From IMG/VR virus record IMGVR_UViG_2517572207_000003: a stretch of 64,000 bases of DNA. One strand, written 5' to 3'. The number at the start of each line of letters is the position of its first letter. Position 1 is the stretch's first letter. The notes under the pieces were generated by a model. The model did not search any database and had not been told where the DNA came from. It worked only from the letters and a program-made list of their open reading frames with translations. A program made the position numbers and the translations under genes. Positions 1 to 64,000 of the stretch are shown here, one piece after another. The DNA comes from a virus (taxonomy: Duplodnaviria; Caudoviricetes).

Positions 1-651
1 ATGCGAACGTACAAACTTGTCGCCACGATTCGGCAAGCTAATCCATACCGTAAAATGGCCAAGGCGACTCAGGAACACCAGACATGCCCCAACCTGCTAA
101 AACGTCAGTTTGACCAAGGGGAACCAGAAAAAGTATTGCTCACAGATATCACCTATTTGCACTATGGTCACGGGCAGTGTGCCTACTTGTCTTGTGTGAA
201 GGATGGGGCAACCAAGCAGATACTTGCTCACTATCTGTCATCTTCTCTGGAGCTCGTCTTGGTGAAGCGGACGCTGCAGTTGTTAATTGAACGGTTCGAT
301 GGGAATGTTCGTCCTGAGGCCATCTTGCACTCTGACCAAGGCATGCACTATACCCACCCCAAAATTCGCCTTCTGGTCCGTAAAGCAGGCTTCAGGCAGT
401 CTATGTATCGGAAGGGAAATTGTTGGGACAATGCCTCTATGGAAACATTCTTCGGTCATATGAAGGTTATCTGGAATACAAATCGTGCGCAACCATTCAA
501 GAATTACGGGCATGCATCGATAACTACATTGCTTACTACAACTCAGGCCGCTACCAATGGGCGTTAAAAAAGATGACTCCTGACGAATTCAGAAGCCATC
601 TATTGGCTGCCTAAGCGGGCTTTATTCAAAGTGTCCTCAATTGGGGTCACA
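1..651 (+). mobile_element. IS3-family element, right part; transposase frameshifted near 465
   Basis: DDE integrase motifs TDITY, HSDQG, GNCWDNA in 1..567; C-terminus (YIAYYN...MTPDEFR) in another frame ending 614; probable IRR ending ...GGGGTCACA ~651. Confidence 0.85.
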
Positions 652-810
652 GTGGTTACATACCAGCAGAGTCCTTTTTCACATCTACTCTAAATTCAAA
701 TTGATCAACGAAAAAAGCTCTCCCACCAATTAAGGGGATTAATTCACTTACTTGAACAGTTAACCTTTCTCATCAAATGGCCAGAAGGACAAGTTGTGTT
801 CCTAGGGAAT

Positions 811-1233
811 TTAGAGGTTTCCAGGCTGTGAATCAGCCACTCCCCATGTTTCTCCGTCAACTTTATAATCGCTGCCTCTCCACTGAAGTATGTAGTCTCC
901 AGAACGCAAACCGTCGCTAAAACCTTGGTCAGTAGATTTCCAAGTCACTGTATCATGAGGAGCGATTACTAATGCTTCAATATATAGTTTGTTCGAACCG
1001 CTGTGAGTTAAACTTACTCTTACTGGATGATCAGAGTGATTCTTCATACAAAGTTTAACATGACCCCATCCTTTAGGAACACTAAAGGCTTCTTTTACAG
1101 TTGCGCTTCCGCCCGATCTTTGAGAAATTATGTTGTTTCCACTAGTTTTACTGGGTGAAGCTGAAGCTGCACCTATCGTAGTTGCTATAGATAAAGATAA
1201 AATCAAGAACAGAAATATTCTTTTCTTCATCAT
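811..1233 (-). CDS. secreted hypothetical protein (paralog of 4477..4932)
   Basis: signal peptide; shared KGxGHVK and SGxY...KVxGExWG motifs. Confidence 0.8.
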   Translation of the reverse strand: MMKKRIFLFLILSLSIATTIGAASASPSKTSGNNIISQRSGGSATVKEAFSVPKGWGHVKLCMKNHSDHPVRVSLTHSGSNKLYIEALVIAPHDTVTWKSTDQGFSDGLRSGDYILQWRGSDYKVDGETWGVADSQPGNL

Positions 1234-1305
1234 TTTCCCCTCCTATTTTTTGATATAGTCTACCTTTAAGGGACACCGTCTACAATCTGGTAGGTTCTTT
1301 CACTT

Positions 1306-1518
1306 CTACTCTAAATTTAAACTACTTACGAGAGAAGTAAGATCCGTTAATCTTGATCCCTCTGGTGTAATCTTCTCCATTACGCCACCGTAATCCACAA
1401 TATCTATCAAATCCCCACTCAACGGCTGTACTACATATACTCTTACTGTCTTAATGCAGCTTGTAAATAGTTCTATATCCGACTTTAACATTTTATATGT
1501 ATGGTTCATGCTGATCAC
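1306..1518 (-). CDS. small phage hypothetical protein, probably frameshifted copy of 26996..27226
   Basis: MNHTYKxLKSDIELF...V.VYVVQ...DYGG shared; tail diverges. Confidence 0.65.
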   Translation of the reverse strand: MISMNHTYKMLKSDIELFTSCIKTVRVYVVQPLSGDLIDIVDYGGVMEKITPEGSRLTDLTSLVSSLNLE

Positions 1519-1603
1519 CTCAGATAGTTATTCTGCCGTATGTGTGGTAATTCCTGCACTAAAGAAAGCCCTACCAACCATAAGGTTGGCAGAGCTTTAA
1601 CTT

Positions 1604-1726
1604 TTAAAATCCTCCAATGGTAACGTTAGGCTGAATACTATGGTGGTGGTTAAAGGCTTGATCCGGCAGAGTAACAATCAACAAAAAGCTAGCCGCAATG
1701 ATTAGAAGCACCATTTTTTTGAACAT
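1604..1726 (-). CDS. 40-aa secreted signalling pro-peptide (AloP/Phr-like)
   Basis: MFKKMVLLIIAASFLLIVTLPDQAFNHHHSIQPNVTIGGF; overlaps 3' end of HTH-TPR receptor; hairpin terminator follows at 1566-1598. Confidence 0.8.
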   Translation of the reverse strand: MFKKMVLLIIAASFLLIVTLPDQAFNHHHSIQPNVTIGGF

Positions 1727-2172
1727 TGTTTTCCCACACCCTTTCAATAAGATTGAAATACTCAGCTTTAGTTTCAGGAACCGCATGGGCTTGAAAACGA
1801 ACAAATAACCCCATACAGTTTATAAAGTAAGTTTCATTATTTATTATATGTGACTTTACCATTGCATTCATCAAATATTTAAAGCCATCAATGTACTTCC
1901 CTCGATGTAAATAATAAAAACCTAACTCGTAACCAAACCACGCGATATAATCCGGTATCACTTGTCGGGTATACATATCATCTGATGATGGTTGTTGCGA
2001 AAAAGTCCCAATAAGAGTTTCAAATCGTTTAAGTATATCGTCTACATCTATGCTATATTGGTTTGCGGCAATTAAAACATTAAGCAGTTTGGTATTATCC
2101 CCTTCTAGTAGACAAGAGAGAAAAGACATCTGTTAAGATGGACTTAATCTTGTTGAACGGAGGGGATTTTTC

Positions 2173-2472
2173 ATGGCTAAAAAGGGACAATCATTCCGGC
2201 AATACTCCTTAGATGTAAAGATGGAGGCAATCCGGTTGGTGAACGAAGAACATATGAGTATTCGTGAAGTGACGAAACACTTAGACATTCGTAATAAATC
2301 CCAAGTACAAAGCTGGGTGACGAAATATCGAGCGGGGGAGAACCTCCAGCCAACGACCACAAGACAGGGACGACCCAAAACGAAATTTTCCAGTATGGAA
2401 GAAGAGATGGCGTATCTACGGGCGGAGATTGAATATTTAAAAAAGCAGTATCCAAATCTACACAAGGAGTGA
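2173..2472 (+). CDS. IS3 transposase OrfA
   Basis: HTH; A-run AAAAAAAG near the 3' end, typical -1 frameshift site. Confidence 0.9.
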   Translation: MAKKGQSFRQYSLDVKMEAIRLVNEEHMSIREVTKHLDIRNKSQVQSWVTKYRAGENLQPTTTRQGRPKTKFSSMEEEMAYLRAEIEYLKKQYPNLHKE

Positions 2473-3335
2473 CGAGGAAAGAAGCGAGGTTTGAAATTAT
2501 TGAGGGAATGCGAACACGATATTCGTTGAAATGGTTACTTGAATTAGCCCATGTTTCTCGGGCAGGATATTATAAATGGAGAAAGACTCAGCAAACAACC
2601 CAGCAGCGTAAGCAAGAAGAAGAGCTTCTGGAATCGCATATGTTGTCGATCCACCGGATCCATCCCTATTTTGGTTATCTGCGGATGACCGTTGCTTTAC
2701 GTAGAGAAGGTATCTTGGTCAATCACAAAAAGGTGTACCGCCTAATGAAGAAATTAGGGATCCGTTCCGTCATTCGAAAGAAGCGGCGCTTTTTTGGCAA
2801 ACAGGCATCTGTGGTAAATGCCAACCGATTAGATCGACAATTTCAGGCAGATTCTCCTTTATCCAAGCTGGTTACCGATATTACATACATACGAGCTGGA
2901 GAGCGGTTTGTATATCTCTCTGTCATTCAAGATCTGTTTAACAATGAAATCGTGGCTTGGCGTCTTTCGGAACGAAATGACCTTGCTCTAATTAGCGAGA
3001 CGCTAGACGTTCTAAGTAAGAACGTGAACATGGAGGGTGTCATTCTCCATTCAGACCAGGGTTTTCAGTATACCTCCAAGCCGTTTAACCGCAAGCTTAA
3101 GCGGCTTGGCATGCTTGGGAGCCATTCAAGGCGTGGAAATTGCCTAGACAATGCCTGTATAGAATCCTTCTTCTCCCATCTTAAAACAGAGAAGATTTAT
3201 TTAACGAAACCCGGAACCCTAGCGGAGGTAGAACAACACGTACGGGAGTACATTTCTTTTTATAATGAAAATAGATTTCAGAAAAAATTAAACAACCGTT
3301 CCCCGATTGAATACCGAGAAACGGTTGCTGCTTAA
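2469..3335 (+). CDS. IS3 transposase OrfB (DDE)
   Basis: TDITY, HSDQGFQY, GNCLDNACIESFF motifs. Confidence 0.93.
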   Translation: MTRKEARFEIIEGMRTRYSLKWLLELAHVSRAGYYKWRKTQQTTQQRKQEEELLESHMLSIHRIHPYFGYLRMTVALRREGILVNHKKVYRLMKKLGIRSVIRKKRRFFGKQASVVNANRLDRQFQADSPLSKLVTDITYIRAGERFVYLSVIQDLFNNEIVAWRLSERNDLALISETLDVLSKNVNMEGVILHSDQGFQYTSKPFNRKLKRLGMLGSHSRRGNCLDNACIESFFSHLKTEKIYLTKPGTLAEVEQHVREYISFYNENRFQKKLNNRSPIEYRETVAA

Positions 3336-4476
3336 AGATGTCTTTTTAGTTCTGTCTACTTGACAGGGGTATGACCAGTTTTGATATCTTTTCATTTTCG
3401 TTAGTGTCTGATGTCGCTACAATATATTCAACATAATCATGCAGCACATTTATATCTCCAGATAAAAGCTTATATACGTAAGTATTACCTTCTGCCCACT
3501 GACTGAACAAGTTCATCCAGTACTTTGTATCCTCGTCGTCCTCTTTAACCCAGTCTAAAACCGCATAGGTGTATGTATATTGTAAAACTTGCTGATAATC
3601 GCCCCGGGCTTCACAAACACTGGCACACAACAGGTCAGCATAAGCAATGTATCCAAATAACGGTCCTCTTGTTTTCTTTTCTGGCGTTCCAACTTTGTGT
3701 TTCTCGTTATGGACAAACGAATATTGGATTTCAGCTTTAGCTCTCATTTGCCTTGCCATTTCGTCTACCTTGTCCCATTTACGCAAAGACCTGTGCACGT
3801 TAGCTAAATCCTTCAATGCATCAAGCTGATCTATTTCATCTAGGCGTTCGACAAAAGCCTCAAAAACGGCTGCTACCCTAACATTTCGGCTTTGATCGTC
3901 TCCGATTTGAATGGTGAATATACGGTATTGGCAGACTGCCAAACGTTCAGAATGTTGATATCTCTCCGCTTCAGCCACACCTGCATAGAGCAGCAGTGCA
4001 GCCTCATGTCGTCCCTGCGCCAACAATCTTTCTGCAATTTCAAATAGCTTGGGTGAATACAGCAGATTATCCATGATGGCTCCCACCACTCGACGGATTG
4101 CATCCAACTTGTCCAACTCCGCACAGCGAAACAAAAACGGCTCGATTCGTCTTATATTGGGAGGATGGTCGATGATGAAGTTTTCTATAAACAGATCGTA
4201 AAACTCTCCCTCTGGCAAACACATAGCCTCAGTGATTCGGTCAAGCTGGTTAACAGACATTGACTTATTTCCTGTCACAATAGCACTTATTATTCCCCTA
4301 TTCATGCCTGCAAGTTGTCCGAATTGCGCTAAGCTCAAACCCTTTTGTTCTAGATATGAAATATGCATTTTCGAATATTAAATTTTTCCATTTTGTTAAT
4401 ATAAAAGTACATTTTATTCCTTTTTATTCGCTATGATTGGTAATCAGTACAAATTATACCATTCGGGAGGACGGTT

Positions 4477-4932
4477 TTGATGAAGTTTAAAAACACGGCA
4501 ATCATTCTTACAGGTCTATTGGCTCTTACGGCAGTAGCTACACTGGCTGCTTCCGCCACACCATTTATGGGGGTTGAATTACCAAAGGGGCATGGAGGTA
4601 TAGTTATCCAGTCAACTGGTCAAGAAGTACATGAGGTTCTTGGCGGGACAAGTCCGACGATGGAGTTTACTGTCAAAAAAGGTTATGGACATGTAAAGAT
4701 TAAAGTGAAGAATACAGGAAGCAACACAATTTCGTGGAGCTTGCAGGGTAACGGGAGAGAATACCTTAATAAAACTGTTGGCAAAGGTGATGCATTAACG
4801 TGGACTAGTCTTAATTCATACCCTAACGGGATGCCATCAGGGGAATACGTAATTCAATTCCGAGCTGGCGGTAACAAAGTTGAAGGCGAAGCTTGGGGTA
4901 CTACTGGCCAGTACCCATCATACATTAACTAA
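4477..4932 (+). CDS. secreted hypothetical protein (paralog of 811..1233)
   Basis: RBS GGAGG, signal peptide, shared motifs. Confidence 0.8.
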   Translation: MMKFKNTAIILTGLLALTAVATLAASATPFMGVELPKGHGGIVIQSTGQEVHEVLGGTSPTMEFTVKKGYGHVKIKVKNTGSNTISWSLQGNGREYLNKTVGKGDALTWTSLNSYPNGMPSGEYVIQFRAGGNKVEGEAWGTTGQYPSYIN

Positions 4933-5187
4933 CCAACCTCAAGCAGGGGAGTATCTTGGAGTTATATCCGAGACACTTTATGAATACAATGTTGCCATAC
5001 TTAGTGTCTAGCAAAAGCCCAGCTACACGATTATCCTTTGGACTTAATTTCCCTCAACTGAATGCCTCCCTCTAATACAAAAAAATACCCCACCAGCACA
5101 GCTAGCAGGGTCAGTGCACGTTTTTTGGAGTTGTACTGAGTGAAGTGAAAAAAGTGTGTGTGGTCCAACAGCCTTTTCTTCACAAAA

Positions 5188-5304
5188 TTAAATCCAAAGT
5201 GATTTAGTGATGATAACCAACAAGATAAAGAGCACTAATATTGCTCCTATAGAAGTCCACATACCACCAACTGGAGCTGGAGTTGTGTTGTCACATCCAC
5301 TCAT
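5188..5304 (-). CDS. YjcZ/SscA-like small sporulation membrane peptide (38 aa)
   Basis: MSGCDNTTPAPVGGMWTSIGAILVLFILLVIITKSLWI; RBS AAGGAGG; LVLFILLVII motif. Confidence 0.75.
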   Translation of the reverse strand: MSGCDNTTPAPVGGMWTSIGAILVLFILLVIITKSLWI

Positions 5305-5425
5305 AGCTTTAACCTCCTTTACTTGTTGTACACCTTAATATATGTGTCAATTCGTATAGTGACAGGGTATGCAGGTAAACAAAACAAAGGCTCACACCAG
5401 ATAAACCGGCAGAGCCTAAAAACTT

Positions 5426-5542
5426 TTATAAAAGGGTTAATGTTAAGATAACTACCAACAAAATAAAAAGTGCCAGGATAACAGTTATCGACATCCAAAC
5501 TGTCCTGTCAGTATTCCCGCCACCTCTTTCAGCTCCACTCAC
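5426..5542 (-). CDS. second YjcZ-like peptide (38 aa, GTG start)
   Basis: MSGAERGGGNTDRTVWMSITVILALFILLVVILTLTLL; RBS GGGAGG. Confidence 0.7.
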   Translation of the reverse strand: MSGAERGGGNTDRTVWMSITVILALFILLVVILTLTLL

Positions 5543-5819
5543 ACATAACGCCTCCCTTGTTTACTCCACAGGTTATGTGAGACATTGTTTAGGGAATGGA
5601 CTTCTAGGTAAACAAAAAAAACCCACCAGCGTATGCCAGCAGGGTATCACCGATGCTTTCGGATTGCACAACGGTGCTTTTGTATGTGCTGTTACGATTA
5701 TAGTACGGTTGGACTATTTTGTAATTAATTATTCCAACTATCTCCCAAAAGGTCGAATGATGTAGAATTATCAAGTGCGAATTACCTATGACATTTCTAC
5801 TATGTGGAGGAGATGATCA

Positions 5820-6416
5820 ATGGATATATCTGAAAGAGAATATCTTGCCGAGAGACTTGATGATCAGATTAATTGGTATGATAAAAAGAGTATAGAGTGT
5901 CAAAAATACTACAAACGGTGGAAAAGAGCGGAGATAGTTGCCGCTGCTCTGATTCCTGTTTTAACAAGCTTTTCCTCCGGATTAAGATGGATCGCCATTG
6001 TTATCGGCGCTCTAGGAGCATGTATAGCATTATTCGAAAGCATACTTAGTCTACACAAATACCATGAAAATTGGATTGAATACAGGGGAATTTGCGAAAC
6101 TCTGAGGCAAGAAAAGTATATGTATCTTACGAGAACAGGAATTTACAAGATCGCAGACGGGGCATTTAATTTGCTAGTAGAGCGTGTGGAAAGTGTTATT
6201 TCAAAAGAAAATGTCAATTGGGCTAATTTGCATGCAAATGAACAAAAAAAAGAGAGCCATCAGCAGCAAGCGCCTGCTCTGAATTTATTCATACAATCTC
6301 ACCTCTGCATTATATTATCATATGGAAAAGGAGCTTCATTTATATGGCATTATACAATATTTTCATCAGCCACGCTTGGAAATATACTGAACATTATGAG
6401 GATTATCAAGACCTAA
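5820..6416 (+). CDS. DUF4231/SLATT-like 2TM effector protein
   Basis: YxxxRLDDQINWYDKKS, two TM segments, ENWIEYR...VERVE; the tail overlapping the next gene may be read-through. Confidence 0.8.
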   Translation: MDISEREYLAERLDDQINWYDKKSIECQKYYKRWKRAEIVAAALIPVLTSFSSGLRWIAIVIGALGACIALFESILSLHKYHENWIEYRGICETLRQEKYMYLTRTGIYKIADGAFNLLVERVESVISKENVNWANLHANEQKKESHQQQAPALNLFIQSHLCIILSYGKGASFIWHYTIFSSATLGNILNIMRIIKT

Positions 6417-6438
6417 TTTTAAAAAAGATAGTAAACTT

Positions 6439-6482
6439 AAAGGGTTCTACATATTAGATATGACTAATATGTAGAACCCTTT
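6439..6482. terminator. perfect 19-bp inverted repeat
   Basis: AAAGGGTTCTACATATTAG-atatga-CTAATATGTAGAACCCTTT. Confidence 0.6.
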
Positions 6483-6485
6483 CTT

Positions 6486-6513
6486 CTTTTACTAAAGCAC
6501 CCGTTAGTACAAT
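6486..6513 (-). repeat. palindromic cassette-boundary site 1
   Basis: CTTTTACTAAA-GCACCC-GTTAGTACAAT. Confidence 0.7.
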
Positions 6514-6623
6514 AAGTTCAATAAAAAAGACCATCAAAAATGATGGCCCTACTTCACAAACTATTACACAGTCATTAAAAAAATAAAGGACATTAAAGCT
6601 AATAAAATCCTTCAACTTTAATT

Positions 6624-7832
6624 TTATTGTTCCATAACATTTCTAACAAACAATTGCTTGTTTTTATGAGCAATTGTACTTACTATCGCAAGTAATAGCC
6701 CCGAAATAACGAATACAATTCTAATTCCTAACAAATCTGCTAATACTCCCATAACAAGAGAGCCAACGCCAAAAATCCCAGTTCCGATAGCACCTAACGA
6801 GGTATAAACAGTTGATAACTGTTCTTTTGACACACTAGTTTGTATAACCGTTTGTTGAGGAATTTTTTTAATTTGTCCAAAAAGCCCTACACAGAGCGAT
6901 AAAAGTAAGGAAATCATTGGAATGCTGTTTATGCTAAATAATATTGTGAATAAGAAACTTGCAAATGAACCGACAAAAATAAAGGTTCCTATTTTCTTTT
7001 CAACAAAAGAAGAAAATTTAATACAATAAGCACTTCCTAAAATCAGACCTAAAAAGTTAGCTCCATTGATAAATCCCCACCATTTTTCATCAACGTTCAA
7101 AGCCTCGTTGACAAACACATATAAAATAGCAGCTATCCAAACCGTTGCAGCAATTGTTTCCAAAAATTCTATCCAAGCAATCCTTCTTAATACTGGAGTG
7201 TTAGATAAAGTTTTCCAACCTTCTTTAATTTTTTCTAGTTTCCCTTTTTGCTCGGTTGTTTTATGGTTTACACTTTCTAAAAGGCAAAGTAATATGCTTG
7301 CAATTACAAATAAACATCCAACTAACCAAATAAGTTGTTGAGAACTCATAATAATTAGCAATGAACTTCCTACGAACCACATACCTGCTTGTATGGTCTG
7401 CGTAATTGTTTCTGCAATTCCATTAGCTTGAATTAGACATTCAGGTTTAACATAGTATGGAGTTAATGTCTGTCTTATTGGATTTGCACATCCGTCAAAA
7501 AAAGCAATCAATCCTATTATTAAAAAGATAAAATAATAATTAGCTGCTGTTAAACCAATTAACATAAACCCTAGAATAAAGAGTAAAATCGTCTTTACAA
7601 TTTGTGACCCAGCAAGTAACCATTTAAGATTTAATTTCTCAACCAAAAGAGGAGTCAGCAGACTGGATATAAACATAGAAGAAGCAATCGTAAATGGAAC
7701 AAACGATGCTGCAATTGCAGAACCTGTTAATACAAAAATTGTACTTATAACACCGACTATATATAATACATCGCCTATATTAGCGAGTGATTGACCCAAA
7801 AGTAATAAAGAAAAATTTTTATTCAATTTCAT
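6624..7832 (-). CDS. MFS transporter (DHA3/Mef-like efflux)
   Basis: 402 aa, ~12 TM, GQSLANIGD and GVLAD motifs. Confidence 0.88.
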   Translation of the reverse strand: MKLNKNFSLLLLGQSLANIGDVLYIVGVISTIFVLTGSAIAASFVPFTIASSMFISSLLTPLLVEKLNLKWLLAGSQIVKTILLFILGFMLIGLTAANYYFIFLIIGLIAFFDGCANPIRQTLTPYYVKPECLIQANGIAETITQTIQAGMWFVGSSLLIIMSSQQLIWLVGCLFVIASILLCLLESVNHKTTEQKGKLEKIKEGWKTLSNTPVLRRIAWIEFLETIAATVWIAAILYVFVNEALNVDEKWWGFINGANFLGLILGSAYCIKFSSFVEKKIGTFIFVGSFASFLFTILFSINSIPMISLLLSLCVGLFGQIKKIPQQTVIQTSVSKEQLSTVYTSLGAIGTGIFGVGSLVMGVLADLLGIRIVFVISGLLLAIVSTIAHKNKQLFVRNVMEQ

Positions 7833-7833
7833 T

Positions 7834-7912
7834 ATATATCCCCTATTATTTCATTCGAATTTGGCTTAATAGGGGTATATTAGATTGGACTATTCATTAA
7901 AATTTGACTCCT
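7834..7912 (-). promoter_or_regulatory. translational attenuator: leader peptide MNSPI (7880..7897) plus RBS-sequestering hairpin
   Basis: AGGAG-ATG AAT AGT CCA ATC TAA, then TATACCCCTATTA pairs with TAATAGGGGATATA covering the MFS RBS. Confidence 0.6.
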
Positions 7913-8092
7913 ATCATATATGGGACAAATCTGGGGATATAGATTTATCACAAATTTTGTATCATCGATTAATATTTAAATGAATTATAGCATATTTTTT
8001 CACTCCCATAGTAATTATATTCATACACCATTTTTTCCTTACGATTCTTTTATTTATATTCAGTAAATTCTCCATAAAATATAAAAATCCTA

Positions 8093-8121
8093 CTTCCGCT
8101 AAACTGCCCCGTTAGTTGAAT
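8093..8121 (-). repeat. palindromic cassette-boundary site 2
   Basis: CTTCCGCTAAA-CTGCCCC-GTTAGTTGAAT. Confidence 0.7.
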
Positions 8122-8330
8122 AAGAAGTTATGAGGGAGAATAAAACGGAAGTCCTTATTGTTATATAAGGTTGCTTTTGAAACATCAGCTTCACTTGCTA
8201 CACTGTTAAAGTTTATTTTCTCATTGGCTCTTATGAGCCTTTTAATGGCTTCATCTACCTTTTGAGAAGTAGTAGCCTTGCGATTAGTATGAATGGCTTT
8301 CAAGTGGGCAGAACGGTTATATTCAGCATT
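8112..8330 (-). pseudogene. TnpC-like (DUF6262) gene, truncated
   Basis: INFNSVASEADVSKATLYNN HTH; ends at site 2. Confidence 0.7.
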
Positions 8331-8339
8331 GCCTTCGTG

Positions 8340-9640
8340 GTTGTTTTAATATGAAGCTCATATTTTTGCTTATCTAACTCCGAAAAACCAACAGCTAAGT
8401 CTTACATGGGGTTTGATTGTCACCACAAGTGAGGCACGGGGGAGCTTCCATATGGGGGCAATTACCGTTCAAACGAGTGTGGCACCTTCCATAGGGGTTA
8501 TCCATCGCATTTAGTTTATGGTCTTGCCATAAAGCATCCAAAATATCTGTTGGTATATCTTCTCCTTCCTTAATTTCTTGAATTTCACCATTTAAATCGA
8601 AACTGAATACTCCTTACTTCACAGCGGATTCAAAGGCTTCTCTTTTGGTTTCATCTAATAGTTTAGCGTATCGCATTGTCATTTCTGGAGAAGCATGAGC
8701 TAAAAGCTCTTGAACAGTTAGAATATCTGCACCACTATTTATCATTTTCACTCCATAAGTATGTCGAAACTGATGCATCGCGAAATGAAAAAGATTGCCG
8801 TTTTCGTCAGTGATATTCACTTTTTTTGCTAATATATTTAATGCGCTATTAACCCAATTTTGCCCATATGGTTGTCCTTTTCGTTTTCCACGATATCGCA
8901 CAAAAATATAATCCTTTGGATTATTATCTTGATTACTATATTTTTTTGATTTATCGATTAGAACGGCAAGGATTCCTGCTAACTCTTCATCAATTGGAAT
9001 ACGATGTTCTTTCACATAGGTTTTTCTTATATCTGTTACTATAGAGTATTGCCCGTTTAGTTGAACTAAGCAGTCAAAGGTTAGTTCTAATGCATCGGAT
9101 ATTCTAAGCCCTGTTTTAAATGCCGCCCAAACTATCGGAACAATATCTTTATGTAATTCATCTAGGTGAGAAAAAAGCTGCTCTAAGACAAAATCCGGAA
9201 TGTAATAGATTTGGTCAACGGATTTCTCTCTCGGTTTAGGCTTATCTTCAGGAAAAATCAACAATCTTACATGTTTTTCAGAAGCTATTTCATACTCATA
9301 TCGTTGAATATCTTCAAGAAATTTTTGTATAGTGCCTAATGCTATTGATATATATGCTTCAGGATGTGCATTCTTTTGTTTCAGTTGAATTTGAATATTC
9401 ATGTAGAAATTCGATGTATTTTTCTATGTGCTTTCGCTTTAAAGCTTTTAAATCTTTCCATTTTGGTTCTAGTGTAAATACAAATGTAAAAAAAGATGGT
9501 AAAAACGTTATATAATTTAATGCCGTACCCCATGCGAATTTATTTTTACTAAGTAATCGTTGCTTAAAATACTTTTTGACTTGCTCACGAATGGTAGTAG
9601 GTATCTTTGAGAAATCAATATAATATTGGCATTAGTTTAG
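8340..9640 (-). pseudogene. Tn554 TnpB-like tyrosine recombinase, fragmented (main ORF 8614..9402)
   Basis: TGLRISD, HQFRHTYG, LLAHASPEMTMRYA catalytic motifs; flanking frames carry stops and frameshifts. Confidence 0.8.
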
Positions 9641-9919
9641 TCTATTTAATAATAAAGTAGTTCAGTGGATCAACGAGGCCCAAGCTGATGGGCAATTGAC
9701 TTGGAAAAACTATTCTGTTCTCGAACATGACCCAGCAATCGACCCTAATACTACAGTCGGGAAGAAAAAACTTCAAGAAATATTAGACAATCAGATTAAA
9801 CCAGCATCAAAGATCATCATCCTTGCTGGTATGTACGCCGCCCATAGTGACTGGATTATTCACGAAACTAACACCTCTGTTTTACAAAAAAAGTACATCG
9901 TTGGCGTGAAACCTAAATG

Positions 9920-10291
9920 TCCTAGCTACGGCTGTAAGCTCCGCTTTGCTTAATCCGGACTTGTTGGACTCATAATCCATAACCGGCGGCAGATCGAAAG
10001 CCGCGATGCCTCCGACTGAATTAATGGCGCTCACAAAGTTTGCAGCTTCCTTTCGGGCATCCTCTGGCGTTTTCGCAGAATCGTCTAAACAGTGATAGGC
10101 CCCGATCAGGACTCCGACAGCTCGTGCAGCCTGTGATTACCGATGAATGTTTTGTCGCGGTATGACTTACCCTGACTGGCCTTAAGAAAGGCAAAGGAAA
10201 TGCCGCTTGCCTTGACCGCCTTCCAAACAATCTTTCCTTGATAACGGGATACGTCTATTCCTTAGGCATTACCTTTTTTCCTTGCTTGCAT
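9920..10291 (-). pseudogene. GH25 lysozyme-type endolysin fragment
   Basis: GIDVSRYQGKI.WKAVKASGISFAFLKASQG...GAYH...PPVMDYE with internal stop and frameshift. Confidence 0.75.
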
Positions 10292-10772
10292 CTTCCCTGT
10301 CCCCTTCCTGACTTCCGCTTTTACTTTTTAGAACCTCAACCGCTTGTCGGATCACTGGTGGTATTGGCGCTCCAAGCCTGCCCCCGTTTTCCAGAATCGA
10401 AAGCAGCTCATTTGCCATATAAAAATAGGCGACCACATCCCGGAATAGGTGCGAATCGCCTAAGACTCCATCAATCAGATGGGATACTGATACCATTGCA
10501 AAAATAAATACCTTTCGAGCGATACCGATAAGACCAATCTTGCTTTTTAAACCGGGCCCGGTTCCCTTCTTACCTTCTACGCCAGCGGTAAATAATCCAG
10601 TCACATAATCAATAATGACCAGAGCAAGTAACACCCCCAATACTCCCGACCACCCACCGTAAAAATACGTCACAGCGCTGCTTCCTAAAGCAGTACTGAA
10701 CTTAAAAACCTCCCACTTATCCACCTTGCTTCCCCCGTCTCTCCGTTCAGGAAACTTTTCCTGAGCTATCAT
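10269..10772 (-). CDS. phage holin (toxin secretion/phage lysis holin family); near-identical to 33430..33927
   Basis: IIDYVTG, RKVFIF, ANELLSILEN motifs; likely start GTG (VDKWE). Confidence 0.88.
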   Translation of the reverse strand: MIAQEKFPERRDGGSKVDKWEVFKFSTALGSSAVTYFYGGWSGVLGVLLALVIIDYVTGLFTAGVEGKKGTGPGLKSKIGLIGIARKVFIFAMVSVSHLIDGVLGDSHLFRDVVAYFYMANELLSILENGGRLGAPIPPVIRQAVEVLKSKSGSQEGDREDASKEKR

Positions 10773-10968
10773 CGTCTACTTTCTGTTCCTTTTCTTCCTG
10801 GGCCTGTATCTCTGCTAATGCATTTCCTACTGCTATATCCAACCCCTCAAGTATTTCTTTACGTTTATGTGGCTGTGAAGCAATTACAGCAGAAATGATC
10901 TCAGTTAAATCCTCAACAGGTCTGGTTAGATCCAGTTGTATGTCCAATGTGGATTTTATCTTTGCCAT
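10747..10968 (-). CDS. phage hypothetical protein (homolog of 33902..34123)
   Basis: MAKIKSTLDIQLDLTRP near-identical. Confidence 0.8.
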   Translation of the reverse strand: MAKIKSTLDIQLDLTRPVEDLTEIISAVIASQPHKRKEILEGLDIAVGNALAEIQAQEEKEQKVDDDSSGKVS

Positions 10969-11121
10969 GGGTTTCGTCACCCCCTCAAGACGCAAAATAA
11001 GCCCCTGATTTATCAGAGGCTTTCATACCTATATCTTAAATTGGTTTTATTACTATAACGGTGCGGATTTTAAACAGAAATATTGCTCAGCAAAAATAAG
11101 GTTGTAGAGTGACTATACATC

Positions 11122-11149
11122 TTTAAGCTAACAGGAAGTAAAGTTCCAA
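11122..11149 (+). repeat. palindromic cassette-boundary site 3
   Basis: TTTAAGCTAAC-AGGAAG-TAAAGTTCCAA. Confidence 0.55.
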
Positions 11150-11205
11150 TTATGGTAATATGGAGGATGACCAAATCTTCTGTTTGAGTTAGGAGCGAGT
11201 TACCT

Positions 11206-11322
11206 ATGGATCTACTCATAATTATTTTAGTGATCGGTTTTATAACCATAGTAAGTTATCTCAGGGCAATTCATATTTCTCTTCAACGAATTATAGAATA
11301 TAAAGGTAAAGAAAATGACTAG
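11206..11322 (+). CDS. 38-aa small membrane protein
   Basis: RBS AGGAG; MDLLIIILVIGFITIVSYLRAIHISLQRIIEYKGKEND. Confidence 0.5.
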   Translation: MDLLIIILVIGFITIVSYLRAIHISLQRIIEYKGKEND

Positions 11323-11419
11323 CTATTTTCAAATATACCCAGTTTCAATATTTTGTAATATATTGGCGTATAGCTACATTATAACTATTCGACTGTCTTA
11401 ACTTAGGAGGTTCTAAAGA

Positions 11420-12058
11420 ATGCCTTATCCAATGGTCCATTTTGCTATAGCTTTAGAACTTTGCTCGCGTACTCCATCTTCTAGTTTCTTAATTGGGAGT
11501 ATTGCTCCAGATGCTGTCCATGTAAGGGGAGATGTGACAAGAAGCGAAAAGGGTATTACACATTTTGTTTGTGAAGATAGATTCCCTAGTAGTGAGGTAC
11601 TTAAGGAAAGATGCCAGTATTATTTAAACCTTAATGTTGAGACTAACTGGACAGATTACATACTAGGGTATTTTGCCCATATCTATGCGGACATAAGATG
11701 GACGGAAACAGTCTATTCGAATTTTGAACGTGAGTATCAAGGAGAAAAAGATGAAATAAGAAAAATCTATAATATGGAAGCAAACCAAGTAGAATTTAAT
11801 TTAATCAAAAGAGAAGAATGGGCAGAAGATGTTCTCAACAAGCTCTATGTAGGAAATGCCTATAGTATTGAACCATTGTTAACACAAATTGAAGTAAATC
11901 AGTACCGAGATATAAAACTACAATGGCTACGTAATAAGAACAATGAACCCCAGATAACCCCAATTTATTTAAAGGTAGATGTGGTTAAGAGTTTTGTTAC
12001 AAAGACATCGCATGAACTTAACGACTTATATAAAGAATGGGGAATCGAGTCTCTATAA
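11420..12058 (+). CDS. zinc-dependent phospholipase C-like family protein
   Basis: MPYPMVH, GSIAPDA, THF, LGYFAHIYAD metal-ligand motifs. Confidence 0.75.
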   Translation: MPYPMVHFAIALELCSRTPSSSFLIGSIAPDAVHVRGDVTRSEKGITHFVCEDRFPSSEVLKERCQYYLNLNVETNWTDYILGYFAHIYADIRWTETVYSNFEREYQGEKDEIRKIYNMEANQVEFNLIKREEWAEDVLNKLYVGNAYSIEPLLTQIEVNQYRDIKLQWLRNKNNEPQITPIYLKVDVVKSFVTKTSHELNDLYKEWGIESL

Positions 12059-12068
12059 GTAAGACTTG

Positions 12069-12097
12069 TTTAAGCTATCGTGACACAGCAGTTTAAT
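12069..12097 (+). repeat. palindromic cassette-boundary site 4
   Basis: TTTAAGCTATC-GTGACAC-AGCAGTTTAAT, 11 bp after the stop codon. Confidence 0.6.
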
Positions 12098-12245
12098 ATC
12101 ACACATCGTTGAGCAGGCACATAAGTCTGCTCTTTGGGTATTAGACACTAATTTGATTATTTTTAAAATGGAGTTGTTTATCATTTTAAAGCATTATAAG
12201 ATGGTTTCAGACATCGATGTACTTTAAAAAGAAAGAGAAGAAAAT

Positions 12246-12701
12246 ATGAAGGCTGAAATTGAAAAAATACCGTCTTGTAGAATTGCATACATGAGACAGA
12301 TTGGTCCGTATGGAATTGCAAATTCACAACTAATGGAGAAATTTAAATACTGGGTTGAATCGAATAAATTATTTAATAATAAGTCTATTATCCTCGGCAT
12401 TGTCCAAGATAATCCTGCATTTGTGAAGCCGGAAAATTGTCGCTACGATGCATGTTTGGTTATTCCTGATGGTTACTGTGTTAATACTGATGAAGTAAGT
12501 CTAAGCAATATTAGTGGAGGAAGATACGCTGTTTTTAAGATAAATCATACAGCAGAAGCTGTTCAAAAGGCTTGGGGCGAAATATTTCTAGAGTTGAAAA
12601 ACCAAAAGTTCAGATTAGATGAAACCAAACCTATCTTGGAGCGCTATACAATTGAACTTATTAATAATCATCGTTGCGAAATTTGCGTTCCGATTCAATA
12701 A
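12246..12701 (+). CDS. GyrI-like small-molecule-binding protein
   Basis: IAYMRQIGPYG, DNP...CRYDAC, GGRYAVF, PILERY. Confidence 0.85.
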   Translation: MKAEIEKIPSCRIAYMRQIGPYGIANSQLMEKFKYWVESNKLFNNKSIILGIVQDNPAFVKPENCRYDACLVIPDGYCVNTDEVSLSNISGGRYAVFKINHTAEAVQKAWGEIFLELKNQKFRLDETKPILERYTIELINNHRCEICVPIQ

Positions 12702-12789
12702 ACGTGTTAAGATACCTATTATTAAAGGTAGTCTAATACTAATCCCTCTCATAAAAGTAAAAGCCCTCTGTTTAAGAGGGCTTTTTGTC

Positions 12790-13660
12790 ACGGTGACGGT
12801 TTTTTCAATGCGCTCAATAAGTTTTTGATCGTCGCCTGCCGCACCTATTCTTCTATCGATGTCAGTCAATGACTTTTCAGATTTTGTAATATCATTATTA
12901 AGTATTTCGATCAATTCCTCCACAGTCCCAGAGTGCTTTACAATTAGTTCCTTGGACCAATTGGTATGTGGGTTATTCTTCAAAGCCATTGCTTGTGACT
13001 GCTCTTCAACAACCACATATGAAGAAGGGGTTCCTGTTGTAATTTCAATAGTTTTCCCCTTCACCGCTAGGTTCGTCCCCAAAGATTCTGAAATCGGGCG
13101 CAAAGGTACATACGCTGTACCATCGACGGCAATAGCGTTTTCAAACAATGTTGTTCCATTTACGCTCACATTTTATTCCCCTAAAACCATCTTTCCAACT
13201 AGTGGAAATTTCTTGGTGATGGATCAAATGTAGCGTTCACAATTACATCATCGTACATATCACCTCTTAGTGAAGCAACATCGTTTCTCAACTCTCTGAT
13301 TGTTTCCCCGAGATTTTCAATAAAATCTTCAACTCCGAGCTTAAGCCCACTTACAGTAGCTTTAGTAAAATTAACCTCATTTTGAAAATAAACCATATTA
13401 TCCGTAGATTTTAATATATCCCCCACCCATATTATCTACATGAAATGAATTCAAGTCCCCAAAAATACGCCTACCCTCTTTTGCTGTACAGAATAAGGCA
13501 CCTGTAATAATACCGCCCTCTATCTCATTACCAATTAACTTACTGGCTCTAATAATCATCTTGGGCCCGTATCGCTGCTAATGCATTTCCTATCCTATAT
13601 CCAAACCTTAAGTATTTCTTTCCGGCGTGCTGGTTGCGAAGCAATGATAGCAGAAGATAG
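12790..13660 (-). pseudogene. remnants of prophage tail-region genes (homologs of 34444..35064, the 3' end of 35126..37288, and 33902..34123)
   Basis: VNGTTLFENAIAVDG, IVNATFDP.RN and nucleotide identity to 33966-34048. Confidence 0.7.
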
Positions 13661-13717
13661 TTGAAAAACAGTAATCAATCTAAGGAGCATGTCGACCTAC
13701 GCGAGGCTTCATCCTAA

Positions 13718-13745
13718 ATGAAACTAACGCAGGTTGTAGTTAAAT
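13718..13745 (+). repeat. palindromic cassette-boundary site 5 (overlaps the -35 of the lsa promoter)
   Basis: ATGAAACTAAC-GCAGGT-TGTAGTTAAAT. Confidence 0.65.
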
Positions 13746-14000
13746 TACTATTGTGATAAACTGGATGTAATTTGATGATGGGAGTTGAACGGATACATGT
13801 AGAACTTTCTTGCTTCGAGATCACGAAAAGAACGGACTCAGCGATTGGCTAGGGTCGTTTTATTTCGTCTCTGCAAGAAAGGTCTGCGTTTCGTTTGCGC
13901 TCCCTCTCCGGACAGTCATATGGCCCCCTTGTAATGGGGTCTTATTTCCTCGTATGGATTAGAGCCGCAAGAAAGCACCTTTCTTGCGGCTCTTTTTTAT
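13734..14000 (+). promoter_or_regulatory. sigmaA promoter and transcription attenuator leader of the ABC-F gene
   Basis: TTGTAG-17-TAAACT with extended TG; CTTTCTTGC (13805-13) / GCAAGAAAG (13873-81) alternative pairing; terminator 13961-13999. Confidence 0.75.
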
Positions 14001-14023
14001 TTCCAAACGAAAGGATGATTGCC

Positions 14024-15511
14024 ATGCCCGCCATTCAGGTAACCAATCTTACTTTTGCCTATCCAGGCAGCTATGACCCTATATTCGAAAATGTTCATTT
14101 TCAAATTGATACAGACTGGAAGTTGGGCTTTACAGGACGAAACGGTCGGGGTAAAACGACGTTCTTAAACCTGCTGCAGGGGAAGTACGAATACAGCGGT
14201 ACGATCTCCACACCAGTCGCCTTTGATTATTTTCCGTTTCCCGTCGAACATCCGGAGTATTTGACTTTAGATGTCGTCGAAGAGATCGTGCCAAGCTATG
14301 AGAACTGGAAGCTGATGCGTGAACTGAACCTGCTTAAGGTTTCAGAAGACGTGTTGTACCGACCATTCGAATCGCTGTCCCAAGGAGAACAGACGAAGGT
14401 ATTGCTGGCTGTGCTATTCATCCAAGACAATCGATTTCTGCTCATCGACGAGCCGACCAATCATCTCGATTTGCACGCACGCAAGCTTGTCGCCGATTAT
14501 CTGAATACGAAGCGTGGTTTTATTCTTGTTTCACACGACCGTGCTTTTCTCGACCGCTGCGTGGATCATATTCTGTCGATCAACAAAACGAATATTGAAA
14601 TCCAAAAAGGCAACTTCTCCAGCTGGTGGACGAACAAAACTCGCCAGGATACATTCGAAATGGCACAAAACGAAAAGCTGTACAAAGACATACAGCGTTT
14701 ATCAGCTTCCGCTAAACGTACTAGTAGCTGGTCTTTCGAGACCGAAAAATCGAAAAACGGCACACGAAATTCCGGTTCCAAACTTGACAAGGGGTACGTC
14801 GGACATAAGGCAGCCAAAATGATGAAACGCTCAAAATCCATCGAACAGCGGCAACACACTGCTTTAGAGGAAAAATCGAAACTGCTCCGAAATATCGAAC
14901 AGTCAGAAAGCCTTGCGATCTCTCAGCTCGTGTATCCCAAATCGGAATTGGCGATACTGGATCATGTTACGATTTACTACGGGGAAAGAGCAGTATGCAA
15001 GAACGTTAGTCTGATGATTGAACCAGGAGATCGGATTGCAATTTCAGGTCCAAATGGTTCAGGTAAGTCTAGCTTGCTTCACCTGCTCAACGCTGAGGAG
15101 CTATACTATACAGGTACGTTTCAACGGGATCCGCAGCTTCGCGTTTCCTATGTATCCCAGAATACTTCTGATTTGCGAGGTACGCTTTCCGATTATGCAG
15201 CAGAGCACAGAATTGACGAAAGCTTATTTAAAGCCGTGTTGCGTAAGCTAGATTTCGCCCGCATCCAGTTTGAGAAGGATATATCGGCGTTTAGCGGCGG
15301 GCAGAAGAAGAAAGTTCTGATCGCGAGAAGCCTATGTGAGGAGGCTCATCTGCATATTTGGGACGAACCGCTCAACTTTGTTGACGTGATTTCCCGGATG
15401 CAAATTGAGGAGCTGCTGCTTGAATACACGCCCACCATTGTATTCGTAGAGCATGATCGGGAATTTCATGACCGGGTCGCCACGAAAACGATTGAACTCG
15501 GTGGGGATTAG
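14024..15511 (+). CDS. lsa: Lsa-family ABC-F ribosomal protection protein
   Basis: two ABC domains without TM; TFAYPGSYD.IF...DTDWKLG..GRNGRGKTT and DKGYVGHKAAKMMKR signatures; 495 aa from ATG 14024. Confidence 0.88.
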   Translation: MPAIQVTNLTFAYPGSYDPIFENVHFQIDTDWKLGFTGRNGRGKTTFLNLLQGKYEYSGTISTPVAFDYFPFPVEHPEYLTLDVVEEIVPSYENWKLMRELNLLKVSEDVLYRPFESLSQGEQTKVLLAVLFIQDNRFLLIDEPTNHLDLHARKLVADYLNTKRGFILVSHDRAFLDRCVDHILSINKTNIEIQKGNFSSWWTNKTRQDTFEMAQNEKLYKDIQRLSASAKRTSSWSFETEKSKNGTRNSGSKLDKGYVGHKAAKMMKRSKSIEQRQHTALEEKSKLLRNIEQSESLAISQLVYPKSELAILDHVTIYYGERAVCKNVSLMIEPGDRIAISGPNGSGKSSLLHLLNAEELYYTGTFQRDPQLRVSYVSQNTSDLRGTLSDYAAEHRIDESLFKAVLRKLDFARIQFEKDISAFSGGQKKKVLIARSLCEEAHLHIWDEPLNFVDVISRMQIEELLLEYTPTIVFVEHDREFHDRVATKTIELGGD

Positions 15512-15592
15512 AATTTTACAAATTGAATTGGATTAAGACATGATTTCAACGATAGAAAGCTTTGTTCAACAACTTTTATGAAAAGGAAAAAG

Positions 15593-15621
15593 ATTGAACT
15601 AAAGGCACACGATAGTTCAAT
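15593..15621 (+). repeat. palindromic cassette-boundary site 6
   Basis: ATTGAACTAAA-GGCACAC-GATAGTTCAAT. Confidence 0.8.
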
Positions 15622-15819
15622 CGAACATCGGCAGTCTAGGATTTTATTTTTTCGTCCATGGCTGCCGATGGTTTTATTGAAGACAGTTTAATAGTTATCT
15701 CACTAAGACTAAGAAGCTTATATTATTTTACAGTGGGTTTTGCTTCTTCTACTCTACTCTCACTGTCCATTATGGGAAATTCCGCTTCAAATGCTATTGC
15801 AAAACGGACAACAGGATCA

Positions 15820-16146
15820 ATAAAATTTGATCAAGGAAGTATAAGCCAACTTGTTTTAGCTGTTTGTGACTTTTACCAGCAACCAAGATTACAATGTCGC
15901 CAAAGTAATATAAGTTTGGTAATCCCCCAATTGAAAGAAAAAATATTGAGTGAGTTGAATTTGTATTTGCTTAAGAGTGTAGAAAACTTATATACAGATA
16001 TGGAGAAAGATTTATTCGTATCTATTTATGCGAACGTAATCTATGAGGCTGGTTATTTATGGGCTTCCGGAAAAGTAAAATTAAACAAAGAAGAAATAGC
16101 TAAGAAAATTTCGTTATTCGTATTAGGTGGGCAGAACTCTCTTTAA
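15820..16146 (+). pseudogene. probable TetR C-terminal fragment
   Basis: helical C-terminal pattern (YANVIYEAGYLW...EEIAKKI); no HTH or clear start. Confidence 0.4.
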
Positions 16147-16652
16147 TGCTGCTTTTGCTCACTTTCTTAATATTGCTCATCCTCCTCCCAACAGATAAGA
16201 AACAATAAAAAAACACAAGCAATTACGCTTGTGTTTTGATGCAGCCTATATCAGATCACTCTCAAAGAGACAAGACCCTGAAACTGTACCACGTAAGGCT
16301 TCAAGCTCATCCAGAGCTTTCTTTAAATCACCGTCCATCGCTCATATCCTATTTTCATTAAGCACATTCCCCTCTGTACAATTCATGATTACTTTAGAAT
16401 AATCCGCAAAAACGTTGCGCTTGCCATGCAGGTCCAGTCGCGAAACAGCCCCGGCAATTTCCGTAACTCACCGTGTGGAAAACGACACCCCCATTGAAAA
16501 GGATGCCTCAACACTATGAATAAAGTAACAAATTTCAGGATAAAAAATCATAGTTCCTAATGTCAGAAGAAGCCAAAGTATTAGACTGACCTTAGAAATT
16601 GAAACAGCGACAACTAAGACGAGGAAATAGGGTCCTTGATTGTCGCTATTGC

Positions 16653-16681
16653 ATTGAACTAACGTATCCCGTTAGTTCAAT
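16653..16681 (-). repeat. palindromic cassette-boundary site 7 (perfect arms)
   Basis: ATTGAACTAAC-GTATCCC-GTTAGTTCAAT. Confidence 0.85.
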
Positions 16682-16695
16682 GGATTAATATACAA

Positions 16696-17514
16696 CTAAA
16701 ATCCAAACTCTGTTACTCTTTCAAGCCACTCACGCATAAGTGACTCAAATAATAGAGTCTGTTCAATCTGAAGATTATGGCCTGCTCGATCTAGAACGGC
16801 AAAGGTTGCTCTAGGATAATTGTCTAAAATTCTAAAAGCATCTATGTAACCAACAACTGCATCTTGTCGCCCAAGAGTAAATACTGTTGGTTTATCGAAA
16901 ACTAATTCATCTATATTGGTGGAAAATCCATAGTTTCTTTGAATCTTGCTAAGAAAATCGTAGTCAGCGATCTTACAACCTGCCATGATCTCTTCTGAAT
17001 ACCTTTTCCAATTATATTCATTGAGAACGACTTGATTTGCGCTAAAATCACTTACTTGCTCTTCACTTAAGGTGTCCATAAACTCGCGATCACTATGAAC
17101 AACAAAATGCTCGGGAAGTATTCTTCTTTTGTGTTCAGGAATAATTAATGGGCAAATCAGTGCAGCCCCACCAATACGATCTTTATGTCTATTAATTATT
17201 CCTCTTGTAATATATCCACCGTATGATTCACCTGCTATGAGATAATCTTGGTTTGGGACAAGAGTTTCAATAAAATTTATAACTGCTTCTAGCATATCAT
17301 CTGAATTACATATTTGATCGTAATCCTTTGTTTGTCCCATTCCAGGCAGGTCAAGATAGATACGACGCCAATTGGAATTATCTTCAAATATCGGTTCCAT
17401 ACACCCACTCATTAACCGATGGTCTGGTGTAAAACCATGGATCATTATAATTGGTTTGCCTTTACCAATTTCCTCGTAATATATATTGGCATTCTTGACT
17501 TTACAATATGGCAT
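16696..17514 (-). CDS. alpha/beta hydrolase
   Basis: HGFTPD, DLPGMG, GESYGG nucleophile elbow, AGHNLQIE. Confidence 0.9.
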   Translation of the reverse strand: MPYCKVKNANIYYEEIGKGKPIIMIHGFTPDHRLMSGCMEPIFEDNSNWRRIYLDLPGMGQTKDYDQICNSDDMLEAVINFIETLVPNQDYLIAGESYGGYITRGIINRHKDRIGGAALICPLIIPEHKRRILPEHFVVHSDREFMDTLSEEQVSDFSANQVVLNEYNWKRYSEEIMAGCKIADYDFLSKIQRNYGFSTNIDELVFDKPTVFTLGRQDAVVGYIDAFRILDNYPRATFAVLDRAGHNLQIEQTLLFESLMREWLERVTEFGF

Positions 17515-17644
17515 ACAGACTCCTCCAAAATTGAGTTATTATTATAATATTCTTACACTAAAGAAGAATCTACATGTTTTATCAAGCAAACCAGATCTCC
17601 TTTCCGTTTCGTTTTGATTATATACGCATATATAATATATGTAA

Positions 17645-17658
17645 AGAACACTTGTTCC
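17645..17658. promoter_or_regulatory. putative LexA (Cheo) box
   Basis: AGAAC-ACTT-GTTCC. Confidence 0.5.
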
Positions 17659-17675
17659 CTATTCTTGTTTTCGGA

Positions 17676-17703
17676 GTTAAACTAACCTGCCCGTTACTTC
17701 AAT
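17676..17703 (-). repeat. palindromic cassette-boundary site 8
   Basis: GTTAAACTAAC-CTGCCC-GTTACTTCAAT. Confidence 0.8.
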
Positions 17704-17783
17704 GAAAAAAAGCAGCCCCTCATGAACTGCCCTACTGCTAGTCACTTCAACAATAGGATGAGTTCATACAAGGGCTACCCCAT

Positions 17784-18053
17784 TTACCAAGTAATCCAAC
17801 CGCTCGTTCGTTTGTAACTGTGCAGGATCTCGTATTCCTCACTACGCATCAGTCGTTTCATTTTTGTTCTATACAGCCGATAATCATCTTTTCTTGCTAC
17901 TTTACATTCTTTGTTGTAATGAACACTCTTGATTCCTTTACGGAAATCCTTAAGCTTCTCTTTTCTTGGATCTTTGGGCTTATTATTGATCTCCAGACTA
18001 CGCTGTTTCTCATCTTCCCAGGATTGAATCTCTTCCCGTGTAAACATCTTCAT
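17784..18053 (-). CDS. basic hypothetical protein
   Basis: ORF between sites 8 and 9; start uncertain. Confidence 0.55.
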   Translation of the reverse strand: MKMFTREEIQSWEDEKQRSLEINNKPKDPRKEKLKDFRKGIKSVHYNKECKVARKDDYRLYRTKMKRLMRSEEYEILHSYKRTSGWITW

Positions 18054-18176
18054 CCCCGTTGTGCCGGGTTAGATTTTGGCATTTGAAGCCATGACCTTAG
18101 ACACAACTAATAGAAGAAGATCTTCGGATTGAACATTAAATCACCTCTGAATTTATTCGCCCTTATTTTAACATAT

Positions 18177-18204
18177 TTATAACTATTCTTCCCGTTTTAC
18201 GCCT
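18177..18204 (-). repeat. degenerate cassette-boundary site 9
   Basis: TTATAACTATT-CTTCCC-GTT then diverges. Confidence 0.4.
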
Positions 18205-18320
18205 TCAATCAGTGTTTAGACAATCATTTTACATATTTGAAATTTGCAACTTTCCCCTCTAAACCTTCCTCATCCTGGTCCGTTCCTGTTTCACCATGAG
18301 CTCCCTTCTAAAGGGAGTCT

Positions 18321-19238
18321 TTATGCATAGGTATACTCCGGTCCCAATCGTTCGATAATTCGATCCAACTGTCTGGTTAGATAAGGCGAAACGTCACCAA
18401 TGCCAGACACTGCTTCTAACAAGGGAAAGGATTGCCCACCCCACGGGCCTTGTGGATCAAAGACTTGTCTACCGATTCGCAAGCCTTCTGTTTCCCTGAA
18501 GATGTTCAATCGTTCCAATCCTTCAATAAGCAGCCCGACCGGCAGCGTTTTGTTCCTACGTCGGGACCATTCTGCCAAGAAGGACATGCCACGTAATATA
18601 TCATATTCAAAAAACCTCGGAAAACAAGGCTTCAGCCATTCCATATCGATGACACTTCTATTTTGTTTAGAACATACAAGACGATGCTCAATTAAATAAC
18701 GTGCGCCTTCATCTAAGAAAACGACTTCCTGTTCAGTAAATTCACGGTCTGTATGCCATAAGATAGCTTCAAGCGGAGGAAGTGTCGAAACAATAGAGCT
18801 CTTTTTAGAATGAATATAAGCTTCAGGATCGCAGTTCAGTCCGCCATCAGGTAACTGATGCTTTAAGAGCCATTCGCGAATCCAAGGCAGTTCCTTGTCC
18901 AAATCACAGCCATACGCCATTAGAATCATATAGTATACGGCAAGTTCACAATGGCAGCAATCCATCTTCATCTTATCACTTTCACTTGTTGGATGGTCAT
19001 CGGGGAATATGATGAAGGTGGGCCAAACCTGAGTTTCGAGTAAATATTTTGCTCCAGTAATAGCAGACTCGGGAATTAGTTTCACCTCACCCATTTCATA
19101 AAGAGCAGCCATATGCCACCAAGCTCCATCCCATTTTCGACGGCTGCACTCGCCGTGAGTCATCCCCAAATGCGGAGTAGATTCAAGGAACTGTATAGAT
19201 TCTTCGATTGCTAAACGAATATTTTGATTTGCTTCCAT
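18321..19238 (-). CDS. hypothetical protein with prenyltransferase/squalene cyclase-like repeat
   Basis: WLLKHQLPDGGLNC QW-like motif; FPRFFEYDILRG. Confidence 0.7.
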   Translation of the reverse strand: MEANQNIRLAIEESIQFLESTPHLGMTHGECSRRKWDGAWWHMAALYEMGEVKLIPESAITGAKYLLETQVWPTFIIFPDDHPTSESDKMKMDCCHCELAVYYMILMAYGCDLDKELPWIREWLLKHQLPDGGLNCDPEAYIHSKKSSIVSTLPPLEAILWHTDREFTEQEVVFLDEGARYLIEHRLVCSKQNRSVIDMEWLKPCFPRFFEYDILRGMSFLAEWSRRRNKTLPVGLLIEGLERLNIFRETEGLRIGRQVFDPQGPWGGQSFPLLEAVSGIGDVSPYLTRQLDRIIERLGPEYTYA

Positions 19239-19333
19239 CTGGGTATCTCCTTTTTGATTACCTCTACTTCACACTTCAGTTAAGCAACGCCTCACCTCGT
19301 ATACCCTTCCACTCTTAAAAAATTCGATATGTT

Positions 19334-19361
19334 ATTAAACTATCCTGCCCGTTAGCTTAAT
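19334..19361 (-). repeat. palindromic cassette-boundary site 10
   Basis: ATTAAACTATC-CTGCCC-GTTAGCTTAAT. Confidence 0.8.
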
Positions 19362-19449
19362 GAGGCATCGTCAGAATATTACTTTATTTTTCAGTTTAGA
19401 ACTTTATTTTCTTCTGACACCTATAATAAAGACCGCAAAGGCTTAAGCC

Positions 19450-19670
19450 CTTTGCTTCTGGCATTCTAAGTCCAATTTCTCCTTCTTGGTTTCGCCCCCG
19501 ACCATAGTCGATCATCACAAAATCCAATGTTCGGTTGACAGACTTTTTGCTAAATTTTCTTTGACCTTGCGTCTTTTGTCAGCGAATGTTGTGGCTGATA
19601 TACCATGAATACCTTTTTTATACTCTGCTCATATACTGTTGAGCTTTTAGATACAAAAGCTTTGCAGCAA
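19450..19670 (-). pseudogene. 3' remnant of a late transcription regulator homologous to 60720..61352
   Basis: ATTFADKRR...NRTLDFV.IDYGRG.N.EGEIGLRMPE shared. Confidence 0.75.
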
Positions 19671-20482
19671 GCCTTTCATGCACATCTCTAATGTTAGAGA
19701 TTGCAAAACGGATATTGTTTGTAATGAGGAAATAGAACTTGTAATGAGCTGTTACTCTTTAGAGCTATCCACATCCAGAATGCCACCCAAGGGTGAGCCA
19801 TCATCCAATCAGCTTATGGTCATGAGCGGCCACGCTCCACGGAATCGCTTATACTCTTCTGTTCTTTTAGGCTGTAATAGCTGAGCTCATGTTCAGGTTG
19901 CACACACTTTGACCTTTTATTGTCGTGGTAACCGTAGACCTTCAACAGACTTCTTGAGCCTGGCTATCTCGTTATCCTTTTGTTGCATAAGGGTTTCAAC
20001 GGCGATTAAATCATCGTTCTAGCCCTTAGCCACCTGTTGAAATCTCTATACCCCCTTTCTATATCTAGCTGCTGTGGTGGGTCTGGATCAATCCTTCCAC
20101 TATTGAATGGTTGTTGCTCCACATCTCATTTATATGTTTTTCCACACTCATCCGCCGTCTCGGCTCCATCCACTCTTTGCAGCATCAAATGGCATTTTAC
20201 AGTCATATACAATTAAAAATCCCTTTCCGCATTACTGTAAGTACACTGTCCGAATGCGTACATGCCTCTTCTTTCATCCGTAGGAGTATTTTTAAAATCG
20301 AAATCAACATTTTCAGTGAGGAAGAAACCTCTACATCTGGCATCATTACAACGATGCTTCGACAGACATTGTATAAGGCTGTTTTCTCTTTCTTTACTCC
20401 CTATGAGCTAAAATATGATATATCCTTACTGCCCTCAACAATGAATATGTTCTGCATAAACTATCAAAAAGGAGATGAGAAC

Positions 20483-20600
20483 ATGACTAGATTGTTAGAT
20501 GCTCGAACATCTCAAAACGCAAGTTACGGTAATACGATCTCAATTCCCTTGCCAGCCAATACTGCTGGTGCCATCGCGGAGCTTGGTTTAGATGTAACGG
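20483..20600 (+). pseudogene. 5' fragment of a spore-surface-like protein (MTRLLDARTSQNAS...)
   Basis: RBS AAGGAG; reading becomes unconvincing after ~40 aa. Confidence 0.35.
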
Positions 20601-20909
20601 AATGCCCTTTACTCTGTGAGTGTCTCCGAAACAAACCCAAACGCTGTACAAGTCGTCACCATCAATGCTTCTGATTACAATATCCCTCTACCACCATCAA
20701 ATGAATTGGTATATACCTTATATATATTTTGCACAGCAGATGCTACCCGAATAGGAATAGAAAGTTTTAATGCTGTTGCCTACTCGGATTAAAATTCACC
20801 GTAACACGGAGAACAAAGCCCTCTTATTTTTGTTTCATCTGCTCTTGGAGACAATAATTTCTATCTGTCGTTCATTTTTTGGTATAATTTACTTAAAGGG
20901 GGTGATCAA

Positions 20910-21131
20910 ATGGGAATTATGCTTATTCTTATTGCTATTGTTTTTTTCGCGCTTGGTATTTTAAGTAAACGGAAACCCACTTGGGGATGGCGTGCAAACG
21001 AAGCCTGGAAAATCAAAGGTGACTCAGAACCAAGCGACGCTTACATTGATGACATGAAATTTAGGGGCTCTGTATCTATTCTCTTTGGGTTCTTCTTCTT
21101 AGCATGTGGACTTTTGGTTATCTTCCTGTAA
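20910..21131 (+). CDS. DUF6199-like small 2-TM protein
   Basis: P..GW..NEAWK..GDSEPSDAY motif. Confidence 0.7.
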   Translation: MGIMLILIAIVFFALGILSKRKPTWGWRANEAWKIKGDSEPSDAYIDDMKFRGSVSILFGFFFLACGLLVIFL

Positions 21132-21549
21132 GCGCACTTCCTTAAACTTCAAAGCTCGACCAGCGAATGTAGTAGTAGTTCCATAACTAGCTTTATAGAT
21201 TTCATACTTTTCTTTTTTTGTTTCTAAACACTTCTTCGCGCCCTGCTGGCGTTTGTATTCTTTCCAGTCTACTTCATGAAACCAAAAGTATTTTCCGTAG
21301 CTATCCCTATAGGTCTCTATACAGAATTGAAGAAGTTCCTTCATTGATTTGTATGTATCTGCTCATGGCATGGATCGAACATGCCAAGGCATTTATCTTT
21401 ACACCGTGTCCGCTTCTAACTATTTAAAACCTAATTCAATAATTTTTTGTGGGGAAATTGTGGGGAGTACTGCGTAGTCCAAGAAAATGAAGCATTATCC
21501 TCAAACAAAAAAATCCCTCAACGCTTAGAGCGCCAAGGGATTCCACATT

Positions 21550-21602
21550 TTAGTAAAGCGTCAGATATTGATCACGTTCCCATTGATGTACTTGGGTTCT
21601 GT
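21550..21602 (-). other. glnA: prophage att core: duplicated 3' end of glutamine synthetase gene
   Basis: minus strand reads RTQVHQWERDQYLTLY*, matching the GlnA C-terminus; flanked by GGGGGAC x3 (21708-21737) and TGTGGGGA x2 (~21448-21467) arm-like repeats. Confidence 0.8.
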
Positions 21603-22035
21603 TTATGTACGAATTTATCACTTCATCTTTTCCTTTATTAGGATAGCGATTTATAGAACATTTCATCAGAAACGTTGTTCACAATCTATCATAACTTTTC
21701 ATGAATTGGGGGACGTTTGGGGGACACTTAGGGGGACGATTTTAAGACCAATGTAGGGCAGATGGGAATGAACCATTCTACCCCGTTTTACATACTACTT
21801 TACGAAAGTGAATTCATGAATCCATGAAGGAGCTTCTACTATTACAACGACCGGCAGAGTAGTCCCAAATACCTGAAGCATAGATAAGGTATAAATTTCA
21901 GCATTCTCTTTTTTAATGTCCCATTTAATCTTTAATCTGTGTATTTGCATTGATGCACGTCCTTTGTCGTATTTACTGGAGTGCCTCTCAGTGATATAAT
22001 TTGCAACGAATAGATGTCTACTGGAGGATCTCTGA

Positions 22036-22248
22036 TTGAAAATCTCCCGTGGGAGATGCCGACTTAAGGAGCTACTCGAAGAACGTCGTATAAAACAAAT
22101 CGATCTTGCTAGACGCACCGGCTACAGCAGACATTTGATTTCTAATTGGGCCAACAATCAGGATAAAATGTCTGCTGATGTTATGATTAACATAGCTTAT
22201 GCCCTCGATTGTAAAATGGAAGACTTATACGAACTGATCTTTGAGTGA
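22036..22248 (+). CDS. Cro/C1-type HTH regulator
   Basis: RLKELLEERRIKQIDLARRTG...IAYALDCKMEDLYE. Confidence 0.85.
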   Translation: MKISRGRCRLKELLEERRIKQIDLARRTGYSRHLISNWANNQDKMSADVMINIAYALDCKMEDLYELIFE

Positions 22249-22475
22249 GCCTGTTGGCTCTCCCTCGGATAAAAGTATGGTTGAACCATACTTTTTACAG
22301 ACAACTGTACTCCCCTCCCTTTTTTATTTTCCAAGTCAATTATGTCTATAATCGAACATATCAATTTTTGACATAACTATACTACTATTAAATCCCATTA
22401 TTAGGGGCTTGGCAACAAAAATTCGGGCGCTGAATGTCTCTTAATATTCGACATTATAAGACAAAAAAAGAGTCG

Positions 22476-22871
22476 CTATTTTGTAGCAACTCCAGTGAAG
22501 ATTATTTTCGAATTAATAAAACCCATTTCTTCAACAACCTCATCAAATCGATGGTAAGCAATTGGACACCTTTTCGATGTTTTTGTTACTTCATCTTCAA
22601 AGTAAGCATCTTTAAAGATACCATTAACAATCTTTACTTTTTCTACATTAAGAGTGTTGCTTCTATCCACATTTAAAAAACGATATCCGTTACTATTCAA
22701 AAAATTCTCCCAATGTCTCAAGGTTCCTACCATATAGTATGTTTTATCAAATGTATGAACCAGTATCTGGTCTCGCTTTCTCCCCTTAGAGATGAAAAGG
22801 ACTTTGTCTACTAAAACATTTTCTCCTCTTTCTATACCTCCAGGATCTGCCGATACGGTTAAACTTAGCAT
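22476..22871 (-). CDS. stand-alone LytTR DNA-binding protein
   Basis: GTL...F..VDRSNTLNVEKV LytTR pattern; no receiver domain. Confidence 0.75.
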   Translation of the reverse strand: MLSLTVSADPGGIERGENVLVDKVLFISKGRKRDQILVHTFDKTYYMVGTLRHWENFLNSNGYRFLNVDRSNTLNVEKVKIVNGIFKDAYFEDEVTKTSKRCPIAYHRFDEVVEEMGFINSKIIFTGVATK

Positions 22872-22885
22872 TTAACATTCCCCGC

Positions 22886-23032
22886 TTACTTTAACAATTC
22901 TTTCGGTGGTTCGGGACTGTGAATCCATGACAGACTTGCCGTGCTCACTGATGCAACTGCAAGTATTGTCAACATTGCAGCAATATTGTAATACATACTA
23001 GCCTTCACTTTACTCGGTTTGGTTTTCTTCAT
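22886..23032 (-). CDS. agrD: AgrD-like cyclic lactone autoinducer precursor (48 aa)
   Basis: MKKTKPSKVKASMYYNIAAMLTILAVASVSTASLSWIHSPEPPKELLK; RBS GGAGGTG; follows agrB. Confidence 0.85.
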   Translation of the reverse strand: MKKTKPSKVKASMYYNIAAMLTILAVASVSTASLSWIHSPEPPKELLK

Positions 23033-23564
23033 TTTTCACACCTCCTTCTATTAGTGTTAAACTCTGAACAAAAAAACTGGCAGCTACCACTGGAAAAGCC
23101 AACCACAGATTTAGAGCAACAATTGCAACTCCCATAAACTTTAGCAACGGATAGTGCTTCTTTGATATACGCGTCTTCCCCTCCACCCTCGATGGCGCGT
23201 AAATCAAGATAAGCACAATACTTATTATCGACGTAATAACGATCCAATTGTAATTAAAACTTGCGAAAGATAAAGCAGTAAGTAGAACTGTAGATACAAC
23301 AATACACACTATATTGCTCTTTAAATGTATTCCTCCTACAATTTGGCGCAACATTGAAAAAGATATCATAGCTAGCAAAGCTTCCTGCATTCTGTCCGTA
23401 AAAAATGAGATACCTATAGTCAGTAAAATAATTGAGACTGTATTGATCGCAACGGATATCCCGTGTTTTAGAACATCTATAGATGAAGGATGATCAGGGA
23501 CAACTGTTTTGATGTGAGTCGCAATATTAAGAGCGATGGTGTCAAGGCTTTTTATAGTAATCAC
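23010..23564 (-). CDS. agrB: AgrB-family peptide-processing membrane protein
   Basis: LRQIVGGIHLKS..C catalytic H/C motif; YAPS. Confidence 0.88.
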   Translation of the reverse strand: MITIKSLDTIALNIATHIKTVVPDHPSSIDVLKHGISVAINTVSIILLTIGISFFTDRMQEALLAMISFSMLRQIVGGIHLKSNIVCIVVSTVLLTALSFASFNYNWIVITSIISIVLILIYAPSRVEGKTRISKKHYPLLKFMGVAIVALNLWLAFPVVAASFFVQSLTLIEGGVKNEENQTE

Positions 23565-24174
23565 GCTCCGTTTTTAATGCATAATATAAAAACATGGCAG
23601 ATGCTAAGGCAATAAATAGAATACTCAAGAAGAAATTATTGACGTAAAACATAAATGCACAAGCTGCCAATACTCCTATTATTAAGATAATAACGAGTAC
23701 ATACTCCCACTTAAAACGTAGATTTTCATAATCTGCCGTAAAGCCTATTTTAAATTTATACAGGAACCACGAAATAGCTAACACCCATGCACTAGTTACC
23801 GCTTGCGCTAACGATCCTTCTGCTGAGGTCTGCATTTCTGTTGTCAAGGTACCAAAAAGCATTAATATAACCGCCGCTTGGAATAATGTGTACAAAAAAG
23901 TGCCTGTAATGGATATGATGGCTGCCCAAATAATCGGCATCCTAACAACAGTGGTTATTAATAACGTGAACAATATAATGTTTATGGTTGGAGCAAAGAA
24001 AGATAAAGATGTCTCTTCTCTCAAGATAAAGCTCTGCAAATTCATTATCAATCCAATAAACAATGCAGGCCATATATAGTCTAAGGCTCTAACTCTAAAA
24101 ATAGTTAACATTAAAACAAACGCCGCAAATGTTTCTACAGTCGAGAAAAGCAAGAACCGTACAGGCTCCCACAT
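23542..24174 (-). CDS. multi-pass membrane protein resembling the AgrC sensor domain, lacking a kinase domain
   Basis: ~6-7 TM, 210 aa, first gene of the agrB operon. Confidence 0.7.
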   Translation of the reverse strand: MWEPVRFLLFSTVETFAAFVLMLTIFRVRALDYIWPALFIGLIMNLQSFILREETSLSFFAPTINIILFTLLITTVVRMPIIWAAIISITGTFLYTLFQAAVILMLFGTLTTEMQTSAEGSLAQAVTSAWVLAISWFLYKFKIGFTADYENLRFKWEYVLVIILIIGVLAACAFMFYVNNFFLSILFIALASAMFLYYALKTERDYYKKP

Positions 24175-24298
24175 AACACATAACCCCTTCTCATAATTGG
24201 TAACAAATATGCTTTAATTCTATATTTGTTACTTGTTAGAGGCAATCCAATTACCATGTTAAATGGAAGTATTTATGTATTATGTGAGGTAATTATTT

Positions 24299-24631
24299 TC
24301 AGCCTGCCGATATAATATCCTCAAGCCTAATCCAACTAAAGTCATCTTCCCCACGAAACAGTTTTACTTCGCGTCTAGCGGTGTTAATTGACGTTACTAC
24401 ACCAGTCATGTCCGTATCGTCAAACGGGCTAAATACGGTCACGCTGACAGGCTGGCGTGAGTTGTAAGAGTCTATTAAAGCCTGCTCAATCAATTGTACT
24501 TCCTGGTCATCCAATTCTGGTTTACCGCGCCGTTGACGGTCTTTCATAAGTTTTAAGTATCCTTCTTTATGTTCGGGCAAAATGATGCGTGAACTCTCCC
24601 ATAAACCATTACCCTCAAGTCTCTTTCCCAT
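24299..24631 (-). CDS. YolD-like protein
   Basis: WESSRIILPEH, KPELDDQE, TGVV..I motifs. Confidence 0.85.
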   Translation of the reverse strand: MGKRLEGNGLWESSRIILPEHKEGYLKLMKDRQRRGKPELDDQEVQLIEQALIDSYNSRQPVSVTVFSPFDDTDMTGVVTSINTARREVKLFRGEDDFSWIRLEDIISAG

Positions 24632-24683
24632 TTATGTAGCCTCCTGTTGTGTTCTCCTGATGTGTTATGTAGAAATTATATTC

Positions 24684-24697
24684 CGAACACTTGTTCC
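24684..24697. promoter_or_regulatory. LexA box upstream of yolD-like gene
   Basis: CGAAC-ACTT-GTTCC. Confidence 0.7.
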
Positions 24698-24753
24698 TTA
24701 CAAGGGATATCATTTCCAGTACGCAAAAAAATAAACCTCAGATTATCCGAGGT

Positions 24754-25026
24754 TTAATATTCCGTAAAATATCTATTCGCATCACCCGGCGACATCGGTC
24801 TACTTCGTCCGCGCTCCCAGCCCTCTATAATAACGATATGCCGCGTATCTGACTGGTCTTCCCATGTAATATAATTGTCACTCTCCAAGGACAACAGACC
24901 CGACTTTATGTCCTCTACACTCCTACCTGTCTTAATCTCCAATTCCTGCATTGTAGGCATACGCCGCTGTTGTGCAAAAAAATTATAAAGTATCCTTAAT
25001 AACTTACGTTCGATGTCTGATAACAT
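24754..25026 (-). CDS. LexA N-terminal-like winged-helix protein
   Basis: LSDIERKLLRILYNF...RMPTMQEL...L..LE...YI. Confidence 0.75.
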   Translation of the reverse strand: MLSDIERKLLRILYNFFAQQRRMPTMQELEIKTGRSVEDIKSGLLSLESDNYITWEDQSDTRHIVIIEGWERGRSRPMSPGDANRYFTEY

Positions 25027-25056
25027 GTATGATCACTCCTCTGCAATTATTATATG

Positions 25057-25070
25057 CAAACAAGCGTTCG
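25057..25070. promoter_or_regulatory. LexA box upstream of wHTH gene
   Basis: CAAAC-AAGC-GTTCG. Confidence 0.55.
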
Positions 25071-25275
25071 TTATTCAACATAAAAAAATGCTCCGCTGGC
25101 AGCCTAATTGCCAGCGGAGCTAGTACTTTCTTTGGCACTTACGGGCTTAAAATAAACACGCCTACAGAGTGCCATTACATCTTAATCAGCATTTACAATG
25201 CGGAAATCAAGTTCAATTCAAACACTCACATAGAGTGCAGCTTTACGGTTAGGTTACTAAATAATTTGAGTTTAC

Positions 25276-25692
25276 TTACTTTGCAGTAGGGTAATCTTTA
25301 ACACCTAGTCTTTCCTTAAGCGCGTGCTGTAACACCTGTGAAAAGTTAATTTTCTCACGAGTAGCTTCCCGCTCAAGCCAGCGTGGAAGTGTGACATTTT
25401 TGGTCACTGCTTTGTTCATCATTTCGTCCCTGATCGTCCCCATCCTTATCTCGATCAAAGTGATGAAAGAATCGGGTGGCAATTGAATGCTCGCTGGATC
25501 AGAAGCTGGCGGAATCACTTCGTTGTCCTCTTCAAGGCCAAACAATTGCAGCTCTAAGCACTCCTTCGCCATTCGCAAAGCCTCAGACATATCATCGCCT
25601 TCTGTTATCGCTCCAGGAAGATCCGGAAAAGTGACTGTGTAACCTTTCACTTCACCCTTTTCAAATATTGCAGGGTAAATGTATTTATCCAT
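25276..25692 (-). CDS. hicB: HicB antitoxin
   Basis: YPAIF...YTVTFPDLPGAITEGD; C-terminal KNVTLP...INFSQVLQ. Confidence 0.92.
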   Translation of the reverse strand: MDKYIYPAIFEKGEVKGYTVTFPDLPGAITEGDDMSEALRMAKECLELQLFGLEEDNEVIPPASDPASIQLPPDSFITLIEIRMGTIRDEMMNKAVTKNVTLPRWLEREATREKINFSQVLQHALKERLGVKDYPTAK

Positions 25693-25718
25693 ATATATGA
25701 ACCTCCTTTTGAGGGGGG

Positions 25719-25907
25719 CTATTTAAGCCCCGCCTGTTTGAGTATTGTGTCTGCTGTTTTGGGGTCAAGGTCTTTTCTTGGATGCGGTACTGTGACGAGA
25801 CCCGACTTAGTAGGATGTTTGAATTGATGATGACTCCCTCTAACCCTAGCTAAGTACCACCCATCTGCTTCGATTATCTTTATCATGCTACGTGATGAGT
25901 AGTTCAA
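25719..25907 (-). CDS. hicA: HicA toxin
   Basis: GW...RGSHHQFKHP...VTVPHP.KDL; inverted repeat operator at 25941-25984. Confidence 0.92.
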   Translation of the reverse strand: MNYSSRSMIKIIEADGWYLARVRGSHHQFKHPTKSGLVTVPHPRKDLDPKTADTILKQAGLK

Positions 25908-26095
25908 ATCATATCCTCCTCTCTATATTTATTATAACACGCATAAAATATGCACGTCAATAAAATACATGCATATTTTATGCGCATGGCTTTAATAACA
26001 AATGATCCTTCTTAATAATTAAGGTTAGCAGGCCTTTTCCTCTCCAATACTTACCGCCTCACTACTTCATAAATGAGCGTTATAATTAATCTGAG

Positions 26096-26965
26096 GTGGT
26101 CTATTTGTTTATTTCTCCAATGTTACTTGAAACAGCGGCTGCCCCCTTTTCGGATTCGCGCTATATCTTCGAACCGAAAATAGACGGCCACCGCTTAATA
26201 TATTCGCAACAGAACGGCATTGTACGCTTATTCACGCGCCATAACAATGACTGCACACGCCAATACCCGGAGATAGCTAGCGTTACATTCCCGCATGACA
26301 TTGTGTTGGACGGTGAGATTGCGTGCGTTGATCCGACAACGGGTGTATCGGATTTTGAATCCGTTATGTCCCGCTTCCAGGCGAGGAAAACGGACAAGAT
26401 TACTAAGCTCGTAGCTGAATTACCGGCTACTTTCGTTGTCTTCGATGTCTTGAGCTTTAAAGGCGAGGACTTGCGGAGCCTTCCGCTTATGGAACGCAAG
26501 TCCATACTCGCTAGTCTAACGCTTCCTAGCCCTAGTTTCGGGGTTGTTCCGTATATTGAAGGCGCCGGGGAGGCGTTGTTCGAGCAGATAGAAGCGCGCG
26601 GCATGGAAGGCCTGGTCGCCAAGCGTAAGGATAGTATGTATATCAGCCGCCGATCAGCGTCCTGGCAGAAGGTCATTAACTGGTCCTATGCCGATGTGTA
26701 CATTACGGGTTATCGTAAAGAGGAATTCGGATGGCTTGTATCAGTGCCTAATGAGCGCGGTAACCTTCGTCCCGCCGGCATTATTGAGCACGGAGCTAGC
26801 CCAATGCACAAGAAGGCGTTCTATGGCGTCGTGGCACCGTTAAAGACCGATGAGGATCGCGAATTTGTTTACGTGGAGCCGCGCATAAGAGCCCGTGTTA
26901 AAATGCGAAACTGGACTAAGGCGGGTAACTTGCGGATACCAGTATTTACGGAATTTATAGTTTAA
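26096..26965 (+). CDS. ATP-dependent DNA ligase (LigD ligase-like)
   Basis: EPKIDGHR (motif I), LDGEI, FDVL, EGLVAKRKDS.Y...RS..WQK. Confidence 0.9.
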   Translation: MVYLFISPMLLETAAAPFSDSRYIFEPKIDGHRLIYSQQNGIVRLFTRHNNDCTRQYPEIASVTFPHDIVLDGEIACVDPTTGVSDFESVMSRFQARKTDKITKLVAELPATFVVFDVLSFKGEDLRSLPLMERKSILASLTLPSPSFGVVPYIEGAGEALFEQIEARGMEGLVAKRKDSMYISRRSASWQKVINWSYADVYITGYRKEEFGWLVSVPNERGNLRPAGIIEHGASPMHKKAFYGVVAPLKTDEDREFVYVEPRIRARVKMRNWTKAGNLRIPVFTEFIV

Positions 26966-26995
26966 ACAAAAGAAATTCCCGCCGACCAATTAAGG

Positions 26996-27226
26996 TTAGC
27001 GGGGATTTTTGTCTACTCTAAATTCAAATTGGTTCCGTATGTAATAAGCTCCAGCAATCTTAACCGAATCAGGCGAAAACTTTTCTATAGTGCCACCATA
27101 GTCTACAACCGATATAAAATCCTCGCCTAACGACTGAACAACGTACACCTTTACCTGGCTTAATGCAGCTGCAAATAGTTCTATATCTGACTTTAACACT
27201 TTATATGTATGGTTCATGTTGATCAC
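26996..27226 (-). CDS. small conserved phage hypothetical protein
   Basis: intact homolog of 1306..1518; RBS GAGGTG. Confidence 0.75.
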   Translation of the reverse strand: MINMNHTYKVLKSDIELFAAALSQVKVYVVQSLGEDFISVVDYGGTIEKFSPDSVKIAGAYYIRNQFEFRVDKNPR

Positions 27227-27477
27227 CTCAGAATAGGTTTTATGAGATATTCTTCGTTGTAGGTAATCTGTAACGGCTTTTCCATATTACCGAACATTTT
27301 TCTTAACAGCCTCAGAATGTGTACTCAATAGTAATTCCTGCTGGCAATTCTGGCCGGTGGTCATCCCATCTTTTCGTAGATCATAACATGGGTATGTTTA
27401 ATTAATGATTTTACTAGGCTATATAATGAGCAGAAGAAAAGCACCTATATAGGTGCTTTTCAAACAGAAAGCAATTC

Positions 27478-27957
27478 TCAACGATCAAAATCCCTCTTAA
27501 TATTCAAGCTATAACCAAGTCCTTTACCGTTACCACCCCAAGCCCCATCATGACCTATGACTTTAAAATAGATCACATCCCCAGGGAGCAGGCCACTAGT
27601 GCCACAGACATCATTCTTCCCTTGTCCATTGTCTTGAGCTTCAAGCACCTCTTCTTCACCTTTATCAGGATAGTAAGCAACTATATCATAATTGATATAT
27701 TGTTGACTTTTTAAAGTGGCAATTGCCGTCATTTCTTTGCTTCTCGAAGTATTTACTACTTTAAACCAATCTACATCATTTTTGTCCAGATATGATCCAA
27801 AATTAAAGTTACTACTTTGTACATTTAAGGCTGTTTCTCTAGTGTCATTCTGACCAGATATTGCGAAAGCACTTTGCGACAATGTCAATGTCAATGTCGC
27901 AGCAAAAAGGACTGATAATACCTTTCTTATTTTCATGTTTATTCCACCTTTCGTCAT
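27478..27957 (-). CDS. secreted protein with pre-peptidase C-terminal (PPC)-like beta domain
   Basis: signal peptide; NDTRETA, DVDWFKV, YSL motifs. Confidence 0.7.
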   Translation of the reverse strand: MTKGGINMKIRKVLSVLFAATLTLTLSQSAFAISGQNDTRETALNVQSSNFNFGSYLDKNDVDWFKVVNTSRSKEMTAIATLKSQQYINYDIVAYYPDKGEEEVLEAQDNGQGKNDVCGTSGLLPGDVIYFKVIGHDGAWGGNGKGLGYSLNIKRDFDR

Positions 27958-28058
27958 TATAAAGAATCAGCCGATTCGATTCTATTTTATTACATATCAT
28001 ATTAAGATTTGAGACGCGCTTGATTTACAATTATTGATATTTTGTAGATTATTTATTA

Positions 28059-28769
28059 TTATTTGCTTCCCATTTTTAGTCTATAAACTGCATCAAAATC
28101 TGACGGTCTCCATTCATAATTAACATTCCCTTCTTTCCAGGTTGTATGAAGTATGAGTTTTCTTTCCTGGCCAGAGGCATTTTGCTTATAACCAACAATA
28201 ACTAGAGCATGTCCGCCTTCTATTGATCTTCTATCATCTTGGTATCTTTTCATTGTTAGCCAAAGAGGTCTACCTGCATTAATTTCCTCTGTTATCAGAT
28301 TCCAAGCTTTTTCTTGTGCAGAGTTTGTGGCAAAACCATAGCCCCCAAATGAATATATGTACCCTACATCATCTAAATATCTAGCAAAGGCATTTACTGC
28401 TCGTACGAAGGGCACGCCGCCATCTTTGTCAGGATGGAAATATTTATCTGCCAAAATATCTTGTAGTTCATCATCTGATACGCCACGGTCAATTAATAAT
28501 GGATATCCATGACTCTCCCAATACTTGATAATCATAGCTGCCGATGATATGGTACATCCTCTTCCCCAATCGAAGTCGGGCACGTCTGAAATTCTTTTCA
28601 GTCCAATAATACTTGGGGTAATAACTTGAGTAATATCTGGAGTAGTAGATTGAGTGGAATAAGTAGAGTCCGTAACAGTGGTTACCTGATCAGCAAAGGC
28701 AGCGTTTTCAGGAAGTAAACCTACAACAACAGAACCAAGCAAAGCGGGAATCATAATTTTTTTAAGCAT
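28059..28769 (-). CDS. secreted C39-like cysteine peptidase
   Basis: signal peptide from MLKK; GCTISSAAMIIKYW, EINAGRP, GHALVIVGY. Confidence 0.8.
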   Translation of the reverse strand: MLKKIMIPALLGSVVVGLLPENAAFADQVTTVTDSTYSTQSTTPDITQVITPSIIGLKRISDVPDFDWGRGCTISSAAMIIKYWESHGYPLLIDRGVSDDELQDILADKYFHPDKDGGVPFVRAVNAFARYLDDVGYIYSFGGYGFATNSAQEKAWNLITEEINAGRPLWLTMKRYQDDRRSIEGGHALVIVGYKQNASGQERKLILHTTWKEGNVNYEWRPSDFDAVYRLKMGSK

Positions 28770-28943
28770 TTTGATCCTCCATTTTTTTGGTATTATATTC
28801 AATACATTTCCATAATATAGAACATTTCGCGATTCAACTGTGATTGATTTCACACAACACTATAATCTATTTACATCTAACCTAAATTCAAACTGATCAA
28901 TGAAAAAAGCTCTGCCAACCAATCAAGGTTAGCTGAGCTTTTG

Positions 28944-29390
28944 CTATTTAACGAAAAATTCAACTTTCGTTCCATCTTTATATTCATCCAATTTGTGACC
29001 TACCCACGATCCAGCTCCACGATTATCCTTTGGACTTATGTACTTAATGTCTGCACCCTTTCCACCTTCGGAACACATTGCCATAGGCCATCCATCTCGA
29101 TCCTTACCCTTCTTGGTGGGTACACCCTTTAGGGACAGCTCGCGATTATGGTCGGCTCCTTCACGGTCAATTGTGCATACTGGTGATTTTCCCGCCTGAA
29201 TGGCTTCCTTGATGTGCTGGGCCGTTTCTGGGTACTTGGCTGACGGAAACTCCAGCTTGACCGTATCGGCAGATACCTGCGTTACCGGAACGGATACAGG
29301 GTCGCTCTTAGTGGTCTTTACAACGTCTTGTTGTAGGCTGCAGCCAGCTAATAGGATTGTAATTAGTACGGTAAATATCCACCTAAACAT
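28944..29390 (-). CDS. NucA/NucB-family DNase lipoprotein
   Basis: LAGC lipobox; [16 protein letters not shown](G)[17 protein letters not shown]. Confidence 0.88.
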
Positions 29391-29981
29391 ATGTAAACCT
29401 CCCTAAACGTAAAACACCCCACCGGCTTGAGCCAGCAGAGTGCTACCGATGCTTTCGGATTATAAGATAAGTATAATTGTTTTGGGTGATTTTGTAAATG
29501 CAATATGTATGGTTCATACTGAAAGCCTCTGCAAATATTATATGTAAACAAGTGTTCGTTGTCCAAGGCAAAAAAAGAGCAGTTAGAGTTCTATTCCTCC
29601 TGCCCTTTTCTGTTTTCGATCTGGTGCATTTCAATTACTCTTGATCCTTTGGATACTTTATTAGGGTGGCTATAGCCACCTTCAAGGCTCAAGCTCCAAT
29701 TGAATTGAGCTATTTAGCACGGGGCTGAATGAATGCTGCTAAAAATGTGGATGCGACTCCAAGCTGAAGCCCAAGCATCCGGAACGCGGCAGCTCTCTCC
29801 GATTCGAACGAGATCCACGCAGCGCTATAGCGCCCACTGGCGTCACATAGGCGTTGTTGACAAAAATCTACAACTCTATTTAATAGAAAGATGAGGTTAC
29901 AATGATATGGAAAATATAACCTATATGTTCCATCAATAGTTTACTTCATCCTTATATTTAAGGATTTAGTATAAAAATAAT

Positions 29982-30509
29982 TTGGAAGAGGTGCGTATTA
30001 AAATGAGTAAAAAACTGTCGTCTCTATTTTTATCCTTTCTAATTTCAGTGATATTAGTTGTCCCGGTATCTGCCCAAAGCGTCACCCCTACTCAAGATCA
30101 GTCCTCATCAGTCGAAAATTCTATTCAAGCTCAGCCCTTATCAGTCGAACCATCTTCTTCACAATTAGCTCCTGATTCCTCAAATTCCAATGAAAGTATC
30201 CAATCAATAATAGCGCCTGTGTGGGTAACCAAATCGTTTAATGTAACTAAGAATGGAAGAACAGTAACGGTGGAGTGGGGTATTGCAACGGACTCAATTA
30301 TAAGAGAAGTCAATGCTTCTTTTAAAACGGGAGCCGGTTGGACGGAAGCTACCAGTTTTAAAGGGCCGAATACTGGGGGAGTAACTCTCAGTCAAACATG
30401 GGAATACAGTCAACCAGGGACTTACACAGTCGGCGGAGTTGCTCAACTTTATACAGATAAAGGACCTGCATCTTGCTTTTCGCCTCCAAGAGTAGTAGTT
30501 ATTAATTAA
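29982..30509 (+). CDS. secreted hypothetical protein (moron)
   Basis: signal peptide, S/Q-rich linker, PKD-like C-terminus (YSQPGTYTV). Confidence 0.75.
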   Translation: MEEVRIKMSKKLSSLFLSFLISVILVVPVSAQSVTPTQDQSSSVENSIQAQPLSVEPSSSQLAPDSSNSNESIQSIIAPVWVTKSFNVTKNGRTVTVEWGIATDSIIREVNASFKTGAGWTEATSFKGPNTGGVTLSQTWEYSQPGTYTVGGVAQLYTDKGPASCFSPPRVVVIN

Positions 30510-30524
30510 AGAGTATTTCTACAC

Positions 30525-30797
30525 TTGAGAGGTGAGGAATTGAAAGTTATCGAATTAGCAATTGTATTAAATGATAAAGAGGGCTACTACGCTGAAAATT
30601 TCGACCTGGTTGCCCTGCCTTTTGTCCCAAGAAAAGGAGAAATGATTTTATGGAATAATAAACTTTATCGTGTGCTAGATGTTATGTATAGTTTTGATAC
30701 AAACCCGTACGACTATAATTTTGATGCTAGCCCAAGCACTCAAAGCTCGGTAGCTCATGATATAACCTATAAAGTTTTTTTGAAACCTGAAGATTAA
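30525..30797 (+). CDS. hypothetical protein
   Basis: ORF followed by terminator 30808-30853. Confidence 0.65.
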   Translation: MRGEELKVIELAIVLNDKEGYYAENFDLVALPFVPRKGEMILWNNKLYRVLDVMYSFDTNPYDYNFDASPSTQSSVAHDITYKVFLKPED

Positions 30798-31001
30798 ACA
30801 GACATTAAATAAAGTATTTTCTTAGCCTAAGCACTAAGAAAATACTTTATTTGTTTTTAGCAATAGCACCCCCTATAAAACAGAAAAACACCCCACCAGC
30901 GTATGCCAGCAGGGTATCACCGATGCTTTCGGATTGAAGAGCGTTGTTTTCTTACGTGTGAAATTGTTTATAAACGAAAATAAGAGTTATTAGATACAAT
31001 A

Positions 31002-31346
31002 TTAGTATTTAATTCTAATCGTTACTGTTTCCACTTCACCACCAAATCTATCAACAGTCGATATCTCACCAGCATATGCTCCATCTCCAACAGAAATATT
31101 TTCTGGGTCTGGATATATTTTAATAAGCCCTCTTGGGGATACTGTAAAATCATTTGATTTTCCACTCCCCATGTAGTACCAATAACCTGGACCATATCCT
31201 AATTGATAAGTCTCATTCGGATGAAGAGTAACTGTATACCTAAGCGGTTTTGCATCAGCAACTGATGTAAAAGAAGAGAAGCTTGATACAGATAAACCAG
31301 TTGTTATAAGCACTCCTAAAAATAATGAAATAAACATTTTCTTCAT
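31002..31346 (-). CDS. secreted hypothetical protein (moron)
   Basis: signal peptide from MKKMF; RBS AGGGG. Confidence 0.7.
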   Translation of the reverse strand: MKKMFISLFLGVLITTGLSVSSFSSFTSVADAKPLRYTVTLHPNETYQLGYGPGYWYYMGSGKSNDFTVSPRGLIKIYPDPENISVGDGAYAGEISTVDRFGGEVETVTIRIKY

Positions 31347-31654
31347 AATAAGTCCCCTTTTCTCAGATATAGGCTTACTATAATTTACCACAGATGAATT
31401 TGTCAAGAATTTTCTGGAAAATAAATTTAAGGCTTCATAAATAAAAGACACCCCACCAACTTGAGTCAGTAAAGTGCCCCTATGGGTTTAAATTGCACAA
31501 TGGTGCTTCCTTATGTGTTGTTATCAGTATAATTCGTATGGTCTATATTGTGAATATATATAGAAAAAATTTCCTAGGCCTGATAGACTATATCAAAAAC
31601 ATTGTAATCTATGGATATTAAAAAGGTTGATTATTTGAGAAAGGAACTGCAAAT

Positions 31655-32080
31655 ATGAACGGTTTATCACTTACTACAATAGTTGGAATTTTTGGTGCTG
31701 TTGTTGGAGGAGCTTTAGGTATTTATTTCAGTTCGTATACTGATGTAGTATGGCTAAGTTACATTATAAGATTGTCACTCGCTGCCCTGTTCGGCTCTCT
31801 TTTTTCTTTTCTTGGTTGGTACCTAAACAAAGAGGGTCTTTTAGTTAACATATTTCAACTTATAAATTTATTAGTAGGACTATTATTATTCTATTTATTA
31901 TTTTGTGTAGTTTCTTTTATTGTGTTGTCTTTTACACCTTTCTCTAAAGAACTTATAAATATTTATGGAACCTATATTCCAATTCCCTTGTCCTTTTTAG
32001 CAATAATAATATATATAAAAAAGAAAAAAATTAGCTTCAAAAAATCGTATGATACAACAGAAGACGATATATATTATTAA
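31655..32080 (+). CDS. 4-TM membrane protein (moron)
   Basis: hydrophobic segments, AT-rich, opposite strand to lysis genes. Confidence 0.7.
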   Translation: MNGLSLTTIVGIFGAVVGGALGIYFSSYTDVVWLSYIIRLSLAALFGSLFSFLGWYLNKEGLLVNIFQLINLLVGLLLFYLLFCVVSFIVLSFTPFSKELINIYGTYIPIPLSFLAIIIYIKKKKISFKKSYDTTEDDIYY

Positions 32081-32124
32081 AAAAGCTACCCTACCAGCAA
32101 AAGCGGTAGGGTATTTGCTTTACC

Positions 32125-32685
32125 TTACTCCGTAGTTACAGGCATTTGAACAGCTTCTAACGGCGCTGAAATAGGTCCAGGTTCAGATTGCACCTGAGCA
32201 GGAACAGTATTGGCTACCTCTGCTGTAGCTTGAGCCAAAAAATCATTAAGCTTTGCAGCCAGACCAGATACAGCTTCCTTAGCTGCGGCCTGTGCTGCCT
32301 TCTCGTTCGGCTGTGCTTCAGTAGCCAGTATCGCTTTTGTTCTGGCCTTATACTCCAGATATGCTTTCTCAATCGCTGCTTGAAGCTCCGTAGGCGATAC
32401 CACAATGCCCTGTTCTGTAAGTCTCAAGGATGCATATTGCAAAGCCTCTTGCATCTTGCGAATCCCGCCAGCATCTTTAAACGTAGTCTGAGCAAGTGCA
32501 AAAGCCTCCCCTGCTACTTTATGGATTACCTCTCGCTGTGCCGCTGTTGTACGTGCGTCTAACCACACGTTAACCTTAGTCTTGAGTTTGTTCAGACCTC
32601 CTAAAACAAACGCTGTAAGCACACCCGCAGTGGCTGTGACAATGGTATTTACGTAAGGTTGTACAGTTTCGATAATTGTTTGCAT
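32125..32685 (-). CDS. LL-H family holin-like protein
   Basis: N-terminal TM; K...A...A...L...GI...ELQAAIEKAY. Confidence 0.75.
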   Translation of the reverse strand: MQTIIETVQPYVNTIVTATAGVLTAFVLGGLNKLKTKVNVWLDARTTAAQREVIHKVAGEAFALAQTTFKDAGGIRKMQEALQYASLRLTEQGIVVSPTELQAAIEKAYLEYKARTKAILATEAQPNEKAAQAAAKEAVSGLAAKLNDFLAQATAEVANTVPAQVQSEPGPISAPLEAVQMPVTTE

Positions 32686-32687
32686 GA

Positions 32688-33461
32688 TTATTTATCCCCT
32701 TTCGTTTCAAAAATCCCTGCTCGATCAAGCATCGTGACCATGCGGTAAAAGTCATAAGATCCATCATTAGCTGTATCTAGAACACCTACGGCCTTGGCGT
32801 TGATGCAGGCTTGTTCAGCCCACGTGGGTACTTTGGGCTGTTTGGCCGCTGTCTCCAGTGTCTTGATGCGGTCAGCCTGCGCCTGCACTGTTTTTTGTAG
32901 TTCCTTCAACGTTGCTTTTTCTTCTAGTGTCATGGGTTCATCATCTCCTGTTTTGTTAATCCTGGATAAAACTGAATCAATCTGTGCCTTCGTAGGCCGC
33001 TTACCTGCTCGATACTGTGCTGTGCTCAGGCCAAATACTATTTGTAGATGCGGCAAGTCGGTGAACGTTTTCCAATCGCCTCCCCACTCAAAGCCCAGCT
33101 CCTTAGCAATAGCCACAACCTGCATCCAGTCCGCTTTATGGTCTGCATTACCATCTCTTTGAGTATCCCAGCTTACAGACCGTCCGTCAGGCAGCAGTAA
33201 GGAAAAATCAATAGCCACACCAAAATTGTGATAGCTGGTCCCGCCTTTGGCGTTTGTTACTTTTGGTCCCGGCTTGGTCCGTCCCTGTGCGTAAAGCTCA
33301 TTTTGCTCCGCTATGGTCCGTAGCCCCTGTGTGATTACGATAGGTATACCTAAAGCAAAGGAACGCTCTATAAGGCACTCCGCGGCTGTGCGGACGACAG
33401 GTAAAAGTCCCTGTAAACGCGTTGCAGATTTACTCTTTACCAACTCCAGTGTTATTGTCAC
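32688..33461 (-). CDS. M15-family endolysin (L-Ala-D-Glu peptidase)
   Basis: ITQGLRTIAEQNELYAQGRT, SYHNFGVAID, EWGGDW, DLPH. Confidence 0.92.
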   Translation of the reverse strand: MTITLELVKSKSATRLQGLLPVVRTAAECLIERSFALGIPIVITQGLRTIAEQNELYAQGRTKPGPKVTNAKGGTSYHNFGVAIDFSLLLPDGRSVSWDTQRDGNADHKADWMQVVAIAKELGFEWGGDWKTFTDLPHLQIVFGLSTAQYRAGKRPTKAQIDSVLSRINKTGDDEPMTLEEKATLKELQKTVQAQADRIKTLETAAKQPKVPTWAEQACINAKAVGVLDTANDGSYDFYRMVTMLDRAGIFETKGDK

Positions 33462-33879
33462 TACCGTTTCCCCCTTTTCCTTTCAATACCTCAACCGCTT
33501 GTCGGATCACTGGTGGAATTGGCGCTCCAAGCCTGCCCCCGTTTTCCAGAATCGAAAGCAGCTCATTTGCCATATAAAAATAGGCGACCGCATCCCGGAA
33601 TAGGTGCGAATCGCCTAAAACTCCATCAATCAGATGGGATACTGCTACCATTGCAAAAATAAATACCTTTCGAGCGATACCGATAAGACCAATCTTACTT
33701 TTCAAACCGGGTCCGGTTCCCTTCTTACCTTCAGCACCAGCAGCAAATAATCCGGTCACATAATCAATAATGACCAGAGCAAGTAACACCCCCAATACTC
33801 CCGACCACCCACCGTAAAAATACGTCACAGCGCTACTTCCTAAAGCAGTGCTGAACTTAAAAACCTCCCACTTATCCAC
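33430..33879 (-). CDS. phage holin (toxin secretion/phage lysis holin family)
   Basis: DYVTG...ANELLSILEN; GTG start. Confidence 0.88.
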   Translation of the reverse strand: MDKWEVFKFSTALGSSAVTYFYGGWSGVLGVLLALVIIDYVTGLFAAGAEGKKGTGPGLKSKIGLIGIARKVFIFAMVAVSHLIDGVLGDSHLFRDAVAYFYMANELLSILENGGRLGAPIPPVIRQAVEVLKGKGGNGSDNNTGVGKE

Positions 33880-33901
33880 CTTGCTTCCCCCGTCTCTCCG
33901 T

Positions 33902-34123
33902 TCAGGAAACTTTTCCTGAGCTATCATCGTCTACTTTCTGTTCCTTTTCTTCCTGGGCCTGTATCTCTGCTAATGCATTTCCTACTGCCATATCCAAACC
34001 TTTAAGTATTTCCTTCCGGCGCGCTGGTTGCGAAGCAATAACAGCAGAAATGACCTCGGTCAATTCTTCAATCGGCCTCGTTAAATCCAATTGTATATCC
34101 AATGCGGATTTTATCTTTGCCAT
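33902..34123 (-). CDS. phage hypothetical protein
   Basis: conserved in two other copies in the window. Confidence 0.8.
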   Translation of the reverse strand: MAKIKSALDIQLDLTRPIEELTEVISAVIASQPARRKEILKGLDMAVGNALAEIQAQEEKEQKVDDDSSGKVS

Positions 34124-34443
34124 GGTTTCGTCCCCCCCTCAAGACGCAAAATAAGCCCCTGATTTATCAGAGGCTTTCATACTTATATCTTAAATTGCTT
34201 CTATTGCTGTAGTGCTACGGATTTATCCGCAAGCATACTGTCAATTTCATTAATGTATTCTGTTTGCATTAAGGTGCAATTGGTGGTAGCCTTCTTTCGC
34301 TTTGTCTAATATAAGCAAGGCTGTACCGACCGTGCAGCTTTGCTCACCCAAATAGCTGAGTATATGTTTACACAATCTGCCTTTATAAAGAGTAAAAGCC
34401 TATCCCAAAATTAGGACAGGCTTTTCTATATCTCTATTTTATT

Positions 34444-35064
34444 TTACGTATAGTACTGTGACACTACGGATTTTAATTTCAGTGAAGCTATAGCTTTATT
34501 TATTTCTTCTAGTTCAGTCTTATATTTAGCTATATTAGTTTCAGCTTCTTGTAATACTTCTTCCGTACCTTTTGTCTCGGAATCCAGATTGTCCAACATC
34601 TTCTTATTCCCTGAGTATTCTTCTCTAAGTTTGTTGTATTTTTCAAGAGATTTTTGTAGGTTCTCTTTATCTTTTTCAGTATCACTTACAAATTTTTCGA
34701 GTTCTGATTTTCTCTCTTCCAATTTGGAAACAGGCCATCCCTGGTATTTACCTGAATAAGTTTTCACTTCAGTATTTGTTTGTTTTGAAGAAGAATTATC
34801 CGACGATTCAATTTGAATTGTTTTACCATCCACTTTTAAACTCGCCCCTAAAGAGTCGGTGACAGCGCGAAGCGGAACATGTGCTTTTCCATCAACGACT
34901 ATCGCGTTTTCAGACAGGGAATTACCATTAACCTTTACACTATACTCTCCTGCCACTGTCTGCCCAACCATAGATTTAATTTGATCCGCAAATGCGTTTC
35001 CAGTCGTAGCAAAAACCACACCGATCAACAGACCAATGAGCAAATATGACCATTTTTTCATCAT
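34444..35064 (-). CDS. secreted protein, copper amine oxidase N-terminal-like plus coiled coil
   Basis: signal peptide; IVVDGKAHVPLRAVTDSLGA. Confidence 0.75.
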   Translation of the reverse strand: MMKKWSYLLIGLLIGVVFATTGNAFADQIKSMVGQTVAGEYSVKVNGNSLSENAIVVDGKAHVPLRAVTDSLGASLKVDGKTIQIESSDNSSSKQTNTEVKTYSGKYQGWPVSKLEERKSELEKFVSDTEKDKENLQKSLEKYNKLREEYSGNKKMLDNLDSETKGTEEVLQEAETNIAKYKTELEEINKAIASLKLKSVVSQYYT

Positions 35065-35125
35065 TAGAACCTCCTATGTAGTATATATGTCCTAATATTA
35101 CCATCGGTAGGAGGTGCAGTAAACA

Positions 35126-37288
35126 TTATGTTGACGAGCTACTTGAACTTCCACCAGCGGGAATGTTAACTGTAGCCACAGTTTTTCCTCGGCTGAACAA
35201 TTTTAGATTCCTGGAACCGGGGTCGAATGTTGCATTAACGATTAAACCATTAAACAAATCACCACGTATTTCAGCAATATCATTACGGAAATCTCTGAGA
35301 GTGTTATCAAGACCTTTAATGCTCTCTACTCCTAAAGCCAGTCCACTTATTGTAGCTTCTGAAAAATCTACAGGACCTTTTAAATAAGTGGCATCATCTA
35401 TAGATCGGATAATAATAGGTCCCATGTTGCCTAAATGAAACCCTTCTCTATCTCCGTAGACGCTTCCTCTTGGCGAACCATCATCCATAAACAATAAGCC
35501 GCCACCATCATTATACTGACCTAATGAGACAGCTTCTCCGCCACGAGAATTATAAGCAGTAAGACCATTAGAATTTATTTCTATGCGCCTACCCTCTTTG
35601 GCTGTACGGAATAAGGCCCCTGTAATAATACCGCCTTCTATTTCATTGCCGATCAGTTTACTGCCACGTATTGTACTTGCATTAACTGTACTTGCCCTAA
35701 TATCTGAAGCATTCATTTCTGAGTTATCAATTTGGCCCGTAAGCTTGATTGACCTGGCAACAACATTCCCCTGCATGTCTACCCGGAATGGCGCAATGGT
35801 ATAGTCGTCATTCCCTGCACTGATTCCGTTCGTATTAATTTTGGTTACGTTATTGCCACTACCAATAACCAAGGATACAAAGTTTCCGAGCTGTCCGACA
35901 ATCTGTTCAGCAACAACGCCACGTGCTGTAATTGCTGTTCTTGCTGTTTTACCTCCGTCCGTTGTTAAAACAACCCCGTTTGAAGTCATAATAACTTGGT
36001 TCTGAGCATTGGTCTTGTCCTGTAGGATTATGCCACGTTGATCGTACTTGATTTCCGTTTTGGAATTATCAATGTCGATCACGGCTTGCTTGGCAAAGGA
36101 CTCAAATACTTCCGTTCGGATCTTCCCGTTACTGAACAGATTATTGATAATATTCTTGTTCCGCTCCAGGTCAGAAATGATATCTGCATAGTCCCGTAAA
36201 TTGACATTTGATATGGTAGGCTCACTGTGTTTGTCTCGGCTATACGGATACTCTGTAAGCTCTGTGATTCGGGCTTTAAGTTTGTTCATGTCCATAGCCG
36301 GGTCAATGCACATTACATTGTCGCCCAAAGCTGGTTTAGGTTCAGTATTGTCTATTTTGAACAGGTCCGCCGTCGATACGGTTACCTCCAGCGTCACGTT
36401 TTCCTGTTCAGCAAGCCCCTTACGTGTGGCCTTTAGCAAGTCCTCCGGTTCCTCTATGTCCTGTTCAATGATTTCCCCATCGTAAAAAGGAACCGACTCG
36501 CTGGCCCAATACTGAGCATAAGGTGAAATCAAGTAGTTCACCGCCAGCTTTCCATGCACAATCGTTCCTGGTATGCCTGACAGCAAACTCCGCTCCTCTT
36601 CGGTCAGTTTGGACGCATCCATTCCGATAAAGGTACGTCCATCCTTCATCTGAGCGAACATGCGTGTGACCAAAGATTCACCCTTATCTTTAAAGCTGCT
36701 GGATACGATATTCTTTTTAAGTCGGTACTGTAATCCGCTGTCGGTTCCAATCTTCTTCCTCAGGTTAATAGTGAAGTTGTCCGGTTCAACCTCACACTCA
36801 TACATTTGGATGATCTTGTTGAGAGCTTCCAAGCACGTCCCACGCCCGAAGTCTTTGACATCATGCAAATCGAATGTGTCGTGGATAACGAATTTGAATC
36901 TCCCGCCTGTAGCAGCTGTAATCAGATCCGTGAGTTGATTGAGATGAATTCCATATGCTTCTGCAATGTATGAAGCATATGGAAACTTGTAATCGTTAAG
37001 CTTGAACATGATGTGATTGCAATAGATATTTGCAGTCAGCTTTTTTCCCTCTCGTGATCGGCTACGAGACTGAATAACATAAAATTGGCCACGCTCATCC
37101 TGAACGTGGCCCTTGATTGCTATCTTTTCCCTATAGTCTTCGCTGGTCATCGGGACCATGAAGGTTAATTCATAGTCACTGTTAATCCTGCGCCGCCGCT
37201 GAATGTCATAAGAGTCTACTAGCGTTCCAACACGCCGCATATTCTTATCAAACACTTGCATAGTTGGAGTAGGCATAGTCCACCTCAC
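35126..37288 (-). CDS. phage tail spike/Tal-like (prophage tail) protein
   Basis: RRRINSDYELTF, YRLKKNI, ARITEL; TTDGGKTARTAITA. Confidence 0.85.
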   Translation of the reverse strand: MRWTMPTPTMQVFDKNMRRVGTLVDSYDIQRRRRINSDYELTFMVPMTSEDYREKIAIKGHVQDERGQFYVIQSRSRSREGKKLTANIYCNHIMFKLNDYKFPYASYIAEAYGIHLNQLTDLITAATGGRFKFVIHDTFDLHDVKDFGRGTCLEALNKIIQMYECEVEPDNFTINLRKKIGTDSGLQYRLKKNIVSSSFKDKGESLVTRMFAQMKDGRTFIGMDASKLTEEERSLLSGIPGTIVHGKLAVNYLISPYAQYWASESVPFYDGEIIEQDIEEPEDLLKATRKGLAEQENVTLEVTVSTADLFKIDNTEPKPALGDNVMCIDPAMDMNKLKARITELTEYPYSRDKHSEPTISNVNLRDYADIISDLERNKNIINNLFSNGKIRTEVFESFAKQAVIDIDNSKTEIKYDQRGIILQDKTNAQNQVIMTSNGVVLTTDGGKTARTAITARGVVAEQIVGQLGNFVSLVIGSGNNVTKINTNGISAGNDDYTIAPFRVDMQGNVVARSIKLTGQIDNSEMNASDIRASTVNASTIRGSKLIGNEIEGGIITGALFRTAKEGRRIEINSNGLTAYNSRGGEAVSLGQYNDGGGLLFMDDGSPRGSVYGDREGFHLGNMGPIIIRSIDDATYLKGPVDFSEATISGLALGVESIKGLDNTLRDFRNDIAEIRGDLFNGLIVNATFDPGSRNLKLFSRGKTVATVNIPAGGSSSSSST

Positions 37289-37918
37289 TTAATATAAGAA
37301 TTTATCTCGGTGTGTAATACGGAACAAAACTGTCCGGCCTGTCTCTGGATCTGTCCAGGTAAGATTGTTATTGCCGAGATTTAAGTCAAAGAAATCACCA
37401 TTATACAAGTGAGAAACGTTCTGCCCATTGCGAGTGATCTTGAACTTACCTGAGTCAATCACAATAACTTCTCCCGGTCGGAACACATCTGTAAACTCAA
37501 TGTAGTCGGTATGGAATTTTGACAGTTCCGCCGATATCCTTCCTTCCCCAGACATGGGTACTGCTTGCATCAGAATTTCTCGAACGTATTCTGCGTTAGT
37601 TATGCGTCCCTCGCCAGACATAGGAACGGCTTCCAAGGCATATTCACGGACAAAATCAGCCTGCGCCTGACCTTCCCCGGACAACTCCGCAGCGGCAGTC
37701 ATATCCAAAACAAATTCCAAAATGTATTCCGTTACGGTATCAGGTTCGTCAACATTAAACGACATGAGATTAAACGCATTATCGTTTTCTGCTCCAGCTG
37801 TCTCCACCTTCCGTGAGTACATTTGCCCGGAACCAGAAAGAGATGCAGAAAGGTCAATAATGTTCCCTTCTACATCTCCTGTATTAAAACCAAGGCTATT
37901 AAATCCACCATTAAACAT
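37289..37918 (-). CDS. phage tail protein (Dit C-terminal-like)
   Basis: PGEVIVIDS...NG.N...GDFFDL..G.N.L. Confidence 0.7.
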   Translation of the reverse strand: MFNGGFNSLGFNTGDVEGNIIDLSASLSGSGQMYSRKVETAGAENDNAFNLMSFNVDEPDTVTEYILEFVLDMTAAAELSGEGQAQADFVREYALEAVPMSGEGRITNAEYVREILMQAVPMSGEGRISAELSKFHTDYIEFTDVFRPGEVIVIDSGKFKITRNGQNVSHLYNGDFFDLNLGNNNLTWTDPETGRTVLFRITHRDKFLY

Positions 37919-37950
37919 AGCGTCCTCCTATCAGGCAAGGAAAATTTTCC

Positions 37951-38091
37951 TTACTGGAAGTCCACGCCTGTAATGGTCTTGTATTCTTCCGGTGTGATTT
38001 CACCAAACCGATTGGTTTCCGTCTTCACAGCACCTTTGAGTTGTTCCGCAGTCACCCAACGTTGATTAAATGCAAGCGTCCAAAATCTCAT
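37951..38091 (-). CDS. XkdX-family protein (46 aa)
   Basis: ...GEITPEEYKTITG motif; not in the ORF track. Confidence 0.8.
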   Translation of the reverse strand: MRFWTLAFNQRWVTAEQLKGAVKTETNRFGEITPEEYKTITGVDFQ

Positions 38092-38468
38092 GATCCACTC
38101 TCTCCCTTCAATGAAATAATTTCTAACCGCGCCGCTGCCAACTCCGCGCCCATATTGCTGAGTAATTCCTGCTGCTGCATCGACTGGAGTTTAATTTGTG
38201 CAAGCTCTTGCCCAAGAAGTTCATCACTGGTCGGTTGTGCAGAACCCTTTACAATCAGACCGCCATCTGGTGCAACTTCAATTTCCCGTTCTTCGATAGT
38301 TGCCCCTTCAGGTAAAGGATTCATGGTCTGTTCTTCGTACACAGCTTCTTTCGTGGTCTTTCCCTCGTCGTTATATTCCGCTGGTGACACCAAGACTTGC
38401 TGGAGCTTATAATCCCAAGGCCCGATGTTGATTACCTCGTCATTTAGCACTATACATTCTTTTATCAT
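38088..38468 (-). CDS. phage tail-associated hypothetical protein
   Basis: position between fibre and XkdX; coiled-coil C-terminus. Confidence 0.7.
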   Translation of the reverse strand: MIKECIVLNDEVINIGPWDYKLQQVLVSPAEYNDEGKTTKEAVYEEQTMNPLPEGATIEEREIEVAPDGGLIVKGSAQPTSDELLGQELAQIKLQSMQQQELLSNMGAELAAARLEIISLKGESGS

Positions 38469-39574
38469 TTAACAGCCCTCCATCCCGTGTTTCCTGTTCC
38501 AGATTCTTTGATATACAGAGTCTCCCCTGCATATCCATCCAGCCTTCGATATAGCGATCCTACTGGAGCAGACACGGCTCCTTCAGGACTTCCGTTCCCA
38601 CTGAAAAGATTTGCAGAGGAAGCTTTTAAACTGTTCAGGTCCCCGCCTTGCCAGCCTATATTACCCTCTTCTATCCATAACCCATTACCAAAATTCCAGT
38701 CAGTACCATCTATCGTGTTAGATGGAGATATATATACTCGGCCATTATCCGATTTGTGTAATGCCCATGATTTATACCCTGGACGATAGATGGCTAACGG
38801 AATGGCGTTCTTGCTATCTATCGTTCCCCACACAGAACCGCCGCGAGTCATGAAAATTTCCGTCCACTCTCTCCAGTCAGCACCAGCAAAAGCAATTCGT
38901 GTATAGACACGACCTGGATTATCATGTGAAAAGTACATTTGAACAATAGCACCGCTGTCGTAATTCACCACAAGTTTGCCATAGGTATAGGCTCCGGGTG
39001 GATAGTTCGAAAAACCTGTCCATGCGGAAAGAGCCACATTGTAGCTACCCGATAGGGTGGCATCATTACAGTTTGCTGGTGCATTGCCTCGATTGCGATA
39101 TGCGTTATTTGCTAGGCCATACGCAGAACTTACTGCACTCTCTGTAGCCGCTATATCATCCCGTGTACCGTTAACGGCCTTAGAGAGTTGGGTAACGCCC
39201 TTTTTAGTTAAAGATGCATTCTGAGTCTTCTCGGCTACCGTAGCGGACAAGTCTGTTACCTTTTCATCAATCTCAGTAACATTTCCCTGTACTGCCCGGA
39301 AGTCCGCTGCCGTGAAATTGCGTGCAATCCGTGTACTGACAGGCCAAGCACGGGCAACACCCTCATAGCCACGTACACAGCCTTTCAGAATGTTTTCCTC
39401 TACGCTTGTATACGTAATGGTTTCTGCTACATCCCCATTGCCTAAAACAGCAATACCCTCGCCCTGTAAAAGCACAGCGGCGTTGGCGACTGTAATTTCG
39501 GTTTGACTGTCTGTGATCAGTTCTGCAAGCTCAGTTTTAGGAGAGTTCACCACTGGTGGATACATTTTTTCCAC
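38465..39574 (-). CDS. tail fibre/receptor-binding protein
   Basis: ASLTKKGVTQLS fibre repeat; knob-like domain (SGSY...VQMY...VYTR...WREW); GSPEG...APVGSLY. Confidence 0.82.
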   Translation of the reverse strand: MEKMYPPVVNSPKTELAELITDSQTEITVANAAVLLQGEGIAVLGNGDVAETITYTSVEENILKGCVRGYEGVARAWPVSTRIARNFTAADFRAVQGNVTEIDEKVTDLSATVAEKTQNASLTKKGVTQLSKAVNGTRDDIAATESAVSSAYGLANNAYRNRGNAPANCNDATLSGSYNVALSAWTGFSNYPPGAYTYGKLVVNYDSGAIVQMYFSHDNPGRVYTRIAFAGADWREWTEIFMTRGGSVWGTIDSKNAIPLAIYRPGYKSWALHKSDNGRVYISPSNTIDGTDWNFGNGLWIEEGNIGWQGGDLNSLKASSANLFSGNGSPEGAVSAPVGSLYRRLDGYAGETLYIKESGTGNTGWRAVK

Positions 39575-39583
39575 GTTTCACAC

Positions 39584-39994
39584 CTACCCTTCGTCTACTT
39601 TTATTTGCCCGGCCAGAAACCGAAGTGTGTCATTCGTCTGGACCGTGCGTGGTGTTTTGACTGCACCGTGATAGACAAGATTGCCCCCGGTTGCTGCTGT
39701 CCGAATGCCTATGTGTGTTATCAATCCCCAATCTGCTCCAGCGATAGGAAAAGAGACATCCCCCACGCTGGAAGTAACAGCTCTACGATCTGCTATAACT
39801 GGTTCTGAGAACGCCACAGCACGGCGCGTATAGCCTCCACCGCTTACTTCCTGCCCTGTATCCGCATCTGTTGGATTACTGGTGTATAGGGCAATGTAAA
39901 GCGTTTGAGGAGAAGCAAAGTTAACTCCACGCAAAGCCGCATTAATACAGGCTGTTTTCCACCAGTTCGACTTACTTAGTAATATGTCTGCCAA
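39584..39994 (-). CDS. phage tail protein
   Basis: YIALYTSNP...EVSGGGY.R...F...WG.ITH.GI..AATGGN. Confidence 0.8.
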   Translation of the reverse strand: MADILLSKSNWWKTACINAALRGVNFASPQTLYIALYTSNPTDADTGQEVSGGGYTRRAVAFSEPVIADRRAVTSSVGDVSFPIAGADWGLITHIGIRTAATGGNLVYHGAVKTPRTVQTNDTLRFLAGQIKVDEG

Positions 39995-40006
39995 TATAAA
40001 GACCTC

Positions 40007-40561
40007 CTATTCTACTTGATACTCATTTGCGATACGGAAATTCCGTATGTCGTTATTACCGATGTTAGTCAGGACGATAATAGGACTGGCTCTTTCATCT
40101 CCTGTAGAAATGACCGACACTGTTTGTGGCGATTGAGTAATGATAACTTCTTTGATATTCTCATCGCTTTCTGGAAACGGATGCTCACCCATCTTAATCG
40201 GGATAGTCAGTTCTCCATCCCAAAGTATTTTTTCGATATCTAATGTTCCAGCATAGCGCCCGATATATCGCCTTCCTGGTAAGTCTGAAAACGTAAATAC
40301 AATATCCCCTTTTTTGGCATTAAAAAGAGCCGCCACTTGGGCGACTCTCCTATGGTAATCAAGGGTAGTATCATCAGCCATTAGGACGCATTCGAGATTG
40401 ATTAACCGCGCTCCATACGTGCTGCCAAAATCCAACTCTCCATCCCTCTCAGCTATCTCAAGGCTATGGTCTTTTGTTGGTGGTAACACAGGTATATTGT
40501 GAGTTTTAAGCCCTAATCCAATGGATTTAAAGGATTTCCCATCCACCGTAGCGTCTATCAC
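40007..40561 (-). CDS. distal tail (Dit) protein
   Basis: follows tape measure; DG..DFG..YGAR.I.L; FSDLPGR.Y. Confidence 0.8.
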   Translation of the reverse strand: MIDATVDGKSFKSIGLGLKTHNIPVLPPTKDHSLEIAERDGELDFGSTYGARLINLECVLMADDTTLDYHRRVAQVAALFNAKKGDIVFTFSDLPGRRYIGRYAGTLDIEKILWDGELTIPIKMGEHPFPESDENIKEVIITQSPQTVSVISTGDERASPIIVLTNIGNNDIRNFRIANEYQVE

Positions 40562-43500
40562 TAAGACTTGCCTCCCCTCGTTTGCAACCTCCGTACAAAG
40601 TTGTCCCTTTCGCTCCAAAACACCTTTGCTGCGGATTCGTCTTCAATATAAGTATCACCTGATTTTATTACGAACTGGTTGCTGATTTGCTGCGGATTTG
40701 AACTGCCCGAAGCCATTGGCATTGAAAAATCAGGCATAGAGAAATTAAGTTTCGGCATCTTAAAATTGATAATTTTCCACAAGTTGCTCTGTTGTTGACC
40801 ATTCAAATACATTTCCCCTTCACGGGCAATGACGGGTACCTCTGCTCCCTTCTGGCCTTGAACGATCCCGCCAGAATGGAATTTTTGAAGTTTCCCTGTA
40901 TCCTTCTTAATGCCATACTTATTCCGCAGAGCGGCATTTTCCTCGTGCAGTTTGGTCTTCTCAGCAGCACCTGCTGAATACCATTTATCAATATTGGAAT
41001 TATATCGTGCCAGGTCACTGTCTTTTTCAGAGATTGAGGAACCTGTATCAAAGGATGCAGACAATGAGGTGGCATTGATTTCAGCCATTTTAGCCTGATA
41101 GTCAGCAATAAACTGATCCAACTGACGCAAAATTTCCGCGTTCTTCTCGGTTTCTTTTGAGATTTGAGTATTTTTCAAATCTTCAGCTTTAGATTCAACG
41201 CCGTCTGAATATTCATCGTACTTCTCAGCAAGCCGATCATAATGCTGCTTGGCAGCTTCAATCTGGTCATTGTAATCCTTTTCTCGCTCAGTCTTCTCAT
41301 CTTGAAGCTTTTTCTTTTGATCCTCCAAGCCGCGCTTCGCCAGCGTCCGGTTATGTTCCCGTTGCATATCCTCAATGTCTTTTTCAGTCTGCTTACGTTC
41401 GGCAATACCTTCAGGACCGACAGCAGATTGTAACAGGGAAAGACGCACTTGCTTCTCCGCCATAGCACGATCATAGTCCTCGTCTTCATTAGCTGTCTGC
41501 ATCTTGGCTAACAAGTCGTCTATGGCCTTAATTTTAGCGTCCTGAGCCTCAATAAAAGCATCACGTTCCGCCTCAATACGCTTTACTTCCTCATCCCGAG
41601 TCTTTTCGAGTGCTTCCTTTTCCTTCTTAGCAGCTTCGGCAGTAACCTTCTTCTGATCTTCGAGGAGCTGCTTTTTAAGGTCATGGACCTGTACATCAAT
41701 CTCCATTCGCTGTTCTGTTCCTTCTTTATAAAGAGCCTGCATTTTTGTCCATAAATTGAGCTGATCGGAAACAGATACGGCTTCCATACTCTTTTGGTAA
41801 TTGATTCGTTTTTGGAAGTCGGACAGGAACTCATCTTCCAGAGCTTTACGTTTCTCATAAATCTTCTGCTGCAACTCAAAACTTTGTTCAGCAGTACGAT
41901 CCTTTGCCTTACTCATACGCATATAAGCGTCATATTCCATTTTGAGGATAGCAATTTGGGTTTGCCCCGCCATTTCCATTTTGGAAGTTTCTTTATCAAT
42001 CCATTTTTCCGAGTTTTGGTATCGAAGCTCGTTATACTTCACGGACAGATCATAAATTTGCTTTTGGATTTCACGCCTATTTGCTGGTAGCAAGTAAGAT
42101 TTAGATTGTTCCTTCTTGTAAAAATCCAAGCTGGTTTTTACCATCTCAATTTCTTGTTTGTTGGCCTGCCGCATACGCTCGGTTCTTCGCTCAAGATTCT
42201 CCACGTCTTCCTGAAATCTTGAATCATTCAGTTTCTGAACATCGCGGCTCCATTGCTTCATTGCATCCTTATCTTCCAAAAGGTACTGCTTATGTCGTTG
42301 AGCCAGTCGTTTGTACCCAGCTATTTGCTGGTCTATAGACCATTCATTACGTTCTGCGATGTATTTGAAGTTGTCCATATCATCGCTGTAGGAATCCTTA
42401 CGAGCATCCGCAGCTTCTTTAGCAGCTTTTTTAGCCGATTTTTCTGCATCACTTTTTCCTTTTCTTCCTTTTTTCTCTTTGCTTGATGAACCGCTAACTC
42501 CAAATTTAGGGTCTTTGTATAGCTTCGATAAAGCGTTAATCCGAGTATCAAAGGATTTTGCTTGATTTTCATATTCAGTGTATATTTCATCAAGCTTTTT
42601 TTTGTTATCCAGTTTTTTCTTATCAACATCAAGTTGATTCTTAAAAGGAGCGTTTAAAACTGATCTAATGCCAGTCATGCTATTAAGTTCAGTTTGTCTT
42701 TTCGCAACCTCCAAGGAACTCTGAGCCATTACACCATTGAGAGCAGCTTTTAATTGAGCTAAATTTCTAATAGCTTCTGCTTCAATGCTATAAGCTTTTA
42801 AACGTTCATCAGTAGACACTTTTGTGTTGAATGCTGAAGCTTTCTCGGATTTCAAATCGTCGATTGCTTTCTGAATTTTTGCTTTTCGGAGAACTTCCAC
42901 AGCGTCTTTTTCAAATTTCCATCCATCACTTGTCTTATATATTTCTGCTGCCAGTTGAGGATATTTTAGTATTAGGTCCGTGGCAGCAGCGGCGTTGAGA
43001 GACTGTCCTTTTGAAAGGTCGCTCAAGAGATTATTCATCTCAGATACAGCAGTGCCATTTCCTTGAATTTGCTCCCTTAAATCTGCTAATGCTTCCGCTT
43101 GAGCTTTGGCACTTTCAGCTGCTGTACCCGACTTACCTGCGAATTGATCAACCGCATCAACTGCAACTTGGCCAAGCTGCACTGCGACTTCAGCGGCAGA
43201 GGCGGAAAGTTTATGGTTCTCCTTCTCTAAGCCATTTACTTCGTCTTGGAGAAGCTGAACGGAGTTAGAAGCTTCGTCCAAACTCTTTCCGGTAAAAACG
43301 TTTTTAAAGAACTCTCCCATTTGTGAAGCTAAGCTGTCTTTAACTTTAAGGAGTTTCTCTTTTGTTTGCTCTAGCTCTTCGGTATTCTTTTTCAGCTGAT
43401 TGTTAATCTCGCTTTGTTGATCAGTAAGCATATTCTTTCGTGCTTCATTTTGCTTTGCTATCAGTGTGTTCAAAGCATCAACCTGTATTCGTACAGCCTT

Positions 43501-45975
43501 TTCACTAAAGTTGGCGGATTCAAGCTGTTTAGCCCCATCCTTACCTACTGTTATAATTAATGCTTTTGTGACCTCTTCCAGTTGTTTCTTTATTTGAGTT
43601 TGTCTTTCAATAGAGGTACCGCTAATTTTAAGTGAATCAGAAAGCGATTTATGAGCATTAACGAGTTTGGGAAGTAAGTCGATTTGTCGTTGATACTGAC
43701 TTATCATTTGTTGAGCAGCCGAATCAGCATCTTTCAAGTTTTGTGCTCTTTCACGCGCTGCTTTTTCTTCTTTTCCACTTTCCCAAATGACAAGAGCAAT
43801 TGCCCCAGCCAGCAAAGTCAAACCTGCTGTAGCAGCAGCCATCGTTACAGTGGATAACGCTTGCGCCCTAGTCATAGCTGTAGTTGCAATTGTTGCCTCT
43901 GCTGTTGCAGCAGTAGATGCCTGAGTTGCTGCGCTACGTTGGATGGTAGACAATGTTGCTCCTTGAGAAGAAACAATATTCACTTCATTGGCTGTAGTGT
44001 TTGCAGCAACAGCCACCGTTTCTGCAACCTTAGCTGTTGTAAGTACTTTCACAGCAGCTACTACATTCATAATTGGCCCGCTGAGGGCTTTATAAGCTAG
44101 AAGTAAACCCCCAATAGCTGCTGTACCCTCAAACACACCAGATGGTACTTTGGTAAGGCCAATAAGCAGTTGGTCAATCGCGTCCAAGACGTTCTTGATC
44201 ATTCTTCTTAGCCCGTCGTCGCCCGCATTGTTAAATATCTCAAGCAAAGATGCCTTGGTTTGTGCTGCTTTACGCTGAATAGTATCCATTTGAACTTTCA
44301 GGTATTCCATTGTCGATCCGGTTGAGCCTATAGAGGCTGCTGTACCAAGTAAAATATCCCCGGCATTAAGGGAAGCTGCCAATTTTGCATACTGATACAC
44401 GCCCCGAGAGATATCTGCATATGACTTTGTAAGGTCATAGTTTTTGTCGATTACTTTAGTAGAAAGATCCAACAAGATATCTTCTGCTTTTCTCCATTGC
44501 TCTGATCCATTAACAACTTCCTTGGTTGCAACGCCCAAGCGTTCAATTTCTCCCACAGCTTTGTCGGTACGAATTGTACCCAATACTGTTTTCCACATGT
44601 TACCGAGATTTTCACCAGAGAGCGCTGTGTTACGTACACCGGCTGAAATAAGACCGTTCATGAAGTCGAAACTTACGCCTGTTTCAGCAGCAATCTTACC
44701 TGTACGCTCGAAGGCTGCTCCCAAGTCTTTAGCTGGTGCCATCGTATCATGGGCAACCTTGGACCAAGAATCCAGAACGCGCCCACCCAGCACCATAGCG
44801 TCATTACTGTTCTTGATTTGCACGCCATACTGAGCAAATGTAGACTCCATTGATTTTGTCGCATCTTCCAAGGATACAAGGTCAACGGTACTGAGCATCG
44901 TTGACTTACGTACCATCTCCTGAACAACACCTGCATCCTTATACATCCGTCCCCATAAACGAGCAGACTCGGTGACGTCCATAATCTCACTTCCCAGGTC
45001 ATGGGCCGTGCGAATGAATTTGGTCGTCTGGTCATGTAACTTTTCAGTGTTCATGACCATTTCTTTCGTGCCTTCGTTATACTCTAAAAAGTAATGCTCG
45101 TTTGTTTGGATATACCCTGCCATATTGGATTCAATATCGACTAATCCCTCTTTAAGGACTTCCTGTGTTTTATGCAGAGCTGCATATGCTGTATTAAATA
45201 CAAGGGCATGGGTAGCCATATCACCTACTCGGCTAATCCAGTTAGGAGTTGTATTAAAAGTCTGCTTCATTTGCGCTTCGGTTTGGCTTAAAGAGCGCCG
45301 GATCTTCTGTTCTTCCTGAAGTACTTTCTCACGGACTTGTGCCTCTTTTTGCTCCCTGGCACGTAATGCATTCACCCAAAACTTTTCGTAGTCTTGTGCG
45401 TTCTTACGTGCCTGCTGTGCTTCTTTCTCTGCCAGTTGAGATATCTTCATCCGTATGGACTGTTCTTCCATTAAGACACGTTCACGTGTCCTGTCGTCAG
45501 TCCCAGCCCCTGAGACCTTTGCCGATCTCTGACCCGTCAATGAAGCTTTATTCTGCAAAGCCTCCATACGCTTCAGGTGTTCACGTTCCTGCTGTTCAAT
45601 TGCATCCTCACGCTTTTTTACAATGGCCTGTTGTGCCCTTAGCTTCTCATCTGTAATTTTGTTAGCTTGGTCTAGTTGGTTCTTTCGTGCAGCATTTAAT
45701 TCTGCCTGTGCAGTGCGTTGCTTAACAAGAGCTTCGGATTCAGCAAGGATCTTCTTCCGTCTGTCATCTGCTGAAAGAGCAAACTTGTCTGCGCTACTGG
45801 CAAGAGATTTGAAATTCTTCTCACTTAGTCCGAGTTCCGAATTTAAAACCTTAAAAGATTCAGCATTCGCCCTTGCTCCGTTGTCGATCACCTTGAAAGC
45901 GGGTAGTATCTTGGTTGTATCCAAGTTTATCCGCGCACCTACTACATCTTTACTTAAGTCCGCCAATTCGCTCAC
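40561..45975 (-). CDS. tape measure protein
   Basis: 1804 aa, helical/coiled coil, TP901-like core, KFHSGGIV C-terminal motif. Confidence 0.93.
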   Translation of the reverse strand: MSELADLSKDVVGARINLDTTKILPAFKVIDNGARANAESFKVLNSELGLSEKNFKSLASSADKFALSADDRRKKILAESEALVKQRTAQAELNAARKNQLDQANKITDEKLRAQQAIVKKREDAIEQQEREHLKRMEALQNKASLTGQRSAKVSGAGTDDRTRERVLMEEQSIRMKISQLAEKEAQQARKNAQDYEKFWVNALRAREQKEAQVREKVLQEEQKIRRSLSQTEAQMKQTFNTTPNWISRVGDMATHALVFNTAYAALHKTQEVLKEGLVDIESNMAGYIQTNEHYFLEYNEGTKEMVMNTEKLHDQTTKFIRTAHDLGSEIMDVTESARLWGRMYKDAGVVQEMVRKSTMLSTVDLVSLEDATKSMESTFAQYGVQIKNSNDAMVLGGRVLDSWSKVAHDTMAPAKDLGAAFERTGKIAAETGVSFDFMNGLISAGVRNTALSGENLGNMWKTVLGTIRTDKAVGEIERLGVATKEVVNGSEQWRKAEDILLDLSTKVIDKNYDLTKSYADISRGVYQYAKLAASLNAGDILLGTAASIGSTGSTMEYLKVQMDTIQRKAAQTKASLLEIFNNAGDDGLRRMIKNVLDAIDQLLIGLTKVPSGVFEGTAAIGGLLLAYKALSGPIMNVVAAVKVLTTAKVAETVAVAANTTANEVNIVSSQGATLSTIQRSAATQASTAATAEATIATTAMTRAQALSTVTMAAATAGLTLLAGAIALVIWESGKEEKAARERAQNLKDADSAAQQMISQYQRQIDLLPKLVNAHKSLSDSLKISGTSIERQTQIKKQLEEVTKALIITVGKDGAKQLESANFSEKAVRIQVDALNTLIAKQNEARKNMLTDQQSEINNQLKKNTEELEQTKEKLLKVKDSLASQMGEFFKNVFTGKSLDEASNSVQLLQDEVNGLEKENHKLSASAAEVAVQLGQVAVDAVDQFAGKSGTAAESAKAQAEALADLREQIQGNGTAVSEMNNLLSDLSKGQSLNAAAATDLILKYPQLAAEIYKTSDGWKFEKDAVEVLRKAKIQKAIDDLKSEKASAFNTKVSTDERLKAYSIEAEAIRNLAQLKAALNGVMAQSSLEVAKRQTELNSMTGIRSVLNAPFKNQLDVDKKKLDNKKKLDEIYTEYENQAKSFDTRINALSKLYKDPKFGVSGSSSKEKKGRKGKSDAEKSAKKAAKEAADARKDSYSDDMDNFKYIAERNEWSIDQQIAGYKRLAQRHKQYLLEDKDAMKQWSRDVQKLNDSRFQEDVENLERRTERMRQANKQEIEMVKTSLDFYKKEQSKSYLLPANRREIQKQIYDLSVKYNELRYQNSEKWIDKETSKMEMAGQTQIAILKMEYDAYMRMSKAKDRTAEQSFELQQKIYEKRKALEDEFLSDFQKRINYQKSMEAVSVSDQLNLWTKMQALYKEGTEQRMEIDVQVHDLKKQLLEDQKKVTAEAAKKEKEALEKTRDEEVKRIEAERDAFIEAQDAKIKAIDDLLAKMQTANEDEDYDRAMAEKQVRLSLLQSAVGPEGIAERKQTEKDIEDMQREHNRTLAKRGLEDQKKKLQDEKTEREKDYNDQIEAAKQHYDRLAEKYDEYSDGVESKAEDLKNTQISKETEKNAEILRQLDQFIADYQAKMAEINATSLSASFDTGSSISEKDSDLARYNSNIDKWYSAGAAEKTKLHEENAALRNKYGIKKDTGKLQKFHSGGIVQGQKGAEVPVIAREGEMYLNGQQQSNLWKIINFKMPKLNFSMPDFSMPMASGSSNPQQISNQFVIKSGDTYIEDESAAKVFWSERDNFVRRLQTRGGKS

Positions 45976-46055
45976 CTCTCATAGGGTTCAGGAAACTTTT
46001 CCTGCCCTGAATACAGAAAAAGAGGCATCCTGCATGATTGCGGATGCCTCTTAAT

Positions 46056-46350
46056 TTACTTGGCGAAGAAACCAAGATCAGATAATGTCTTAACCTTCTT
46101 TGGCTTTTTGTTTTCAACATTGCCACCGTGAAGAATGATTTCAAATTCCCGGTTTCTGTTCTTAGCCTTCATGAGCGCTCTAATTTTTGGAATAGTCATA
46201 TTAGGCCACTCCGAATCAGAAATACCATTGCTCACACATAAAGCCCAAAGTTCTAACCAGTCCGTTTCATGCTCATCCTCGACAGGGTTAGACTCCTCCT
46301 GTTCATCTTCCTCATCTGACTCTTCATCTGGAGGAAACGACTCAGAATAG
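46056..46350 (-). CDS. tail chaperone extension (gpT-like), reached by predicted +1 frameshift
   Basis: start-less open frame (SESFPPDEE...LSDLGFFAK*) between chaperone and tape measure. Confidence 0.65.
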
Positions 46351-46683
46351 AAATCGGTCTAACAAATCATCCAGTACTGCAATACCGTCCTGGTCAATCA
46401 GTTCGTACTCTTTTTCCGTTATTTCCTCAACCAGCACGAGATTAAACACCTTTTTGTACATTTCCTCCACTTTAGGCCAGTCAACTGCTTCCCGGTCTTC
46501 GGTAGCCTCCCATTTTTTCCGGCCTATCGAAAAGGAAAACTTGTGTACTACACCATCCATTTCTTCACGAACCTGACGGATCAATGCAATAGTCCCGATC
46601 TTCACATGCTTTTTGATGCCCTCTGCCAACCGAATTTCTGAACCTATATTAAGAGTTTTATCCAACTGTTTGTCTGTACTCAT
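46342..46683 (-). CDS. tail assembly chaperone (gpG-like)
   Basis: position between major tail and tape measure genes. Confidence 0.75.
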   Translation of the reverse strand: MSTDKQLDKTLNIGSEIRLAEGIKKHVKIGTIALIRQVREEMDGVVHKFSFSIGRKKWEATEDREAVDWPKVEEMYKKVFNLVLVEEITEKEYELIDQDGIAVLDDLLDRFLF

Positions 46684-46747
46684 TAAATTTCCTCCTCAAT
46701 GTATGTAACCCCCTATCGCTCTGGTAGGGGGTTGGGTTAGTGATTAA

Positions 46748-47536
46748 TTAGATACCGAAAATGATTTCCACTGCATATCCGTTAGGGTTTTCCGGCGTGA
46801 TATCCGGTTCCATAATCTCCAGCGCCAATGTATTAGTGGTTGGCTTTTTTCGTTCTTGGGACACGTCCAATGTCCCACCCCCGAGAGCCTTCCAAATAGT
46901 GAGCTGGCAGGGGACTTCTTTACCGTTCCGATCATCGGTTAATGAAAAACGATGCACCAGTTTAAATGGTTTCGGACGGCGTTTACCACTTAAACTGCTT
47001 CTTGTGGCATTCTCTTTTGACCATTTGAACGTAACAGTGATTAACTTCCCTTCGTTTGCAACATCAGATGTAATTTTCCCATCAGCTGTAATTACGTACT
47101 GTTCTGCTGTTGGAGTAGACGCAACACGAGTCAGTTCAGTAAGTTCTCCTGTGTCAGTGTCTTTTAAGTAAACACGGTCACTCTTATCTACAAAGGTTCC
47201 GTTAAACTTCGTTGGAGCCTTTAATTTATAGCCATCAGTAGCGGTCAAAAATCCTTGCTCTACCTCATCAAATTGAACTGTGCCTTTTTCTGATTCAGCC
47301 CCTTGAGACAACTCAGCCAAAATATCAGAGTAACGAGGAACTTCCATCGAGGCCTTATCCCCTAAATCCTTAGCAGTATAGTGGAATGCATATCCACTAT
47401 CGCCGCCCATTACTTTGTCCCAATCAAACTGCAATTGCAAAGTTACTTTTGTGATTTTATCATCAAGAAACTTTAGCCTTCCGCCTTCTTCATAAACCTG
47501 CGCTGACCCCACACCATCAAATACTAAAGGTTGCAT
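46748..47536 (-). CDS. major tail tube protein
   Basis: position, 262 aa, beta-rich; terminator follows. Confidence 0.75.
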   Translation of the reverse strand: MQPLVFDGVGSAQVYEEGGRLKFLDDKITKVTLQLQFDWDKVMGGDSGYAFHYTAKDLGDKASMEVPRYSDILAELSQGAESEKGTVQFDEVEQGFLTATDGYKLKAPTKFNGTFVDKSDRVYLKDTDTGELTELTRVASTPTAEQYVITADGKITSDVANEGKLITVTFKWSKENATRSSLSGKRRPKPFKLVHRFSLTDDRNGKEVPCQLTIWKALGGGTLDVSQERKKPTTNTLALEIMEPDITPENPNGYAVEIIFGI

Positions 47537-47581
47537 ATAGTTTCATCCTCCTTATATGTGAACATAAAAAAACTGGTCATC

Positions 47582-48037
47582 TTATTTGACCAGTTCCCAT
47601 AGACGCTTATCAATTTCTGCAATGCGACTGTACTCTTTGGTTAGCTTGTAACCCTGTTTTGGATTCCAGATTCCCATGATACCCAATCCTTTAGCAAGCG
47701 CGATTTTTTCAGCAATCAGCGTTTCCCACTCGGTAGGTTCTGGTTTAGGAGGATTAGGTTGAGTCCAATTCAATTCGGCTTCATAAGTTGTACCAGCAAG
47801 AGTAACAACATTAAATTTGTACTTCTTGGTTGCATTTGCTTCACTAAACCATAGAGTTTCCTGATCATCCGGTTCAATTTTAACTCCATCTTTTTCAATA
47901 CTGGATACGCTGGTTTTAGCCAAAGAAACTCGCTTTTGTGCTGAATCCAGCAGCTCATATTCAACGTGGTTAACACCATTGTGATCACCGGATCTCCCGG
48001 TTGATTTCCATACAGCTGCTTCTGCCATTCTGCCCAC
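47582..48037 (-). CDS. phage hypothetical structural protein
   Basis: within the head-tail operon. Confidence 0.65.
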   Translation of the reverse strand: MGRMAEAAVWKSTGRSGDHNGVNHVEYELLDSAQKRVSLAKTSVSSIEKDGVKIEPDDQETLWFSEANATKKYKFNVVTLAGTTYEAELNWTQPNPPKPEPTEWETLIAEKIALAKGLGIMGIWNPKQGYKLTKEYSRIAEIDKRLWELVK

Positions 48038-48038
48038 C

Positions 48039-48473
48039 TCAATTCATTCTCAAGTAATCAACATCGAAAATTGCTTTATACCCCTTAACCCCTTGGATGC
48101 CAGTAGCAAAATCTGAGTCATAGGACAGTACACAAAGATAGGACATAAATCCCTGTGCAAACAACCTTTTTTCGTGCAAGGTTTTGAATGCTCTTTCAAA
48201 TAGAAGCTTTGCTTCATATGCTGTCTTACCGTAAAAGTCGATACAGAACTTGCCTTCGAACACCAGTGGATTAGTGGCATATCGTCCCGGCATGACATAT
48301 TGGCAGATATGTGGAACTGTATCCTTAGAAACCGTTATCTCAGGCTCCATGCCTTTCGTAAATCGCTTTACGACATCAGCAGAGGATGATGAAGGAGTAA
48401 GCTTCAGCATGCTCATAAATTCCGAATCTTCTTTCAAAGCATTTTGAACAGCATCAATAAGTTGTAGGCTCAC
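48039..48473 (-). CDS. tail terminator-like protein
   Basis: position and size; F.IDFY motif. Confidence 0.65.
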   Translation of the reverse strand: MSLQLIDAVQNALKEDSEFMSMLKLTPSSSSADVVKRFTKGMEPEITVSKDTVPHICQYVMPGRYATNPLVFEGKFCIDFYGKTAYEAKLLFERAFKTLHEKRLFAQGFMSYLCVLSYDSDFATGIQGVKGYKAIFDVDYLRMN

Positions 48474-49048
48474 TCCCGTACCTCCTTGAAGTATCTGTGA
48501 TACGGAAACTCAGTTATTACACGGCTAATGCCATCCAAAATACGTTTCCGGTTAGACTGAATTGCAATACGCAGGAAGTAAGTTGGTGGTGTGGCCTTAA
48601 ATGAAGGATCAATATCACCGCGCTCCGCAAGCTCCTCCAAATCTACTCCAGCATATCCTCCACCTGATTCCTTCATGGTACCATCAATCGCTCGGTACTT
48701 TCCGCGGGAACGACCTACAATGATACGATCACCTTTGGACCTCAGTCGGTTCCATGCTTCACTATTCATGTAGGTTATTAAACCGGGATTTTGGCTGCTG
48801 TCTGCCATCTTAGAACCTTTACCGAATTGTTCAAGCCACGCCTGCCAGTAATCCGCTGTAATGTCGCCTGAAATCATTTGATTAGCAAGCACGAACATGT
48901 GCATCTCCAAATGGTCCCGAACTGCTGGGTAGTACCGTATGCCGCTTTTGGCTGTCAGCATGACCAGTTTCGTTAACCCAGTAATTTCAACAGCGAGCTT
49001 ATTCTCCAGATCCTTCGCCGCTTTCACTGAATCATACCCTGTAATCAT
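48470..49048 (-). CDS. neck/tail completion protein (HK97 gp10-like)
   Basis: WLEQFGKG...PPTYFLR motif and position. Confidence 0.65.
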   Translation of the reverse strand: MITGYDSVKAAKDLENKLAVEITGLTKLVMLTAKSGIRYYPAVRDHLEMHMFVLANQMISGDITADYWQAWLEQFGKGSKMADSSQNPGLITYMNSEAWNRLRSKGDRIIVGRSRGKYRAIDGTMKESGGGYAGVDLEELAERGDIDPSFKATPPTYFLRIAIQSNRKRILDGISRVITEFPYHRYFKEVRE

Positions 49049-49620
49049 CGGCGGTCCTCTGAAAGCTGGACATGCAGTAGATTAGGATACTTCATCCTAT
49101 CAACTTCATCTACCTGGTATGTCTTCCCGCCCATAACGATTCGGTCAGGAATAGCAGTAGTTGTCTCCTCTGGTTTCTTTACATCAACAGTCGTTTGCAT
49201 CTGCAAAACAAATACGGTACTCGATAGTAATCCCGGTTCCTGCTGCCGAAGTTGCGCTGTAACATACTGTGCAAAGCAAACAACATCAGCAGCGACCGAT
49301 GTAAATTCAGCATCGCCCACCGGATTATCGTTTACGTCATAAGCTTGCTGGTATCTTTGCACCTCTACCACAGCATTTGTTTTAACAAATGAACAGTAGT
49401 TGTCCTGATCTACTGTTTTTCTTAAGGTAAGAACCAAGAATGTGTCCTCAGTCTGCACCAAAGAACCACGATTAATGAGTGATTCGGGCGAGAATACACC
49501 GTTATAGACGTATTCTTTGCCCATTACAGTCGTCGCTTTGGTTTCCCTTGATAGAATCACTACATCTTCGTTTCCATCCACCACACACGGCGTATGGCGG
49601 TGTGAGAACTCATAGAACAA
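49045..49620 (-). CDS. head closure protein
   Basis: position; DRIV.GG.TYQV..V. Confidence 0.65.
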   Translation of the reverse strand: MFYEFSHRHTPCVVDGNEDVVILSRETKATTVMGKEYVYNGVFSPESLINRGSLVQTEDTFLVLTLRKTVDQDNYCSFVKTNAVVEVQRYQQAYDVNDNPVGDAEFTSVAADVVCFAQYVTAQLRQQEPGLLSSTVFVLQMQTTVDVKKPEETTTAIPDRIVMGGKTYQVDEVDRMKYPNLLHVQLSEDRR

Positions 49621-49630
49621 CTTGCATCAC

Positions 49631-50197
49631 CTACCTAAATGACCTATGTTCAAACTCAGACAGAAGATCGGCTATCTCTGGAGTAATCATGCTGTTTCCA
49701 AAGTATTCAATGCTATAATCGAAATCCTTTTTGGATTTCACATTTGAATTTGGATTAGCAGCAAGTTGTCCGATGATTAGTCCACATGCCACCTTGACCT
49801 TATCAGGTGTCGTTTCCCAGCCGCTGGTATACGTCACTTCCAATTCTGAGTAAGCTGAACCAAAAGGAGAGAAGCCACACCAGACTGTGCCAATATCCTT
49901 GTCGATATCAATGGTGCTGGTGTCAGTGATTGTTTCGAATCCCGGCGGACCAAAGAAATTACCCATCAATCCCTGCTTCGGCCTGCCCTTTACCTCCTTC
50001 ACCTCTACAACTGGGTAATAAGACAAATGCCCTCTCTGCTGATCGGTAAGCGGTATACGCTCGGTATACGTTGTAACTCCGATCTCACGTTTGCACCGTC
50101 CATCAATTACGGCTGATGCTCTGAGAATAAGTGGAGTAGTTAATTTTATCCCTACCGGAACGAAGTCAGAGTCCGTTAACTCAAGATACTGACTCAT
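49631..50197 (-). CDS. head-tail adaptor protein
   Basis: AS..IDG.C.R, VTYTSGW..TPD.VK.AC, IADLL. Confidence 0.75.
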   Translation of the reverse strand: MSQYLELTDSDFVPVGIKLTTPLILRASAVIDGRCKREIGVTTYTERIPLTDQQRGHLSYYPVVEVKEVKGRPKQGLMGNFFGPPGFETITDTSTIDIDKDIGTVWCGFSPFGSAYSELEVTYTSGWETTPDKVKVACGLIIGQLAANPNSNVKSKKDFDYSIEYFGNSMITPEIADLLSEFEHRSFR

Positions 50198-50601
50198 TCT
50201 ACATATCCAGCATCGGCAAGCTCGTCTGCCAGTTCATCCGGTAACTGTGCTTCGCCATCCACGAAGTTAACGACCCCATTTTTTAAATGAATCGTGTGAG
50301 GACCCTTGCGCTGGCTTGGTGTACCGCGAAGCGTAACTTTTCGGACTGCTGGAATCCTAGCAGCCAGAAAAGAACTGCGCGCATCATTCAACACCGTTGT
50401 TTGAGCATCGAACTGGCTTGGTTCTGCTCCTTCAGCGCCAACCAATGTCTCTGCCGCTGTAACGGCCTCCTTGAATGCATCTGCCGATTGTTGAGGATAT
50501 TGCCCTCCATTTTCACCAATCTCAGCCTGCGCTAACAATGCTGCGCTTTCAGCAATCGCATCTTTCAGCTTATCCAGATTCGATTTTGCCAACTGAATCA
50601 T
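50194..50601 (-). CDS. phage protein with FIVAR-like helical domain
   Basis: L..AI.E...L...GQYPQ.S..AF..AV..A motif. Confidence 0.6.
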   Translation of the reverse strand: MIQLAKSNLDKLKDAIAESAALLAQAEIGENGGQYPQQSADAFKEAVTAAETLVGAEGAEPSQFDAQTTVLNDARSSFLAARIPAVRKVTLRGTPSQRKGPHTIHLKNGVVNFVDGEAQLPDELADELADAGYVE

Positions 50602-50659
50602 CTCCTCTCAACATTAAGAGAGACGGTCACATTAACCGCCCCCTTAGTCTTAAAATTTA

Positions 50660-51661
50660 TTAGCCTACCGCCGTAATCGTTGGACGCTCAATTGTCCCGT
50701 AAGCATGAGCGTAACTTGGTCCTTTAGCTACTGGAGCACCGTATTTAATGCCCACATACTGTTCTTGCAGGCTTGATGTTGTACCCAATTGGAACAAGTA
50801 GATCCCCTTTTCTCCAACGTAGTGATATTCAATCATCGGTTCGGTTATAATCGCAATACCATAGTCAGTATTCGATGCTGTCGTCGCATTTACAGACGAT
50901 GTAATAAACGGTTCTGGAATAATCGGCAAGAGTCCAGCAGCAGTCATAATAGCCAGTACTTCCAAACCTGCGACAGTTGTCTTCTTGATGTTGCTGACTT
51001 GCGTTTGATTGTTGGCTGCGGTTCTCTCTTCTTCTTCTAAGTAGTGATGCGCAATAGGATGAATATAGATAGCGGTTGGCATAAGCTCGTACAACTCACT
51101 TGCTACCATTGCAGCAACTTTCGCCCGAATACCCGATACAATAGATGCAGTTGGTCCAACAGTGAAAGTGTTTGTGATTTGATTGGCAAGGCCCACATAT
51201 TGAAGAGTTGTAGGGACTGTCAATCCTGTGTCTGTACCTCTCCAAAGAGCTTTACCGTGGGCAAGACCAATGCCATTAAGCATATCATTCAAATCCTTCG
51301 CCTTAAGCTCAGGAAAGTTGTTTTGTTGTTGTCCTAAAGTGATATCGTAATGTCCAAAATTAACTTGGTTGGTCAGGGCCTTAATCTTCACCCCATGAGG
51401 TGTGCGCTGATTGCTAGTGGAAGCAGCCGATGGATTACGTGGATCGACGAATTCACCGCCTTTAACAGTGTTTTGTTCATAGTAAGTTGAAATATCTCCT
51501 GTAGCAGGTACGTAATTTAGTCGTCCATCCAATATAGATGTTCGGCGCAATACATCTGTAATTTCTTTTTGGAAATCGTCTGTAATGATTGCCCCCGGTC
51601 CTTGAAATTGCGTTGCTGCTGCCATTGTGACGAATTCAGCTGTTCCTACACGGTTATTCAT
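50660..51661 (-). CDS. major capsid protein
   Basis: 333 aa after protease/scaffold; HK97-type position; terminator follows. Confidence 0.8.
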   Translation of the reverse strand: MNNRVGTAEFVTMAAATQFQGPGAIITDDFQKEITDVLRRTSILDGRLNYVPATGDISTYYEQNTVKGGEFVDPRNPSAASTSNQRTPHGVKIKALTNQVNFGHYDITLGQQQNNFPELKAKDLNDMLNGIGLAHGKALWRGTDTGLTVPTTLQYVGLANQITNTFTVGPTASIVSGIRAKVAAMVASELYELMPTAIYIHPIAHHYLEEEERTAANNQTQVSNIKKTTVAGLEVLAIMTAAGLLPIIPEPFITSSVNATTASNTDYGIAIITEPMIEYHYVGEKGIYLFQLGTTSSLQEQYVGIKYGAPVAKGPSYAHAYGTIERPTITAVG

Positions 51662-51664
51662 ATA

Positions 51665-52720
51665 TTACACACTCTCCTTGTCAGCAAATTGTGCTTTTGC
51701 CTGCATTTTAAGTTTGAAAGATTCGGAAGTTGGAAGATTAAGAGCATCGACGGAAGCACAGAAGGTTTTGTAATCATTCACTTCCGCTCCAGCTGCAAGA
51801 TTGGCATTACTGCCATACTTGGACAATAGAGCGGATGCGCTGAATGTTTTGCGTTCCGGCTCTGCTGGAGGCGCACCCGCTGCTTTTAACTCTTTCAATT
51901 CTTTTTCTAAAGCATCCGCTTTATCTTGAGCTGCCTTTAGAAAAGCAGCAGCTTGTTCTTCAGCAGTTTTATGTTCGGCTTCTTCACTTGCAGCTTTCAT
52001 AGTGGTGATATCTGTTTTAATTGCTCCCATCTCTGTGACCACGCTTTGTACACTCGCAGTGATAGCGGACATACCATCTTGCAGCGCCTTCATGGAGTCT
52101 TCCATCGCTTTGATTTGTTCCGGTGTCATATTGACATCCTCCTTGTTATGTTTCGTATTACGAGCAGCAAAACTCGTTGTTTTATAGGCAGCGGCATCAG
52201 CGAACAGAATAGCTGCTCCTGTACCACAAAACTCAATCACGTCTAATACATTTTCTAAATCCGTTGCATCCTGTACAGAAGCTTCCATTTCGAGTGATGC
52301 ACCAAACTGATACTCGCTCCAGTTATACTCAGCCGCTAAACCGTTGTAGTAACGAATAGTCGCAACCACATCAGGAAAATCTTTTGCGTAAATGTATCCG
52401 TCAATCCATGCATACCCATCAAGTGAACGGTAAGCCTTATCAATTACAGCGACTTTAAAGCGCGGGTCATGGTCCGCCATACCGTTGGCATAGTCAATAT
52501 TCAAGGCCATACCCACGAAGGTTTGAAGATATTGGTCGCAAACATTTGATGAAATACGAATACGTTTCCCGCCAGCACCATGAGGTGAGCCATCACTTGG
52601 TTGATCAACTGCGAAAAGAGCACATTTGAAAGGAACCTTGTTTGGATGTCCTCCTTCTTCGGATAACTTGAAGTCCTGAACGCGCATCCGCTGGTTGCTC
52701 ATTTTCAACGTTTTAAGCAT
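51665..52720 (-). CDS. prohead protease/scaffold fusion
   Basis: H...GASLEM...FCGTGAAIL...AAY..T protease part; Ala/Glu-rich coiled C-terminus. Confidence 0.78.
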   Translation of the reverse strand: MLKTLKMSNQRMRVQDFKLSEEGGHPNKVPFKCALFAVDQPSDGSPHGAGGKRIRISSNVCDQYLQTFVGMALNIDYANGMADHDPRFKVAVIDKAYRSLDGYAWIDGYIYAKDFPDVVATIRYYNGLAAEYNWSEYQFGASLEMEASVQDATDLENVLDVIEFCGTGAAILFADAAAYKTTSFAARNTKHNKEDVNMTPEQIKAMEDSMKALQDGMSAITASVQSVVTEMGAIKTDITTMKAASEEAEHKTAEEQAAAFLKAAQDKADALEKELKELKAAGAPPAEPERKTFSASALLSKYGSNANLAAGAEVNDYKTFCASVDALNLPTSESFKLKMQAKAQFADKESV

Positions 52721-52873
52721 TTAGATTCTCACCTCCCTCCGTGATATTTCTGTTGTCTGCGCTCTGCTCGGTTTCTCGGTGTTGGCAATGACCTGGGATA
52801 TGTCAGTCTCACAACACTGCAAACAAACCTTGTAAACACGTCCTCACCGCCTCTCAGGGCAAAATAAAAACAC

Positions 52874-54256
52874 CTACTCTTCAGCGGTGTCAGATTCATC
52901 CTTTTCTGTTTTGTCCTTATCATTCAGCGGATCATCTTCAGGAAGATTGCTTAACAGTTTGTCTTTCTCTCCTTGTAATTCTTCCTGAGTTTTATTTAAA
53001 TCGATAGCTGCGGTATTACCTGGTTGTAATAATACTTCGCCATGTTTATTAGGCAATGCTTTACGCGCCAGACCATCACGTACTTCATCTGGTGTTACAG
53101 TTCTTCTGTCAAGGTAAATTGCATCAATATCGGCTTTTAATTTCTGGTCCTTCAACGAAGTAGCATAGTGGAACTTAAACTCAATTACCCCACCCATCTT
53201 GAAGATCCCGTCAATAATGTGATTGTTGATATGCTCCACAATGTTTTCAGCAATAGACTGGATAGATTCATTCGTGTCATCGTCTTCACTGTCTGCGGTG
53301 CTTCGGTTCACATCTTTCGTTTGGCCCAGCTTTTTTGGTGAGATATCAAAAGCGATAGCCACGATCTCGATCAAGAACCGTTGCCAATCAAGAAACAGCG
53401 CCTTATCGTCCGTAGCTCCCAAATCAAGCACACTTGGGTTCTCTCCTCCGATAATTGGGTTCATTCCCCGTCCCAACACTTCGTTCTCCCAATACGCTCG
53501 AAAAGCAGCCACCGCCTTGCTATCAGCACTCTTACCAAGATTAATCAGCTTCCTAATCACAGTATTTGAAGCCTGTTTCCCAGCAGATCGATGCGCTGAT
53601 ATAAAGCTTTCAACTGATTCCCAAACCGTTTCTAGCGGTGAAAGTCCGAATGGTGTGTTAGTTCTCGGATTCATTCGTATATACATTAGGTCAGAAGACT
53701 TTAAATGAACATATTGCCCGTGAACTCGTTGTGCATAGCGATAAGAATTCTCTTTTCCATCCCAATCGGGATACAAGTCAACAGAGAAAGAATCTACAGG
53801 GTACATCCTAAATGGCCTGAGAGGGTCACCAGCTTTTAATACTTCCGATGAACCCGCGCTACATACAAGCATATCTTCAACAATTTGCTCAATCCATGAA
53901 CGGAACGAGTCACCAGGATTCGGCTTCAGTAATGATCGTTCGATAATCTTACATATTTCCCGGTACTTCTCAGTATCATTTTCGTCAATAGCAGATACGG
54001 ACCAGTTCAGTTTTGTGATTCCGTTCTTGATGACGTTAATTGCTCTACGCGGAATCGGGGATTCTGATAACGTTCGTAAGTTTGTCGGCGTTCGCTTTGG
54101 AGCTGGCTGGTTACTTCCCTTACTCATCATGATACCAAACGGGAATGGGTAACTTTCCGTCTGTCGTTCAGGTTCATTCTTCGGCCTTCCCGCCGCTAGC
54201 CAGTTAATTATCCACTGTCGTACACCCAAATCTGTACCTCCCTTCTGACGCAACAA
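52874..54256 (-). CDS. portal protein
   Basis: PFGLSPLE, IVAIAFDISP..LG, TPDEVR; likely start TTG ~54229. Confidence 0.9.
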   Translation of the reverse strand: MLRQKGGTDLGVRQWIINWLAAGRPKNEPERQTESYPFPFGIMMSKGSNQPAPKRTPTNLRTLSESPIPRRAINVIKNGITKLNWSVSAIDENDTEKYREICKIIERSLLKPNPGDSFRSWIEQIVEDMLVCSAGSSEVLKAGDPLRPFRMYPVDSFSVDLYPDWDGKENSYRYAQRVHGQYVHLKSSDLMYIRMNPRTNTPFGLSPLETVWESVESFISAHRSAGKQASNTVIRKLINLGKSADSKAVAAFRAYWENEVLGRGMNPIIGGENPSVLDLGATDDKALFLDWQRFLIEIVAIAFDISPKKLGQTKDVNRSTADSEDDDTNESIQSIAENIVEHINNHIIDGIFKMGGVIEFKFHYATSLKDQKLKADIDAIYLDRRTVTPDEVRDGLARKALPNKHGEVLLQPGNTAAIDLNKTQEELQGEKDKLLSNLPEDDPLNDKDKTEKDESDTAEE

Positions 54257-54398
54257 AAAAGGAGGTCAGGAAATTTTTCCTGCCTCCGTATTCGTTCATA
54301 TTTCTATGTCTAAATAATATCATTGAGTTGATTCGTTATCACTACGGATTTCAATCAAAATAATATATAATATAAAGTACTGAAAATATATACATGAG

Positions 54399-55217
54399 GT
54401 GATGATAATGCAAAATAAAAACATAAAAAGACTTACTCCAACGCCCGAAACAATTAGGAAGTTGTATCTTCTATCTGGTAATGAGTGCGCTTTTCCAAAG
54501 TGTAATGCGAGAATGATTGATGGTAATGGAAATTTCATTGGTCAAGTATGTCACATTGAAGCTGCTATGCCTGGAGGAGAAAGATTTAATCCAAAGCAAA
54601 CAAATGAAGATAGAAGAGAGTTTAGCAATCTTATGTTAATGTGCTACGAACATCACATAGTCACGAATGATGTTTCTAACTATACTGTGAAAAAATTAAA
54701 AAATATTAAAAAGAATCATGAGGAAAAGTACTTGTCTGCTGTTAATAATATATTAAATTCAGTTACTGACAAGACCAAATCAAACAAATTTACATACGCT
54801 AATTCTTGCACAAAGCTAGTAAATGCTTGGGGCTGGAACCTCAGTGTTGAAGAACAAAAAGCACTTGTAGATGATTTGAACGAAACCTTGAATAATAGTC
54901 TTAATAAATTACCCCAAGAAACAAGGGAATTGCTGGTGGTAATGATAGAGCGATGCAGAGAACAAAAGGTTTATTTACACGAAATATCCAAGGTTACTGG
55001 TATAAGCCTCAGCAAGATGAAAGAAGATATCGATTTACTTATTAGATATAAGATTATTGACGAACCAGAAAGTGACGAATACAGCAATTATTACATTACA
55101 TTCAAACTCATCAAAAAGGAATGGGAATTTTGGGATGATTTAAATGATACATGTAATAATTGCAATATTTCTTTGGAAGAATTGATTATTGGGCTTGATT
55201 TTAGTTTACTTGATTAG
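54399..55217 (+). CDS. HNH-endonuclease-domain moron between terL and portal
   Basis: LY.LSGNECAFP.C...CHIEA..PGG.RF...NLMLMC.EHH...D; AT-rich; opposite strand. Confidence 0.8.
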   Translation: MMIMQNKNIKRLTPTPETIRKLYLLSGNECAFPKCNARMIDGNGNFIGQVCHIEAAMPGGERFNPKQTNEDRREFSNLMLMCYEHHIVTNDVSNYTVKKLKNIKKNHEEKYLSAVNNILNSVTDKTKSNKFTYANSCTKLVNAWGWNLSVEEQKALVDDLNETLNNSLNKLPQETRELLVVMIERCREQKVYLHEISKVTGISLSKMKEDIDLLIRYKIIDEPESDEYSNYYITFKLIKKEWEFWDDLNDTCNNCNISLEELIIGLDFSLLD

Positions 55218-55232
55218 CCTTTCTTACGCTTG

Positions 55233-56663
55233 TCAACCAAATGAAAATACATTTTTGAATTTAATATTTGCAAAAGATAATACAAATGCGTCGGCCCTAT
55301 CCGGTGAGGGTAGGCCGCGCTTTTTCATATCCTCTTTTCGTTCTAAAAATATCTTTCCGTTGCTACCCATCCGCCATTTTCGGGAAGTGAGCTGCGTTAT
55401 AAGTTTCTCGTCATCTGGCAATTGCAGTTCACCCGGCTTGCCAAGCACATAGTTGCTCATATTAGCCTCAAGCATTTCTTTGACATGTCCCCACTGTTCA
55501 GCCCCTAGATTCCCATAATGACCGTCTTCCGCTGCTGATCCATTGTTAACTGGAATGATGGTGTAGCCTAGACTTTTCTCCTCATTAATCTCATTCAATC
55601 TATCTGTTACAGCTCCACCTATTCCACTATCATCAATTCTTATTTCTACTTCGTCCATTTCTGTACGCTCTGCCTTTACATCATCAACCAGGCGTAATAC
55701 CCAGCCTGTGGTTGTCATAGTGTCCTGCTTGTGGTGGAAATGAGTCTTTACCACCTTGCCTCCCATACGTGCGTACATGGTTGTCTCATCGTCTCCAAAA
55801 CGTGCAACGTCAACACCTACAAATAGCTTTGTTCCAGAAGGTTCAATTTTAACTTCATCTTTGGCAAATTCCGCAGCTTCCAGAGAGATGAATGTATCAG
55901 ATTCACCACGGGGAAACTCGCCTTCTACACGAACGCGCCATACATCGCTTCCCTCTCCATATTTCCGTTTAAGCATAGCGATGTTTTCTTTACTCGTTCT
56001 CGGACTGTCCAAACAGGATACCTTACGTGTTTTATAATCAGATCTATCCTTATTGTGCGAATCATAAAAAACACCCGACGTTTTTGTCGGGTTTCCACAC
56101 ATCAGTATTTTATTGAACTCACCCGACAACGTACCTAAAATGGCTTCCATGATTGGATCAGCAACACCCGATGCCTCATCCACAACAAATAGCATGTAGT
56201 CCTCATGAAAGCCTTGCATATTTTCAGGCTTGGTTGCTGTCCGAGCTGTAGCGAACCATCGTTCCTCATAATTTTTCATGTATATTTTGGTCTTAGTCCA
56301 CTTAAGGATTCGTTTCAGCACCGGACTTTTAGATTGCCATTTATTTATCTCAGCCCATAACACGTCATGTAGTTGCTGCCTTGTAGGAGCTGTACAAATT
56401 ACCTTTGGATATGGGAAACACGACAAGAACCATAGAGCTGTTGCCGCTTCTAATCCTGTTTTTCCTACGCCTTGACCTGAACGTACTGAAACACGAGGAT
56501 TATTAGCTAAATCCATTAGAGTGCTTGCCTGCCAATCATCAGGATAGAACTTAAGCATCTCTTGACAGAACAATGTGGGATTCTTGCGATACTCAGGAAT
56601 CCTTTTCTTGAATGCTTGAAGTCTCCGTTTCGTCTCCGGTGAGTCCTTCGTCTTCATCGCCAA
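55233..56663 (-). CDS. terL: terminase large subunit
   Basis: SGQGVGKT Walker A, VVDEASG Walker B, GNPT, GVDVARFGDD, SPDRADA. Confidence 0.95.
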   Translation of the reverse strand: MAMKTKDSPETKRRLQAFKKRIPEYRKNPTLFCQEMLKFYPDDWQASTLMDLANNPRVSVRSGQGVGKTGLEAATALWFLSCFPYPKVICTAPTRQQLHDVLWAEINKWQSKSPVLKRILKWTKTKIYMKNYEERWFATARTATKPENMQGFHEDYMLFVVDEASGVADPIMEAILGTLSGEFNKILMCGNPTKTSGVFYDSHNKDRSDYKTRKVSCLDSPRTSKENIAMLKRKYGEGSDVWRVRVEGEFPRGESDTFISLEAAEFAKDEVKIEPSGTKLFVGVDVARFGDDETTMYARMGGKVVKTHFHHKQDTMTTTGWVLRLVDDVKAERTEMDEVEIRIDDSGIGGAVTDRLNEINEEKSLGYTIIPVNNGSAAEDGHYGNLGAEQWGHVKEMLEANMSNYVLGKPGELQLPDDEKLITQLTSRKWRMGSNGKIFLERKEDMKKRGLPSPDRADAFVLSFANIKFKNVFSFG

Positions 56664-57876
56664 CCACCGCCTCTACCCAATCGTCAATTAAATCGTCTTC
56701 TGAATTTCCTTCTCCAGTGACCTTTGCCCTTTCAAGCTCAAGTTTCTCACGTTGCATCTTAAGTTTCTCGTCTTCAACCATCCGTTTATGTTTGTCTGGA
56801 AGCAGATCCATGTATTTAGTTAGCACGTCCAATGCCTTGGTTTTGTCGTGTAGCTTTACGCTCACTCCATCCTTACCCTGCTTGACTTCTGAAACCAGAG
56901 TTCCATCAATTTCATCGCTGTTTTTAAAAGAGACATAATTGTATCTGTACTTCTTCGTTTCTCCAGTGTCAGGATCAAACACAGGATCTCCTTCTAAGCC
57001 AAGAACATCTTCTTCCTTTTGACCGAATTCTACGTAATCCGTAATGTCTGCGAAAGCAATCTTCATGTACTCCATTAGAACTCGCTGAGCATTTAAACCC
57101 ACCTCGTCGATCATTGTTTCCTTGTGCTGCCGAATAATGTTTTGGATTTCAACTTTCTTCAACAGAGCGAAACCAATCTGATAGGCAGTTTTCTTACTGT
57201 ATCCCGCCGCAATCGCTGACCTGGTAGCGTTGAAGTCTCGAAGGTATTCATAAGTGAATATCCTTTGCTTAGGCGTTAATCCATCCTCATCGGGAATTTC
57301 CGGTTCAGGTTCTTCAACAACCGTTGGAGCACTCTGTACTTTTTTGGAACGTTCCATATTACCGGAGCGTTCCGGTACTTTTTTCGGAGCGCTCCGTATT
57401 TTTGGAGTTTCCCCCAGCTCTTTTGATAGTGCATCAACAGTAAGCAGAGTAGCATATACTTCCCTCGGCTTATCACCTTGATATGTACCAATGAATTTGC
57501 GCCGCTCCATTTCATCAATCAGTCGGGCCGCTCTGCTATAACCTATCCTCATTCTTCTCTGTAATAAAGAAACCGAGGCTTGTTTGGCCTCGGCTACAAT
57601 TTGGACAGCTTTTAGAAAAAGATCGTCTGGATATGATGTTGTATCTTCATCTTTCTTTGCAGGTTCATTTTTTTTATCAGTTTCATCTTCATCGGAACGT
57701 TCCGTATGTTTCGCTTCTCCAATCAAACTCTCCCACTTATCTTTAGCCTTCCATCCTCTTACCGTACCTTCAGATACACTAAGCTGAGATGCTATATCTG
57801 TGAGACGTATGTTGCCGGAACTGGCTTTGTATAAATCAAATGCTTCGTCCCGTTTAGGATCTCTCTTTCGTCCCAT
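56593..57876 (-). CDS. terS: terminase small subunit with internal FtsK/SpoIIIE gamma domain
   Basis: N-terminal HTH (TVRGWKAKDKW); ASVSLLQRRMRIGYSRAARLIDEME...KPREV gamma motif; LTPKQRIF..EYL.DFNATRSAIAAGYS TerS domain. Confidence 0.88.
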   Translation of the reverse strand: MGRKRDPKRDEAFDLYKASSGNIRLTDIASQLSVSEGTVRGWKAKDKWESLIGEAKHTERSDEDETDKKNEPAKKDEDTTSYPDDLFLKAVQIVAEAKQASVSLLQRRMRIGYSRAARLIDEMERRKFIGTYQGDKPREVYATLLTVDALSKELGETPKIRSAPKKVPERSGNMERSKKVQSAPTVVEEPEPEIPDEDGLTPKQRIFTYEYLRDFNATRSAIAAGYSKKTAYQIGFALLKKVEIQNIIRQHKETMIDEVGLNAQRVLMEYMKIAFADITDYVEFGQKEEDVLGLEGDPVFDPDTGETKKYRYNYVSFKNSDEIDGTLVSEVKQGKDGVSVKLHDKTKALDVLTKYMDLLPDKHKRMVEDEKLKMQREKLELERAKVTGEGNSEDDLIDDWVEAVVGDEDEGLTGDETETSSIQEKDS

Positions 57877-58131
57877 ATCTTATTATTCACCCCTTTTGAT
57901 AATGTATCTGAAGCTAAGGAAAAGTTTCCTGAACAAATAAAAAAGCACCTATTAAGGTGCTAGGTGCTAAATCTAGCTTTATCGCATCATTGAAATCACG
58001 TAAAAATAATTTTTTATATCGACATTTCTTTACATATTTCCCGAGTTTTTTAATTTTGATAGTTGTATAATCCTCTTAATGGTAGCTGGAAACTATCCGG
58101 CTATCAAAAAAGTGAGAGGAGATTTTTAAGA

Positions 58132-58635
58132 ATGAAAAAGTTGGTTTCTATTTTGCTCACATTTGCCCTTTTGTTATCCGTGTCCGTAACAGCATTTGCA
58201 GAAGAAGCAACACCTACTAACCAGCAAGATGCAAAATACTCCATCAGTGTTGGTGATTCCGACATCGAATTGGCTAAAGGAGAAACTGTTGAAATACCTC
58301 TTACATTAATCCCTAAAGAAGGAACGGTTCATCCCAATGTTGATTTCCCTGGCACTGGGGGAATCCTTTCCTTAACTGCTGGGGCCAATTATGTCTTTTA
58401 CAGAATAACTCCGTCGGTTCCAATAGATAATTTCACTGGAATAATGAGTATCACAGATTTGACTTCTGGATTAAGTAATGGGAATGCAATTGTATCTGGA
58501 TTAGCAGGTCAAGTTGCTTATTCTGGTTATAGGAATCATACGTACCGCGCTTCTTTGGACGGTACAGGCACTTTACTTGGAATCCCTTATATTAATACTA
58601 ACCCAAATGGGATTACTTGGACACATAATTGGTAA
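58132..58635 (+). CDS. secreted hypothetical protein (moron)
   Basis: signal peptide MKKLVSILLTFALLLSVSVTAFA; RBS GAGGAG. Confidence 0.75.
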   Translation: MKKLVSILLTFALLLSVSVTAFAEEATPTNQQDAKYSISVGDSDIELAKGETVEIPLTLIPKEGTVHPNVDFPGTGGILSLTAGANYVFYRITPSVPIDNFTGIMSITDLTSGLSNGNAIVSGLAGQVAYSGYRNHTYRASLDGTGTLLGIPYINTNPNGITWTHNW

Positions 58636-58691
58636 TATTAGTTGAATTATATAAAGAAGCTTACAGTCATTGACTATAAGCTTCTTTTCTA

Positions 58692-59144
58692 TTATAGAGT
58701 TGGTTTAAACAAATAGTGTAAGAAAAGACTTGTAACAGTTAAACTATATTTTTTGTCTATTGAGATCGACTTTGGGTCTTTCATAAATTGCTGTACATCA
58801 TTCGTGTCTAACTTGGCATACAGTGCTATGGTTTCATATGAAATACCCCAATGCTGATTCAAAATATCAATAACGCCCTTTACTCGCTCACTTTCGTCTA
58901 TCATTTGGATTCCATTAGCGAGCATAAAAAGCAAACTATCGAAATTCAGTTTAGAATGCGAATTACCTAATTCAGAAAAATCATTCTTGCCATTTAAATA
59001 TCCCAAAATTACGTCTTCTTCAATTCCAGAAATTTTACTTAGGGTATCTGTAGTTATCTTGTAGACTTCCAAAACTCGTTTTAACAGCGCTCTAGGCCCA
59101 TCTTCACCTTCGGACCCGTTGCTTGTGTCCCCATATAATTTCAT
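58692..59144 (-). CDS. HTH domain protein
   Basis: two helix-turn-helix-like segments. Confidence 0.6.
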   Translation of the reverse strand: MKLYGDTSNGSEGEDGPRALLKRVLEVYKITTDTLSKISGIEEDVILGYLNGKNDFSELGNSHSKLNFDSLLFMLANGIQMIDESERVKGVIDILNQHWGISYETIALYAKLDTNDVQQFMKDPKSISIDKKYSLTVTSLFLHYLFKPTL

Positions 59145-59591
59145 TAAAGAAAACCCCTTTCATATAAATTCTTCTCCGACACGATGTACGCTAACTGATA
59201 TATCATCCTTTTATTCCAGTTCCATACCTCCACTTCCAAATGAATAATTATATATATCATTATAACCAAAAGATGGGGATTTTTGTTGCATTGATTCATT
59301 TCATCTAATCATACAAATTTAGAAAATTGTCCTGATTTAACTTAGCAAAAAGAAGGAAATAGATTCCCATCTGCCTCGTTATTATAGATTGATGAGGTTG
59401 AGGAAAAGCTTCCCGAACAAATAAAAGAGCAACGATTTCACGCTGCTCTACTGTAGTGATCAGTAATTTATAAAATGCGGTTACCGCTAATCCGCCATGC
59501 CTGGAATAGGCCTTCAATGGACATCCTTCTTGCTCCGGGTTTATATTACCCTCTGAGTCCTGTCTCCGATTTAGTTTTAGTTTTGGAAAAA

Positions 59592-59846
59592 TTACAGAAG
59601 TTGATCAGCTAGCGCTTTAAGGCCACTTGGTACAGCAATTTGTTTGCCGTCATGTTCATTGCCGTTTACATAAGCTGTGTCTTTGTCTGCATAGTAAACT
59701 ACACCTTTACCGCCGATAATCGGGAAGACGCTTTCGTCGTAATCCAGATTTGTACCCACATACTTGCCATGCTTAGCTGCTTCACTTTCCGATGGATGGA
59801 GATGAAGAATTTTTGTGTTGTCCAAGTAAGCGTAACTATGTGCCAT
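59592..59846 (-). CDS. hypothetical protein
   Basis: RBS AGGAGG, 84 aa. Confidence 0.7.
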   Translation of the reverse strand: MAHSYAYLDNTKILHLHPSESEAAKHGKYVGTNLDYDESVFPIIGGKGVVYYADKDTAYVNGNEHDGKQIAVPSGLKALADQLL

Positions 59847-60029
59847 GTTTATTGCCTCCTAAAATAGTTTTAATTTGTTCCTGAATAAAGTGTAAATCCT
59901 TTCTACTCCGTACCTACTACGGATTTGCTAGTTCCTACTATCAGCAGAAAATAAAGTGGTAGACTGAGCCTAGAAATTGAAAACAGCGACAACCAAGGAC
60001 GAAAAAAAGTCCTAGACTGTCGCTGTTCC

Positions 60030-60058
60030 ATTGAACTAACGTTCCCCGTTAGCTTAAA
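60030..60058 (-). repeat. palindromic cassette-boundary site 11 (contains the NUDIX stop codon)
   Basis: ATTGAACTAAC-GTTCCCC-GTTAGCTTAAA. Confidence 0.85.
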
Positions 60059-60518
60059 CCATATTCTCCAGATACTTGTTGAATAAGGCTAATGAGTATT
60101 GCTTTTGAGAGATCAAATTTTCTGTAATCTGTTTAATTACTTCTTTATCGCGTAGCTCAAGTGAATCTGGAATCAACAGATCCGTAGGTGCTATCCATTT
60201 CGAATCAATGATCTCCGTTGTATCTAACTGAAGAGAACCACCGATGATTTCACCAATAAAATGAAATAAAATAACCTGGTGATTTGTACTACTAATGAAG
60301 TTATAAATACCTGTAGTGGCTGTAAGTTTAACGTCGTAGCCGGTTTCTTCTTTTGCTTCTCTACGTGCCGCCTCTAGAATATCTTCATCATATTCGATTC
60401 TCCCTGACGGGAAGTTCCATGTATTCTTAACAGATGCTTTGTTTTCTTTGATCATAAGCAGCTTATCTTCATGTATTATCGAAACACTCACAACCAATAC
60501 AATCCCGTTTTGAGTCAC
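60054..60518 (-). CDS. NUDIX hydrolase
   Basis: Nudix box G-x5-E-x7-REAKEETG. Confidence 0.92.
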   Translation of the reverse strand: MTQNGIVLVVSVSIIHEDKLLMIKENKASVKNTWNFPSGRIEYDEDILEAARREAKEETGYDVKLTATTGIYNFISSTNHQVILFHFIGEIIGGSLQLDTTEIIDSKWIAPTDLLIPDSLELRDKEVIKQITENLISQKQYSLALFNKYLENMV

Positions 60519-60561
60519 GCTAAAAAACCTCCATAGTTAGAAAATTAACGTCACTATTATT

Positions 60562-60575
60562 AGAACATATGTTCC
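60562..60575. promoter_or_regulatory. putative LexA box upstream of NUDIX gene
   Basis: AGAAC-ATAT-GTTCC. Confidence 0.55.
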
Positions 60576-60604
60576 GATTTTTGTAAATGACTGGATCACC
60601 GCTC

Positions 60605-60632
60605 ATTATACTAACCTGCCCGTTAGCTTTAT
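60605..60632 (-). repeat. palindromic cassette-boundary site 12
   Basis: ATTATACTAAC-CTGCCC-GTTAGCTTTAT. Confidence 0.8.
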
Positions 60633-60719
60633 GAAGCATCGTCAAGACTATTACTTTATTTTCAGTCTAGAACTTTAGACACCTAAAATTAAGACCGCAA
60701 AGGCTTAAGCCCTTACGGT

Positions 60720-61352
60720 CTAATTTACTTCTGGCATCCTCAGTCCAATTTCACCTTCCTTGTTTCGTCCCCGACCATAGTCGATGGTGACAAAATCCAA
60801 TGTACGGTTTGTCTTTAGGCTGTTTGCTATATTAACAATAACCCTACGTCGTTTATCTGCAAATGTAGTCGCTGAGATAGGAGGAATGTCCTTGCGATAA
60901 CCTTTTTCCAAATATTGTTGAGCTTTGAGATATTTCATACCATCCATAAATAACAGCTTTGCTATCAATCCCTCGTGCTTATCACGCATATTGTTTATTG
61001 CAAACTTAATGTTATTCGTAAGAAATTGATAGAATTTGTAATTCACATGGCGCTGGTCTTTGAGCAGAACGGCGTTAGCTGTCACATCTGCTGTCAGTTC
61101 TTGTCCAGAAACTCGCTTGGCAACCGAGCCTTCCGCAGAAAGTAGATCATATGCAGCCATTCCGTTTTCAATCTGCTGAAGAGCAAACTCATAGTTCTTG
61201 ATCACGTCTACCATATCGGTATACTTACCAAGTAGCCATTTTGTTTTACGGATATCTTCTTGTTCTAACTCATCAAAAAAGTTAATTTGAATAATTTTTA
61301 TATTATCTTCCGTTTCTTCTTTTAACAACAATATAGAGTTGGTTGAAGTCAT
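60720..61352 (-). CDS. late transcriptional regulator (ArpU/RinA-like position)
   Basis: last early gene before packaging genes; C-terminal sigma4-like HTH (ISATTF..KRR). Confidence 0.6.
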   Translation of the reverse strand: MTSTNSILLLKEETEDNIKIIQINFFDELEQEDIRKTKWLLGKYTDMVDVIKNYEFALQQIENGMAAYDLLSAEGSVAKRVSGQELTADVTANAVLLKDQRHVNYKFYQFLTNNIKFAINNMRDKHEGLIAKLLFMDGMKYLKAQQYLEKGYRKDIPPISATTFADKRRRVIVNIANSLKTNRTLDFVTIDYGRGRNKEGEIGLRMPEVN

Positions 61353-61467
61353 AAATACACCCCTTATTAATATTAATTGTTAATATATGTCGGAAAATTA
61401 GACATCATTTAAACTGTGTAATATTGTAGGGAGGAATAAAAAAATATAAACACAGGGAGCGATCAGT

Positions 61468-62145
61468 TTGTCTTCAAATCCAGCTATTGAATTTATTAAA
61501 AACGCACACGTATTAGAACACTATTTCAAGAAAAATCTATCGATCTCAAGGGTAATGATCAGAACTGAATCTCTCATTTTTCTTTTAGCATCAGTAATCT
61601 CAGTTCTGGTAACAGCAATATGTTCCTATTTTACAGACAGCAAAATTTCATTCATGTTTGTTTTATTATTTGGTGGTTTAACTATTTTCCTTGTAAATCG
61701 ATCAGTTCGAAGCTCTCATAAATTTGTCTTTGAAAAATATCCCCGTTTTAGAGCAATTATTAATAATCGAATATTTGTTTTCAACTATGACACAAATTTT
61801 TTGTTTGCCTTTAGATGTGACAAAATAAAAAGAAAAGTTCGCAATTTAGGATTTCAATCTGCTCAGATTGACCTACTGATCGAATATTACACAAGTAAAA
61901 GCGCAGCTATTAAAATTAATCGTTGGTGGCCAATACCTCTTATTGGTCTGATACTTTTCCCTTTATGGAGTGAGTATGTTGGAAATGGAATTAGCTCGAC
62001 TCCTTTCTCGGTTTTGCTTATTCTAGCAATAATTTTGATATTTTTAACTTTATATATTAACTTTACATTAAAGACTTTCTTACTTTTGAAAGCCAACAGG
62101 TACGATGAACTTGTAAATATATTAAAAACTATAAAAACACTGTAG
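61468..62145 (+). CDS. membrane hypothetical protein (moron)
   Basis: 4 TM segments, AT-rich, opposite strand. Confidence 0.65.
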   Translation: MSSNPAIEFIKNAHVLEHYFKKNLSISRVMIRTESLIFLLASVISVLVTAICSYFTDSKISFMFVLLFGGLTIFLVNRSVRSSHKFVFEKYPRFRAIINNRIFVFNYDTNFLFAFRCDKIKRKVRNLGFQSAQIDLLIEYYTSKSAAIKINRWWPIPLIGLILFPLWSEYVGNGISSTPFSVLLILAIILIFLTLYINFTLKTFLLLKANRYDELVNILKTIKTL

Positions 62146-62471
62146 TCATTAGACTATTTTTACTCTTTACTCCCTTTTCGGAGCTTGGATTGTCGCATTA
62201 GTTAAACCTATTACTCATGCAAAACTATACTTCATCATTAATTTCATAATGCGCCGTTTCTGGCGGCAGGTCTGTCTTGCAGTTGTAGCAAACTCTTGCC
62301 TTAACGTTGCTATCGACAATATGGGGGGCCACTATCTGCCCCTGAATTGGTTTAATCATCACAAGTGTCGATTTAAAACTTCGTCTCTCATATTGTCTAC
62401 AACTTCATTTAACATATTGTTAACCTCTATTAGATCTGATAAAATTAAATTCAAAAAATTAGGAGAACAAC

Positions 62472-62672
62472 ATGGACTTTTTAACAGTACTTCTCATGTG
62501 TATTCCGCTTTATGCTGCATTCAGAGCTTTTATAATCACTCGTGATCCAGAAGCAAAAAAAAGAATCCCAAAAACGACACTAAAAGCTCTAACTTTTTTT
62601 GCTTACTTTATATTTATCGTTTTGGGATTTTTTATAATTACAGAAGCTATAGAATACCTCTCTCAGTTATAA
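62472..62672 (+). CDS. small 2-TM protein
   Basis: RBS AGGAG. Confidence 0.6.
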   Translation: MDFLTVLLMCIPLYAAFRAFIITRDPEAKKRIPKTTLKALTFFAYFIFIVLGFFIITEAIEYLSQL

Positions 62673-62737
62673 TTGAATTGGTAGTTGCAAGTAGTTTTAT
62701 AAATCTGAAGGGATTTAGAGTACGGGGGTAAAGGCTG

Positions 62738-62938
62738 CTATGCCTCAACCCTCCTCAAATATTTCGTAGCAAATCCTCCGATGTACCCTTCAAGCCGCAC
62801 AACCTCCGAACCGCACAAGTCCCAAGGCTCTGATTTTACTGTCCATACCTTATCCTTGTACTTCTCCTTACGGGCCTCATAGCAACCGTGCATTACAACC
62901 TGATCGCCTTTTTGTAGCTTATATGTCCGTTCATTCAC
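62738..62938 (-). CDS. phage hypothetical protein
   Basis: coupled to YopX stop; RBS GGAGG. Confidence 0.7.
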   Translation of the reverse strand: MNERTYKLQKGDQVVMHGCYEARKEKYKDKVWTVKSEPWDLCGSEVVRLEGYIGGFATKYLRRVEA

Positions 62939-63371
62939 CTTTACCGCCTCCTTGGGGCTGTAGCAGCTCCGGGTTATCGTGTATGTTGCCTATTACCTCA
63001 GACTCCCTCTCCAGATACTCCCAATCGTCGTAAGCAATATCTCCGCCTATCAGAAAGCTTCCATTCTCGTAACTGACTTGAGCAAAATTATATGTTGGTT
63101 CCGTATTTTCAGGTGTTTCGTAAAAATTAGGGATTTTCAGAACATCACCATCGTAGATTTCCTCCCCATTCTTATCCGCCGAACCCGTGAACCTTAACCA
63201 GACTACATCCATTTCCCAATCCCAACCGTCTTCGTCTTGACGAGAAGTGTCTGTCAAGAATAATGCTCCTTTTGAAGCGATTTCTATTTCAAAGTTGTCA
63301 TCCAACTCAGGACCGAGCATCACTTTATCTTCTTTATCCCACCATTTGAACTTAATTTTTGTATCACTCAT
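62931..63371 (-). CDS. YopX-family protein
   Basis: IKFKWWD, FTG..DKNG.EIY.GD, EVIGNIHDNPELL. Confidence 0.9.
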   Translation of the reverse strand: MSDTKIKFKWWDKEDKVMLGPELDDNFEIEIASKGALFLTDTSRQDEDGWDWEMDVVWLRFTGSADKNGEEIYDGDVLKIPNFYETPENTEPTYNFAQVSYENGSFLIGGDIAYDDWEYLERESEVIGNIHDNPELLQPQGGGKGE

Positions 63372-63438
63372 TTATCCATTCACTCTCCTTGAAGGTGGTA
63401 TATAGGGGTATAGGGTAAGAGGCCAGAAGGCCCCCTGT

Positions 63439-63567
63439 TTAAGCGTTGTATGGCAACTCCGTAACCTCTGCTTCACAATCTTCATCTGTCATGGTAGCAA
63501 GCAGGCTTTCTTCGTATCCGATCTCACGCAGCAGTTTACGGTCATTGGTTTCAGTGTTCATTTTCAT
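63439..63567 (-). CDS. small phage hypothetical protein
   Basis: MKMNTETNDRKLLREIGYEESLLATMTDEDCEAEVTELPYNA; RBS AAGGAG. Confidence 0.55.
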   Translation of the reverse strand: MKMNTETNDRKLLREIGYEESLLATMTDEDCEAEVTELPYNA

Positions 63568-63609
63568 TCGCTCCTTTGATATTTATATTGGGTATAGGGT
63601 AAGAGGCTG

Positions 63610-63933
63610 TTATGCCTCCATAATTGCAATTTCTCTTTCATAGCGTTCCCAGTCATCTTCATCGAAACAATTCTTGTAATCCGACAATTCATTGCCGAAA
63701 TACCCTATAACATCGTTAATTTCAATGCAGACGGAAGTCGGGCAAATCTTTGCATCATAGCCGCCTTCACATAAAAAATCATATCCCATCAAGTCTACAA
63801 AACCAGCAACGTCACTGTAGTCTAAATGAACATATGCGAATACTGTTTGGTTTTTTTCAAAGTTTTGCGTGTACAGTCCAGTTTCACGCTCTCTCAAAAG
63901 ATCATATAAATCCGGGTTCACTTGTCTGGACAT
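63610..63933 (-). CDS. phage hypothetical protein
   Basis: RBS AAGGAG; acidic 107 aa. Confidence 0.7.
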   Translation of the reverse strand: MSRQVNPDLYDLLRERETGLYTQNFEKNQTVFAYVHLDYSDVAGFVDLMGYDFLCEGGYDAKICPTSVCIEINDVIGYFGNELSDYKNCFDEDDWERYEREIAIMEA

Positions 63934-64000
63934 GTATATCTCTCCTTTATAGGTAGTAGGGGGAAACTATTTAATGTGAATTTCGCGCGGCTTATCCCCT

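Follow-up and report, generated by a model that had tools for sequence, protein, structure and literature searches.

Integrons are the textbook gene-capture device. In sedentary chromosomal integrons and in CALINs, which are clusters of attC sites lacking an integrase, accessory cassettes of mostly one gene each form co-oriented arrays with recombination sites between them, stop codons overlap the 3' site, the enzyme is a tyrosine recombinase and arrays span tens of kb. The system described here shares these features, and, like CALINs, it includes orphan arrays in enzyme-free genomes. It differs in that the recombinase is of the Xer type, not IntI, the tyrosine recombinase with an additional domain of its own; two types of simple 28/29-bp palindrome take the place of attC sites, which are imperfect palindromes of 57-141 bp folding into a single hairpin (R''-L''/L'-R') with extrahelical bases; an attI/Pc platform, which in integrons lies beside intI and drives promoterless cassettes, was not found; the cassettes carry their own promoters and in some cases regulators, with a terminator at each junction; the gene for the recombinase forms a unit of its own with a site on either side; and the host group is Bacillota. 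Integrons are reportedly nearly absent from Bacillota. An initial sequence-only reading had called the locus integron-like, and the co-oriented, site-bounded array bears this out; because IntI, attC and attI/Pc were not found, the likeness is only an analogy of design.

The pdif modules of Acinetobacter plasmids and other elements that exploit Xer (IMEX) resemble the present system in their 28-bp 11-6-11 Xer-type sites, which surround single accessory or resistance genes in varied contexts, and in the absence of the recombinase from the module itself. In pdif modules the sites are in inverted orientation and the host XerC/XerD act on dif-like sequences, whereas the sites here are in direct orientation, differ from the dif-like palindromes of the genome and have 6-nt and 7-nt spacer types that appear to be tied to a dedicated single recombinase. 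XerS/difSL, XerH/difH and archaeal XerA/dif likewise link one Xer-family protein to its own ~28-31-bp site; those systems resolve chromosome dimers with a single site per replicon, whereas in the present system accessory DNA is divided up by tens to hundreds of sites, and the protein reaches none of the Xer equivalog cut-offs. A full-text literature search found no published description of the cassette system.

We analysed a 64,000-nt stretch of viral DNA (IMGVR_UViG_2517572207_000003), hereafter the window, together with its source genome and related genomes (G handles). The comparisons, which are of sequence throughout, suggest that the palindromes of the window are quite probably the core sites of a system for site-specific recombination in which accessory genes are packaged as cassettes and which is served by a dedicated Xer-type enzyme, with orphan arrays in this genome. 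Sites were scored against an oriented 28-position consensus of arms and spacer. The features of the first part of the window are as follows.

6486..6513, minus strand: B-like site (20/28) on the downstream side of the MFS gene
6624..7832, minus strand: MFS transporter gene, cargo (Pfam MFS_1)
8093..8121, minus strand: site (20/28) whose spacer is GGGGCAG; it overlaps the DUF6262 ORF stop
8112..9402, minus strand: cargo remnant, a 262-aa tyrosine-recombinase fragment and a 63-aa DUF6262 ORF (Pfam)
11122..11149, plus strand: B-like site (20/28), the first after the holin region of a prophage remnant
11420..12058, plus strand: 212-aa cargo gene (weak match to Zn-dependent phospholipase C, E 0.0033, below cut-off)
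12069..12097, plus strand: A-like site (20/28), 11 nt past the stop of the 212-aa gene
12246..12701, plus strand: GyrI-like/Cass2 cargo gene (domain search)
13640..13666, plus strand: decayed B site marking the actual left end of the lsa unit (homology start); half site GATAGTTGAAA at 13656-13666
13718..13746, plus strand: weak site-like palindrome within the conserved lsa unit, no boundary in species comparisons
13895..15511, plus strand: lsa-like ABC-F cargo gene (Pfam, two ABC_tran domains)
15593..15621, plus strand: A site (24/28); beyond it, a terminator-like hairpin (15622-15676), then a decayed B-like site (15677-15702)

A three-cassette array and a NUDIX cassette follow.

16575..16652, plus strand: outer flank of the array, a hairpin and a ~20-bp repeat (core AAAGTATTAGACTG), homologous to 59929-60029 (sequence comparison)
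16653..16681, minus strand: A site 15 nt past the hydrolase stop, the genome's best copy (27/28)
16696..17514, minus strand: alpha/beta hydrolase cargo gene (domain search)
17676..17703, minus strand: B site (25/28), preceded in gene sense by a terminator-like hairpin (17733-17709)
17784..18053, minus strand: 89-aa basic ORF, a unit between two B-type sites (species comparison)
18177..18204, minus strand: decayed B-like site with spacer GGGAAG (15/28)
18321..19238, minus strand: 305-aa cargo gene, no family match (domain search)
19334..19361, minus strand: B site (24/28)
59929..60029, plus strand: flank outside the NUDIX cassette, with a hairpin and ~20-bp repeat copies at 59953 and 60006 (sequence comparison)
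60030..60058, minus strand: A site (25/28) containing the NUDIX stop codon (60054-60056)
60054..60518, minus strand: NUDIX hydrolase cargo gene inside a prophage (Pfam and neighbouring prophage genes)
60605..60632, minus strand: B site (23/28), outer flank with two inverted ~20-bp repeat copies (60644, 60663)

The palindromes were far more frequent than in reversed sequence: 24 copies with at least 18/22 arm matches were found in the chromosome versus 2 in the reversed control, and at a score of at least 21/28 the genome held 28 A-type and 22 B-type sites versus 1 and 0 in reversed-sequence controls. These ~50 sites lie partly in the chromosome and partly in the plasmid, an intact prophage and the remnant of another, and they adjoin unrelated accessory genes only. 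The 12 positions proposed by the sequence-only reading all hold the sequence given for them, and 10 score at least 20/28 (6486, 8093, 11122, 12069, 15593, 16653, 17676, 19334, 60030 and 60605). As boundaries they fared less evenly: 18177 is weak yet a true homology boundary, at which G059 has an intact B site (L038), while 13718 lies inside the lsa unit, whose real boundary is at ~13640-13666. The figure of about 12 copies under an 11-6/7-11 pattern was too high for the strict form, which gave only 4 sites with at most three mismatches. The palindromes themselves are real, and what had been taken for one family is two oriented types, in each of which an oriented spacer separates a pair of inverted 11-bp arms.

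The B type has the 6-nt spacer GGGCAG and lies 5' of the gene, upstream of the cassette's own promoter; the A type has a 7-nt spacer, GGGAAAC or GGGATAC, with GGGACAC and GAGGAAC as further variants, and is found at the stop codon. The two sites flanking a cassette have spacers oriented alike, and in the window their orientation tracks gene direction, as had been noted; the placement of the NUDIX stop inside its A site and of a stem-loop beyond the downstream site was also correct, a hairpin lying 3' of most A sites. Two inverted arms around an oriented spacer are the layout of a tyrosine-recombinase core site. Tyrosine recombinases strictly need identical overlap regions, so the different spacer lengths of A and B and the variation among A spacers count against this reading. 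An Rfam search at the gathering score found no family match for the sites.

Accessory genes are boxed by the sites as first described, and one gene per site pair was too simple a rule. Some site-to-site intervals contain two or more ORFs. A gene described as Zn-PLC-like does show that match, at the sub-threshold level listed above, and the gene called prenyltransferase-like encodes the 305-aa product without a family match. The cargo remnant at 8112..9402 is present in 3 of the 93 genomes of the genus; its tyrosine-recombinase fragment (8614-9402) is unrelated and is not the cassette recombinase. The statement that no dedicated recombinase is visible stands for the cassette enzyme, which is absent from both window and genome, and overlooked this fragment.

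We compared the cassettes between genomes. The NUDIX, hydrolase, 89-aa, 305-aa and lsa-like ABC-F cassettes occur in other contexts in other species, and the homology starts and stops inside the sites, at the spacer. Matches to the hydrolase cassette ran from query 10854-10861 to 11891-11907 (G005, G009, G069 and G052), those to the 89-aa unit, the most widespread of the array in the genus, from 11877-11899 to 12377-12397, and those to the 305-aa gene from 12389 to 13561-13565, all ending at sites. The lsa-like gene is 93-95% identical at the DNA level in 10 other species; homology to G045, G050 and G060 begins at 13640-13666, a start that in G045 and G060 falls within the spacer of a B site still intact, and lsa-unit matches in other species stop at 15698-15702. 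In G045 and G060 the lsa unit occupies the B site past the holin region, where the source genome has other cassettes. The NUDIX gene is 88% identical in G010, where it lies within another array; its gene-side A arm is identical to that of the source genome, and the outer arm and flank differ. In the contigs of another isolate (X16), array homology starts at 16668, 17694 and 19346, in or beside the spacers of three sites. Within the window, matches to the NUDIX cassette flanks were found at 16551-16675 and at 19334-19653, including 19372-19405, where the ~20-bp repeat occurs twice and which shows homology to 60605-60932; a shared flank holds different cargo. As a point against recombination, four other sequencing runs contained the full three-cassette array in all cases, with no joint spanning a cassette.

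BLAST match ends are too coarse to place the crossover within a conserved site, and we counted identities by position. At the 8 boundaries with a recognisable B site (L028, L029, L031, L033 and L035-L038), 85/240 positions of the outer 30 nt were identical; the outer arm agreed at 56/88, the spacer at 45/48 and the inner arm at 83/88. Over all 15 boundary rows, 7 of which had no recognisable site at the 5' boundary, the fractions were 0.30, 0.52, 0.73 and 0.72, respectively. Identity to the source genome thus rises abruptly at the outer-arm/spacer edge of B sites. From these breakpoints we infer that the palindromes are real recombination-type sites that box accessory genes into swappable cassettes. 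The check on breakpoints proposed at the outset was borne out between species, in agreement with the suggested Bacillales site-specific cassette system whose enzyme acts in trans, as was the Xer-type gene found between A and B sites in relatives.

In related genomes, arrays reach ~54 kb and repeat the unit B - promoter - gene(s) - A - terminator hairpin; in one contig (G100:C110), 39 of the 40 sites spread over 54 kb share a strand. The B core is present in 237 of the 401 genomes of the order. The hydrolase cassette has its own promoter-like TTTACA-17-TATAAT at 17645-17617 (computed; the promoters of other cassettes were seen by eye). Spacing within the A-terminator-B junction is fixed, at 60-74 bp in the 22 junctions compared. 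It might instead be a MITE- or REP-like repeat that ends transcription and insulates genes, with cassettes shuffled by ordinary or phage homologous recombination between ~100-bp repeats and no dedicated enzyme. MITE- or REP-type repeats are non-coding units bearing terminal inverted repeats and target-site duplications, and they spread through core intergenic regions; the junction is non-coding and roughly palindromic, and its sites lie among accessory genes. In favour of such a repeat, its canonical GC-rich hairpin with a T run is conserved in sequence between genomes, terminator-like predictions adjoin sites in the window and many genomes have sites and no recombinase match. However, identity rises in a step at the outer-arm/spacer edge instead of changing gradually over the repeat; lone B sites without a hairpin also stand between cassettes, different families of the order share the conserved oriented spacer, the A-to-B slot can be occupied by the recombinase gene, and no target-site duplication was seen at the 22 junctions, by eye only. 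Each palindrome also keeps its own internal symmetry, with AGCT in A arms where B arms have CAAC/GTTG (by eye); in the ~98-bp composite, an arm matches its own partner at 9-10 of 11 positions versus 7-9 of 11 for the arm of the other site (consensus, by eye). We consider such a repeat unlikely.

Following the suggestion to look for co-occurring tyrosine recombinases, 7 candidates were scored per genome, and a conserved 280-aa Xer-type recombinase was found in related genomes as a unit with an A site on one side and a B site on the other. It is present in 103 of the 401 genomes of the order and is 80-95% identical across families. A site of at least 19/28 accompanied 15 of 20 loci, in 14 cases just upstream of the gene, and an A-like site stood ~65-70 nt ahead of the ATG in 16 of 18 loci (by eye). 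A Peribacillus plasmid encodes a 52%-identical homologue, followed by a B-like site with spacer GGGGCAG. The protein has the Xer-family domains PF02899 (SAM-like N-terminal) and PF00589 (catalytic); XerD, XerC and XerA models gave 183-186 bits, below their equivalog cut-offs, and the IntI models TIGR02249 and NF011946 gave 84 bits (cut-off 265) and 53 bits (cut-off 435). Its best solved relatives are 4a8e and 1a0p, and XerC-like, XerD and XerA proteins are closest. By our own reading of the B-core and recombinase tables, B sites occur in 96 of 103 recombinase-positive genomes versus 141 of 298 without a match (Fisher odds ratio 15, which ignores kinship). In the site-rich G076, G102, G015, G007 and G054, no recombinase match was found among the seven candidates per genome. 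The source genome has no copy either and keeps its ~50 sites despite the missing enzyme; like the 141 site-bearing genomes without a match, this counts against the recombinase link. Its cassettes are thus orphans.

Resident enzymes might instead use the sites here, either a host XerC/XerD-type pair or a 323-aa Xer-like protein (G000:C1:3008248-3009219), as pdif modules and IMEX use host Xer. The 11-6-11 layout fits dif-type sites, the genome has Xer-like genes, and well-preserved sites such as 16653 persist without the dedicated enzyme. Nevertheless, the arms are unlike the dif-like palindromes flanking the resident 323-aa gene, the nearest resident relative is merely 27% identical to the dedicated recombinase, and the sites track that recombinase across the order; in genus g15, both were absent (B site 0/22 genomes, recombinase 0/22). 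We regard use by resident enzymes as very unlikely, and, judged by sequence, the dedicated 280-aa paralogue is most likely the enzyme rather than the host XerC/XerD pair that had been put forward. That the palindromes are operators or RNA hairpins controlling expression or stability, with incidental cassette-like variation, is highly improbable: B sites do lie 30-60 nt upstream of promoter-like hexamers and A sites would be transcribed as 3' hairpins, but one core occurs upstream of promoters, at stop codons and past terminators, where it would be untranscribed, only unrelated accessory genes are flanked, homology breaks inside the sites and Rfam gave no family.

For the preferred reading, site-specific recombination by the Xer-type enzyme, we infer that the 280-aa protein would bind and recombine the sites, as well as the reacting pairs and the cleavage position. 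Strand exchange would take place where arm meets spacer, between sites of one type (B with B, A with A), and the segments between them could be excised, inserted or swapped. Orphan cassettes would be mobile only if the enzyme came from outside or another enzyme substituted. A more specific scheme, which we hold to be possible yet doubtful, is a natural recombinase-mediated cassette exchange in Paenibacillus and relatives: heterospecific B (6-nt) and A (7-nt) sites would alternate, so that B-to-A gene segments and A-to-B terminator or recombinase segments are swapped independently among chromosome, plasmid and phage without loss by simple excision; A-terminator-B would be a gutted A-recombinase-B, and prophages would be vehicles between species, including for the lsa-type resistance gene.

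The system would thus represent an integron-like design built from other parts, namely an Xer-type enzyme, simple double-palindrome sites and self-expressing cassettes, of which the window offers a case with orphan arrays and phage-borne cassettes. If confirmed, the recombinase and its site would form a compact pair for Gram-positive genome engineering, perhaps offering two orthogonal site types, and the mechanism would explain the movement of accessory genes, including the lsa-like ABC-F gene, among soil Bacillales.

The window corresponds to G000:C1:3180114-3244113 of the genome G000, which has two contigs. The sequence-only reading had listed 12 palindromic sites in it, and the quoted sequences were present at all 12 places. 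Its strict consensus recovered just 4 sites at up to 3 mismatches; therefore, we scored arms and spacer separately. The arm-scored family was far above the reversed control, with 24 sites carrying at least 18 of 22 arm matches in the chromosome versus 2 in the reversed sequence. Upon addition of the spacer to the scoring, the family split into two oriented types, namely A sites, whose 7-nt spacer reads GGGnAAC, and B sites with the 6-nt spacer GGGCAG. At a score of at least 21 out of 28 (arms plus spacer consensus), 28 A and 22 B sites were found versus 1 and 0 in the controls. Ten of the 12 listed sites scored at least 20/28; the exceptions were site 18177, which is decayed and B-like, and site 13718, the sequence of which is present but is positioned inside the lsa unit. 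No Rfam family was detected in the window at the gathering score.

The features of the window and of the plasmid contig C2 that are named in this account are as follows.

5820-6416 (+), DUF4231/SLATT-domain protein
8112-9402 (-), 262-aa tyrosine-recombinase fragment, then 63-aa DUF6262 ORF
10269-10772, holin of a prophage remnant
13895-15511 (+), lsa-like ABC-F gene
17784-18053 (-), 89-aa ORF of the three-cassette array (hydrolase, 89-aa ORF, 305-aa gene)
~21-59 kb, intact-looking prophage with terminase, portal, tape measure and tail genes
56593-57876 (-), terminase small subunit
15632-15645, 16575-16588, 19372-19405, 59953-60019 and 60644-60676, AAAGTnnTAGACTG-core repeat
C2:129403-131730 and C2:338339-344134, AAAGTnnTAGACTG-core repeat

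The SLATT-domain protein, whose family is linked to defence-type effectors, is encoded immediately left of the first site. In addition, the terminase small subunit contains an FtsK/SpoIIIE-like stretch at residues 57-172.

In gene sense, the B site lies 5' of the gene and 5' of a promoter-like element, which in the hydrolase cassette is TTTACA-17-TATAAT at 17645-17617. The A site sits at the stop codon or just past it and is followed by a hairpin, i.e., the stem-loop that had been described beyond the site. Site orientation follows the direction of the flanked gene, as had been claimed, and the stop codon of the NUDIX gene indeed falls within site 60030-60058. A repeat of ~20 bp with the core AAAGTnnTAGACTG occurs in 1-3 tandem copies outside the cassettes in the phage and plasmid copies of G000 (23 exact copies versus 2 in the control) and is inverted between the two sides of a cassette. 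This repeat may act as an accessory binding site or belong to a terminator variant. No "empty" site flanked by repeats on each side was found in G000.

The sequence-only reading had suggested testing whether strain-variable genes begin and end in the spacer. Alignments of a 14.4-kb query across the genus bore this out between species, with matching blocks ending at the sites. Hydrolase matches in four genomes (G005, G009, G069 and G052) extended from query 10854-10861 to 11891-11907, and the sites around this gene occupy query 10854-10882 and 11877-11904; matches to the 89-aa unit and the 305-aa gene likewise ended at sites. At B, the outer arm differed at 4-5 of 11 positions and the spacer, inner arm and interior were identical or nearly so, while identity stopped in the spacer or the outer arm when an A site or the following B site was reached.

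Table. Identity at the 8 boundaries with a recognisable B site
Outer 30 nt: 85/240
Outer arm: 56/88
Spacer: 45/48
Inner arm: 83/88

Across all 15 boundary rows, the identity fractions were 0.30 (outer 30 nt), 0.52 (outer arm), 0.73 (spacer) and 0.72 (inner arm), in an automatic comparison that is noisy, as 7 of the 15 5' rows held no credible site and indels shifted the ungapped flanks.

The NUDIX cassette, directly past the prophage packaging genes, has an 88% identical copy within a different array in G010; homology begins in the A site, where the gene-side arm is identical and the outer arm and flank differ. The lsa unit starts with a B site, continues with lsa, A and the terminator, and extends as far as the outer arm of the following B. 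Its homology begins in the B spacer; G045 and G060 retain an intact left B site, which has decayed in G000 (~13640-13666). The lsa-like gene is a cassette with 93-95% identical DNA in 10 other species; a paralogue of ~69% identity is also present in most genomes of the genus. Different cargo was found between like flanks: the three-cassette array and the NUDIX cassette have matching flanks, and after the holin region lsa stands at a B site in G045 and G060 and other cassettes stand there in G000. The very basic 89-aa ORF is the most widespread unit of the three-cassette array: more than 20 genomes of the genus gave matches to it, and G000 has a second copy, on the plasmid, just past a B site (C2:342039-342308). 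It matched no family in Pfam, PHROGs or NCBIfam. In contigs from another isolate (X16), array homology begins at 16668, 17694 and 19346, in or beside the spacers of three sites. Read contigs of four sequencing runs (X8, X16, X4 and X12) all span the whole three-cassette array without a joint across a cassette, so that no strain-level loss was seen in these four runs; their sole joint was in X16, where 170 nt within the hydrolase gene were skipped.

Within the genus, 79 of 93 genomes had the B core at up to 2 mismatches; the backwards control was almost empty. In the order, 237 of 401 genomes, from 32 of 63 genera, contained the 18-nt core at up to 1 mismatch, and none of the 22 genomes of the genus g15 did. 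Some genomes carry dozens of copies nearly all on one strand (44 versus 2 in G076). The contig G100:C110 holds 40 sites in a 54-kb stretch, 39 of them on one strand, with units of 1-4 genes, often a regulator plus an enzyme. Each inter-unit junction consists of A (29 bp), a GC-rich hairpin with a T run (~41 bp) and B (28 bp), and the distance from A start to B start was 60-74 bp at 22 junctions. Read in gene sense, this array comprises 13 such short A-to-B junctions, with gene segments that are B-to-A (13), B-to-B (4) or A-to-A (3). Its single gene-free B-to-A unit, only 115 bp long (46998-47140 of the concatenated loci L017-L020), may be an emptied cassette slot. Separately, an IS200-type TnpA-like ORF forms a unit between two B sites in locus L051 (G073:C39) at 17420-17893.

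A dedicated recombinase had not been visible in the window, and G000 indeed has no copy anywhere; the top tblastn match there is its XerC-like gene at 27% identity. The suggested search for a co-occurring tyrosine recombinase yielded a site-linked one in related genomes. Using as query a truncated tyrosine-recombinase ORF that immediately follows an A site (G100:C30), we obtained matches at E 1e-25 or better in 103 of 401 genomes of the order, with 80-95% identity over the C-terminal 127 residues even across families, and in 0 of 22 g15 genomes. Among 20 recombinase loci, 15 had a site scoring at least 19/28, 14 had a site just upstream of the gene and 6 had a B site within ~60 nt past the stop. 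By eye, an A-like site lay ~65-70 nt before the ATG in 16 of 18 loci (one partial, one none), and CAACTAAAGGGCAG-type B sites followed a short hairpin in most of them. With an A site before and a B site after it, the recombinase gene takes the place between A and B where other junctions carry just a terminator. B sites occurred in 96 of 103 recombinase-positive genomes versus 141 of 298 others (odds ratio 15, uncorrected for kinship).

The 280-aa recombinase contains PF02899 and PF00589. Its scores on the XerD, XerC and XerA models, 183-186 bits, were under the respective cut-offs, and the integron-integrase model gave 84 bits versus a cut-off of 265. Among solved structures, XerC-like and XerD proteins are closest to it. 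Public records, mostly from Paenibacillus, label it only "tyrosine-type recombinase/integrase" or "XerD". The top relatives were 34% identical in phage records and 52% in plasmid records. A B-like site lies after the gene for the 52% homologue on its Peribacillus plasmid, indicating that the recombinase-site pairing extends past the order.

Other candidate enzymes were rejected. The HUH (IS200-type) transposase is a single broken plasmid copy whose nearest site is weak (19-20/28) and ~1 kb away, and none of the three serine recombinases adjoins an array. No integrase subfamily recurs beside the arrays of G000, and five arrays examined (258 kb in total) contained no integrase gene. The tyrosine-recombinase fragment of the window with DUF6262, the stop of which abuts a site, has a full-length relative of 720 aa in G102; with homologues in no more than 3 of the 93 genomes of this genus, the pair is rare cargo. 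Finally, G076 and G073 have Xer-like genes in the vicinity of sites (L053 and L051), with no A or B site directly flanking them; these share 44-47% identity with the 323-aa Xer-like gene of G000. That gene (3008248-3009219) belongs to a second, different cassette-like row outside the window (G000:C1:2999009-3009641), in which gene modules are separated by five dif-like palindromes that also flank the Xer-like gene; these palindromes have 5-nt centres and 11-bp arms that end in ...ATGTAAACT/ATGTTAACT.

The design matches that of integrons and of attC clusters without an integrase (CALINs), whereas each defining integron part that we tested was lacking. The pdif modules, i.e., dif-bounded gene modules using host XerC/XerD, have a similar site layout but differ in how the sites are oriented, in how their sequence relates to dif, and in the dedicated enzyme, which is present here. 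A full-text literature search of main article texts found no paper describing these sites or the recombinase system.

Four points weaken a recombination reading: the reads of four runs gave no direct sign of recombination, many genomes have sites and no enzyme detected, A spacers are variable, and A spacers are unequal in length to B spacers. Nevertheless, the palindromes are best read as sites of an Xer-type site-specific recombination system, in which DNA would be exchanged between like sites, B with B and A with A. The analysis directly shows the sites with their types and orientation, the layout of the arrays, the breakpoints within sites and the genetic linkage to the recombinase. We infer the reacting pairs, as well as binding of the recombinase and its cleavage positions. 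We filed the system as a tyrosine-recombinase gene-cassette system; the copies in G000, which may or may not continue to move, are best read as orphan arrays.

What the first reader, a model, noticed from the sequence alone, without database searches (positions are those of the whole stretch)
16561..19445. Same phage locus, different cargo: three cassettes here versus one NUDIX cassette at 59941-60720
Seen: 16561-16675 aligns with 59941-60052 (tagactga..tagaaattgaaa.cagcgacaa...tgtcgct.tt.cattgaactaacgt..cccgttag). 19345-19445 aligns with 60616-60712 (ctgcccgttagctt.atga.gcatcgtca...tattactttattt...aagaccgcaaaggcttaagccc). Both loci then lead into the late-regulator gene. Homology stops at the palindromic sites. 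Between them lie hydrolase + hypothetical + prenyltransferase-like genes (with internal sites 8 and 9) in one prophage and NUDIX alone in the other. Inference: a phage-borne cassette array platform downstream of the late regulator. This is the strongest internal evidence for site-specific exchange.
Basis: seen in the sequence. Interest (0 to 1): 0.86.

Follow-up and report, generated by a model that had tools for sequence, protein, structure and literature searches.

The report
Site-bounded gene cassettes in Paenibacillus prophages
Two prophage-derived loci carry different accessory genes between the same short palindromic DNA sites, and these sites mark an apparently undescribed integron-like gene-cassette system found across a whole order of Gram-positive soil bacteria.

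Summary
Both flanks of 16561-19445 align with those of 59941-60720, and homology stops inside 29-30 bp imperfect palindromes.

The sites do bound exchangeable cassettes. The 89-aa cassette recurs on the plasmid at 94% identity, with homology starting and ending inside sites. Three more cassettes are shared between contexts, and related prophages swap cargo at the same points.

The sites are not a phage platform tied to a "late regulator":
- This genome has about 26 sites, on chromosome, plasmid and prophages.
- A strict pattern matches 173 of 401 genomes of the order, with no control hits.
- Other species have arrays of up to about 27 sites in 20 kb.
- Empty phage alleles have no site at all.

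No integron integrase is present. The best enzyme candidate is a 280-aa Xer-like tyrosine recombinase that is itself a cassette. A site lies 61-100 bp upstream of 13 of 16 full-length copies. This genome lacks it, so its arrays are orphans.

Ten literature searches found no description.

The parts
16605..16647 (-). Long hairpin followed by a T-run on the - strand. It closes array A and is conserved with 59984-60025.
   Evidence: Read. It lies inside the 16551-16675 / 59929-60052 match. The same 'type A site + hairpin' module recurs inverted at 15592-15670 and elsewhere in the genome.
16653..16682 (+). Type A site (ATTGAACTAACGTATCCCGTTAGTTCAATG): 11-13 bp inverted arms around a 7-nt spacer. 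Distal end of array A.
   Evidence: Matrix score 39.4 bits. The flank homology with locus B ends at 16675, inside it. A contig of another strain (X16) matches the window only from 16668 onwards.
16696..17514 (-). Cassette 3 cargo: alpha/beta hydrolase (272 aa), with its own promoter-like site at 17645-17617.
   Evidence: Pfam Abhydrolase_1, 2.4e-13. Promoter-like match TTTACA-17-TATAAT, 11 of 12.
17676..17704 (+). Internal type B site (6-nt spacer), between the hydrolase cassette and the 89-aa cassette.
   Evidence: 34.1 bits. The 94% match to the plasmid copy starts at 17682, inside it.
17784..18053 (-). Cassette 2 cargo: 89-aa ORF with no family and its own terminator-like hairpin (17733-17709). 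A second copy lies on plasmid C2.
   Evidence: tblastn gives 92% identity at C2:342039-342305. DNA is 94.2% identical over 515 bp. Terminator scan.
18176..18206 (+). Degenerate internal site. The left arm and spacer are kept; the right arm is disrupted.
   Evidence: The alignment with the plasmid copy ends here, at ...CCCGTT. The plasmid has a full 33-bit site at the same place.
18321..19238 (-). Cassette 1 cargo: 305-aa ORF of unknown family.
   Evidence: No Pfam, PHROG or NCBIfam hit. Weak lead to terpene-cyclase-like clusters.
19334..19362 (+). Type B site (ATTAAACTATCCTGCCCGTTAGCTTAATG). Proximal end of array A.
   Evidence: 43.1 bits, the best in the genome. The 19334-19653 / 60605-60932 match starts at its first base.
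19453..20112 (-).
   Evidence: tblastn matches only residues 103-209, at 52%. The translation has many stops.
15592..15670 (-). Inverted copy of the type A site + hairpin module, just downstream of an Lsa-like ABC-F gene (13895-15511).
   Evidence: 15609-15674 matches 60042-59980 at 80%. Site score 25.6 bits. ABC-F scores 742.8 bits against the Lsa-family model, cut-off 750.
59984..60025 (-). Hairpin plus T-run closing locus B.
60030..60059 (+). Type A site at the distal end of locus B. It overlaps the NUDIX stop codon.
   Evidence: 36.7 bits. Homology with the P. ottowii prophage L021 starts 7 nt from its centre.
60054..60518 (-). The single cassette cargo of locus B: a NUDIX hydrolase (154 aa).
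   Evidence: Pfam NUDIX, 1.2e-19.
60605..60633 (+). Type B site at the proximal end of locus B.
   Evidence: 37.1 bits. Homology with L021 and L030 ends 5-9 nt from its centre.
60720..61352 (-). Intact 210-aa phage gene of unknown function, with its terminator hairpin at 60721-60692. It sits between the early genes and the terminase genes.
   Evidence: Small terminase at 56593-57876.
6486..8122 (+). Possible further cassette: an MFS transporter (6624-7832, - strand) between two weak site look-alikes (6486-6514 and 8093-8122).
   Evidence: The sites score only 13.1 and 12.5 bits, within chance range. MFS_1, 9.9e-17. Listed as uncertain.

Best explanation
The palindromes are recombination sites of a gene-cassette system that is spread through the order containing Paenibacillus. 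They are not a device of this phage.

Site and cassette structure:
- Each site has two roughly 11-bp inverted arms. The central spacer is 6 nt (type B) or 7 nt (type A).
- All sites of an array point the same way, and most cargo genes run antisense to my site orientation.
- Read in the direction of the genes, a cassette has three parts. It starts with the right arm of the upstream site. The cargo follows, often with its own promoter and terminator. It ends with the left arm and spacer of the downstream site.
- The crossover falls at the edge of the spacer, so the arms travel with the cassette.
- In large arrays the junction is a doublet of about 100 bp: type A site, intrinsic terminator, type B site.

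What is shown: cassettes bounded in this way occur in different contexts, and related prophages hold different cargo between identical flanks.

What is inferred:
- The exchange is site-specific and is catalysed by a tyrosine recombinase of the Xer kind.
- The best candidate is a 280-aa Xer-like enzyme that is itself carried as a cassette in about a fifth of the genomes of the genus.
- The window's genome lacks that enzyme. Its two prophage loci are therefore orphan mini-arrays of three cassettes and one cassette. They were filled in the past, or are exchangeable only when the enzyme arrives in trans.
For: 1. The flank homology breaks inside sites.

2. The same cassette occurs in different contexts, with alignment ends 3-16 nt from site centres:
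- window versus plasmid, 94%, 515 bp;
- L011 versus L012, 99.6%, 555 bp;
- L011 versus L017, 90%, 712 bp, two species;
- L017 versus L020, 95%, 759 bp, two species.
The sharpest junction (L011/L012) is identical through the left arm and spacer and unrelated from the next base.

3. Prophages L021/L022 and L024 share both flanks with locus B but carry other cargo.

4. The sites are rare and clustered, not a genome-wide repeat. There are 26 distinct sites of 24 bits or more in 6.2 Mb. Two shuffles of the chromosome gave 11 and 5 hits at 18 bits or more, against 51 observed.

5. The sites are conserved far beyond this genome. The strict pattern matches 61 of 93 genomes of the genus and 173 of 401 of the order, in 28 of 63 genera. 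The reversed control pattern matched nowhere.

6. Dense arrays of small, same-strand cassettes exist elsewhere: L039 has about 27 sites in 20 kb, and L037 has 19 sites in 10 kb. Over 50 gene-size intervals the median is 1473 bp, with 97 ORFs antisense and 33 sense.

7. The geometry (11 + 6 or 7 + 11) matches that of Xer-type sites. A 6-bp central region for dif is stated in passages of PMC2965235.

8. The candidate enzyme:
- Of 16 full-length copies examined, 13 have a site of 19 bits or more 61-100 bp upstream of the start. One has a 15-bit site, one only a degenerate look-alike, and one has none.
- Homology between copies begins in that site.
- Copies are 78-92% identical across six genera.
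- The catalytic R-K-H-R-H-Y set is invariant in the 5 copies aligned.
- The closest solved relative is XerD, 1e-30.
- In the genus, 17 of 19 genomes that have it carry sites, against 44 of 74 that lack it. Fisher p = 0.015. Mean sites are 4.4 against 2.0.
- None of the 6 site-free genomes tested has it.
Against: - No excision circle, deletion joint or empty single-site allele was seen. Contigs of four other runs carry locus A whole, and contigs cannot show rare forms.
- The two empty phage alleles have no site.
- The candidate recombinase is absent from this genome (best match 28%, to XerC). It is also absent from G056 (21 strict sites), G087 and G111. G111 holds one of the densest arrays, and none of its 14 tyrosine recombinases lies near an array. 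Arrays therefore persist without it.
- Linkage to sites would also be expected if the recombinase were just one more cargo gene.
- The co-occurrence test is modest, and the genomes are related to one another.
- Types A and B differ in spacer. A classical tyrosine recombinase could then not excise a cassette flanked by B and A, such as NUDIX.
- About a third of strong half-sites lack a good partner arm.
Confidence: 0.6

Rival explanations
1. The cassettes are moved by host chromosome-dimer recombinases (the core XerS homologue, or XerC/XerD), as proposed for the dif modules of Acinetobacter plasmids. No dedicated enzyme is needed.
For: - A XerS equivalog (382 bits, cut-off 267) is a core gene. 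It is found in 93 of 93 genomes of the genus and in 219 of 219 and 131 of 136 genomes of the two site-bearing families.
- A plasmid paralogue lies 4.6 kb from the plasmid array.
- This would explain arrays in genomes that lack the 280-aa enzyme (G000, G056, G111).
- XerS binds one arm strongly and the other weakly (passages of PMC2965235). That would tolerate the many degenerate arms.
Against: - XerS is also present in all 22 genomes of a sister genus that has no sites, and in other site-free families.
- One genome (G114) has 2 strict sites but no XerS match at E 1e-40.
- No site lies next to either xerS gene.
- The XerCD-type dif look-alikes near 3.0 Mb do not resemble the cassette sites. That scan used an 11-nt motif recalled from memory.
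- Array sites are direct repeats, not alternately inverted.
Confidence: 0.15
2. There is no site-specific enzyme. A conserved intergenic repeat of about 100 bp (type A palindrome, terminator, type B palindrome) has spread between genes, and ordinary homologous recombination between copies swaps the genes in between.
For: The doublets, including the terminator hairpin, are conserved as a unit across species. Repeats of this size can support homologous exchange in phages.
Against: - Many cassette boundaries are single 29-bp sites without the doublet, as in the window.
- At the best-resolved junctions, similarity exists on one side only. The other arm is degenerate, which leaves no homology to cross over in.
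- Boundaries fall at one position, the spacer edge.
- Conservation of a 29-bp sequence across 28 genera points to recognition by a protein.
Confidence: 0.12
3. The palindromes are operators or transcript-punctuation signals for accessory genes. They look like cassette borders only because they are the sole conserved sequence around variable genes.
For: - Site orientation follows gene orientation and flips at the GC-skew maximum.
- Sites flank terminators.
- The gene-sense right arm of some type B sites contains a -10-like hexamer (read).
Against: - The genes served are unrelated accessory genes with no shared regulator.
- Type B sites lie upstream of the cassette's own promoter where one is seen, so they are not in the mRNA.
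- No Rfam family matches.
- A regulatory site does not explain identical cassettes in new contexts, an IS110-family element inserted at one fixed position of the site in two species, or a recombinase gene tied to the sites.
Confidence: 0.05
4. One reading: a cassette platform specific to this phage family, anchored downstream of its late regulator in the way attI is anchored next to intI.
For: Six loci (two in the window, plus L021, L022, L024 and L030) have a type B site at the same distance downstream of this gene's terminator.
Against: - 9 of 13 related loci have no site there.
- Other arrays have no such gene nearby.
- The gene has no recombinase or regulator signature and no match among 50,697 phage records.
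Confidence: 0.05

Closest known systems
Integrons (IntI integrase, attI, attC-bounded cassettes; sedentary chromosomal arrays such as the Vibrio VCR arrays)
   Same: - Arrays of mostly single-gene, same-orientation accessory cassettes, each bounded by an imperfect palindrome.
- The crossover lies at a fixed point, so part of the site travels with each cassette.
- Cargo is of the same kind: NUDIX, hydrolases, acetyltransferases, transporters and many small unknown ORFs.
- Orphan arrays without the enzyme exist, like CALINs (passages of PMC4889954).
- The arm cores AACTAAC and GTTAGYT resemble the integron core sites RYYYAAC and GTTRRRY. Those consensus forms are recalled, not tested.
- The A-terminator-B doublet can fold into one long hairpin in 3 of 11 cases.
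   Different: - There is no IntI. The integron-integrase model is below its cut-off in 5 of 5 genomes, and the candidate enzyme scores 87-91 bits against a cut-off of 265.
- Sites can be single duplex-type palindromes of 29-30 bp in two spacer classes, not 57-141 bp attC.
- The candidate recombinase sits inside a cassette, not beside an attI with a common promoter.
- At least some cassettes have their own promoter and terminator.
- The hosts are Firmicutes, in which complete integrons were not found (PMC4889954).
dif modules (pdif modules) of Acinetobacter plasmids, and other elements that exploit Xer
   Same: Discrete accessory-gene modules bounded by 28-bp Xer-type sites (11-6-11). They are shuffled between replicons, and no recombinase needs to sit next to each module. 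Insertion sequences target the sites at a fixed position and orientation (abstract of PMC10132070). The parallel here is an IS110-family element.
   Different: - Here the sites do not resemble the chromosomal XerCD-type dif look-alikes.
- They are direct repeats in long chromosomal arrays rather than alternately inverted sites on small plasmids.
- A separate Xer-like enzyme is linked to them.
- In the listing, dif modules appear only for Acinetobacter.
XerS/difSL single-recombinase system of streptococci and lactococci
   Same: A single Xer-type recombinase acts on an asymmetric site of about 31 bp with one strong and one weak arm (PMC2965235). A XerS equivalog is a core gene in these genomes.
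   Different: difSL is a single site linked to xerS at the terminus. Here there are tens of sites, none next to xerS, and XerS presence does not track site presence.
REP/BIME extragenic palindromes with RAYT transposases
   Same: Short imperfect palindromes in intergenic DNA, downstream of genes, sometimes in pairs.
   Different: There are only about 26 copies per genome, clustered in accessory regions. Y1 transposase genes are broken or absent in 5 site-rich genomes. REPs do not delimit transferable cassettes.

Membership tests
Integron | An IntI-type integrase (tyrosine recombinase with the integron-specific insertion) | tested here: not met
   TIGR02249 is over its cut-off in 0 of 5 genomes, including this one and four site-rich ones. 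The candidate 280-aa enzyme scores 87-91 bits against 265. Its PDB match to IntI4 is 4.5e-13, against 1e-30 for XerD.
Integron | attC sites: 57-141 bp, with two pairs of core sites, recombined as a folded single strand | tested here: inconclusive
   The roughly 100-bp A-terminator-B doublets have that layout, and 3 of 11 fold as one long hairpin with DNA parameters. But single 29-bp sites also bound cassettes. Strand usage cannot be tested in silico.
Integron | attI and a common promoter next to intI; cassettes without promoters | tested here: not met
   The recombinase gene lies inside arrays with a site upstream. The hydrolase cassette has an 11-of-12 promoter-like match, and the 89-aa cassette has its own terminator.
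dif (pdif) modules | Bounding sites resemble the host's chromosomal dif and are bound by XerC and XerD | tested here: not met
   Dif look-alikes were found with a recalled 11-nt arm motif at 2.999-3.045 Mb. Their arms are unlike those of the cassette sites. Binding was not testable.
dif (pdif) modules | Neighbouring sites in alternating (inverted) orientation | tested here: not met
   Sites within arrays are co-directional. One genome has 0 forward and 21 reverse matches.
REP/BIME | Hundreds of copies spread over the genome, with a RAYT gene | tested here: not met
   26 distinct sites in 6.2 Mb. Y1_Tnp matches are broken in G000 and G056 and absent in G326.
Xer-family tyrosine recombinase (the candidate enzyme) | Simple two-domain tyrosine recombinase with the R-K-H-R-H-Y catalytic set, closest to XerC/XerD/XerA | tested here: met
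   Invariant R138, K162, H229, R232, H255 and Y264 in the 5 copies aligned. Best NCBIfam hits are XerC, XerD and XerA, all below their equivalog cut-offs. Best PDB hits are XerD and XerA. It is a Xer-like enzyme but is not XerC, XerD, XerS or XerA.

The most novel reading that the evidence does not exclude
Paenibacillales carry a second, independently evolved integron-like system. A Xer-derived recombinase travels as a cassette itself. It captures and shuffles promoter-bearing gene cassettes at 29-30 bp sites of two spacer classes. Each cassette is flanked by non-matching sites (B upstream, A downstream). It is therefore stable against excision but can be swapped whole between chromosomes, plasmids and phages, as in engineered recombinase-mediated cassette exchange. 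Prophages such as the two in this window would then be vehicles that carry cassettes between cells.
Probability: 0.4. Interest if true: 0.92.

Novelty: new variant of a known kind. Interest (0 to 1): 0.82.

Why it matters
Integrons are the textbook gene-capture device, but complete ones were not found in Firmicutes (PMC4889954). How Gram-positive soil bacteria assemble islands of small accessory genes is therefore an open question.

A site-bounded cassette system would fill that gap. This one is found in 28 of 63 sampled genera of one order, on chromosomes, plasmids and prophages. It would also link phages directly to cassette traffic.

It offers three further things:
- A compact site of 29-30 bp, and a small candidate recombinase that can be tested at the bench.
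- Possibly a natural pair of heterospecific sites for cassette exchange.
- A simple sequence signature for marking accessory genes in these genomes. Those genes include resistance-like ones such as an Lsa-like ABC-F protein, MFS transporters and a chloramphenicol-phosphotransferase-like gene.

Tried and rejected
- Rfam gave no family for the sites or doublets.
- No recombinase lies next to every array in this genome. There are 21 Phage_integrase matches and 3 Resolvase matches, none consistently adjacent.
- The 262-aa recombinase at window 8614-9402, beside the MFS gene, occurs in only 3 of 93 genomes of the genus, so I dropped it.
- XerS used as a presence/absence predictor has no discriminating power.
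- HUH transposases (Y1, Y2) are not consistently present.
- I considered the site at C1:2840223, at the GC-skew maximum, as a possible chromosomal dif. I rejected it because it has the usual type A + hairpin module and accessory neighbours.
- No palindrome resembling the sites lies near xerS.
- Sequencing runs: contigs of four runs cover locus A whole. They show no joint between sites. The only joint skips 170 bp inside the hydrolase gene in one run. This does not bear on whether excision occurs.
- The phage collection has no relative of the 210-aa protein.
- The plasmid collection holds only a 130-bp repeat from the 89-aa cassette's 3' end.
- No conserved partner ORF follows the recombinase gene.
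- Covariation between type A and type B arms was not tested. There were only 11 doublets, too few.
- No structure prediction or complex prediction was run.
- Supplementary files of papers were not opened. The supplements of PMC4889954 may list which Firmicutes carry CALIN elements, which bears on the novelty claim.


Full report
**The observation.** 16551-16675 matches 59929-60052 (81%, E 3.7e-25). 19334-19653 matches 60605-60932 (76%, E 3.7e-63). The first match ends inside an imperfect palindrome (16653-16682 and 60030-60059). The second starts at the first base of another (19334-19362 and 60605-60633). Between them, locus A holds an alpha/beta hydrolase, an 89-aa ORF and a 305-aa ORF. Locus B holds one NUDIX gene. 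All are on the minus strand.

The gene beyond the proximal site is intact only at locus B. At locus A it is a pseudogene. Its family is annotated only as hypothetical. Locus B lies in a prophage that has endolysin, tail, terminase and early genes, from about 32.7 kb to beyond 64 kb. Locus A lies in a remnant that keeps a holin copy but no structural genes.

**What the sites are.** The sites come in two forms.
- Type A has a 7-nt spacer, for example ATTGAACTAACGTATCCCGTTAGTTCAATG at 16653.
- Type B has a 6-nt spacer, for example ATTAAACTATCCTGCCCGTTAGCTTAATG at 19334.

I built scoring matrices from 17 sites read from the genome by coordinate. They give 51 hits of 18 bits or more, against 11 and 5 in two shuffles of the chromosome. 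There are 26 distinct sites of 24 bits or more. The sites cluster at about ten places on the chromosome and two on the 367-kb plasmid. That is far too few for a REP-type repeat.

Site orientation follows the replichore. Sites are on the minus strand left of the GC-skew maximum at 2.84 Mb and on the plus strand right of it, with three exceptions.

**Cassettes move between contexts.** The 89-aa cassette (window 17682-18196) is 94.2% identical to plasmid C2:342408-341896. The alignment begins inside one site and ends inside the next, at ...CCCGTT, in both copies. Outside those points the sequences are unrelated.

An all-against-all comparison of 30 fetched loci and the window gave three more cases:
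- L011 versus L012: 99.6% over 555 bp, two loci of one genome.
- L011 versus L017: 90% over 712 bp, two species.
- L017 versus L020: 95% over 759 bp, two species.

In these cases and in the prophage-flank comparisons, the site-associated alignment ends lie 3-16 nt from a site centre. In two cases, one copy's far end has no site of 22 bits or more within about 450 nt. The L017/L020 match runs off the end of the fetched locus.

In the best-resolved junction, two 99.6% identical copies stay identical through the left arm and the spacer, read in the gene's direction. They are unrelated from the next base. So the right arm belongs to the downstream cassette, and the left arm plus spacer belong to the upstream one.

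Contigs of another strain give the same picture. Three of them match the window only from 16668, 17694 and 19346 onwards, which are the site centres.

**The same phage locus elsewhere.** The 210-aa protein found 13 related loci, all in Paenibacillus species.
- Two copies in P. ottowii (L021, L022) and one in P. farraposensis (L024) have both flanks of locus B but different cargo. Homology breaks in the spacers of the B and A sites.
- In L024 the BLAST match on the A side starts 76-147 nt out. By eye, homology resumes at the right arm of the second A site.
- In P. brasilensis (L030) the B site is cut after ten bases of its left arm by an IS110-family element. The same junction appears in a contig of another species (X7).
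- Two loci (L025, L023) are empty. The terminator of the 210-aa gene is followed, after about 23 bp, by the upstream region of the next phage gene, and there is no site. Compared with them, the occupied alleles have gained the whole module: about 60 bp, the B site, the cargo, the A site, the hairpin and about 60 bp more.
- Seven other loci have no site.

The predicted single-site empty allele does not exist among these loci, and the platform is found in only part of this phage family.

**Scale.** A strict pattern for the site matches 61 of 93 species genomes of the genus and 173 of 401 of the order. It occurs in 28 of 63 genera and in four families. One sister genus has 0 of 22. The reversed control pattern matched nowhere.

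Other species hold long arrays. Examples are about 27 sites in 20 kb (L039), 19 in 10 kb (L037) and 17 in 18 kb (L038), mostly with one small ORF per interval.

Over 59 intervals between neighbouring same-strand sites, 9 are doublets and 50 are gene-size. The gene-size intervals have a median of 1473 bp, and 18 hold a single ORF. By crude ORF calling, 97 ORFs are antisense to the site orientation and 33 are sense.

Cargo includes short-chain dehydrogenases with HxlR regulators, HAD hydrolases, a chloramphenicol-phosphotransferase-like protein and a MarR-GNAT fusion. It also includes EamA and MFS transporters, a metallo-beta-lactamase-fold protein and many proteins with no family.

Read in the gene's direction, the doublet junction is type A site, GC-rich hairpin with T-run, type B site. 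The hairpin itself is conserved between species. In the window, the hydrolase cassette has its own promoter-like site and the 89-aa cassette its own terminator.

**The enzyme.** No integron integrase is present (0 of 5 genomes over the model's cut-off). HUH transposases are not consistently present. A XerS equivalog is a core gene of the site-bearing families, but also of site-free ones.

The best lead came from an array in another genus, where a 280-aa tyrosine recombinase gene lies between two sites (L036). I examined sixteen full-length copies in eleven genomes.
- Thirteen have a site of 19 bits or more 61-100 bp upstream of the start codon.
- One has a 15-bit site, one a degenerate look-alike, and one has none.
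- One of the sixteen has an in-frame TGA.
- Similarity between copies begins inside that site, and the gene-side arm and the 5' leader travel with the gene. The recombinase is therefore itself a cassette.

Other properties of the enzyme:
- It is 78-92% identical across six genera of two families.
- It keeps the full catalytic set.
- It is closest to XerD and XerA, well ahead of IntI4.
- It falls below the cut-offs of the XerC, XerD, XerA, XerS and IntI models.
- In the genus, 19 of 93 genomes have it, and in 12 of those only fragments or truncated copies.
- 17 of these 19 carry strict sites, against 44 of 74 without it (Fisher p = 0.015). The mean is 4.4 sites against 2.0. The genomes are related, so these p-values overstate the case.
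- None of six site-free genomes has it.

Against this candidate:
- The window's genome has no copy.
- Neither do G056 (21 strict sites), G087 or G111. G111 has one of the densest arrays and no recombinase near it.
- Either arrays outlive the enzyme, as integron-less attC clusters do, or a core enzyme also acts on the sites.

**Comparison with known systems.** The system works like an integron and like the dif modules of Acinetobacter, but it fails the defining tests of both.
- It has no IntI, no attI with a common promoter, and sites that can be single 29-30 bp palindromes.
- The sites are unlike the chromosomal dif look-alikes. They are direct repeats, not alternately inverted.

Ten full-text searches and passages of five papers gave no description of it. 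The library lacks most subscription journals, and supplements were closed, so prior description cannot be excluded.

**Verdict.**
- Site-bounded cassette exchange is well supported.
- The phage-platform reading is too narrow.
- The mechanism is most likely site-specific recombination by a Xer-like enzyme that this genome no longer has.

Noticed in passing
L030:7738-9100 (P. brasilensis); loose end at window 19391 in run X7: An IS110-family element (split ORFs with DEDD_Tnp_IS110 and Transposase_20 domains) is inserted at one fixed position inside a type B site. The same junction turns up in a second species. An IS110 fragment also lies inside array L003 of this genome. This recalls the insertion sequences that target integron attC and pdif sites.
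   Followed up: partly
G000:C1:2999009-3044666 (outside the window): Six dif look-alikes (11-6-11 palindromes) cluster within 46 kb. Two of them lie on either side of the xerD-like gene at 3008248-3009219. They were found with an 11-nt motif recalled from memory. They are about 160-200 kb from the GC-skew maximum.
   Followed up: no
window 17706-17793: A repeat of about 88 bp, between the type B site and the stop codon of the 89-aa ORF, recurs at C1:2793870-2793957 (93%). It is also found on a P. peoriae plasmid and at raised depth in four other runs. It contains the cassette's terminator-like hairpin.
   Followed up: partly
window 13895-15670: An ABC-F gene scores 742.8 bits against the Lsa-family ribosomal-protection model (cut-off 750). 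It is followed by an inverted type A site + hairpin module, so it may be a cassette in the opposite orientation.
   Followed up: partly
window 8614-9402: A 262-aa tyrosine recombinase without the usual N-terminal domain lies beside the MFS gene. It is found in only 3 of 93 genomes of the genus.
   Followed up: yes
window 5820-6416: A DUF4231/SLATT-domain protein, a family linked to defence-system effectors, lies next to the MFS gene.
   Followed up: no
window 10313-11070 and 33468-34224: A 758-bp segment at 92% identity covers a holin gene in the remnant and in the intact prophage. Several shorter matches link 1-14 kb with 27-36 kb. The remnant and the prophage are therefore relatives.
   Followed up: partly
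G000:C1:3033149-3034258 and C2:346541-347614: A XerS equivalog exists alongside XerC- and XerD-like genes as a core gene of these families, with a 42%-identical paralogue on the plasmid. The one paper found mentioning both XerS and Paenibacillus assigns it no role in this group in the passages read.
   Followed up: partly
window 25276-25692 and 26096-26965: A HicB-like antitoxin gene and an ATP-dependent DNA-ligase-like gene lie in the region between the remnant and the prophage lysis genes.
   Followed up: no

Follow-up and report, generated by a model that had tools for sequence, protein, structure and literature searches.

A putative agr-derived peptide signalling cassette without kinase or receiver in a temperate Paenibacillus phage

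Introduction

The canonical agr system (agrBDCA of Staphylococcus aureus) combines an AgrB protease/cyclase with a catalytic His and Cys, an AgrD precursor encoded beside it (hydrophobic leader, five-residue ring whose Cys gives a thiolactone, P-x-x-P motif and acidic tail), AgrC, a polytopic sensor fused to an HPK10 kinase, and AgrA, a receiver joined to a LytTR output domain, and LytTR autoregulation is a hallmark of the system. In Staphylococcus intermedius/pseudintermedius the AgrD ring position reportedly holds Ser and yields a lactone AIP (in work said to be that of Ji et al. in 2005), within a locus that is canonical, kinase-dependent agr. Among phages, arbitrium (AimP/AimR/AimX of SPbeta-like phages) relies on a secreted phage peptide with many dialects, encoded near lysogeny genes; the peptide, a linear hexapeptide, is imported and recognised by a TPR receptor in the cytoplasm.

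Other described systems share single parts with the locus presented here. Paenibacillus polymyxa has an agr locus that makes Pp-AIP1/2, whose core contains Cys (ICFGLF) and which PMC12180512 describes as derived from a typical AIP. The temperate Clostridioides difficile phage phiCDHM1 carries agrB, agrD and a sensor gene (agr3) for a full AgrC kinase of 453 aa; PMC3901668 describes this cassette as having no regulator, proposes a host relay for it, and names the P-x-x-P motif of AgrD. In LytTR regulatory systems such as HdrRM and BrsRM of Streptococcus mutans, a membrane protein and a LytTR-only regulator share one transcript and signalling does not involve phosphorylation; their membrane inhibitor is unrelated to AgrC, its signal is unknown, and autoregulation is again a hallmark, the operon carrying ~9-bp direct repeats with an 11-13 bp spacer, 4-11 bp upstream of the -35 element (PMC6193735). 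Lastly, BlpS of Streptococcus gallolyticus, a 108-aa LytTR-only protein of a peptide quorum-sensing locus, is a repressor that competes with BlpR and acts against the classical kinase/regulator pair of that locus (PMC8545106).

Here, we analysed a 64,000-nt stretch of Caudoviricetes DNA (the window) and found four co-oriented genes that resemble each of these systems in part. Our literature search found no functional work on this cassette: a 2014 paper (Hargreaves et al.) noted the AgrB, AgrD and membrane protein genes in passing and left the LytTR gene unmentioned, two phage-genomics papers merely listed AgrB in tables, and the mining tables of PMC12180512 (40,850 AgrB hits) may list such loci.

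Results and discussion

Genomically, the five genes noticed in a sequence-only reading of the window all lie where that reading had placed them, and AgrB, AgrD and the LytTR protein match their domain models above cut-off (Table 1). The operon proper, however, is confined to 22476-24174 on the minus strand, since position 22036 belongs to the convergent HTH gene. Its order is sensor, agrB, agrD and LytTR gene within one operon, which differs from canonical agr, and the spacing is tight, with two 23-nt overlaps (one of them between agrD and agrB) and one 14-nt gap. Bracketed by promoter-like and terminator-like sites, the four genes appear to form one transcription unit. Nearly the whole operon (22485-24144) is contained in an RNA-library contig of one study, and it is also covered by RNA-library contigs of two other organisms (three further studies), although this support consists of assembled contigs only, which are no proof that the region is transcribed, from which strand, or as one transcript; stretches that the contigs leave uncovered carry no weight here.

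Table 1 Features of the cassette, its flanks and the right end of the prophage.
Feature	Position	Strand	Comment
attL core, 29-bp exact direct repeat	21554..21582		partner copy is attR
Three GGGGGAC-type 11-nt repeats, 11-12 nt apart	21708..21741	+	candidate recombinase arm sites
Promoter-like site of HTH gene	21972..22000	+	TTTACT-17-TATAAT with TG, 10/12
Cro/CI-type HTH gene, 70 aa	22036..22248	+	HTH_26, E 8.4e-15; convergent with operon
Perfect 12-nt palindrome, T-run on both strands	22271..22295		between convergent genes; possible two-way terminator
Terminator-like hairpin and T-run	22469..22493	-	end of LytTR gene
LytTR-only protein, 131 aa	22476..22871	-	PF04397, 25.5 bits vs cut-off 22.6; no receiver
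AgrD precursor, 48 aa, ending ..STASLSWIHSPEPPKELLK	22886..23032	-	TIGR04223
AgrB, 184 aa	23010..23564	-	PF04647, E 5.9e-19, 68.6 bits vs cut-off 23
Seven-helix membrane protein, 210 aa	23542..24174	-	homologous by profile to AgrC-type kinase sensor domain
11-nt perfect inverted repeat GTAACAAATAT-N11-ATATTTGTTAC	24200..24232		around -10; candidate operator
Operon promoter-like site	24217..24245	-	TTGCCT-17-TAGAAT
CI-like gene	76441-76830		adjoins right att copy
Integrase gene	76940-78127		adjoins right att copy
glnA	78195-79523		adjoins right att copy
attR, 29-bp exact repeat copy	78199-78227 (outside window)		last codons of glnA

The peptide-producing half of the cassette resembles that of agr. 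AgrB carries the motif GG-x-H80-x6-C87, kept in every tblastn match that spans it, and we take its His and Cys to correspond to the S. aureus catalytic residues. Beside it, the AgrD precursor passes the curated AgrD model (E 8.9e-8, 32.1 bits, cut-off 19) and shares with canonical AgrD the hydrophobic leader, the five-residue ring position, the P-x-x-P motif (P40-x-x-P43) and an acidic tail with K-E-L. Where canonical agr has Cys, the ring position here is Ser33, which is invariant in 34/34 Ser-type precursors. The earlier reading of this residue as Ser in place of Cys is supported by the alignment, where L024 and L025, the most distant relatives, are alone in having Cys in that column, and we predict that the ring is a five-residue lactone, S33-I37 (SLSWI).

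The membrane protein, which had been called a sensor on first reading, gains a firmer identity from profile comparison: it shares homology with the sensor domain of histidine kinases that are encoded next to AgrB in other Bacillota, a relationship that is new here. The family profile (130 members) matches residues 1 to ~208 of 445-474-aa proteins from other Bacillota, and hhalign of the family against eight kinases of this kind gave 97.9% with E 5.7e-13 over 186 columns (kinase residues 3-192). In a scan of six ORFs, SPOB_a, HATPase_c and HATPase_c_5 were present in each of the four long proteins, while the other two ORFs, which adjoin two of these, proved to be AgrB. Because these distant homologues are full kinases, the family descends from kinases; the phage protein, though, ends right past its last helix. 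Its length is constant at ~205-240 aa across 134 full-length representatives, down to ~20% identity, the best 150 of 375 profile matches (among 1.84 billion representatives) are all ≤242 aa, and no fused forms of ≥425 aa were found with the family alignment, a null result of little weight. Structurally, the model read together with the positive-inside rule suggests an N-out, C-in topology, and sequence entropy is lowest in the loop 141-156 and the N-terminal helix and highest around 100-117. Searches outside the family were largely silent: the 130 members gave only scattered sub-threshold Pfam matches (at most two members per Pfam family), the family profile had 0 matches among PDB sequences, and the membrane model matched nothing credible among solved structures (Foldseek PDB best E 0.22) and reached a best Z of 8.0 with VIA wide, which is in the common range for helical models; these fold-search nulls are no measure of fold novelty.

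At the output end, the LytTR-only protein was modelled with AlphaFold at a pLDDT of 92.4 and is closest to the AgrA LytTR-DNA structures 4xqn and 3bs1 (probability 1.00, TM 0.84 on target). The cassette shares with canonical agr the AgrA-fold output domain and a polytopic sensor related by homology to the one in AgrC-type kinases, but its sensor is without DHp and ATPase domains and its LytTR protein without a receiver, and therefore there is no phosphorelay in the cassette. That no kinase is encoded here had been claimed for the operon, and this holds for the operon, for the surroundings of related loci and for the entire prophage: the AgrC-type kinase HMM found 0/41 related loci with a kinase within 5-6 kb on either side (positive controls 2/2), and the prophage accounts for 0/82 HATPase_c, 0/13 HATPase_c_5 and 0/80 receiver matches of the genome. 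The sequence-only reading had also reasoned that a full kinase in homologous operons would mark this copy as a truncation. On this point the answer divides, since Paenibacillaceae and phage homologues are kinase-less as a rule whereas the distant Bacillota homologues are full kinases; by its sequence record, the cassette is a stable kinase-less lineage and not a truncated copy.

In these respects the locus comes close to the LytTR regulatory systems, having a regulator without receiver and a transmembrane protein in the same operon, and by analogy it may signal without phosphorylation. It differs from HdrRM and BrsRM in that its membrane protein is an AgrC-type sensor with a dedicated peptide and maturase in the operon, and in that direct repeats are not evident in the window phage, where, compared with canonical agr as well, no convincing direct-repeat LytTR boxes were found. 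The only candidate in the window is a pair matching at 7/9 positions, spaced by 11 bp and lying ~20 bp upstream of the operon -35, and two relatives (L017 and L018) have an 8/9 pair with a 12-bp spacer 10-11 bp upstream of a -35, against an estimated chance expectation of ~0.4 such pairs per region. A prophage scan with the 7/9 pair returned 1 site, its source, compared with 0.55 in shuffles, and we do not count it as evidence. Since the operon promoter carries inverted rather than direct repeats and is kept across LytTR proteins that are ~41% identical, LytTR autoregulation at the phage promoter is not supported by these sequences; the inverted repeat around the -10 may be an operator.

The host element is a 56.7-kb Paenibacillus prophage inserted at the 3' end of glnA. 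The contexts of the left and right att copies could be aligned, the GGGGGAC-type word is present beside attR as well as in the candidate arm sites near attL, and RNA-library contigs in which the left flank is fused directly to glnA sequence indicate that the unoccupied att site exists in related samples. With att direct repeats, an integrase, a repressor and lysis and structural genes, the element has what is expected of a temperate phage. The Cro-like gene that had been noted beside the att site is indeed a convergent HTH_26 gene, 450 bp from attL, and the 29-bp repeat pair itself was found; a separate RNA-library contig spans 22072-22416, in the region of this gene. With arbitrium, which the earlier reading had invoked as an analogue in function, the locus would have in common a secreted phage peptide in many dialects, encoded close to lysogeny genes. 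The parts of the two are unrelated: the cassette has no TPR protein, and the 70-aa HTH protein scores only 27.2 bits against the AimR model NF038310 (cut-off 70), over positions 1-60 of 365.

The cassette occurs in 37 Paenibacillus loci forming 19 sequence clusters, none with an adjoining kinase, and comprises AgrB in 37/37 loci, AgrD in 36/37 (34 by tblastn and 2 more by ORF reading) and an intact LytTR gene in 31/37 loci or 16/19 clusters, the remaining 3/19 clusters being without one. The four-gene set was also present in 4/4 further Paenibacillaceae genomes, and 17 related loci sit on IMG/VR viral contigs. In a phage collection, DNA and protein searches gave no matches for the whole region, for the membrane protein or for the LytTR protein, AgrB being the only query that reached phage records. 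The same four-gene module is found in the Brevibacillus phages Abouo, Davies and Emery and in the P. larvae phage Harrison, of which Abouo and Harrison are isolated phages that encode, as Abouo gp44-47 and Harrison 38-41, a membrane protein, AgrB, a small peptide and a LytTR protein, adjoining the integrase and with no kinase alongside. Their AgrB proteins are just 27-36% identical to that of the window, and the LytTR gene is annotated 'peptidase'. Abouo gp47 is LytTR by Pfam and by the family HMM, the direct hhalign comparison with the LytTR family being weak (probability 5.9%), and by these domain matches PHROG 15081, the 'peptidase' of Abouo and Harrison, is a LytTR domain, a new assignment that corrects the annotation.

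Within the host genome, the sensor profile matches only three kinase-less copies. On the chromosome, a paralogue (C1:2117574-2118800) encodes sensor, AgrB and AgrD without a LytTR gene, and another prophage end has an HTH gene and a LytTR-only gene without sensor or AgrBD; that cassette parts can occur separately is a point against a self-contained circuit. So is the presence in the host of three HATPase_c_5 (HPK10-type) kinases, each adjoining a REC-LytTR regulator, as these pairs could in principle sense peptides.

Evolutionarily, the four genes vary as a unit. Three related loci (L040, L035 and L021) have a YolD 87-90% identical to that of the window, with identities of only 54-59% for the sensor, 45-50% for AgrB, 46-57% for AgrD and 40-41% for LytTR, and the operon promoter, which is kept in relatives whose cassette is merely 40-59% identical, is nearly the same in L040 and largely so, with more changes, in L035 and L021. 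The AgrD precursors contain at least 10 different ring sequences. A further new result is that, as with pherotypes, the whole cassette is exchanged as one block while the promoter in front of it is conserved, and this block-wise divergence implies several mutually private 'dialects' among related phages.

Taking these observations together, we hold with moderate confidence that the locus is an agr-derived peptide signalling cassette, lacking both phosphorelay parts, that lies among the accessory genes of a temperate phage of Paenibacillus, beside att and the integrase. Mechanistically, AgrB would cut the AgrD tail and close the five-residue lactone (SLSWI in the window phage), and the peptide would be released; at high lysogen density it would bind the variable outward-facing part of the seven-helix sensor. 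Unable to phosphorylate, the sensor might control the LytTR protein by direct membrane contact, the conserved basic cytoplasmic loop 141-156 holding or releasing it in the manner of the membrane inhibitors of LytTR regulatory systems, and the freed protein would then switch phage or host promoters. Both the direct coupling of sensor and LytTR protein and a role of the cassette in lysogeny are things that we infer; the position by integrase or att, in the window and in the two isolated phages, fits a lysogeny-linked role and does not show one.

Signalling in trans is a rather unlikely alternative, in which a host kinase senses the phage peptide, or the peptide blocks a host receptor, and the phage manipulates host quorum sensing, with the LytTR-only protein as a BlpS-like competitor at host promoters and the kinase-less sensor adjusting the level of free peptide as a decoy or sink. 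The host kinase/regulator pairs could serve such a scheme, which draws on BlpS and on the relay proposed for phiCDHM1 as precedents and suits a genome where the parts of the cassette are also found apart. BlpS has a classical kinase/regulator pair in its locus to act upon and the cassette has none, and phiCDHM1 has the opposite composition, a kinase and no regulator. Against signalling in trans, the two host HPK10 kinases that were compared are not similar to the cassette sensor (hhalign of the close-family profile against one sequence each, probability <1%), sensor and LytTR diverge along with AgrD in the block swaps, which a conserved host receptor would not require, and the four genes move together across genera and phages.

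A reading without any signal, in which the cyclic peptide serves as an antimicrobial or in exclusion, the membrane protein provides immunity to it or exports it and the LytTR protein is just a local regulator, is improbable. The membrane protein is homologous to kinase sensor domains rather than to any family of transporters or immunity proteins, the precursor is a recognizable AgrD, and pherotype-like block variation is typical of signal-receptor pairs; such a role would nonetheless agree with the membrane protein having no Pfam family and the PHROGs class 'membrane protein, moron', and with the location of the cassette among accessory genes (HicAB, ligase, secreted proteins), between lysis genes on one side and attL on the other.

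We consider it quite improbable that the membrane protein is half of a split receptor, pairing with a separately encoded kinase module so that phosphorylation is still used. The idea has a model in several Bacillota genomes, where a ~160-aa membrane protein matching profile positions 1-146 is followed by a ~290-aa protein (two helices and a kinase-like C-terminus) and then AgrB, an arrangement showing that the sensor can function on a polypeptide of its own; yet the Paenibacillus protein has the full set of seven helices, among them the ones that stay with the kinase piece in split kinases, the 41 loci and the prophage have no such kinase, and the LytTR partner has no receiver domain for the phosphate. 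Least credible of all is a decayed, non-functional remnant of agrBDCA with truncated agrC and agrA, for although the sensor family descends from full kinases, its length is constant, frames and the AgrB catalytic pair are intact, and the set persists in isolated viable phages and in RNA-library contigs.

Conclusions

Returning to the agr-derived signalling cassette as the favoured reading, we propose tentatively, as possible though short of probable, that temperate phages of Paenibacillus and Brevibacillus use it for self-contained, phosphorylation-free communication, in which the lactone is read by a kinase-less receptor that directly gates LytTR, with output into the lysis-lysogeny or superinfection decision; through many private dialects, each phage would count its own lysogens and no others. 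Were this so, arbitrium-like behaviour would have been invented a second time, from unrelated parts, and agr would be linked directly to the LytTR regulatory systems. Should the sensor gate the LytTR protein directly, kinase-free signalling would be shown for the first time for an agr-type receptor, and the LytTR regulatory systems would gain a member whose peptide ligand is defined and comes from the same operon, opening to test the question of what LytTR membrane partners sense and how this is passed on. The cassette is a candidate for phage peptide communication outside the arbitrium family, with natural dialect variants in isolated, culturable phages, and it may add to the means by which phages, or their hosts, gauge one another's numbers. 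In plant-associated Paenibacillus, prophage peptides may also cross-talk with host agr-controlled antibiotic production.

Gene content of the cassette

All five genes named in the sequence-only reading were recovered by ORF listing and family scans. The four cassette genes are closely packed, with two 23-nt overlaps followed by a 14-nt gap, and AgrB retains GG-x-H80-x6-C87. The model of the LytTR-only protein (pLDDT 92.4) had as its top structural matches the AgrA LytTR-DNA complexes 4xqn and 3bs1 (probability 1.00, TM 0.84 on the target); a Bacillus cereus LytTR domain and ComE ranked next. The protein has no room for a receiver domain.

Features of the cassette and its prophage (window coordinates, continued past the right edge for the attR side)
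Feature	Coordinates	Strand	Basis or remark
Membrane protein, 210 aa	24174..23542	-	ORF listing and family scans
AgrB	23564..23010	-	PF04647, E 5.9e-19
AgrD, 48 aa	23032..22886	-	TIGR04223, 32.1 bits (cut-off 19)
LytTR-only protein, 131 aa	22871..22476	-	PF04397, 25.5 bits (cut-off 22.6)
HTH_26 gene, 70 aa	22036..22248	+	Family scans; convergent with the operon
Promoter-like site TTGCCT-17-TAGAAT	24245-24217	-	5' of the operon
Hairpin and T-run	22493-22469	-	3' of the operon
Holin, endolysin, holin	32125-33927		
CI-like gene	76441-76830		Adjoins right repeat copy
Integrase	76940-78127		Adjoins right repeat copy

Across the related loci, AgrD follows the pattern A-S-[LI]-x-[WFY]-[VI]-x-[NS]-P-[EK]-P-P-x-E-L, with the Ser invariant in 34 of 34 precursors, at least ten five-residue ring sequences (including SLSWI, SLAFV, SLAWV, SLFYV, SLIYV and SIAFI), and a spacing from ring to tail that we take to be that of canonical AgrD. 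In the two loci most remote from the window's (sensor identity 35%), Cys occupies the Ser column (..GPCWLFVHQEDLPDELL), and this exchange at a single column is the best internal evidence for the predicted ring closure through Ser33. The proposed replacement of Cys by Ser is supported by this column, and the lactone ring is a prediction; Ser-lactone AIPs are reportedly known from S. intermedius. Both of these loci, L024 (3079-3417) and L025 (3032-3529; family HMM E 2e-6), have a second LytTR-like ORF some 2 kb upstream of their Cys-type cassette.

The membrane protein and its kinase relatives

The membrane protein had no Pfam family and no structural match in fold and PDB-sequence searches, and its model has seven helices (pLDDT 80). 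A broader profile, A2, built from 130 sequences, matched in 54 of 401 Bacillota genomes: within Paenibacillaceae the matches are ORFs of about 195-247 aa, and in other Bacillota many are the N-terminus of ORFs of 445-474 aa, covering profile positions 1 to about 208. All four of the long proteins scanned carry SPOB_a, HATPase_c and HATPase_c_5, and both neighbouring ORFs scanned are AgrB (six ORFs scanned in all). Profile-profile comparison of the sensor family with eight long kinases gave 97.9% (E 5.7e-13) over 186 columns, corresponding to kinase residues 3-192. Since the family matches kinase N-termini in this way, the membrane protein is, on sequence grounds, a stand-alone homologue of the AgrC-type kinase sensor domain that ends just past the last helix. 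Among close relatives the N-terminal helix and the basic loop 141-156 are most conserved and residues around 100-117 most variable; from the inferred topology we predict that the loop is cytoplasmic and that the variable segment faces outward.

A further set of A2 matches comprises membrane ORFs of about 160 aa that align with profile positions 1-146. The next ORF encodes some 290 aa, with two helices and a C-terminus resembling a kinase, and an AgrB-like ORF comes third. These pairs of sensor and kinase-like ORFs, in L059, L060, L063, L065, L068, L070-L072 and L074 from other Bacillota, are read from their ORFs alone as a putative split AgrC; L070 stops before an AgrB could appear, and L067 lacks ORFs for either this kinase piece or AgrB. 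Kinases of the fused, 446-aa form often adjoin rlmH.

Conservation without a kinase

Near-length homologues of the membrane protein number 28 and range from 193 to 217 aa, and every one with a source name is from Paenibacillus. A profile from 20 homologues, scored against 1.84 billion representatives, matched 375 proteins, the best 150 of which are all at most 242 aa. Pattern scans gave 37 loci (20 from named genomes, 17 from IMG/VR viral contigs), which are not independent: grouping them by membrane-protein identity at 90% leaves 19 clusters. AgrB lies 3' of the sensor in all 37, and AgrD was found in 34 by tblastn and in L024 and L025 by ORF reading, the last locus ending at a contig edge. 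The LytTR-only gene is intact in 31 loci (16 of the 19 clusters), frameshifted in L013 and missing from L008, L014 and L015; the contigs of L034 and L042 end before its position. Another four Paenibacillaceae genomes, drawn from the whole-genome sample, all have sensor, AgrB and LytTR-only genes in the same order.

In the survey for kinase absence that had been proposed, a DHp-ATPase HMM of AgrB-linked kinases recovered both positive controls but had no match in any of the 37 loci, in either of the genome's two paralogous loci or in the records of phages Abouo and Harrison. None of the genome's 82 HATPase_c, 13 HATPase_c_5 and 80 receiver-domain matches falls within the prophage (C1:3201667-3258340). 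Judged across these relatives, the cassette is a conserved kinase-less module and not a truncation. One contig of a named Paenibacillus genome holds two copies of the whole cassette region about 60 kb apart (L006 and L007), with the same tblastn identities to the window's six proteins; this points to a pair of related prophages in that genome or to a tandem one.

Prophage setting

The reported proximity to att was borne out by a 29-bp exact repeat at 21554-21582 and 78199-78227, whose right copy lies within the final codons of glnA and is adjoined by the integrase and CI-like genes. Beyond the lysis genes are tail, capsid and terminase-sized genes; with lysis genes on one side and attL on the other, the cassette belongs to a 10-kb accessory stretch that also holds YolD, HicAB and an ATP-dependent ligase, and that in the circular phage meets integrase and repressor. 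The HicA/HicB toxin-antitoxin pair and the DNA ligase lie at 25276-25907 and 26096-26965; next come genes for a secreted protein of 159 aa and a C39-like peptidase (27478-28853). GGGGGAC words, likely integrase or excisionase arm sites, recur near both att sites (21708-21741 and 78100-78160). On the host side of attL, 19334-21373 has few long ORFs, stretches 72-87% identical to prophage parts 60605-60932 and 65135-65773, and a DUF6199 gene (20910-21131) that is a second copy of the one at 65053-65400; the region resembles the decayed remains of a related phage that had used this site.

Among 24 runs listed, 21 are RNA libraries holding part of the stretch, and four, from organisms A, B and C (C from two studies), were aligned to it. 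Organism B gave a 1660-nt contig (22485-24144) with the operon almost whole, and a separate HTH-gene contig (22072-22416) of different depth; organism A gave a 1002-nt contig (22521-23522) with one difference, and the two organism C runs gave 21573-24442 and 21573-24409. Assembled contigs are not proof of transcription, of strand or of one continuous transcript, and carried-over DNA may contribute. That some contigs stop at gene boundaries is no more than a hint. Contigs from these libraries that fuse the left flank straight to glnA indicate that an unoccupied site exists in related samples.

Exchange of the cassette as a unit

Upstream of the cassette, YolD is 87-90% identical to the window's in L040, L035 and L021/L041, and the operon promoter region is nearly identical in L040 and largely so, with more changes, in L035 and L021. 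Past the start codon, identity in these loci falls to 54-59% for the sensor, 45-50% for AgrB, 46-57% for AgrD and 40-41% for LytTR; the HTH, where a match was found (L040, L035), is 34-43% identical. The recombination edge lies at the start codon, with cassettes 40-59% identical behind the conserved promoter (L040, L021, L035). From these comparisons, phages with similar backbones swap the cassette as one block, much like agr specificity groups, but here the LytTR output protein varies as well. That variation would fit co-adaptation at a sensor-LytTR contact, and simple import of whole cassettes would fit it equally well.

The conserved segment (24200-24245, with its counterpart in L006-L040) includes an inverted repeat around the -10. 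Because the promoter is conserved across the ring-sequence dialects, and because its repeats are inverted and not direct, the operon would seem to be controlled by a backbone factor rather than its own LytTR protein. A hunt for direct repeats (LytTR boxes) upstream of the operon and across the prophage did no better than chance.

Relatives with fewer or different genes

In the window's own genome, L005 (C1:2117574-2118800), between an acyltransferase gene and rsmD, has a sensor (47% identical), AgrB and AgrD (..SVASYVYVYQGDTPEELLK) with no LytTR gene after them. At the end of another prophage (C1:3142126-3142913, integrase at 3144123), the convergent pair recurs as an HTH gene (44% identical to the window's) and a 109-aa LytTR-only gene, with sensor, AgrB and AgrD absent. 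A third, more distant module (L001, C1:3037109-3039165; also L008:6876-8383, where a frameshifted cassette of the first type precedes it in tandem) encodes a sensor-like protein of 237 aa, AgrB, a basic 43-aa peptide that lacks a hydrophobic leader (..KTIFGAKPVPAELKK) and a protein of 244 aa made up of two LytTR-like halves. An XRE gene and a XerC-like recombinase gene adjoin it.

Mechanism and precedents

The most economical reading is that the peptide would act on the kinase-less sensor, which would control the LytTR protein directly, through a predicted contact, and thereby transcription; we consider it evenly poised between right and wrong. Counting against this reading are the chromosomal paralogue without a LytTR gene, the other prophage in which the HTH and LytTR-only genes occur apart from any sensor or AgrBD, the promoter shared between dialects with its inverted repeats, and the chance-level outcome of the direct-repeat hunt. 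A host relay or BlpS-like interference is a possible alternative, and the cassette peptide may instead be non-signalling. A kinase supplied in trans is weakened, because no other protein in the genome shares the sensor, which is common to three kinase-less copies only. The observation itself is upheld and its interpretation in part: of the phosphorylation-independent circuit proposed earlier, the kinase-less family and its AgrC-type sensor stand and direct control is an even matter; the circuit's suggested part in lysis-lysogeny, argued from the position beside att and integrase in three phages, is doubtful.

Hargreaves et al. 2014 (PMC3901668) described agrC-agrB-agrD in phage phiCDHM1, and a passing remark there credits the Brevibacillus phages Davies, Emery and Abouo with AgrB, a putative AgrD and, as perhaps AgrC homologues without the ATPase domain, membrane proteins. 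Our analysis confirms the module at gp44-47 of Abouo and at 38-41 of P. larvae phage Harrison, adjoining integrase in each. The gp44 protein of Abouo is a member of the sensor family (99.4%, E 2.8e-21), and the gene in fourth place, which both records call 'peptidase', encodes a LytTR domain (29.4 and 29.1 bits, cut-off 22.6). The P. polymyxa agr locus, whose Pp-AIPs have a Cys-containing core (ICFGLF) described as derived from a typical AIP, is a different system (PMC12180512), and LytTR regulatory systems (PMC6193735) and BlpS (PMC8545106) are the nearest mechanistic precedents. Full-text literature, supplementary tables aside, yielded no functional work on the cassette, which was partly noticed in 2014. 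The cassette is an agr derivative that lacks the phosphorelay and is paired with a LytTR-only output, and among temperate phages of Paenibacillaceae it is both conserved and diversified.

Follow-up and report, generated by a model that had tools for sequence, protein, structure and literature searches.

An FtsK gamma domain within the small terminase of a Paenibacillus prophage

Architecture of the small terminase

What does the gamma domain of the FtsK/SpoIIIE translocases do in the small subunit of a phage terminase? The question is raised by a stretch of 64,000 nucleotides from IMG/VR record IMGVR_UViG_2517572207_000003 (hereafter the window). A sequence-only reading of the window had described a 427-aa small terminase (TerS) composed of an HTH, a gamma domain and a TerS domain in one frame with linkers. 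It had suggested that the packaging motor may use host polarity motifs for pac choice or direction, thereby promoting transduction, or may compete with SpoIIIE in sporulation, and had proposed an HMM search, a structure prediction and a survey of TerS homologs.

The terS gene (56593..57876, minus strand, ATG start) lies in a Paenibacillus polymyxa-group genome, within an apparently complete prophage of the temperate tailed kind that measures about 46 kb, with a map spanning from holin/endolysin to tyrosine integrase. The genes for both terminase subunits, the portal, the head and the tail share one strand. Directly downstream of terS lies terL (55233..56663, minus strand; phrog_2, 1.7e-46), whose product is 55-65% identical to the TerL of phiCD27, phiEf11 and B83, and the portal gene is found at 52874..54256 (minus strand; PF04860, 1.4e-33).

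The terS product matches small terminase families of PHROGs (phrog_2606, 3.1e-86), and Pfam together with the fold model resolves it into three DNA-binding modules on a single oligomerising core, all encoded on the minus strand. The N-terminal PF10668 Phage_terminase HTH (aa 1-50, 57727..57876; E 6.9e-20, 71 bits against a gathering score of 22; pLDDT 78-90) has the recognition helix GTVRGWKAKDKW. Linker 1 (aa 51-83, 57628..57726), predicted to be disordered with pLDDT below 50 for aa 55-81, leads to the FtsK_gamma winged helix (aa 84-142, 57451..57627), which PF09397 matches with an E-value of 2.9e-25, its 88.2 bits exceeding the Pfam gathering score of 30.6; a genome-wide HMM scan places an FtsK_gamma match at the same site with 92.5 bits. 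Linker 2 (aa 143-199, 57280..57450) is mostly disordered, with pLDDT below 50 for aa 156-184, and is followed by a Terminase_2 module of the SF6/SPP1 G1P type (aa 200-377, 56746..57279; PF03592, E 1.2e-45), itself comprising an HTH DNA-binding domain and the oligomerisation core. In the translation, the protein ends in an acidic tail of low pLDDT (aa 378-427, 56596..56745) which overlaps the start of terL, and we infer that this tail contacts TerL.

The gamma assignment is also borne out by structure. The segment DDLFLKAV...KPREV (aa 84-140) matches 2j5p, 2ve8/2ve9 and 5dcf without gaps (E about 1e-10). In an AlphaFold2 model (mean pLDDT 72), for which 40 sequences were aligned, aa 1-52, 84-155 and 200-386 each fold into a module, and the linkers between them stay below a pLDDT of 50. 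Across aa 84-142 the pLDDT is 75-92, and the three-helix winged-helix fold is that of the solved gammas. Foldseek superposes this part on the KOPS-bound Pseudomonas aeruginosa FtsK gamma 2ve9, with a TM of 0.87-0.90 (normalized to target length) and an rmsd of 1.2-1.3 Å over 58-59 columns, and the core on the SF6 small terminase structures 3zqq (E 1.2e-4), 4zc3 (TM 0.91) and 2cmp. Taken together, Pfam, the fold model and the PDB matches agree on the one-frame architecture first described, and confirm that the gamma domain is real and far beyond chance. Pfam detects no PF01580 alpha/beta ATPase motor in the product, which is thus not an FtsK/SpoIIIE translocase; the single chromosomal translocase with a gamma domain in the host is encoded by a separate 894-aa gene.

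The domain shares its fold (rmsd 0.8-1.8 Å) and recognition-helix residues with the FtsK/SpoIIIE gammas 2j5p, 2ve8, 2ve9 and 5dcf. Unlike them, it is not the C-terminal part of a motor: in this terminase subunit, another DNA-binding domain lies on either side of it. Similarly, the protein resembles SF6 and SPP1 G1P (3zqq, 4zc3, 2cmp) in its Terminase_2 DNA-binding domain, its oligomerisation core and the terL directly downstream, but has about 200 extra N-terminal residues with two further DNA-binding domains. The TerS of Bacillus phages PM1, phi4J1 and BMBtp3 and of the thermophilic phage D6E share the PF10668-type N-terminus and Terminase_2 (42-52% identity in two pieces); they have no gamma, and their terS genes have no GGARCGYTCC copy, a motif considered below.

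The gamma cassette and its relation to host FtsK

The three-domain form (HTH, gamma and core) is common in prophages of Paenibacillus, Brevibacillus and Cohnella. Among 121 TerS proteins, 77 have this architecture, 36 have the HTH and the core, and eight are truncated gene calls. Mapping gamma presence on a tree of the TerS core (118 rows) requires 13 changes, at least 10 of which are forced by starred branches. In one pair of relatives (P0040 with gamma, P0063 without), identity outside an 84-aa cassette is 84-100%, and four amino acids stand in place of the cassette. This survey of homologs shows that gamma is an optional in-frame cassette in the linker between HTH and core, with 10 or more gains or losses. 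Among 120 further genomes of the family, many with small stretches missing, the sole gamma seen is that of the host FtsK. Gamma matches in Enterococcus, Listeria and gut 'phage' records were rejected as TerS: the domain is C-terminal on frames of 555 to 898 aa, of which the 555-aa one stops at the end of its record, and these frames look like FtsK.

The roles of E. coli FtsK gamma residues in KOPS reading and in XerD contact have been described (PMC2533119, PMC2680272 and PMC5052618). In an ungapped alignment, S114, R118, D121, E124 and R107 of our TerS correspond to E. coli N1296, R1300, E1303, E1306 and R1289. These positions are strongly kept in 78 TerS gammas: R118 in 71, D or E at 121 in 74 and E124 in all 78. 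Q106, P137 and R138 are likewise present in all 78, and R107 in 76. The gammas of 19 host FtsK proteins show the same pattern; position 114 is S or T in TerS gammas and in the hosts' FtsK, as against N in E. coli, and D121 is also the host state. Because the KOPS-reading residues of FtsK are kept, reading of host-type polar octamers by the TerS gamma is plausible. According to PMC5052618, however, the KOPS-binding and XerD-binding faces of FtsK gamma overlap, and residue conservation therefore cannot tell DNA reading from protein contact.

The recognition helix of the TerS gamma differs from that of its host FtsK by one residue. Over the whole domain the two are identical at 42 of 59 amino acids (71%) and at 112 of 177 nucleotides, and the third positions of identical codons are alike in 20 of 42. 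From these figures, the capture is old and held by selection.

All 12 TerS gammas from named genomes are nearer to the FtsK of their own host group (70.9 versus 65.5% for Paenibacillaceae, 75.4 versus 69.5% for Brevibacillus). Between these two groups, TerS gammas are 61.2% alike and host FtsK gammas 77.9% alike. In sequence, then, the TerS gamma is shown, in 12 of 12 genomes, to be closer to the FtsK gamma of its own host genus than to the TerS gammas of the other genus. A careful maximum-likelihood tree groups the Brevibacillus TerS gammas with Brevibacillus FtsK gammas (support 99/95). Because the AU test leaves a single origin of all TerS gammas standing (p 0.161), the host matching rests on four of six diagnostic columns. 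The host-tracking columns at aa 98 and 99 align with positions 1280 and 1281 of E. coli FtsK, next to the XerD face.

Palindromes and KOPS-like octamers

Within linker 2, terS contains an array of three 10-bp motifs of the palindrome class GGA[AG]CG[CT]TCC (57346..57395; starts at 57346, 57364 and 57386, spaced by 18 and 22 nt). A fourth copy, GGAACGTTCC, lies upstream of the gamma cassette in linker 1 (57694..57703, gene nt 174). It has the same sequence as the copy that starts at 57346, at an in-frame distance of 348 nt, so that identical 10-bp repeats flank the cassette. The array is conserved inside terS and co-varies with the PF10668 recognition helix, array-less relatives having other HTH recognition helices. 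Scanning for the array with DNA alone brought up 103 viral contigs, and a PF10668-type HTH is encoded on 97 of them. Conserved and co-varying with the N-terminal HTH, the array is a candidate pac or TerS-binding site, and as a candidate for pac we favor it over every KOPS-like site. It could instead act as an mRNA or cruciform structure rather than as a protein-binding site (z -5.7). In the literature, none of the matches listed for GGAACGTTCC was phage-related by its title. One contig ends at 57350, within the array, for which the simplest reading is an assembly break at repeats.

KOPS- and SRS-like motifs (GAGAAGGG, GGGNAGGG, GAGNAGGG and G-rich purine runs) were sought on both strands. The prophage of about 46 kb contains a single GAGAAGGG (35441, minus strand) and a 7-mer at 56708, and no KOPS/SRS-like cluster was found on either strand near terS or in the upstream intergenic regions. 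Across 20 gamma-containing loci from IMG/VR, no KOPS-like site occupies a fixed position relative to terS. These loci hold 23 copies of GAGAAGGG where 8.5-10.9 were expected, an excess that 13 new gamma-containing loci, with 10 copies against an expected 6.5-7.4, did not replicate; prophages that lack gamma but come from the same genera of hosts have the same slight excess (five seen, about three expected). An SRS enrichment tied to gamma was accordingly dropped, as it looks like an effect of host taxon. The strand distribution of GAGAAGGG is 33 to 1 in favor of the terS strand in gamma-containing loci and 22 to 9 in gamma-less loci. On the host chromosome, 164 copies are leading and 29 lagging, a polarity no stronger than for other G-rich octamers (z 1.0). 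Skew does not single out the KOPS of this host, since many G-rich octamers are equally skewed.

These results divide the earlier suggestion that host polarity motifs serve in pac choice or direction. Octamer reading gains plausibility from the kept DNA-reading residues. The idea that gamma chooses pac is weakened: there is no SRS near terS, the enrichment failed to replicate, gamma is optional and a separate array tracks the HTH.

Role of the gamma domain

We give roughly even odds (about 0.5) to a division of labor in which the PF10668 HTH reads the array for pac and gamma is an accessory, host-matched anchor on host-type polar octamers. Recognition of the GGARCGYTCC array by the HTH would bring about phage-specific packaging initiation. 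Gamma would be an accessory module displayed many times on the TerS ring, like gamma on the FtsK hexamer, although the TerS ring is presumably larger than a hexamer. One KOPS is read by three gammas of the FtsK hexamer, and covalent trimers are better binders (PMC3384302). A multivalent TerS gamma could similarly bind a host-type G-rich polar octamer of the KOPS/SRS class. This would increase avidity, might impart direction, and could allow the terminase to initiate on DNA of the host.

Alternatively, gamma may act by contacting a protein rather than DNA, with a Xer-type recombinase, the prophage tyrosine integrase or host FtsK as partner. Packaging would then be coupled to excision, dimer resolution or the division machinery, much as FtsK gamma activates XerD. 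R107, nearly invariant as described above, corresponds to the arginine that forms the key salt bridge with XerD in E. coli (PMC5052618); the host-tracking residues 98 and 99 adjoin the same face, matching at the level of host genus is what a protein partner would demand, and the prophage does carry a tyrosine integrase. Nevertheless we consider this unlikely: the same residues face DNA too, terS is a late gene expressed once excision is normally over, and changes at R1280 leave recombination wild-type (PMC5052618). The ring might also, in keeping with the earlier idea of competition, serve as a decoy that occupies KOPS/SRS, or mixes with FtsK gamma there, and blocks loading of host FtsK/SpoIIIE, so that in the lytic phase division, or the transfer of DNA into the spore, would stall. 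A host with only one chromosomal gamma-bearing translocase and the one-residue difference between recognition helices would suit such a role, as would a stand-alone FtsK_gamma gene of 65 aa in the early region of the same prophage (Pfam 3.8e-22; minus strand, starting in the window at 63967..64000 and extending beyond it to genome-equivalent position 64164). But the recognition helix of that stand-alone gamma is altered (V114, W115, K118) and the gene was found in none of 80 related viral loci examined, while TerS itself is produced minutes ahead of lysis, when a division block gains little; a decoy is in our judgment quite unlikely.

That gamma is the primary pac reader, picking a KOPS/SRS-like pac and setting packaging direction, seems improbable. 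Its best case comes from the Bacillus phages discussed below, where gamma is the only extra DNA-binding domain of the Sam46 TerS and the terminase cut, mapped to around position 40,843 (PMC8190038), lies by our own reading, not that of its authors, in TTGGGGGAAAGGCAAGAG, a G-rich sequence two mismatches from KOPS or SRS. The near confinement of GAGAAGGG to the terS strand points the same way, yet gamma-less loci share that bias, near relatives package without gamma, the 20 gamma-containing loci have no fixed site and our terS has none nearby, and a different conserved array tracks the HTH. Least probable of all, we believe, is that gamma is an addition which binds DNA generically, without sequence specificity, or an almost neutral passenger that recombination between terS alleles has spread. 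Gamma is gained and lost often, and the in-frame repeats around the cassette would ease loss and re-acquisition; however, the base-contacting positions hardly vary among the 78 TerS gammas although synonymous divergence from host ftsK is saturated, and in Sam112 gamma has also been joined to a Terminase_2 core of distant relationship.

A bolder form of the anchor reading, tentative and to us unlikely, is that the terminase reads the polarity code of the host chromosome. The gamma ring would load the motor directionally at KOPS/SRS and yield oriented (origin-to-terminus) generalized or lateral transducers. The cassette would have been captured from, or kept matched to, the FtsK of each host genus, and the separate HTH-palindrome pair inside terS would still handle phage-specific packaging. 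If terminase gammas do bind host polar octamers, packaging would start on host DNA in a directional, sequence-programmed manner, and this binding would constitute a gene transfer mechanism in soil Bacillales.

The fusion itself, together with the KOPS/SRS and transduction hypotheses, is already in print and will not surprise specialists. [quoted passage not shown] GenBank names the product 'FtsK gamma domain-containing small terminase subunit'. A literature search linking small terminase to KOPS gave PMC8190038 alone, and the matches listed for FtsK_gamma with terminase included this paper and one on Staphylococcus aureus chromosome segregation; PF10668 is not mentioned in the literature searched.

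As in Sam46 and Sam112, gamma in our TerS is N-terminal to the Terminase_2 core with a basic linker between, and the gammas are about 60% identical. Our protein is nevertheless not of their two-domain type, since the PF10668 HTH precedes gamma. The Sam112 TerS has 254 aa with gamma at the extreme N-terminus, contains PF09397 and PF03592 only, and lacks the PF10668 HTH. Its core is weakly alike (BLASTP aligns aa 84-248 alone, that is, gamma and the first HTH), and the first 4.2 kb of Sam112 hold no copy of GGARCGYTCC. Sam46 and Sam112 are myoviruses, virulent or temperate, from the B. cereus group, whereas our TerS comes from a Paenibacillus prophage, and the two fusions are probably separate events. 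What is new here is gamma as an optional cassette, its kept DNA-reading residues, its matching to host genus, and the palindrome array in terS that co-varies with the HTH. For small terminases of the PF10668 type, a large group, the HTH-palindrome pair supplies a concrete candidate for pac, and the near-identical natural TerS pairs with and without gamma are ready-made controls.

Domain architecture and setting of the small terminase

The terS gene (56593..57876, minus strand, ATG start) encodes a protein of 427 aa in which three Pfam domains share one reading frame: an N-terminal Phage_terminase HTH (PF10668, aa 1-50, E 6.9e-20), an FtsK_gamma winged helix (PF09397, aa 84-142, E 2.9e-25, score 88 bits, cut-off 30.6) and a Terminase_2 core (PF03592, aa 200-377, E 1.2e-45). 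PHROGs assigns it to the terminase small subunits (phrog_2606, 3.1e-86). The sequence-only reading had described such a one-frame fusion and proposed an HMM search, a structure prediction and a survey of homologs; Pfam, the fold model and the PDB matches bear the fusion out. The gamma segment matches the solved FtsK gamma chains 2j5p, 2ve8/2ve9 and 5dcf without gaps (E about 1e-10). An AlphaFold2 model built from a 40-sequence alignment has confident modules at aa 1-52, 84-155 and 200-386, separated by linker stretches whose pLDDT is <50 (aa 55-81 and a large part of 156-184, namely 156-164, 168-174 and 176-184). In Foldseek comparisons the middle module falls on KOPS-bound FtsK gamma 2ve9 (TM 0.87-0.90, rmsd 1.2-1.3 A) and the last on the small terminase of SF6 and the DNA-binding domain of that protein (3zqq, 4zc3, 2cmp). 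Because Terminase_2 contributes its own HTH, each TerS subunit carries three DNA-binding modules.

PHROGs scans of the neighbouring genes and of 20 kb outside the window place terS in an apparently complete temperate prophage of ~46 kb. Holin and endolysin genes (32-34 kb) are followed by tail, tape measure and head genes, then by the portal gene (52874..54256, minus strand), terL (55233..56663, minus strand, next after terS) and terS. The early region encodes RusA, a sliding clamp, DnaC/DnaD-like loaders, a ParB-like nuclease and an antirepressor, and the repressor and tyrosine integrase genes lie ~14 kb beyond the window end. The protein closest to TerS, at 97% identity, comes from Paenibacillus polymyxa and is named as a terminase small subunit. 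By skew, the 5.86-Mb chromosome has its origin near 0 and its terminus near 2.84 Mb; with the window at 3.18-3.24 Mb, the phage genes lie on the leading strand. About 70 nt upstream of the terS start codon, a T-run follows a terminator-like hairpin (57944-57961, minus strand), so the late operon may need antitermination or its own promoter.

Searching phage records with the gamma segment by tblastn returned Bacillus phages Sam112 and Sam46, annotated with an 'FtsK gamma domain-containing small terminase subunit'. In the accessible text of the paper on these phages, their TerS is a two-domain protein of gamma and Terminase_2, a fusion its authors call previously undescribed (PMC8190038). They propose KOPS/SRS-like loading sites in the phage genome that orient translocation, and a terminase that might recognise SRS sites of the host and package host DNA by mistake; both stand in that text as proposals, without a reported gamma experiment (PMC8190038). 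This paper alone was found in the literature searched for 'small terminase' together with 'KOPS', and among the matches listed for 'FtsK_gamma' with 'terminase' it was joined by an S. aureus chromosome segregation paper. The gamma-TerS fusion is already known in kind, and its interpretation is plausible and in print for another phage. What is new is the architectural variant in which gamma is inserted between HTH and core; it does not appear in the accessible text of PMC8190038 and occurs widely in prophages of Paenibacillaceae and Brevibacillus.

Database sequences show the three-domain form to be common: the window protein and its best 120 relatives comprise 77 HTH+gamma+core proteins, 36 HTH+core proteins and 8 truncated gene calls. 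Where a source is named it is Paenibacillus, Cohnella or Brevibacillus, and in one record Bacillus thuringiensis; some relatives are auto-named 'cell division protein FtsK'. No cultured-phage record covered 80% of the TerS query; PM1, D6E and phi4J1 match it in two pieces that skip gamma. The Sam112 core resembles the window core only weakly, the BLASTP alignment spanning aa 84-248 only, which makes it probable that the two fusions arose separately.

Gain, loss and host matching of the gamma cassette

On a Terminase_2 core tree of 118 rows (three truncated calls excluded), the presence of gamma requires 13 changes, and well-supported branches force at least 10 of these. Two relatives, P0040 with gamma (404 aa) and P0063 lacking it (317 aa), share 90% identity in the HTH and 84-100% in the core, and the 84-aa cassette of the former corresponds to four residues in the latter. 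In the window, identical in-frame 10-bp repeats GGAACGTTCC flank gamma 348 nt apart and would ease its loss and re-acquisition. Gamma is clearly dispensable for packaging as such.

Residues of E. coli FtsK gamma given in the accessible parts of three papers (N1296, R1300 and E1303, PMC2533119; E1306, PMC2680272; R1289, R1280 and R1297, PMC5052618) were mapped onto the E. coli FtsK chain at one single offset, which leads to S114, R118, D121, E124 and R107 in the window TerS. Across 78 TerS gammas these positions hold T (42) or S (34) at 114, R (71) or K (5) at 118, D (55) or E (19) at 121, E (78) at 124 and R (76) at 107; the counts in 19 host FtsK gammas, each of a different genus, are T17, R19, D18, E18 and R19, respectively. 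Judged by this alignment, the DNA-reading residues of FtsK are retained in TerS gamma. One KOPS is read by three gamma domains of the FtsK hexamer, and covalent trimers bind better, according to the accessible text of PMC3384302; by analogy, a TerS ring would provide such multivalency.

TerS gamma shares 42/59 amino acids with the FtsK of its own host (894 aa) despite only 112/177 identical nucleotides, which indicates an old capture that selection has conserved; third positions agree in 20 of the 42 identical codons. We extracted both gammas from 11 genomes, the window's own and ten named Paenibacillus, Cohnella and Brevibacillus with a gamma-TerS, leaving out the TerS gamma of P. oleatilyticus. 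All 12 TerS gammas were nearer to the host FtsK gammas of their own group than to those of the other (70.9% versus 65.5% for Paenibacillaceae, 75.4% versus 69.5% for Brevibacillus). Between the two groups, TerS gammas are 61.2% alike and host FtsK gammas 77.9%. TerS gammas match 4/6 host-diagnostic columns (aa 98 K/Q, 99 Q/T, 102 V/A, 109 M/L), and those of Brevibacillus group with Brevibacillus FtsK gammas in a careful ML tree (support 99/95); the AU test did not reject a single clade of all TerS gammas (p 0.161, 59 columns). These comparisons suggest repeated capture or co-evolution with the host and, by either route, the gamma ligand is likely host-specific.

A palindrome array within terS and KOPS/SRS-like motifs

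Three copies of a 10-bp palindrome class, GGA[AG]CG[CT]TCC, start at 57346, 57364 and 57386 (spacing 18 and 22 nt, span 57346-57395) in the gamma-core linker DNA, and a fourth (57694-57703) lies upstream of gamma, so that the cassette sits within the array. The host chromosome (5.86 Mb) holds 29 copies, with about 22 expected by uniform chance, and just one other pair within 60 nt; that pair (3835236-3835270) has no exact GT[VIL]RGWK peptide encoded within 900 nt. In 129 non-redundant related loci, 120/133 copies fall in the 200 nt preceding the core, where the motif occurs in 33/33 loci with gamma, 20/43 with HTH and core, and 0/53 without the PF10668 HTH. The copies use all three reading frames (72, 35 and 20), encoding R-S-A-P in one window copy and E-R-S in the others, and their Arg codon is always CGT or CGC, with AGA/AGG freely used elsewhere in the same genes; the constraint is therefore on nucleic acid.

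At least one exact copy is present in 54/55 loci whose HTH carries GT[VIL]RGWK and in 0/21 with other recognition helices, and none was found in PM1, D6E, phi4J1, BMBtp3 or Sam112. A scan of viral contigs for the two-copy pattern, with DNA as the only criterion, gave at least 103 loci, and 97 of those listed encode a GT[VIL]RGWK HTH. Among these listed matches, 63 of the 97 join the HTH to another, non-Terminase_2 C-terminal part, and in 61 of the 63 all copies lie in one frame with the stretch that encodes the HTH and directly 3' of it. We infer that HTH and motif form a cognate protein-site pair, the motif being most simply a candidate for pac or for terminase binding. Alternatively, the array might form an mRNA or cruciform structure (fold z -5.7). 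As a pac candidate, the array is preferable to the KOPS-like sites.

The sequence-only reading had gamma use host polarity motifs for pac choice or direction; the retained reading residues make recognition of a host-type polar octamer plausible, and no KOPS-like cluster was found near or upstream of terS. In the host, GAGAAGGG is polar (164 leading versus 29 lagging) and is no outlier against maximal-order Markov expectation (z 1.0); many G-rich octamers are equally polar, so that the skew does not single out the host's own KOPS. The ~46-kb prophage has one copy, at 35441 (minus strand). On the terS strand of 20 viral loci with gamma we counted 23 copies against 8.5-10.9 expected, at no constant place, versus 14 against 16-21 in 60 gamma-less loci. 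The excess was not replicated in 13 further non-overlapping gamma-bearing loci from named genomes (10 against 6.5-7.4, P 0.22), and seven gamma-less Paenibacillus/Brevibacillus prophages had 5 against about 3; we read it as a host-taxon effect. The mapped Sam46 terminase cut lies ~4.5 kb upstream of terS according to the accessible text of PMC8190038. It sits in TTGGGGGAAAGGCAAGAG, which is G-rich and two mismatches from KOPS or SRS, a likeness that is our reading, not that of the Sam46 authors, and only a hint.

Possible roles of gamma and neighbouring loci

Phage-specific packaging initiation would come from HTH and array, and ring formation and TerL contact from the SF6-type core. Gamma would be an accessory, host-matched reader, most likely of a KOPS/SRS-class octamer, whose binding would add avidity or direction, or permit starts on host DNA. 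We put the odds that gamma is such a sequence-reading accessory DNA anchor at about even (0.5). The likeliest alternative, itself improbable, is a protein-contact module for a XerD-type recombinase, integrase or FtsK; the KOPS-binding and XerD faces of gamma overlap according to the accessible text of PMC5052618. A decoy against the host's single FtsK/SpoIIIE seems quite unlikely. We hold it very unlikely that gamma is the primary pac reader. Least probable is a near-neutral passenger, as frequent gain and loss might suggest, given a sequence conserved by selection. Host matching and optional-cassette behaviour would allow clean experiments.

Two variable regions adjoin the terminase genes. 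A 272-aa ORF (54399-55217, plus strand) separates terL from portal and runs opposite to both. Its N-terminal part is an HNH-type nuclease domain resembling those found in effectors of anti-phage defence, with matches to PADLOC PDC-M68A (6.5e-25), SduA (1.4e-19) and CBASS endonuclease effectors; the contig of one other sequencing run has 1240 other letters here, so the site looks like a cargo slot. Directly upstream of terS, 57953-59450 is a second variable slot, where contigs from three other sequencing runs have ~351 different letters instead; it holds a PF20317 HTH_60 gene and a 190-aa plus-strand ORF whose N-terminus is signal-like.

The early region of the prophage, ~6 kb upstream of terS, also encodes a stand-alone 65-aa FtsK_gamma protein (from 63967-64000 in the window to genome-equivalent 64164; L003, a locus taken from the host genome, 1495-1692, minus strand; Pfam 3.8e-22). 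Its recognition helix is altered, with V, W and K at the equivalents of positions 114, 115 and 118, and the gene occurred in 0/80 related viral loci examined. On the 367-kb second replicon of the host (contig C2, about 118731-122855, minus strand), one open frame of 1374 aa combines type IA topoisomerase, FtsK gamma, Toprim C-terminal repeat and FtsK alpha/motor domains, with gamma in the unusual position N-terminal of the motor.
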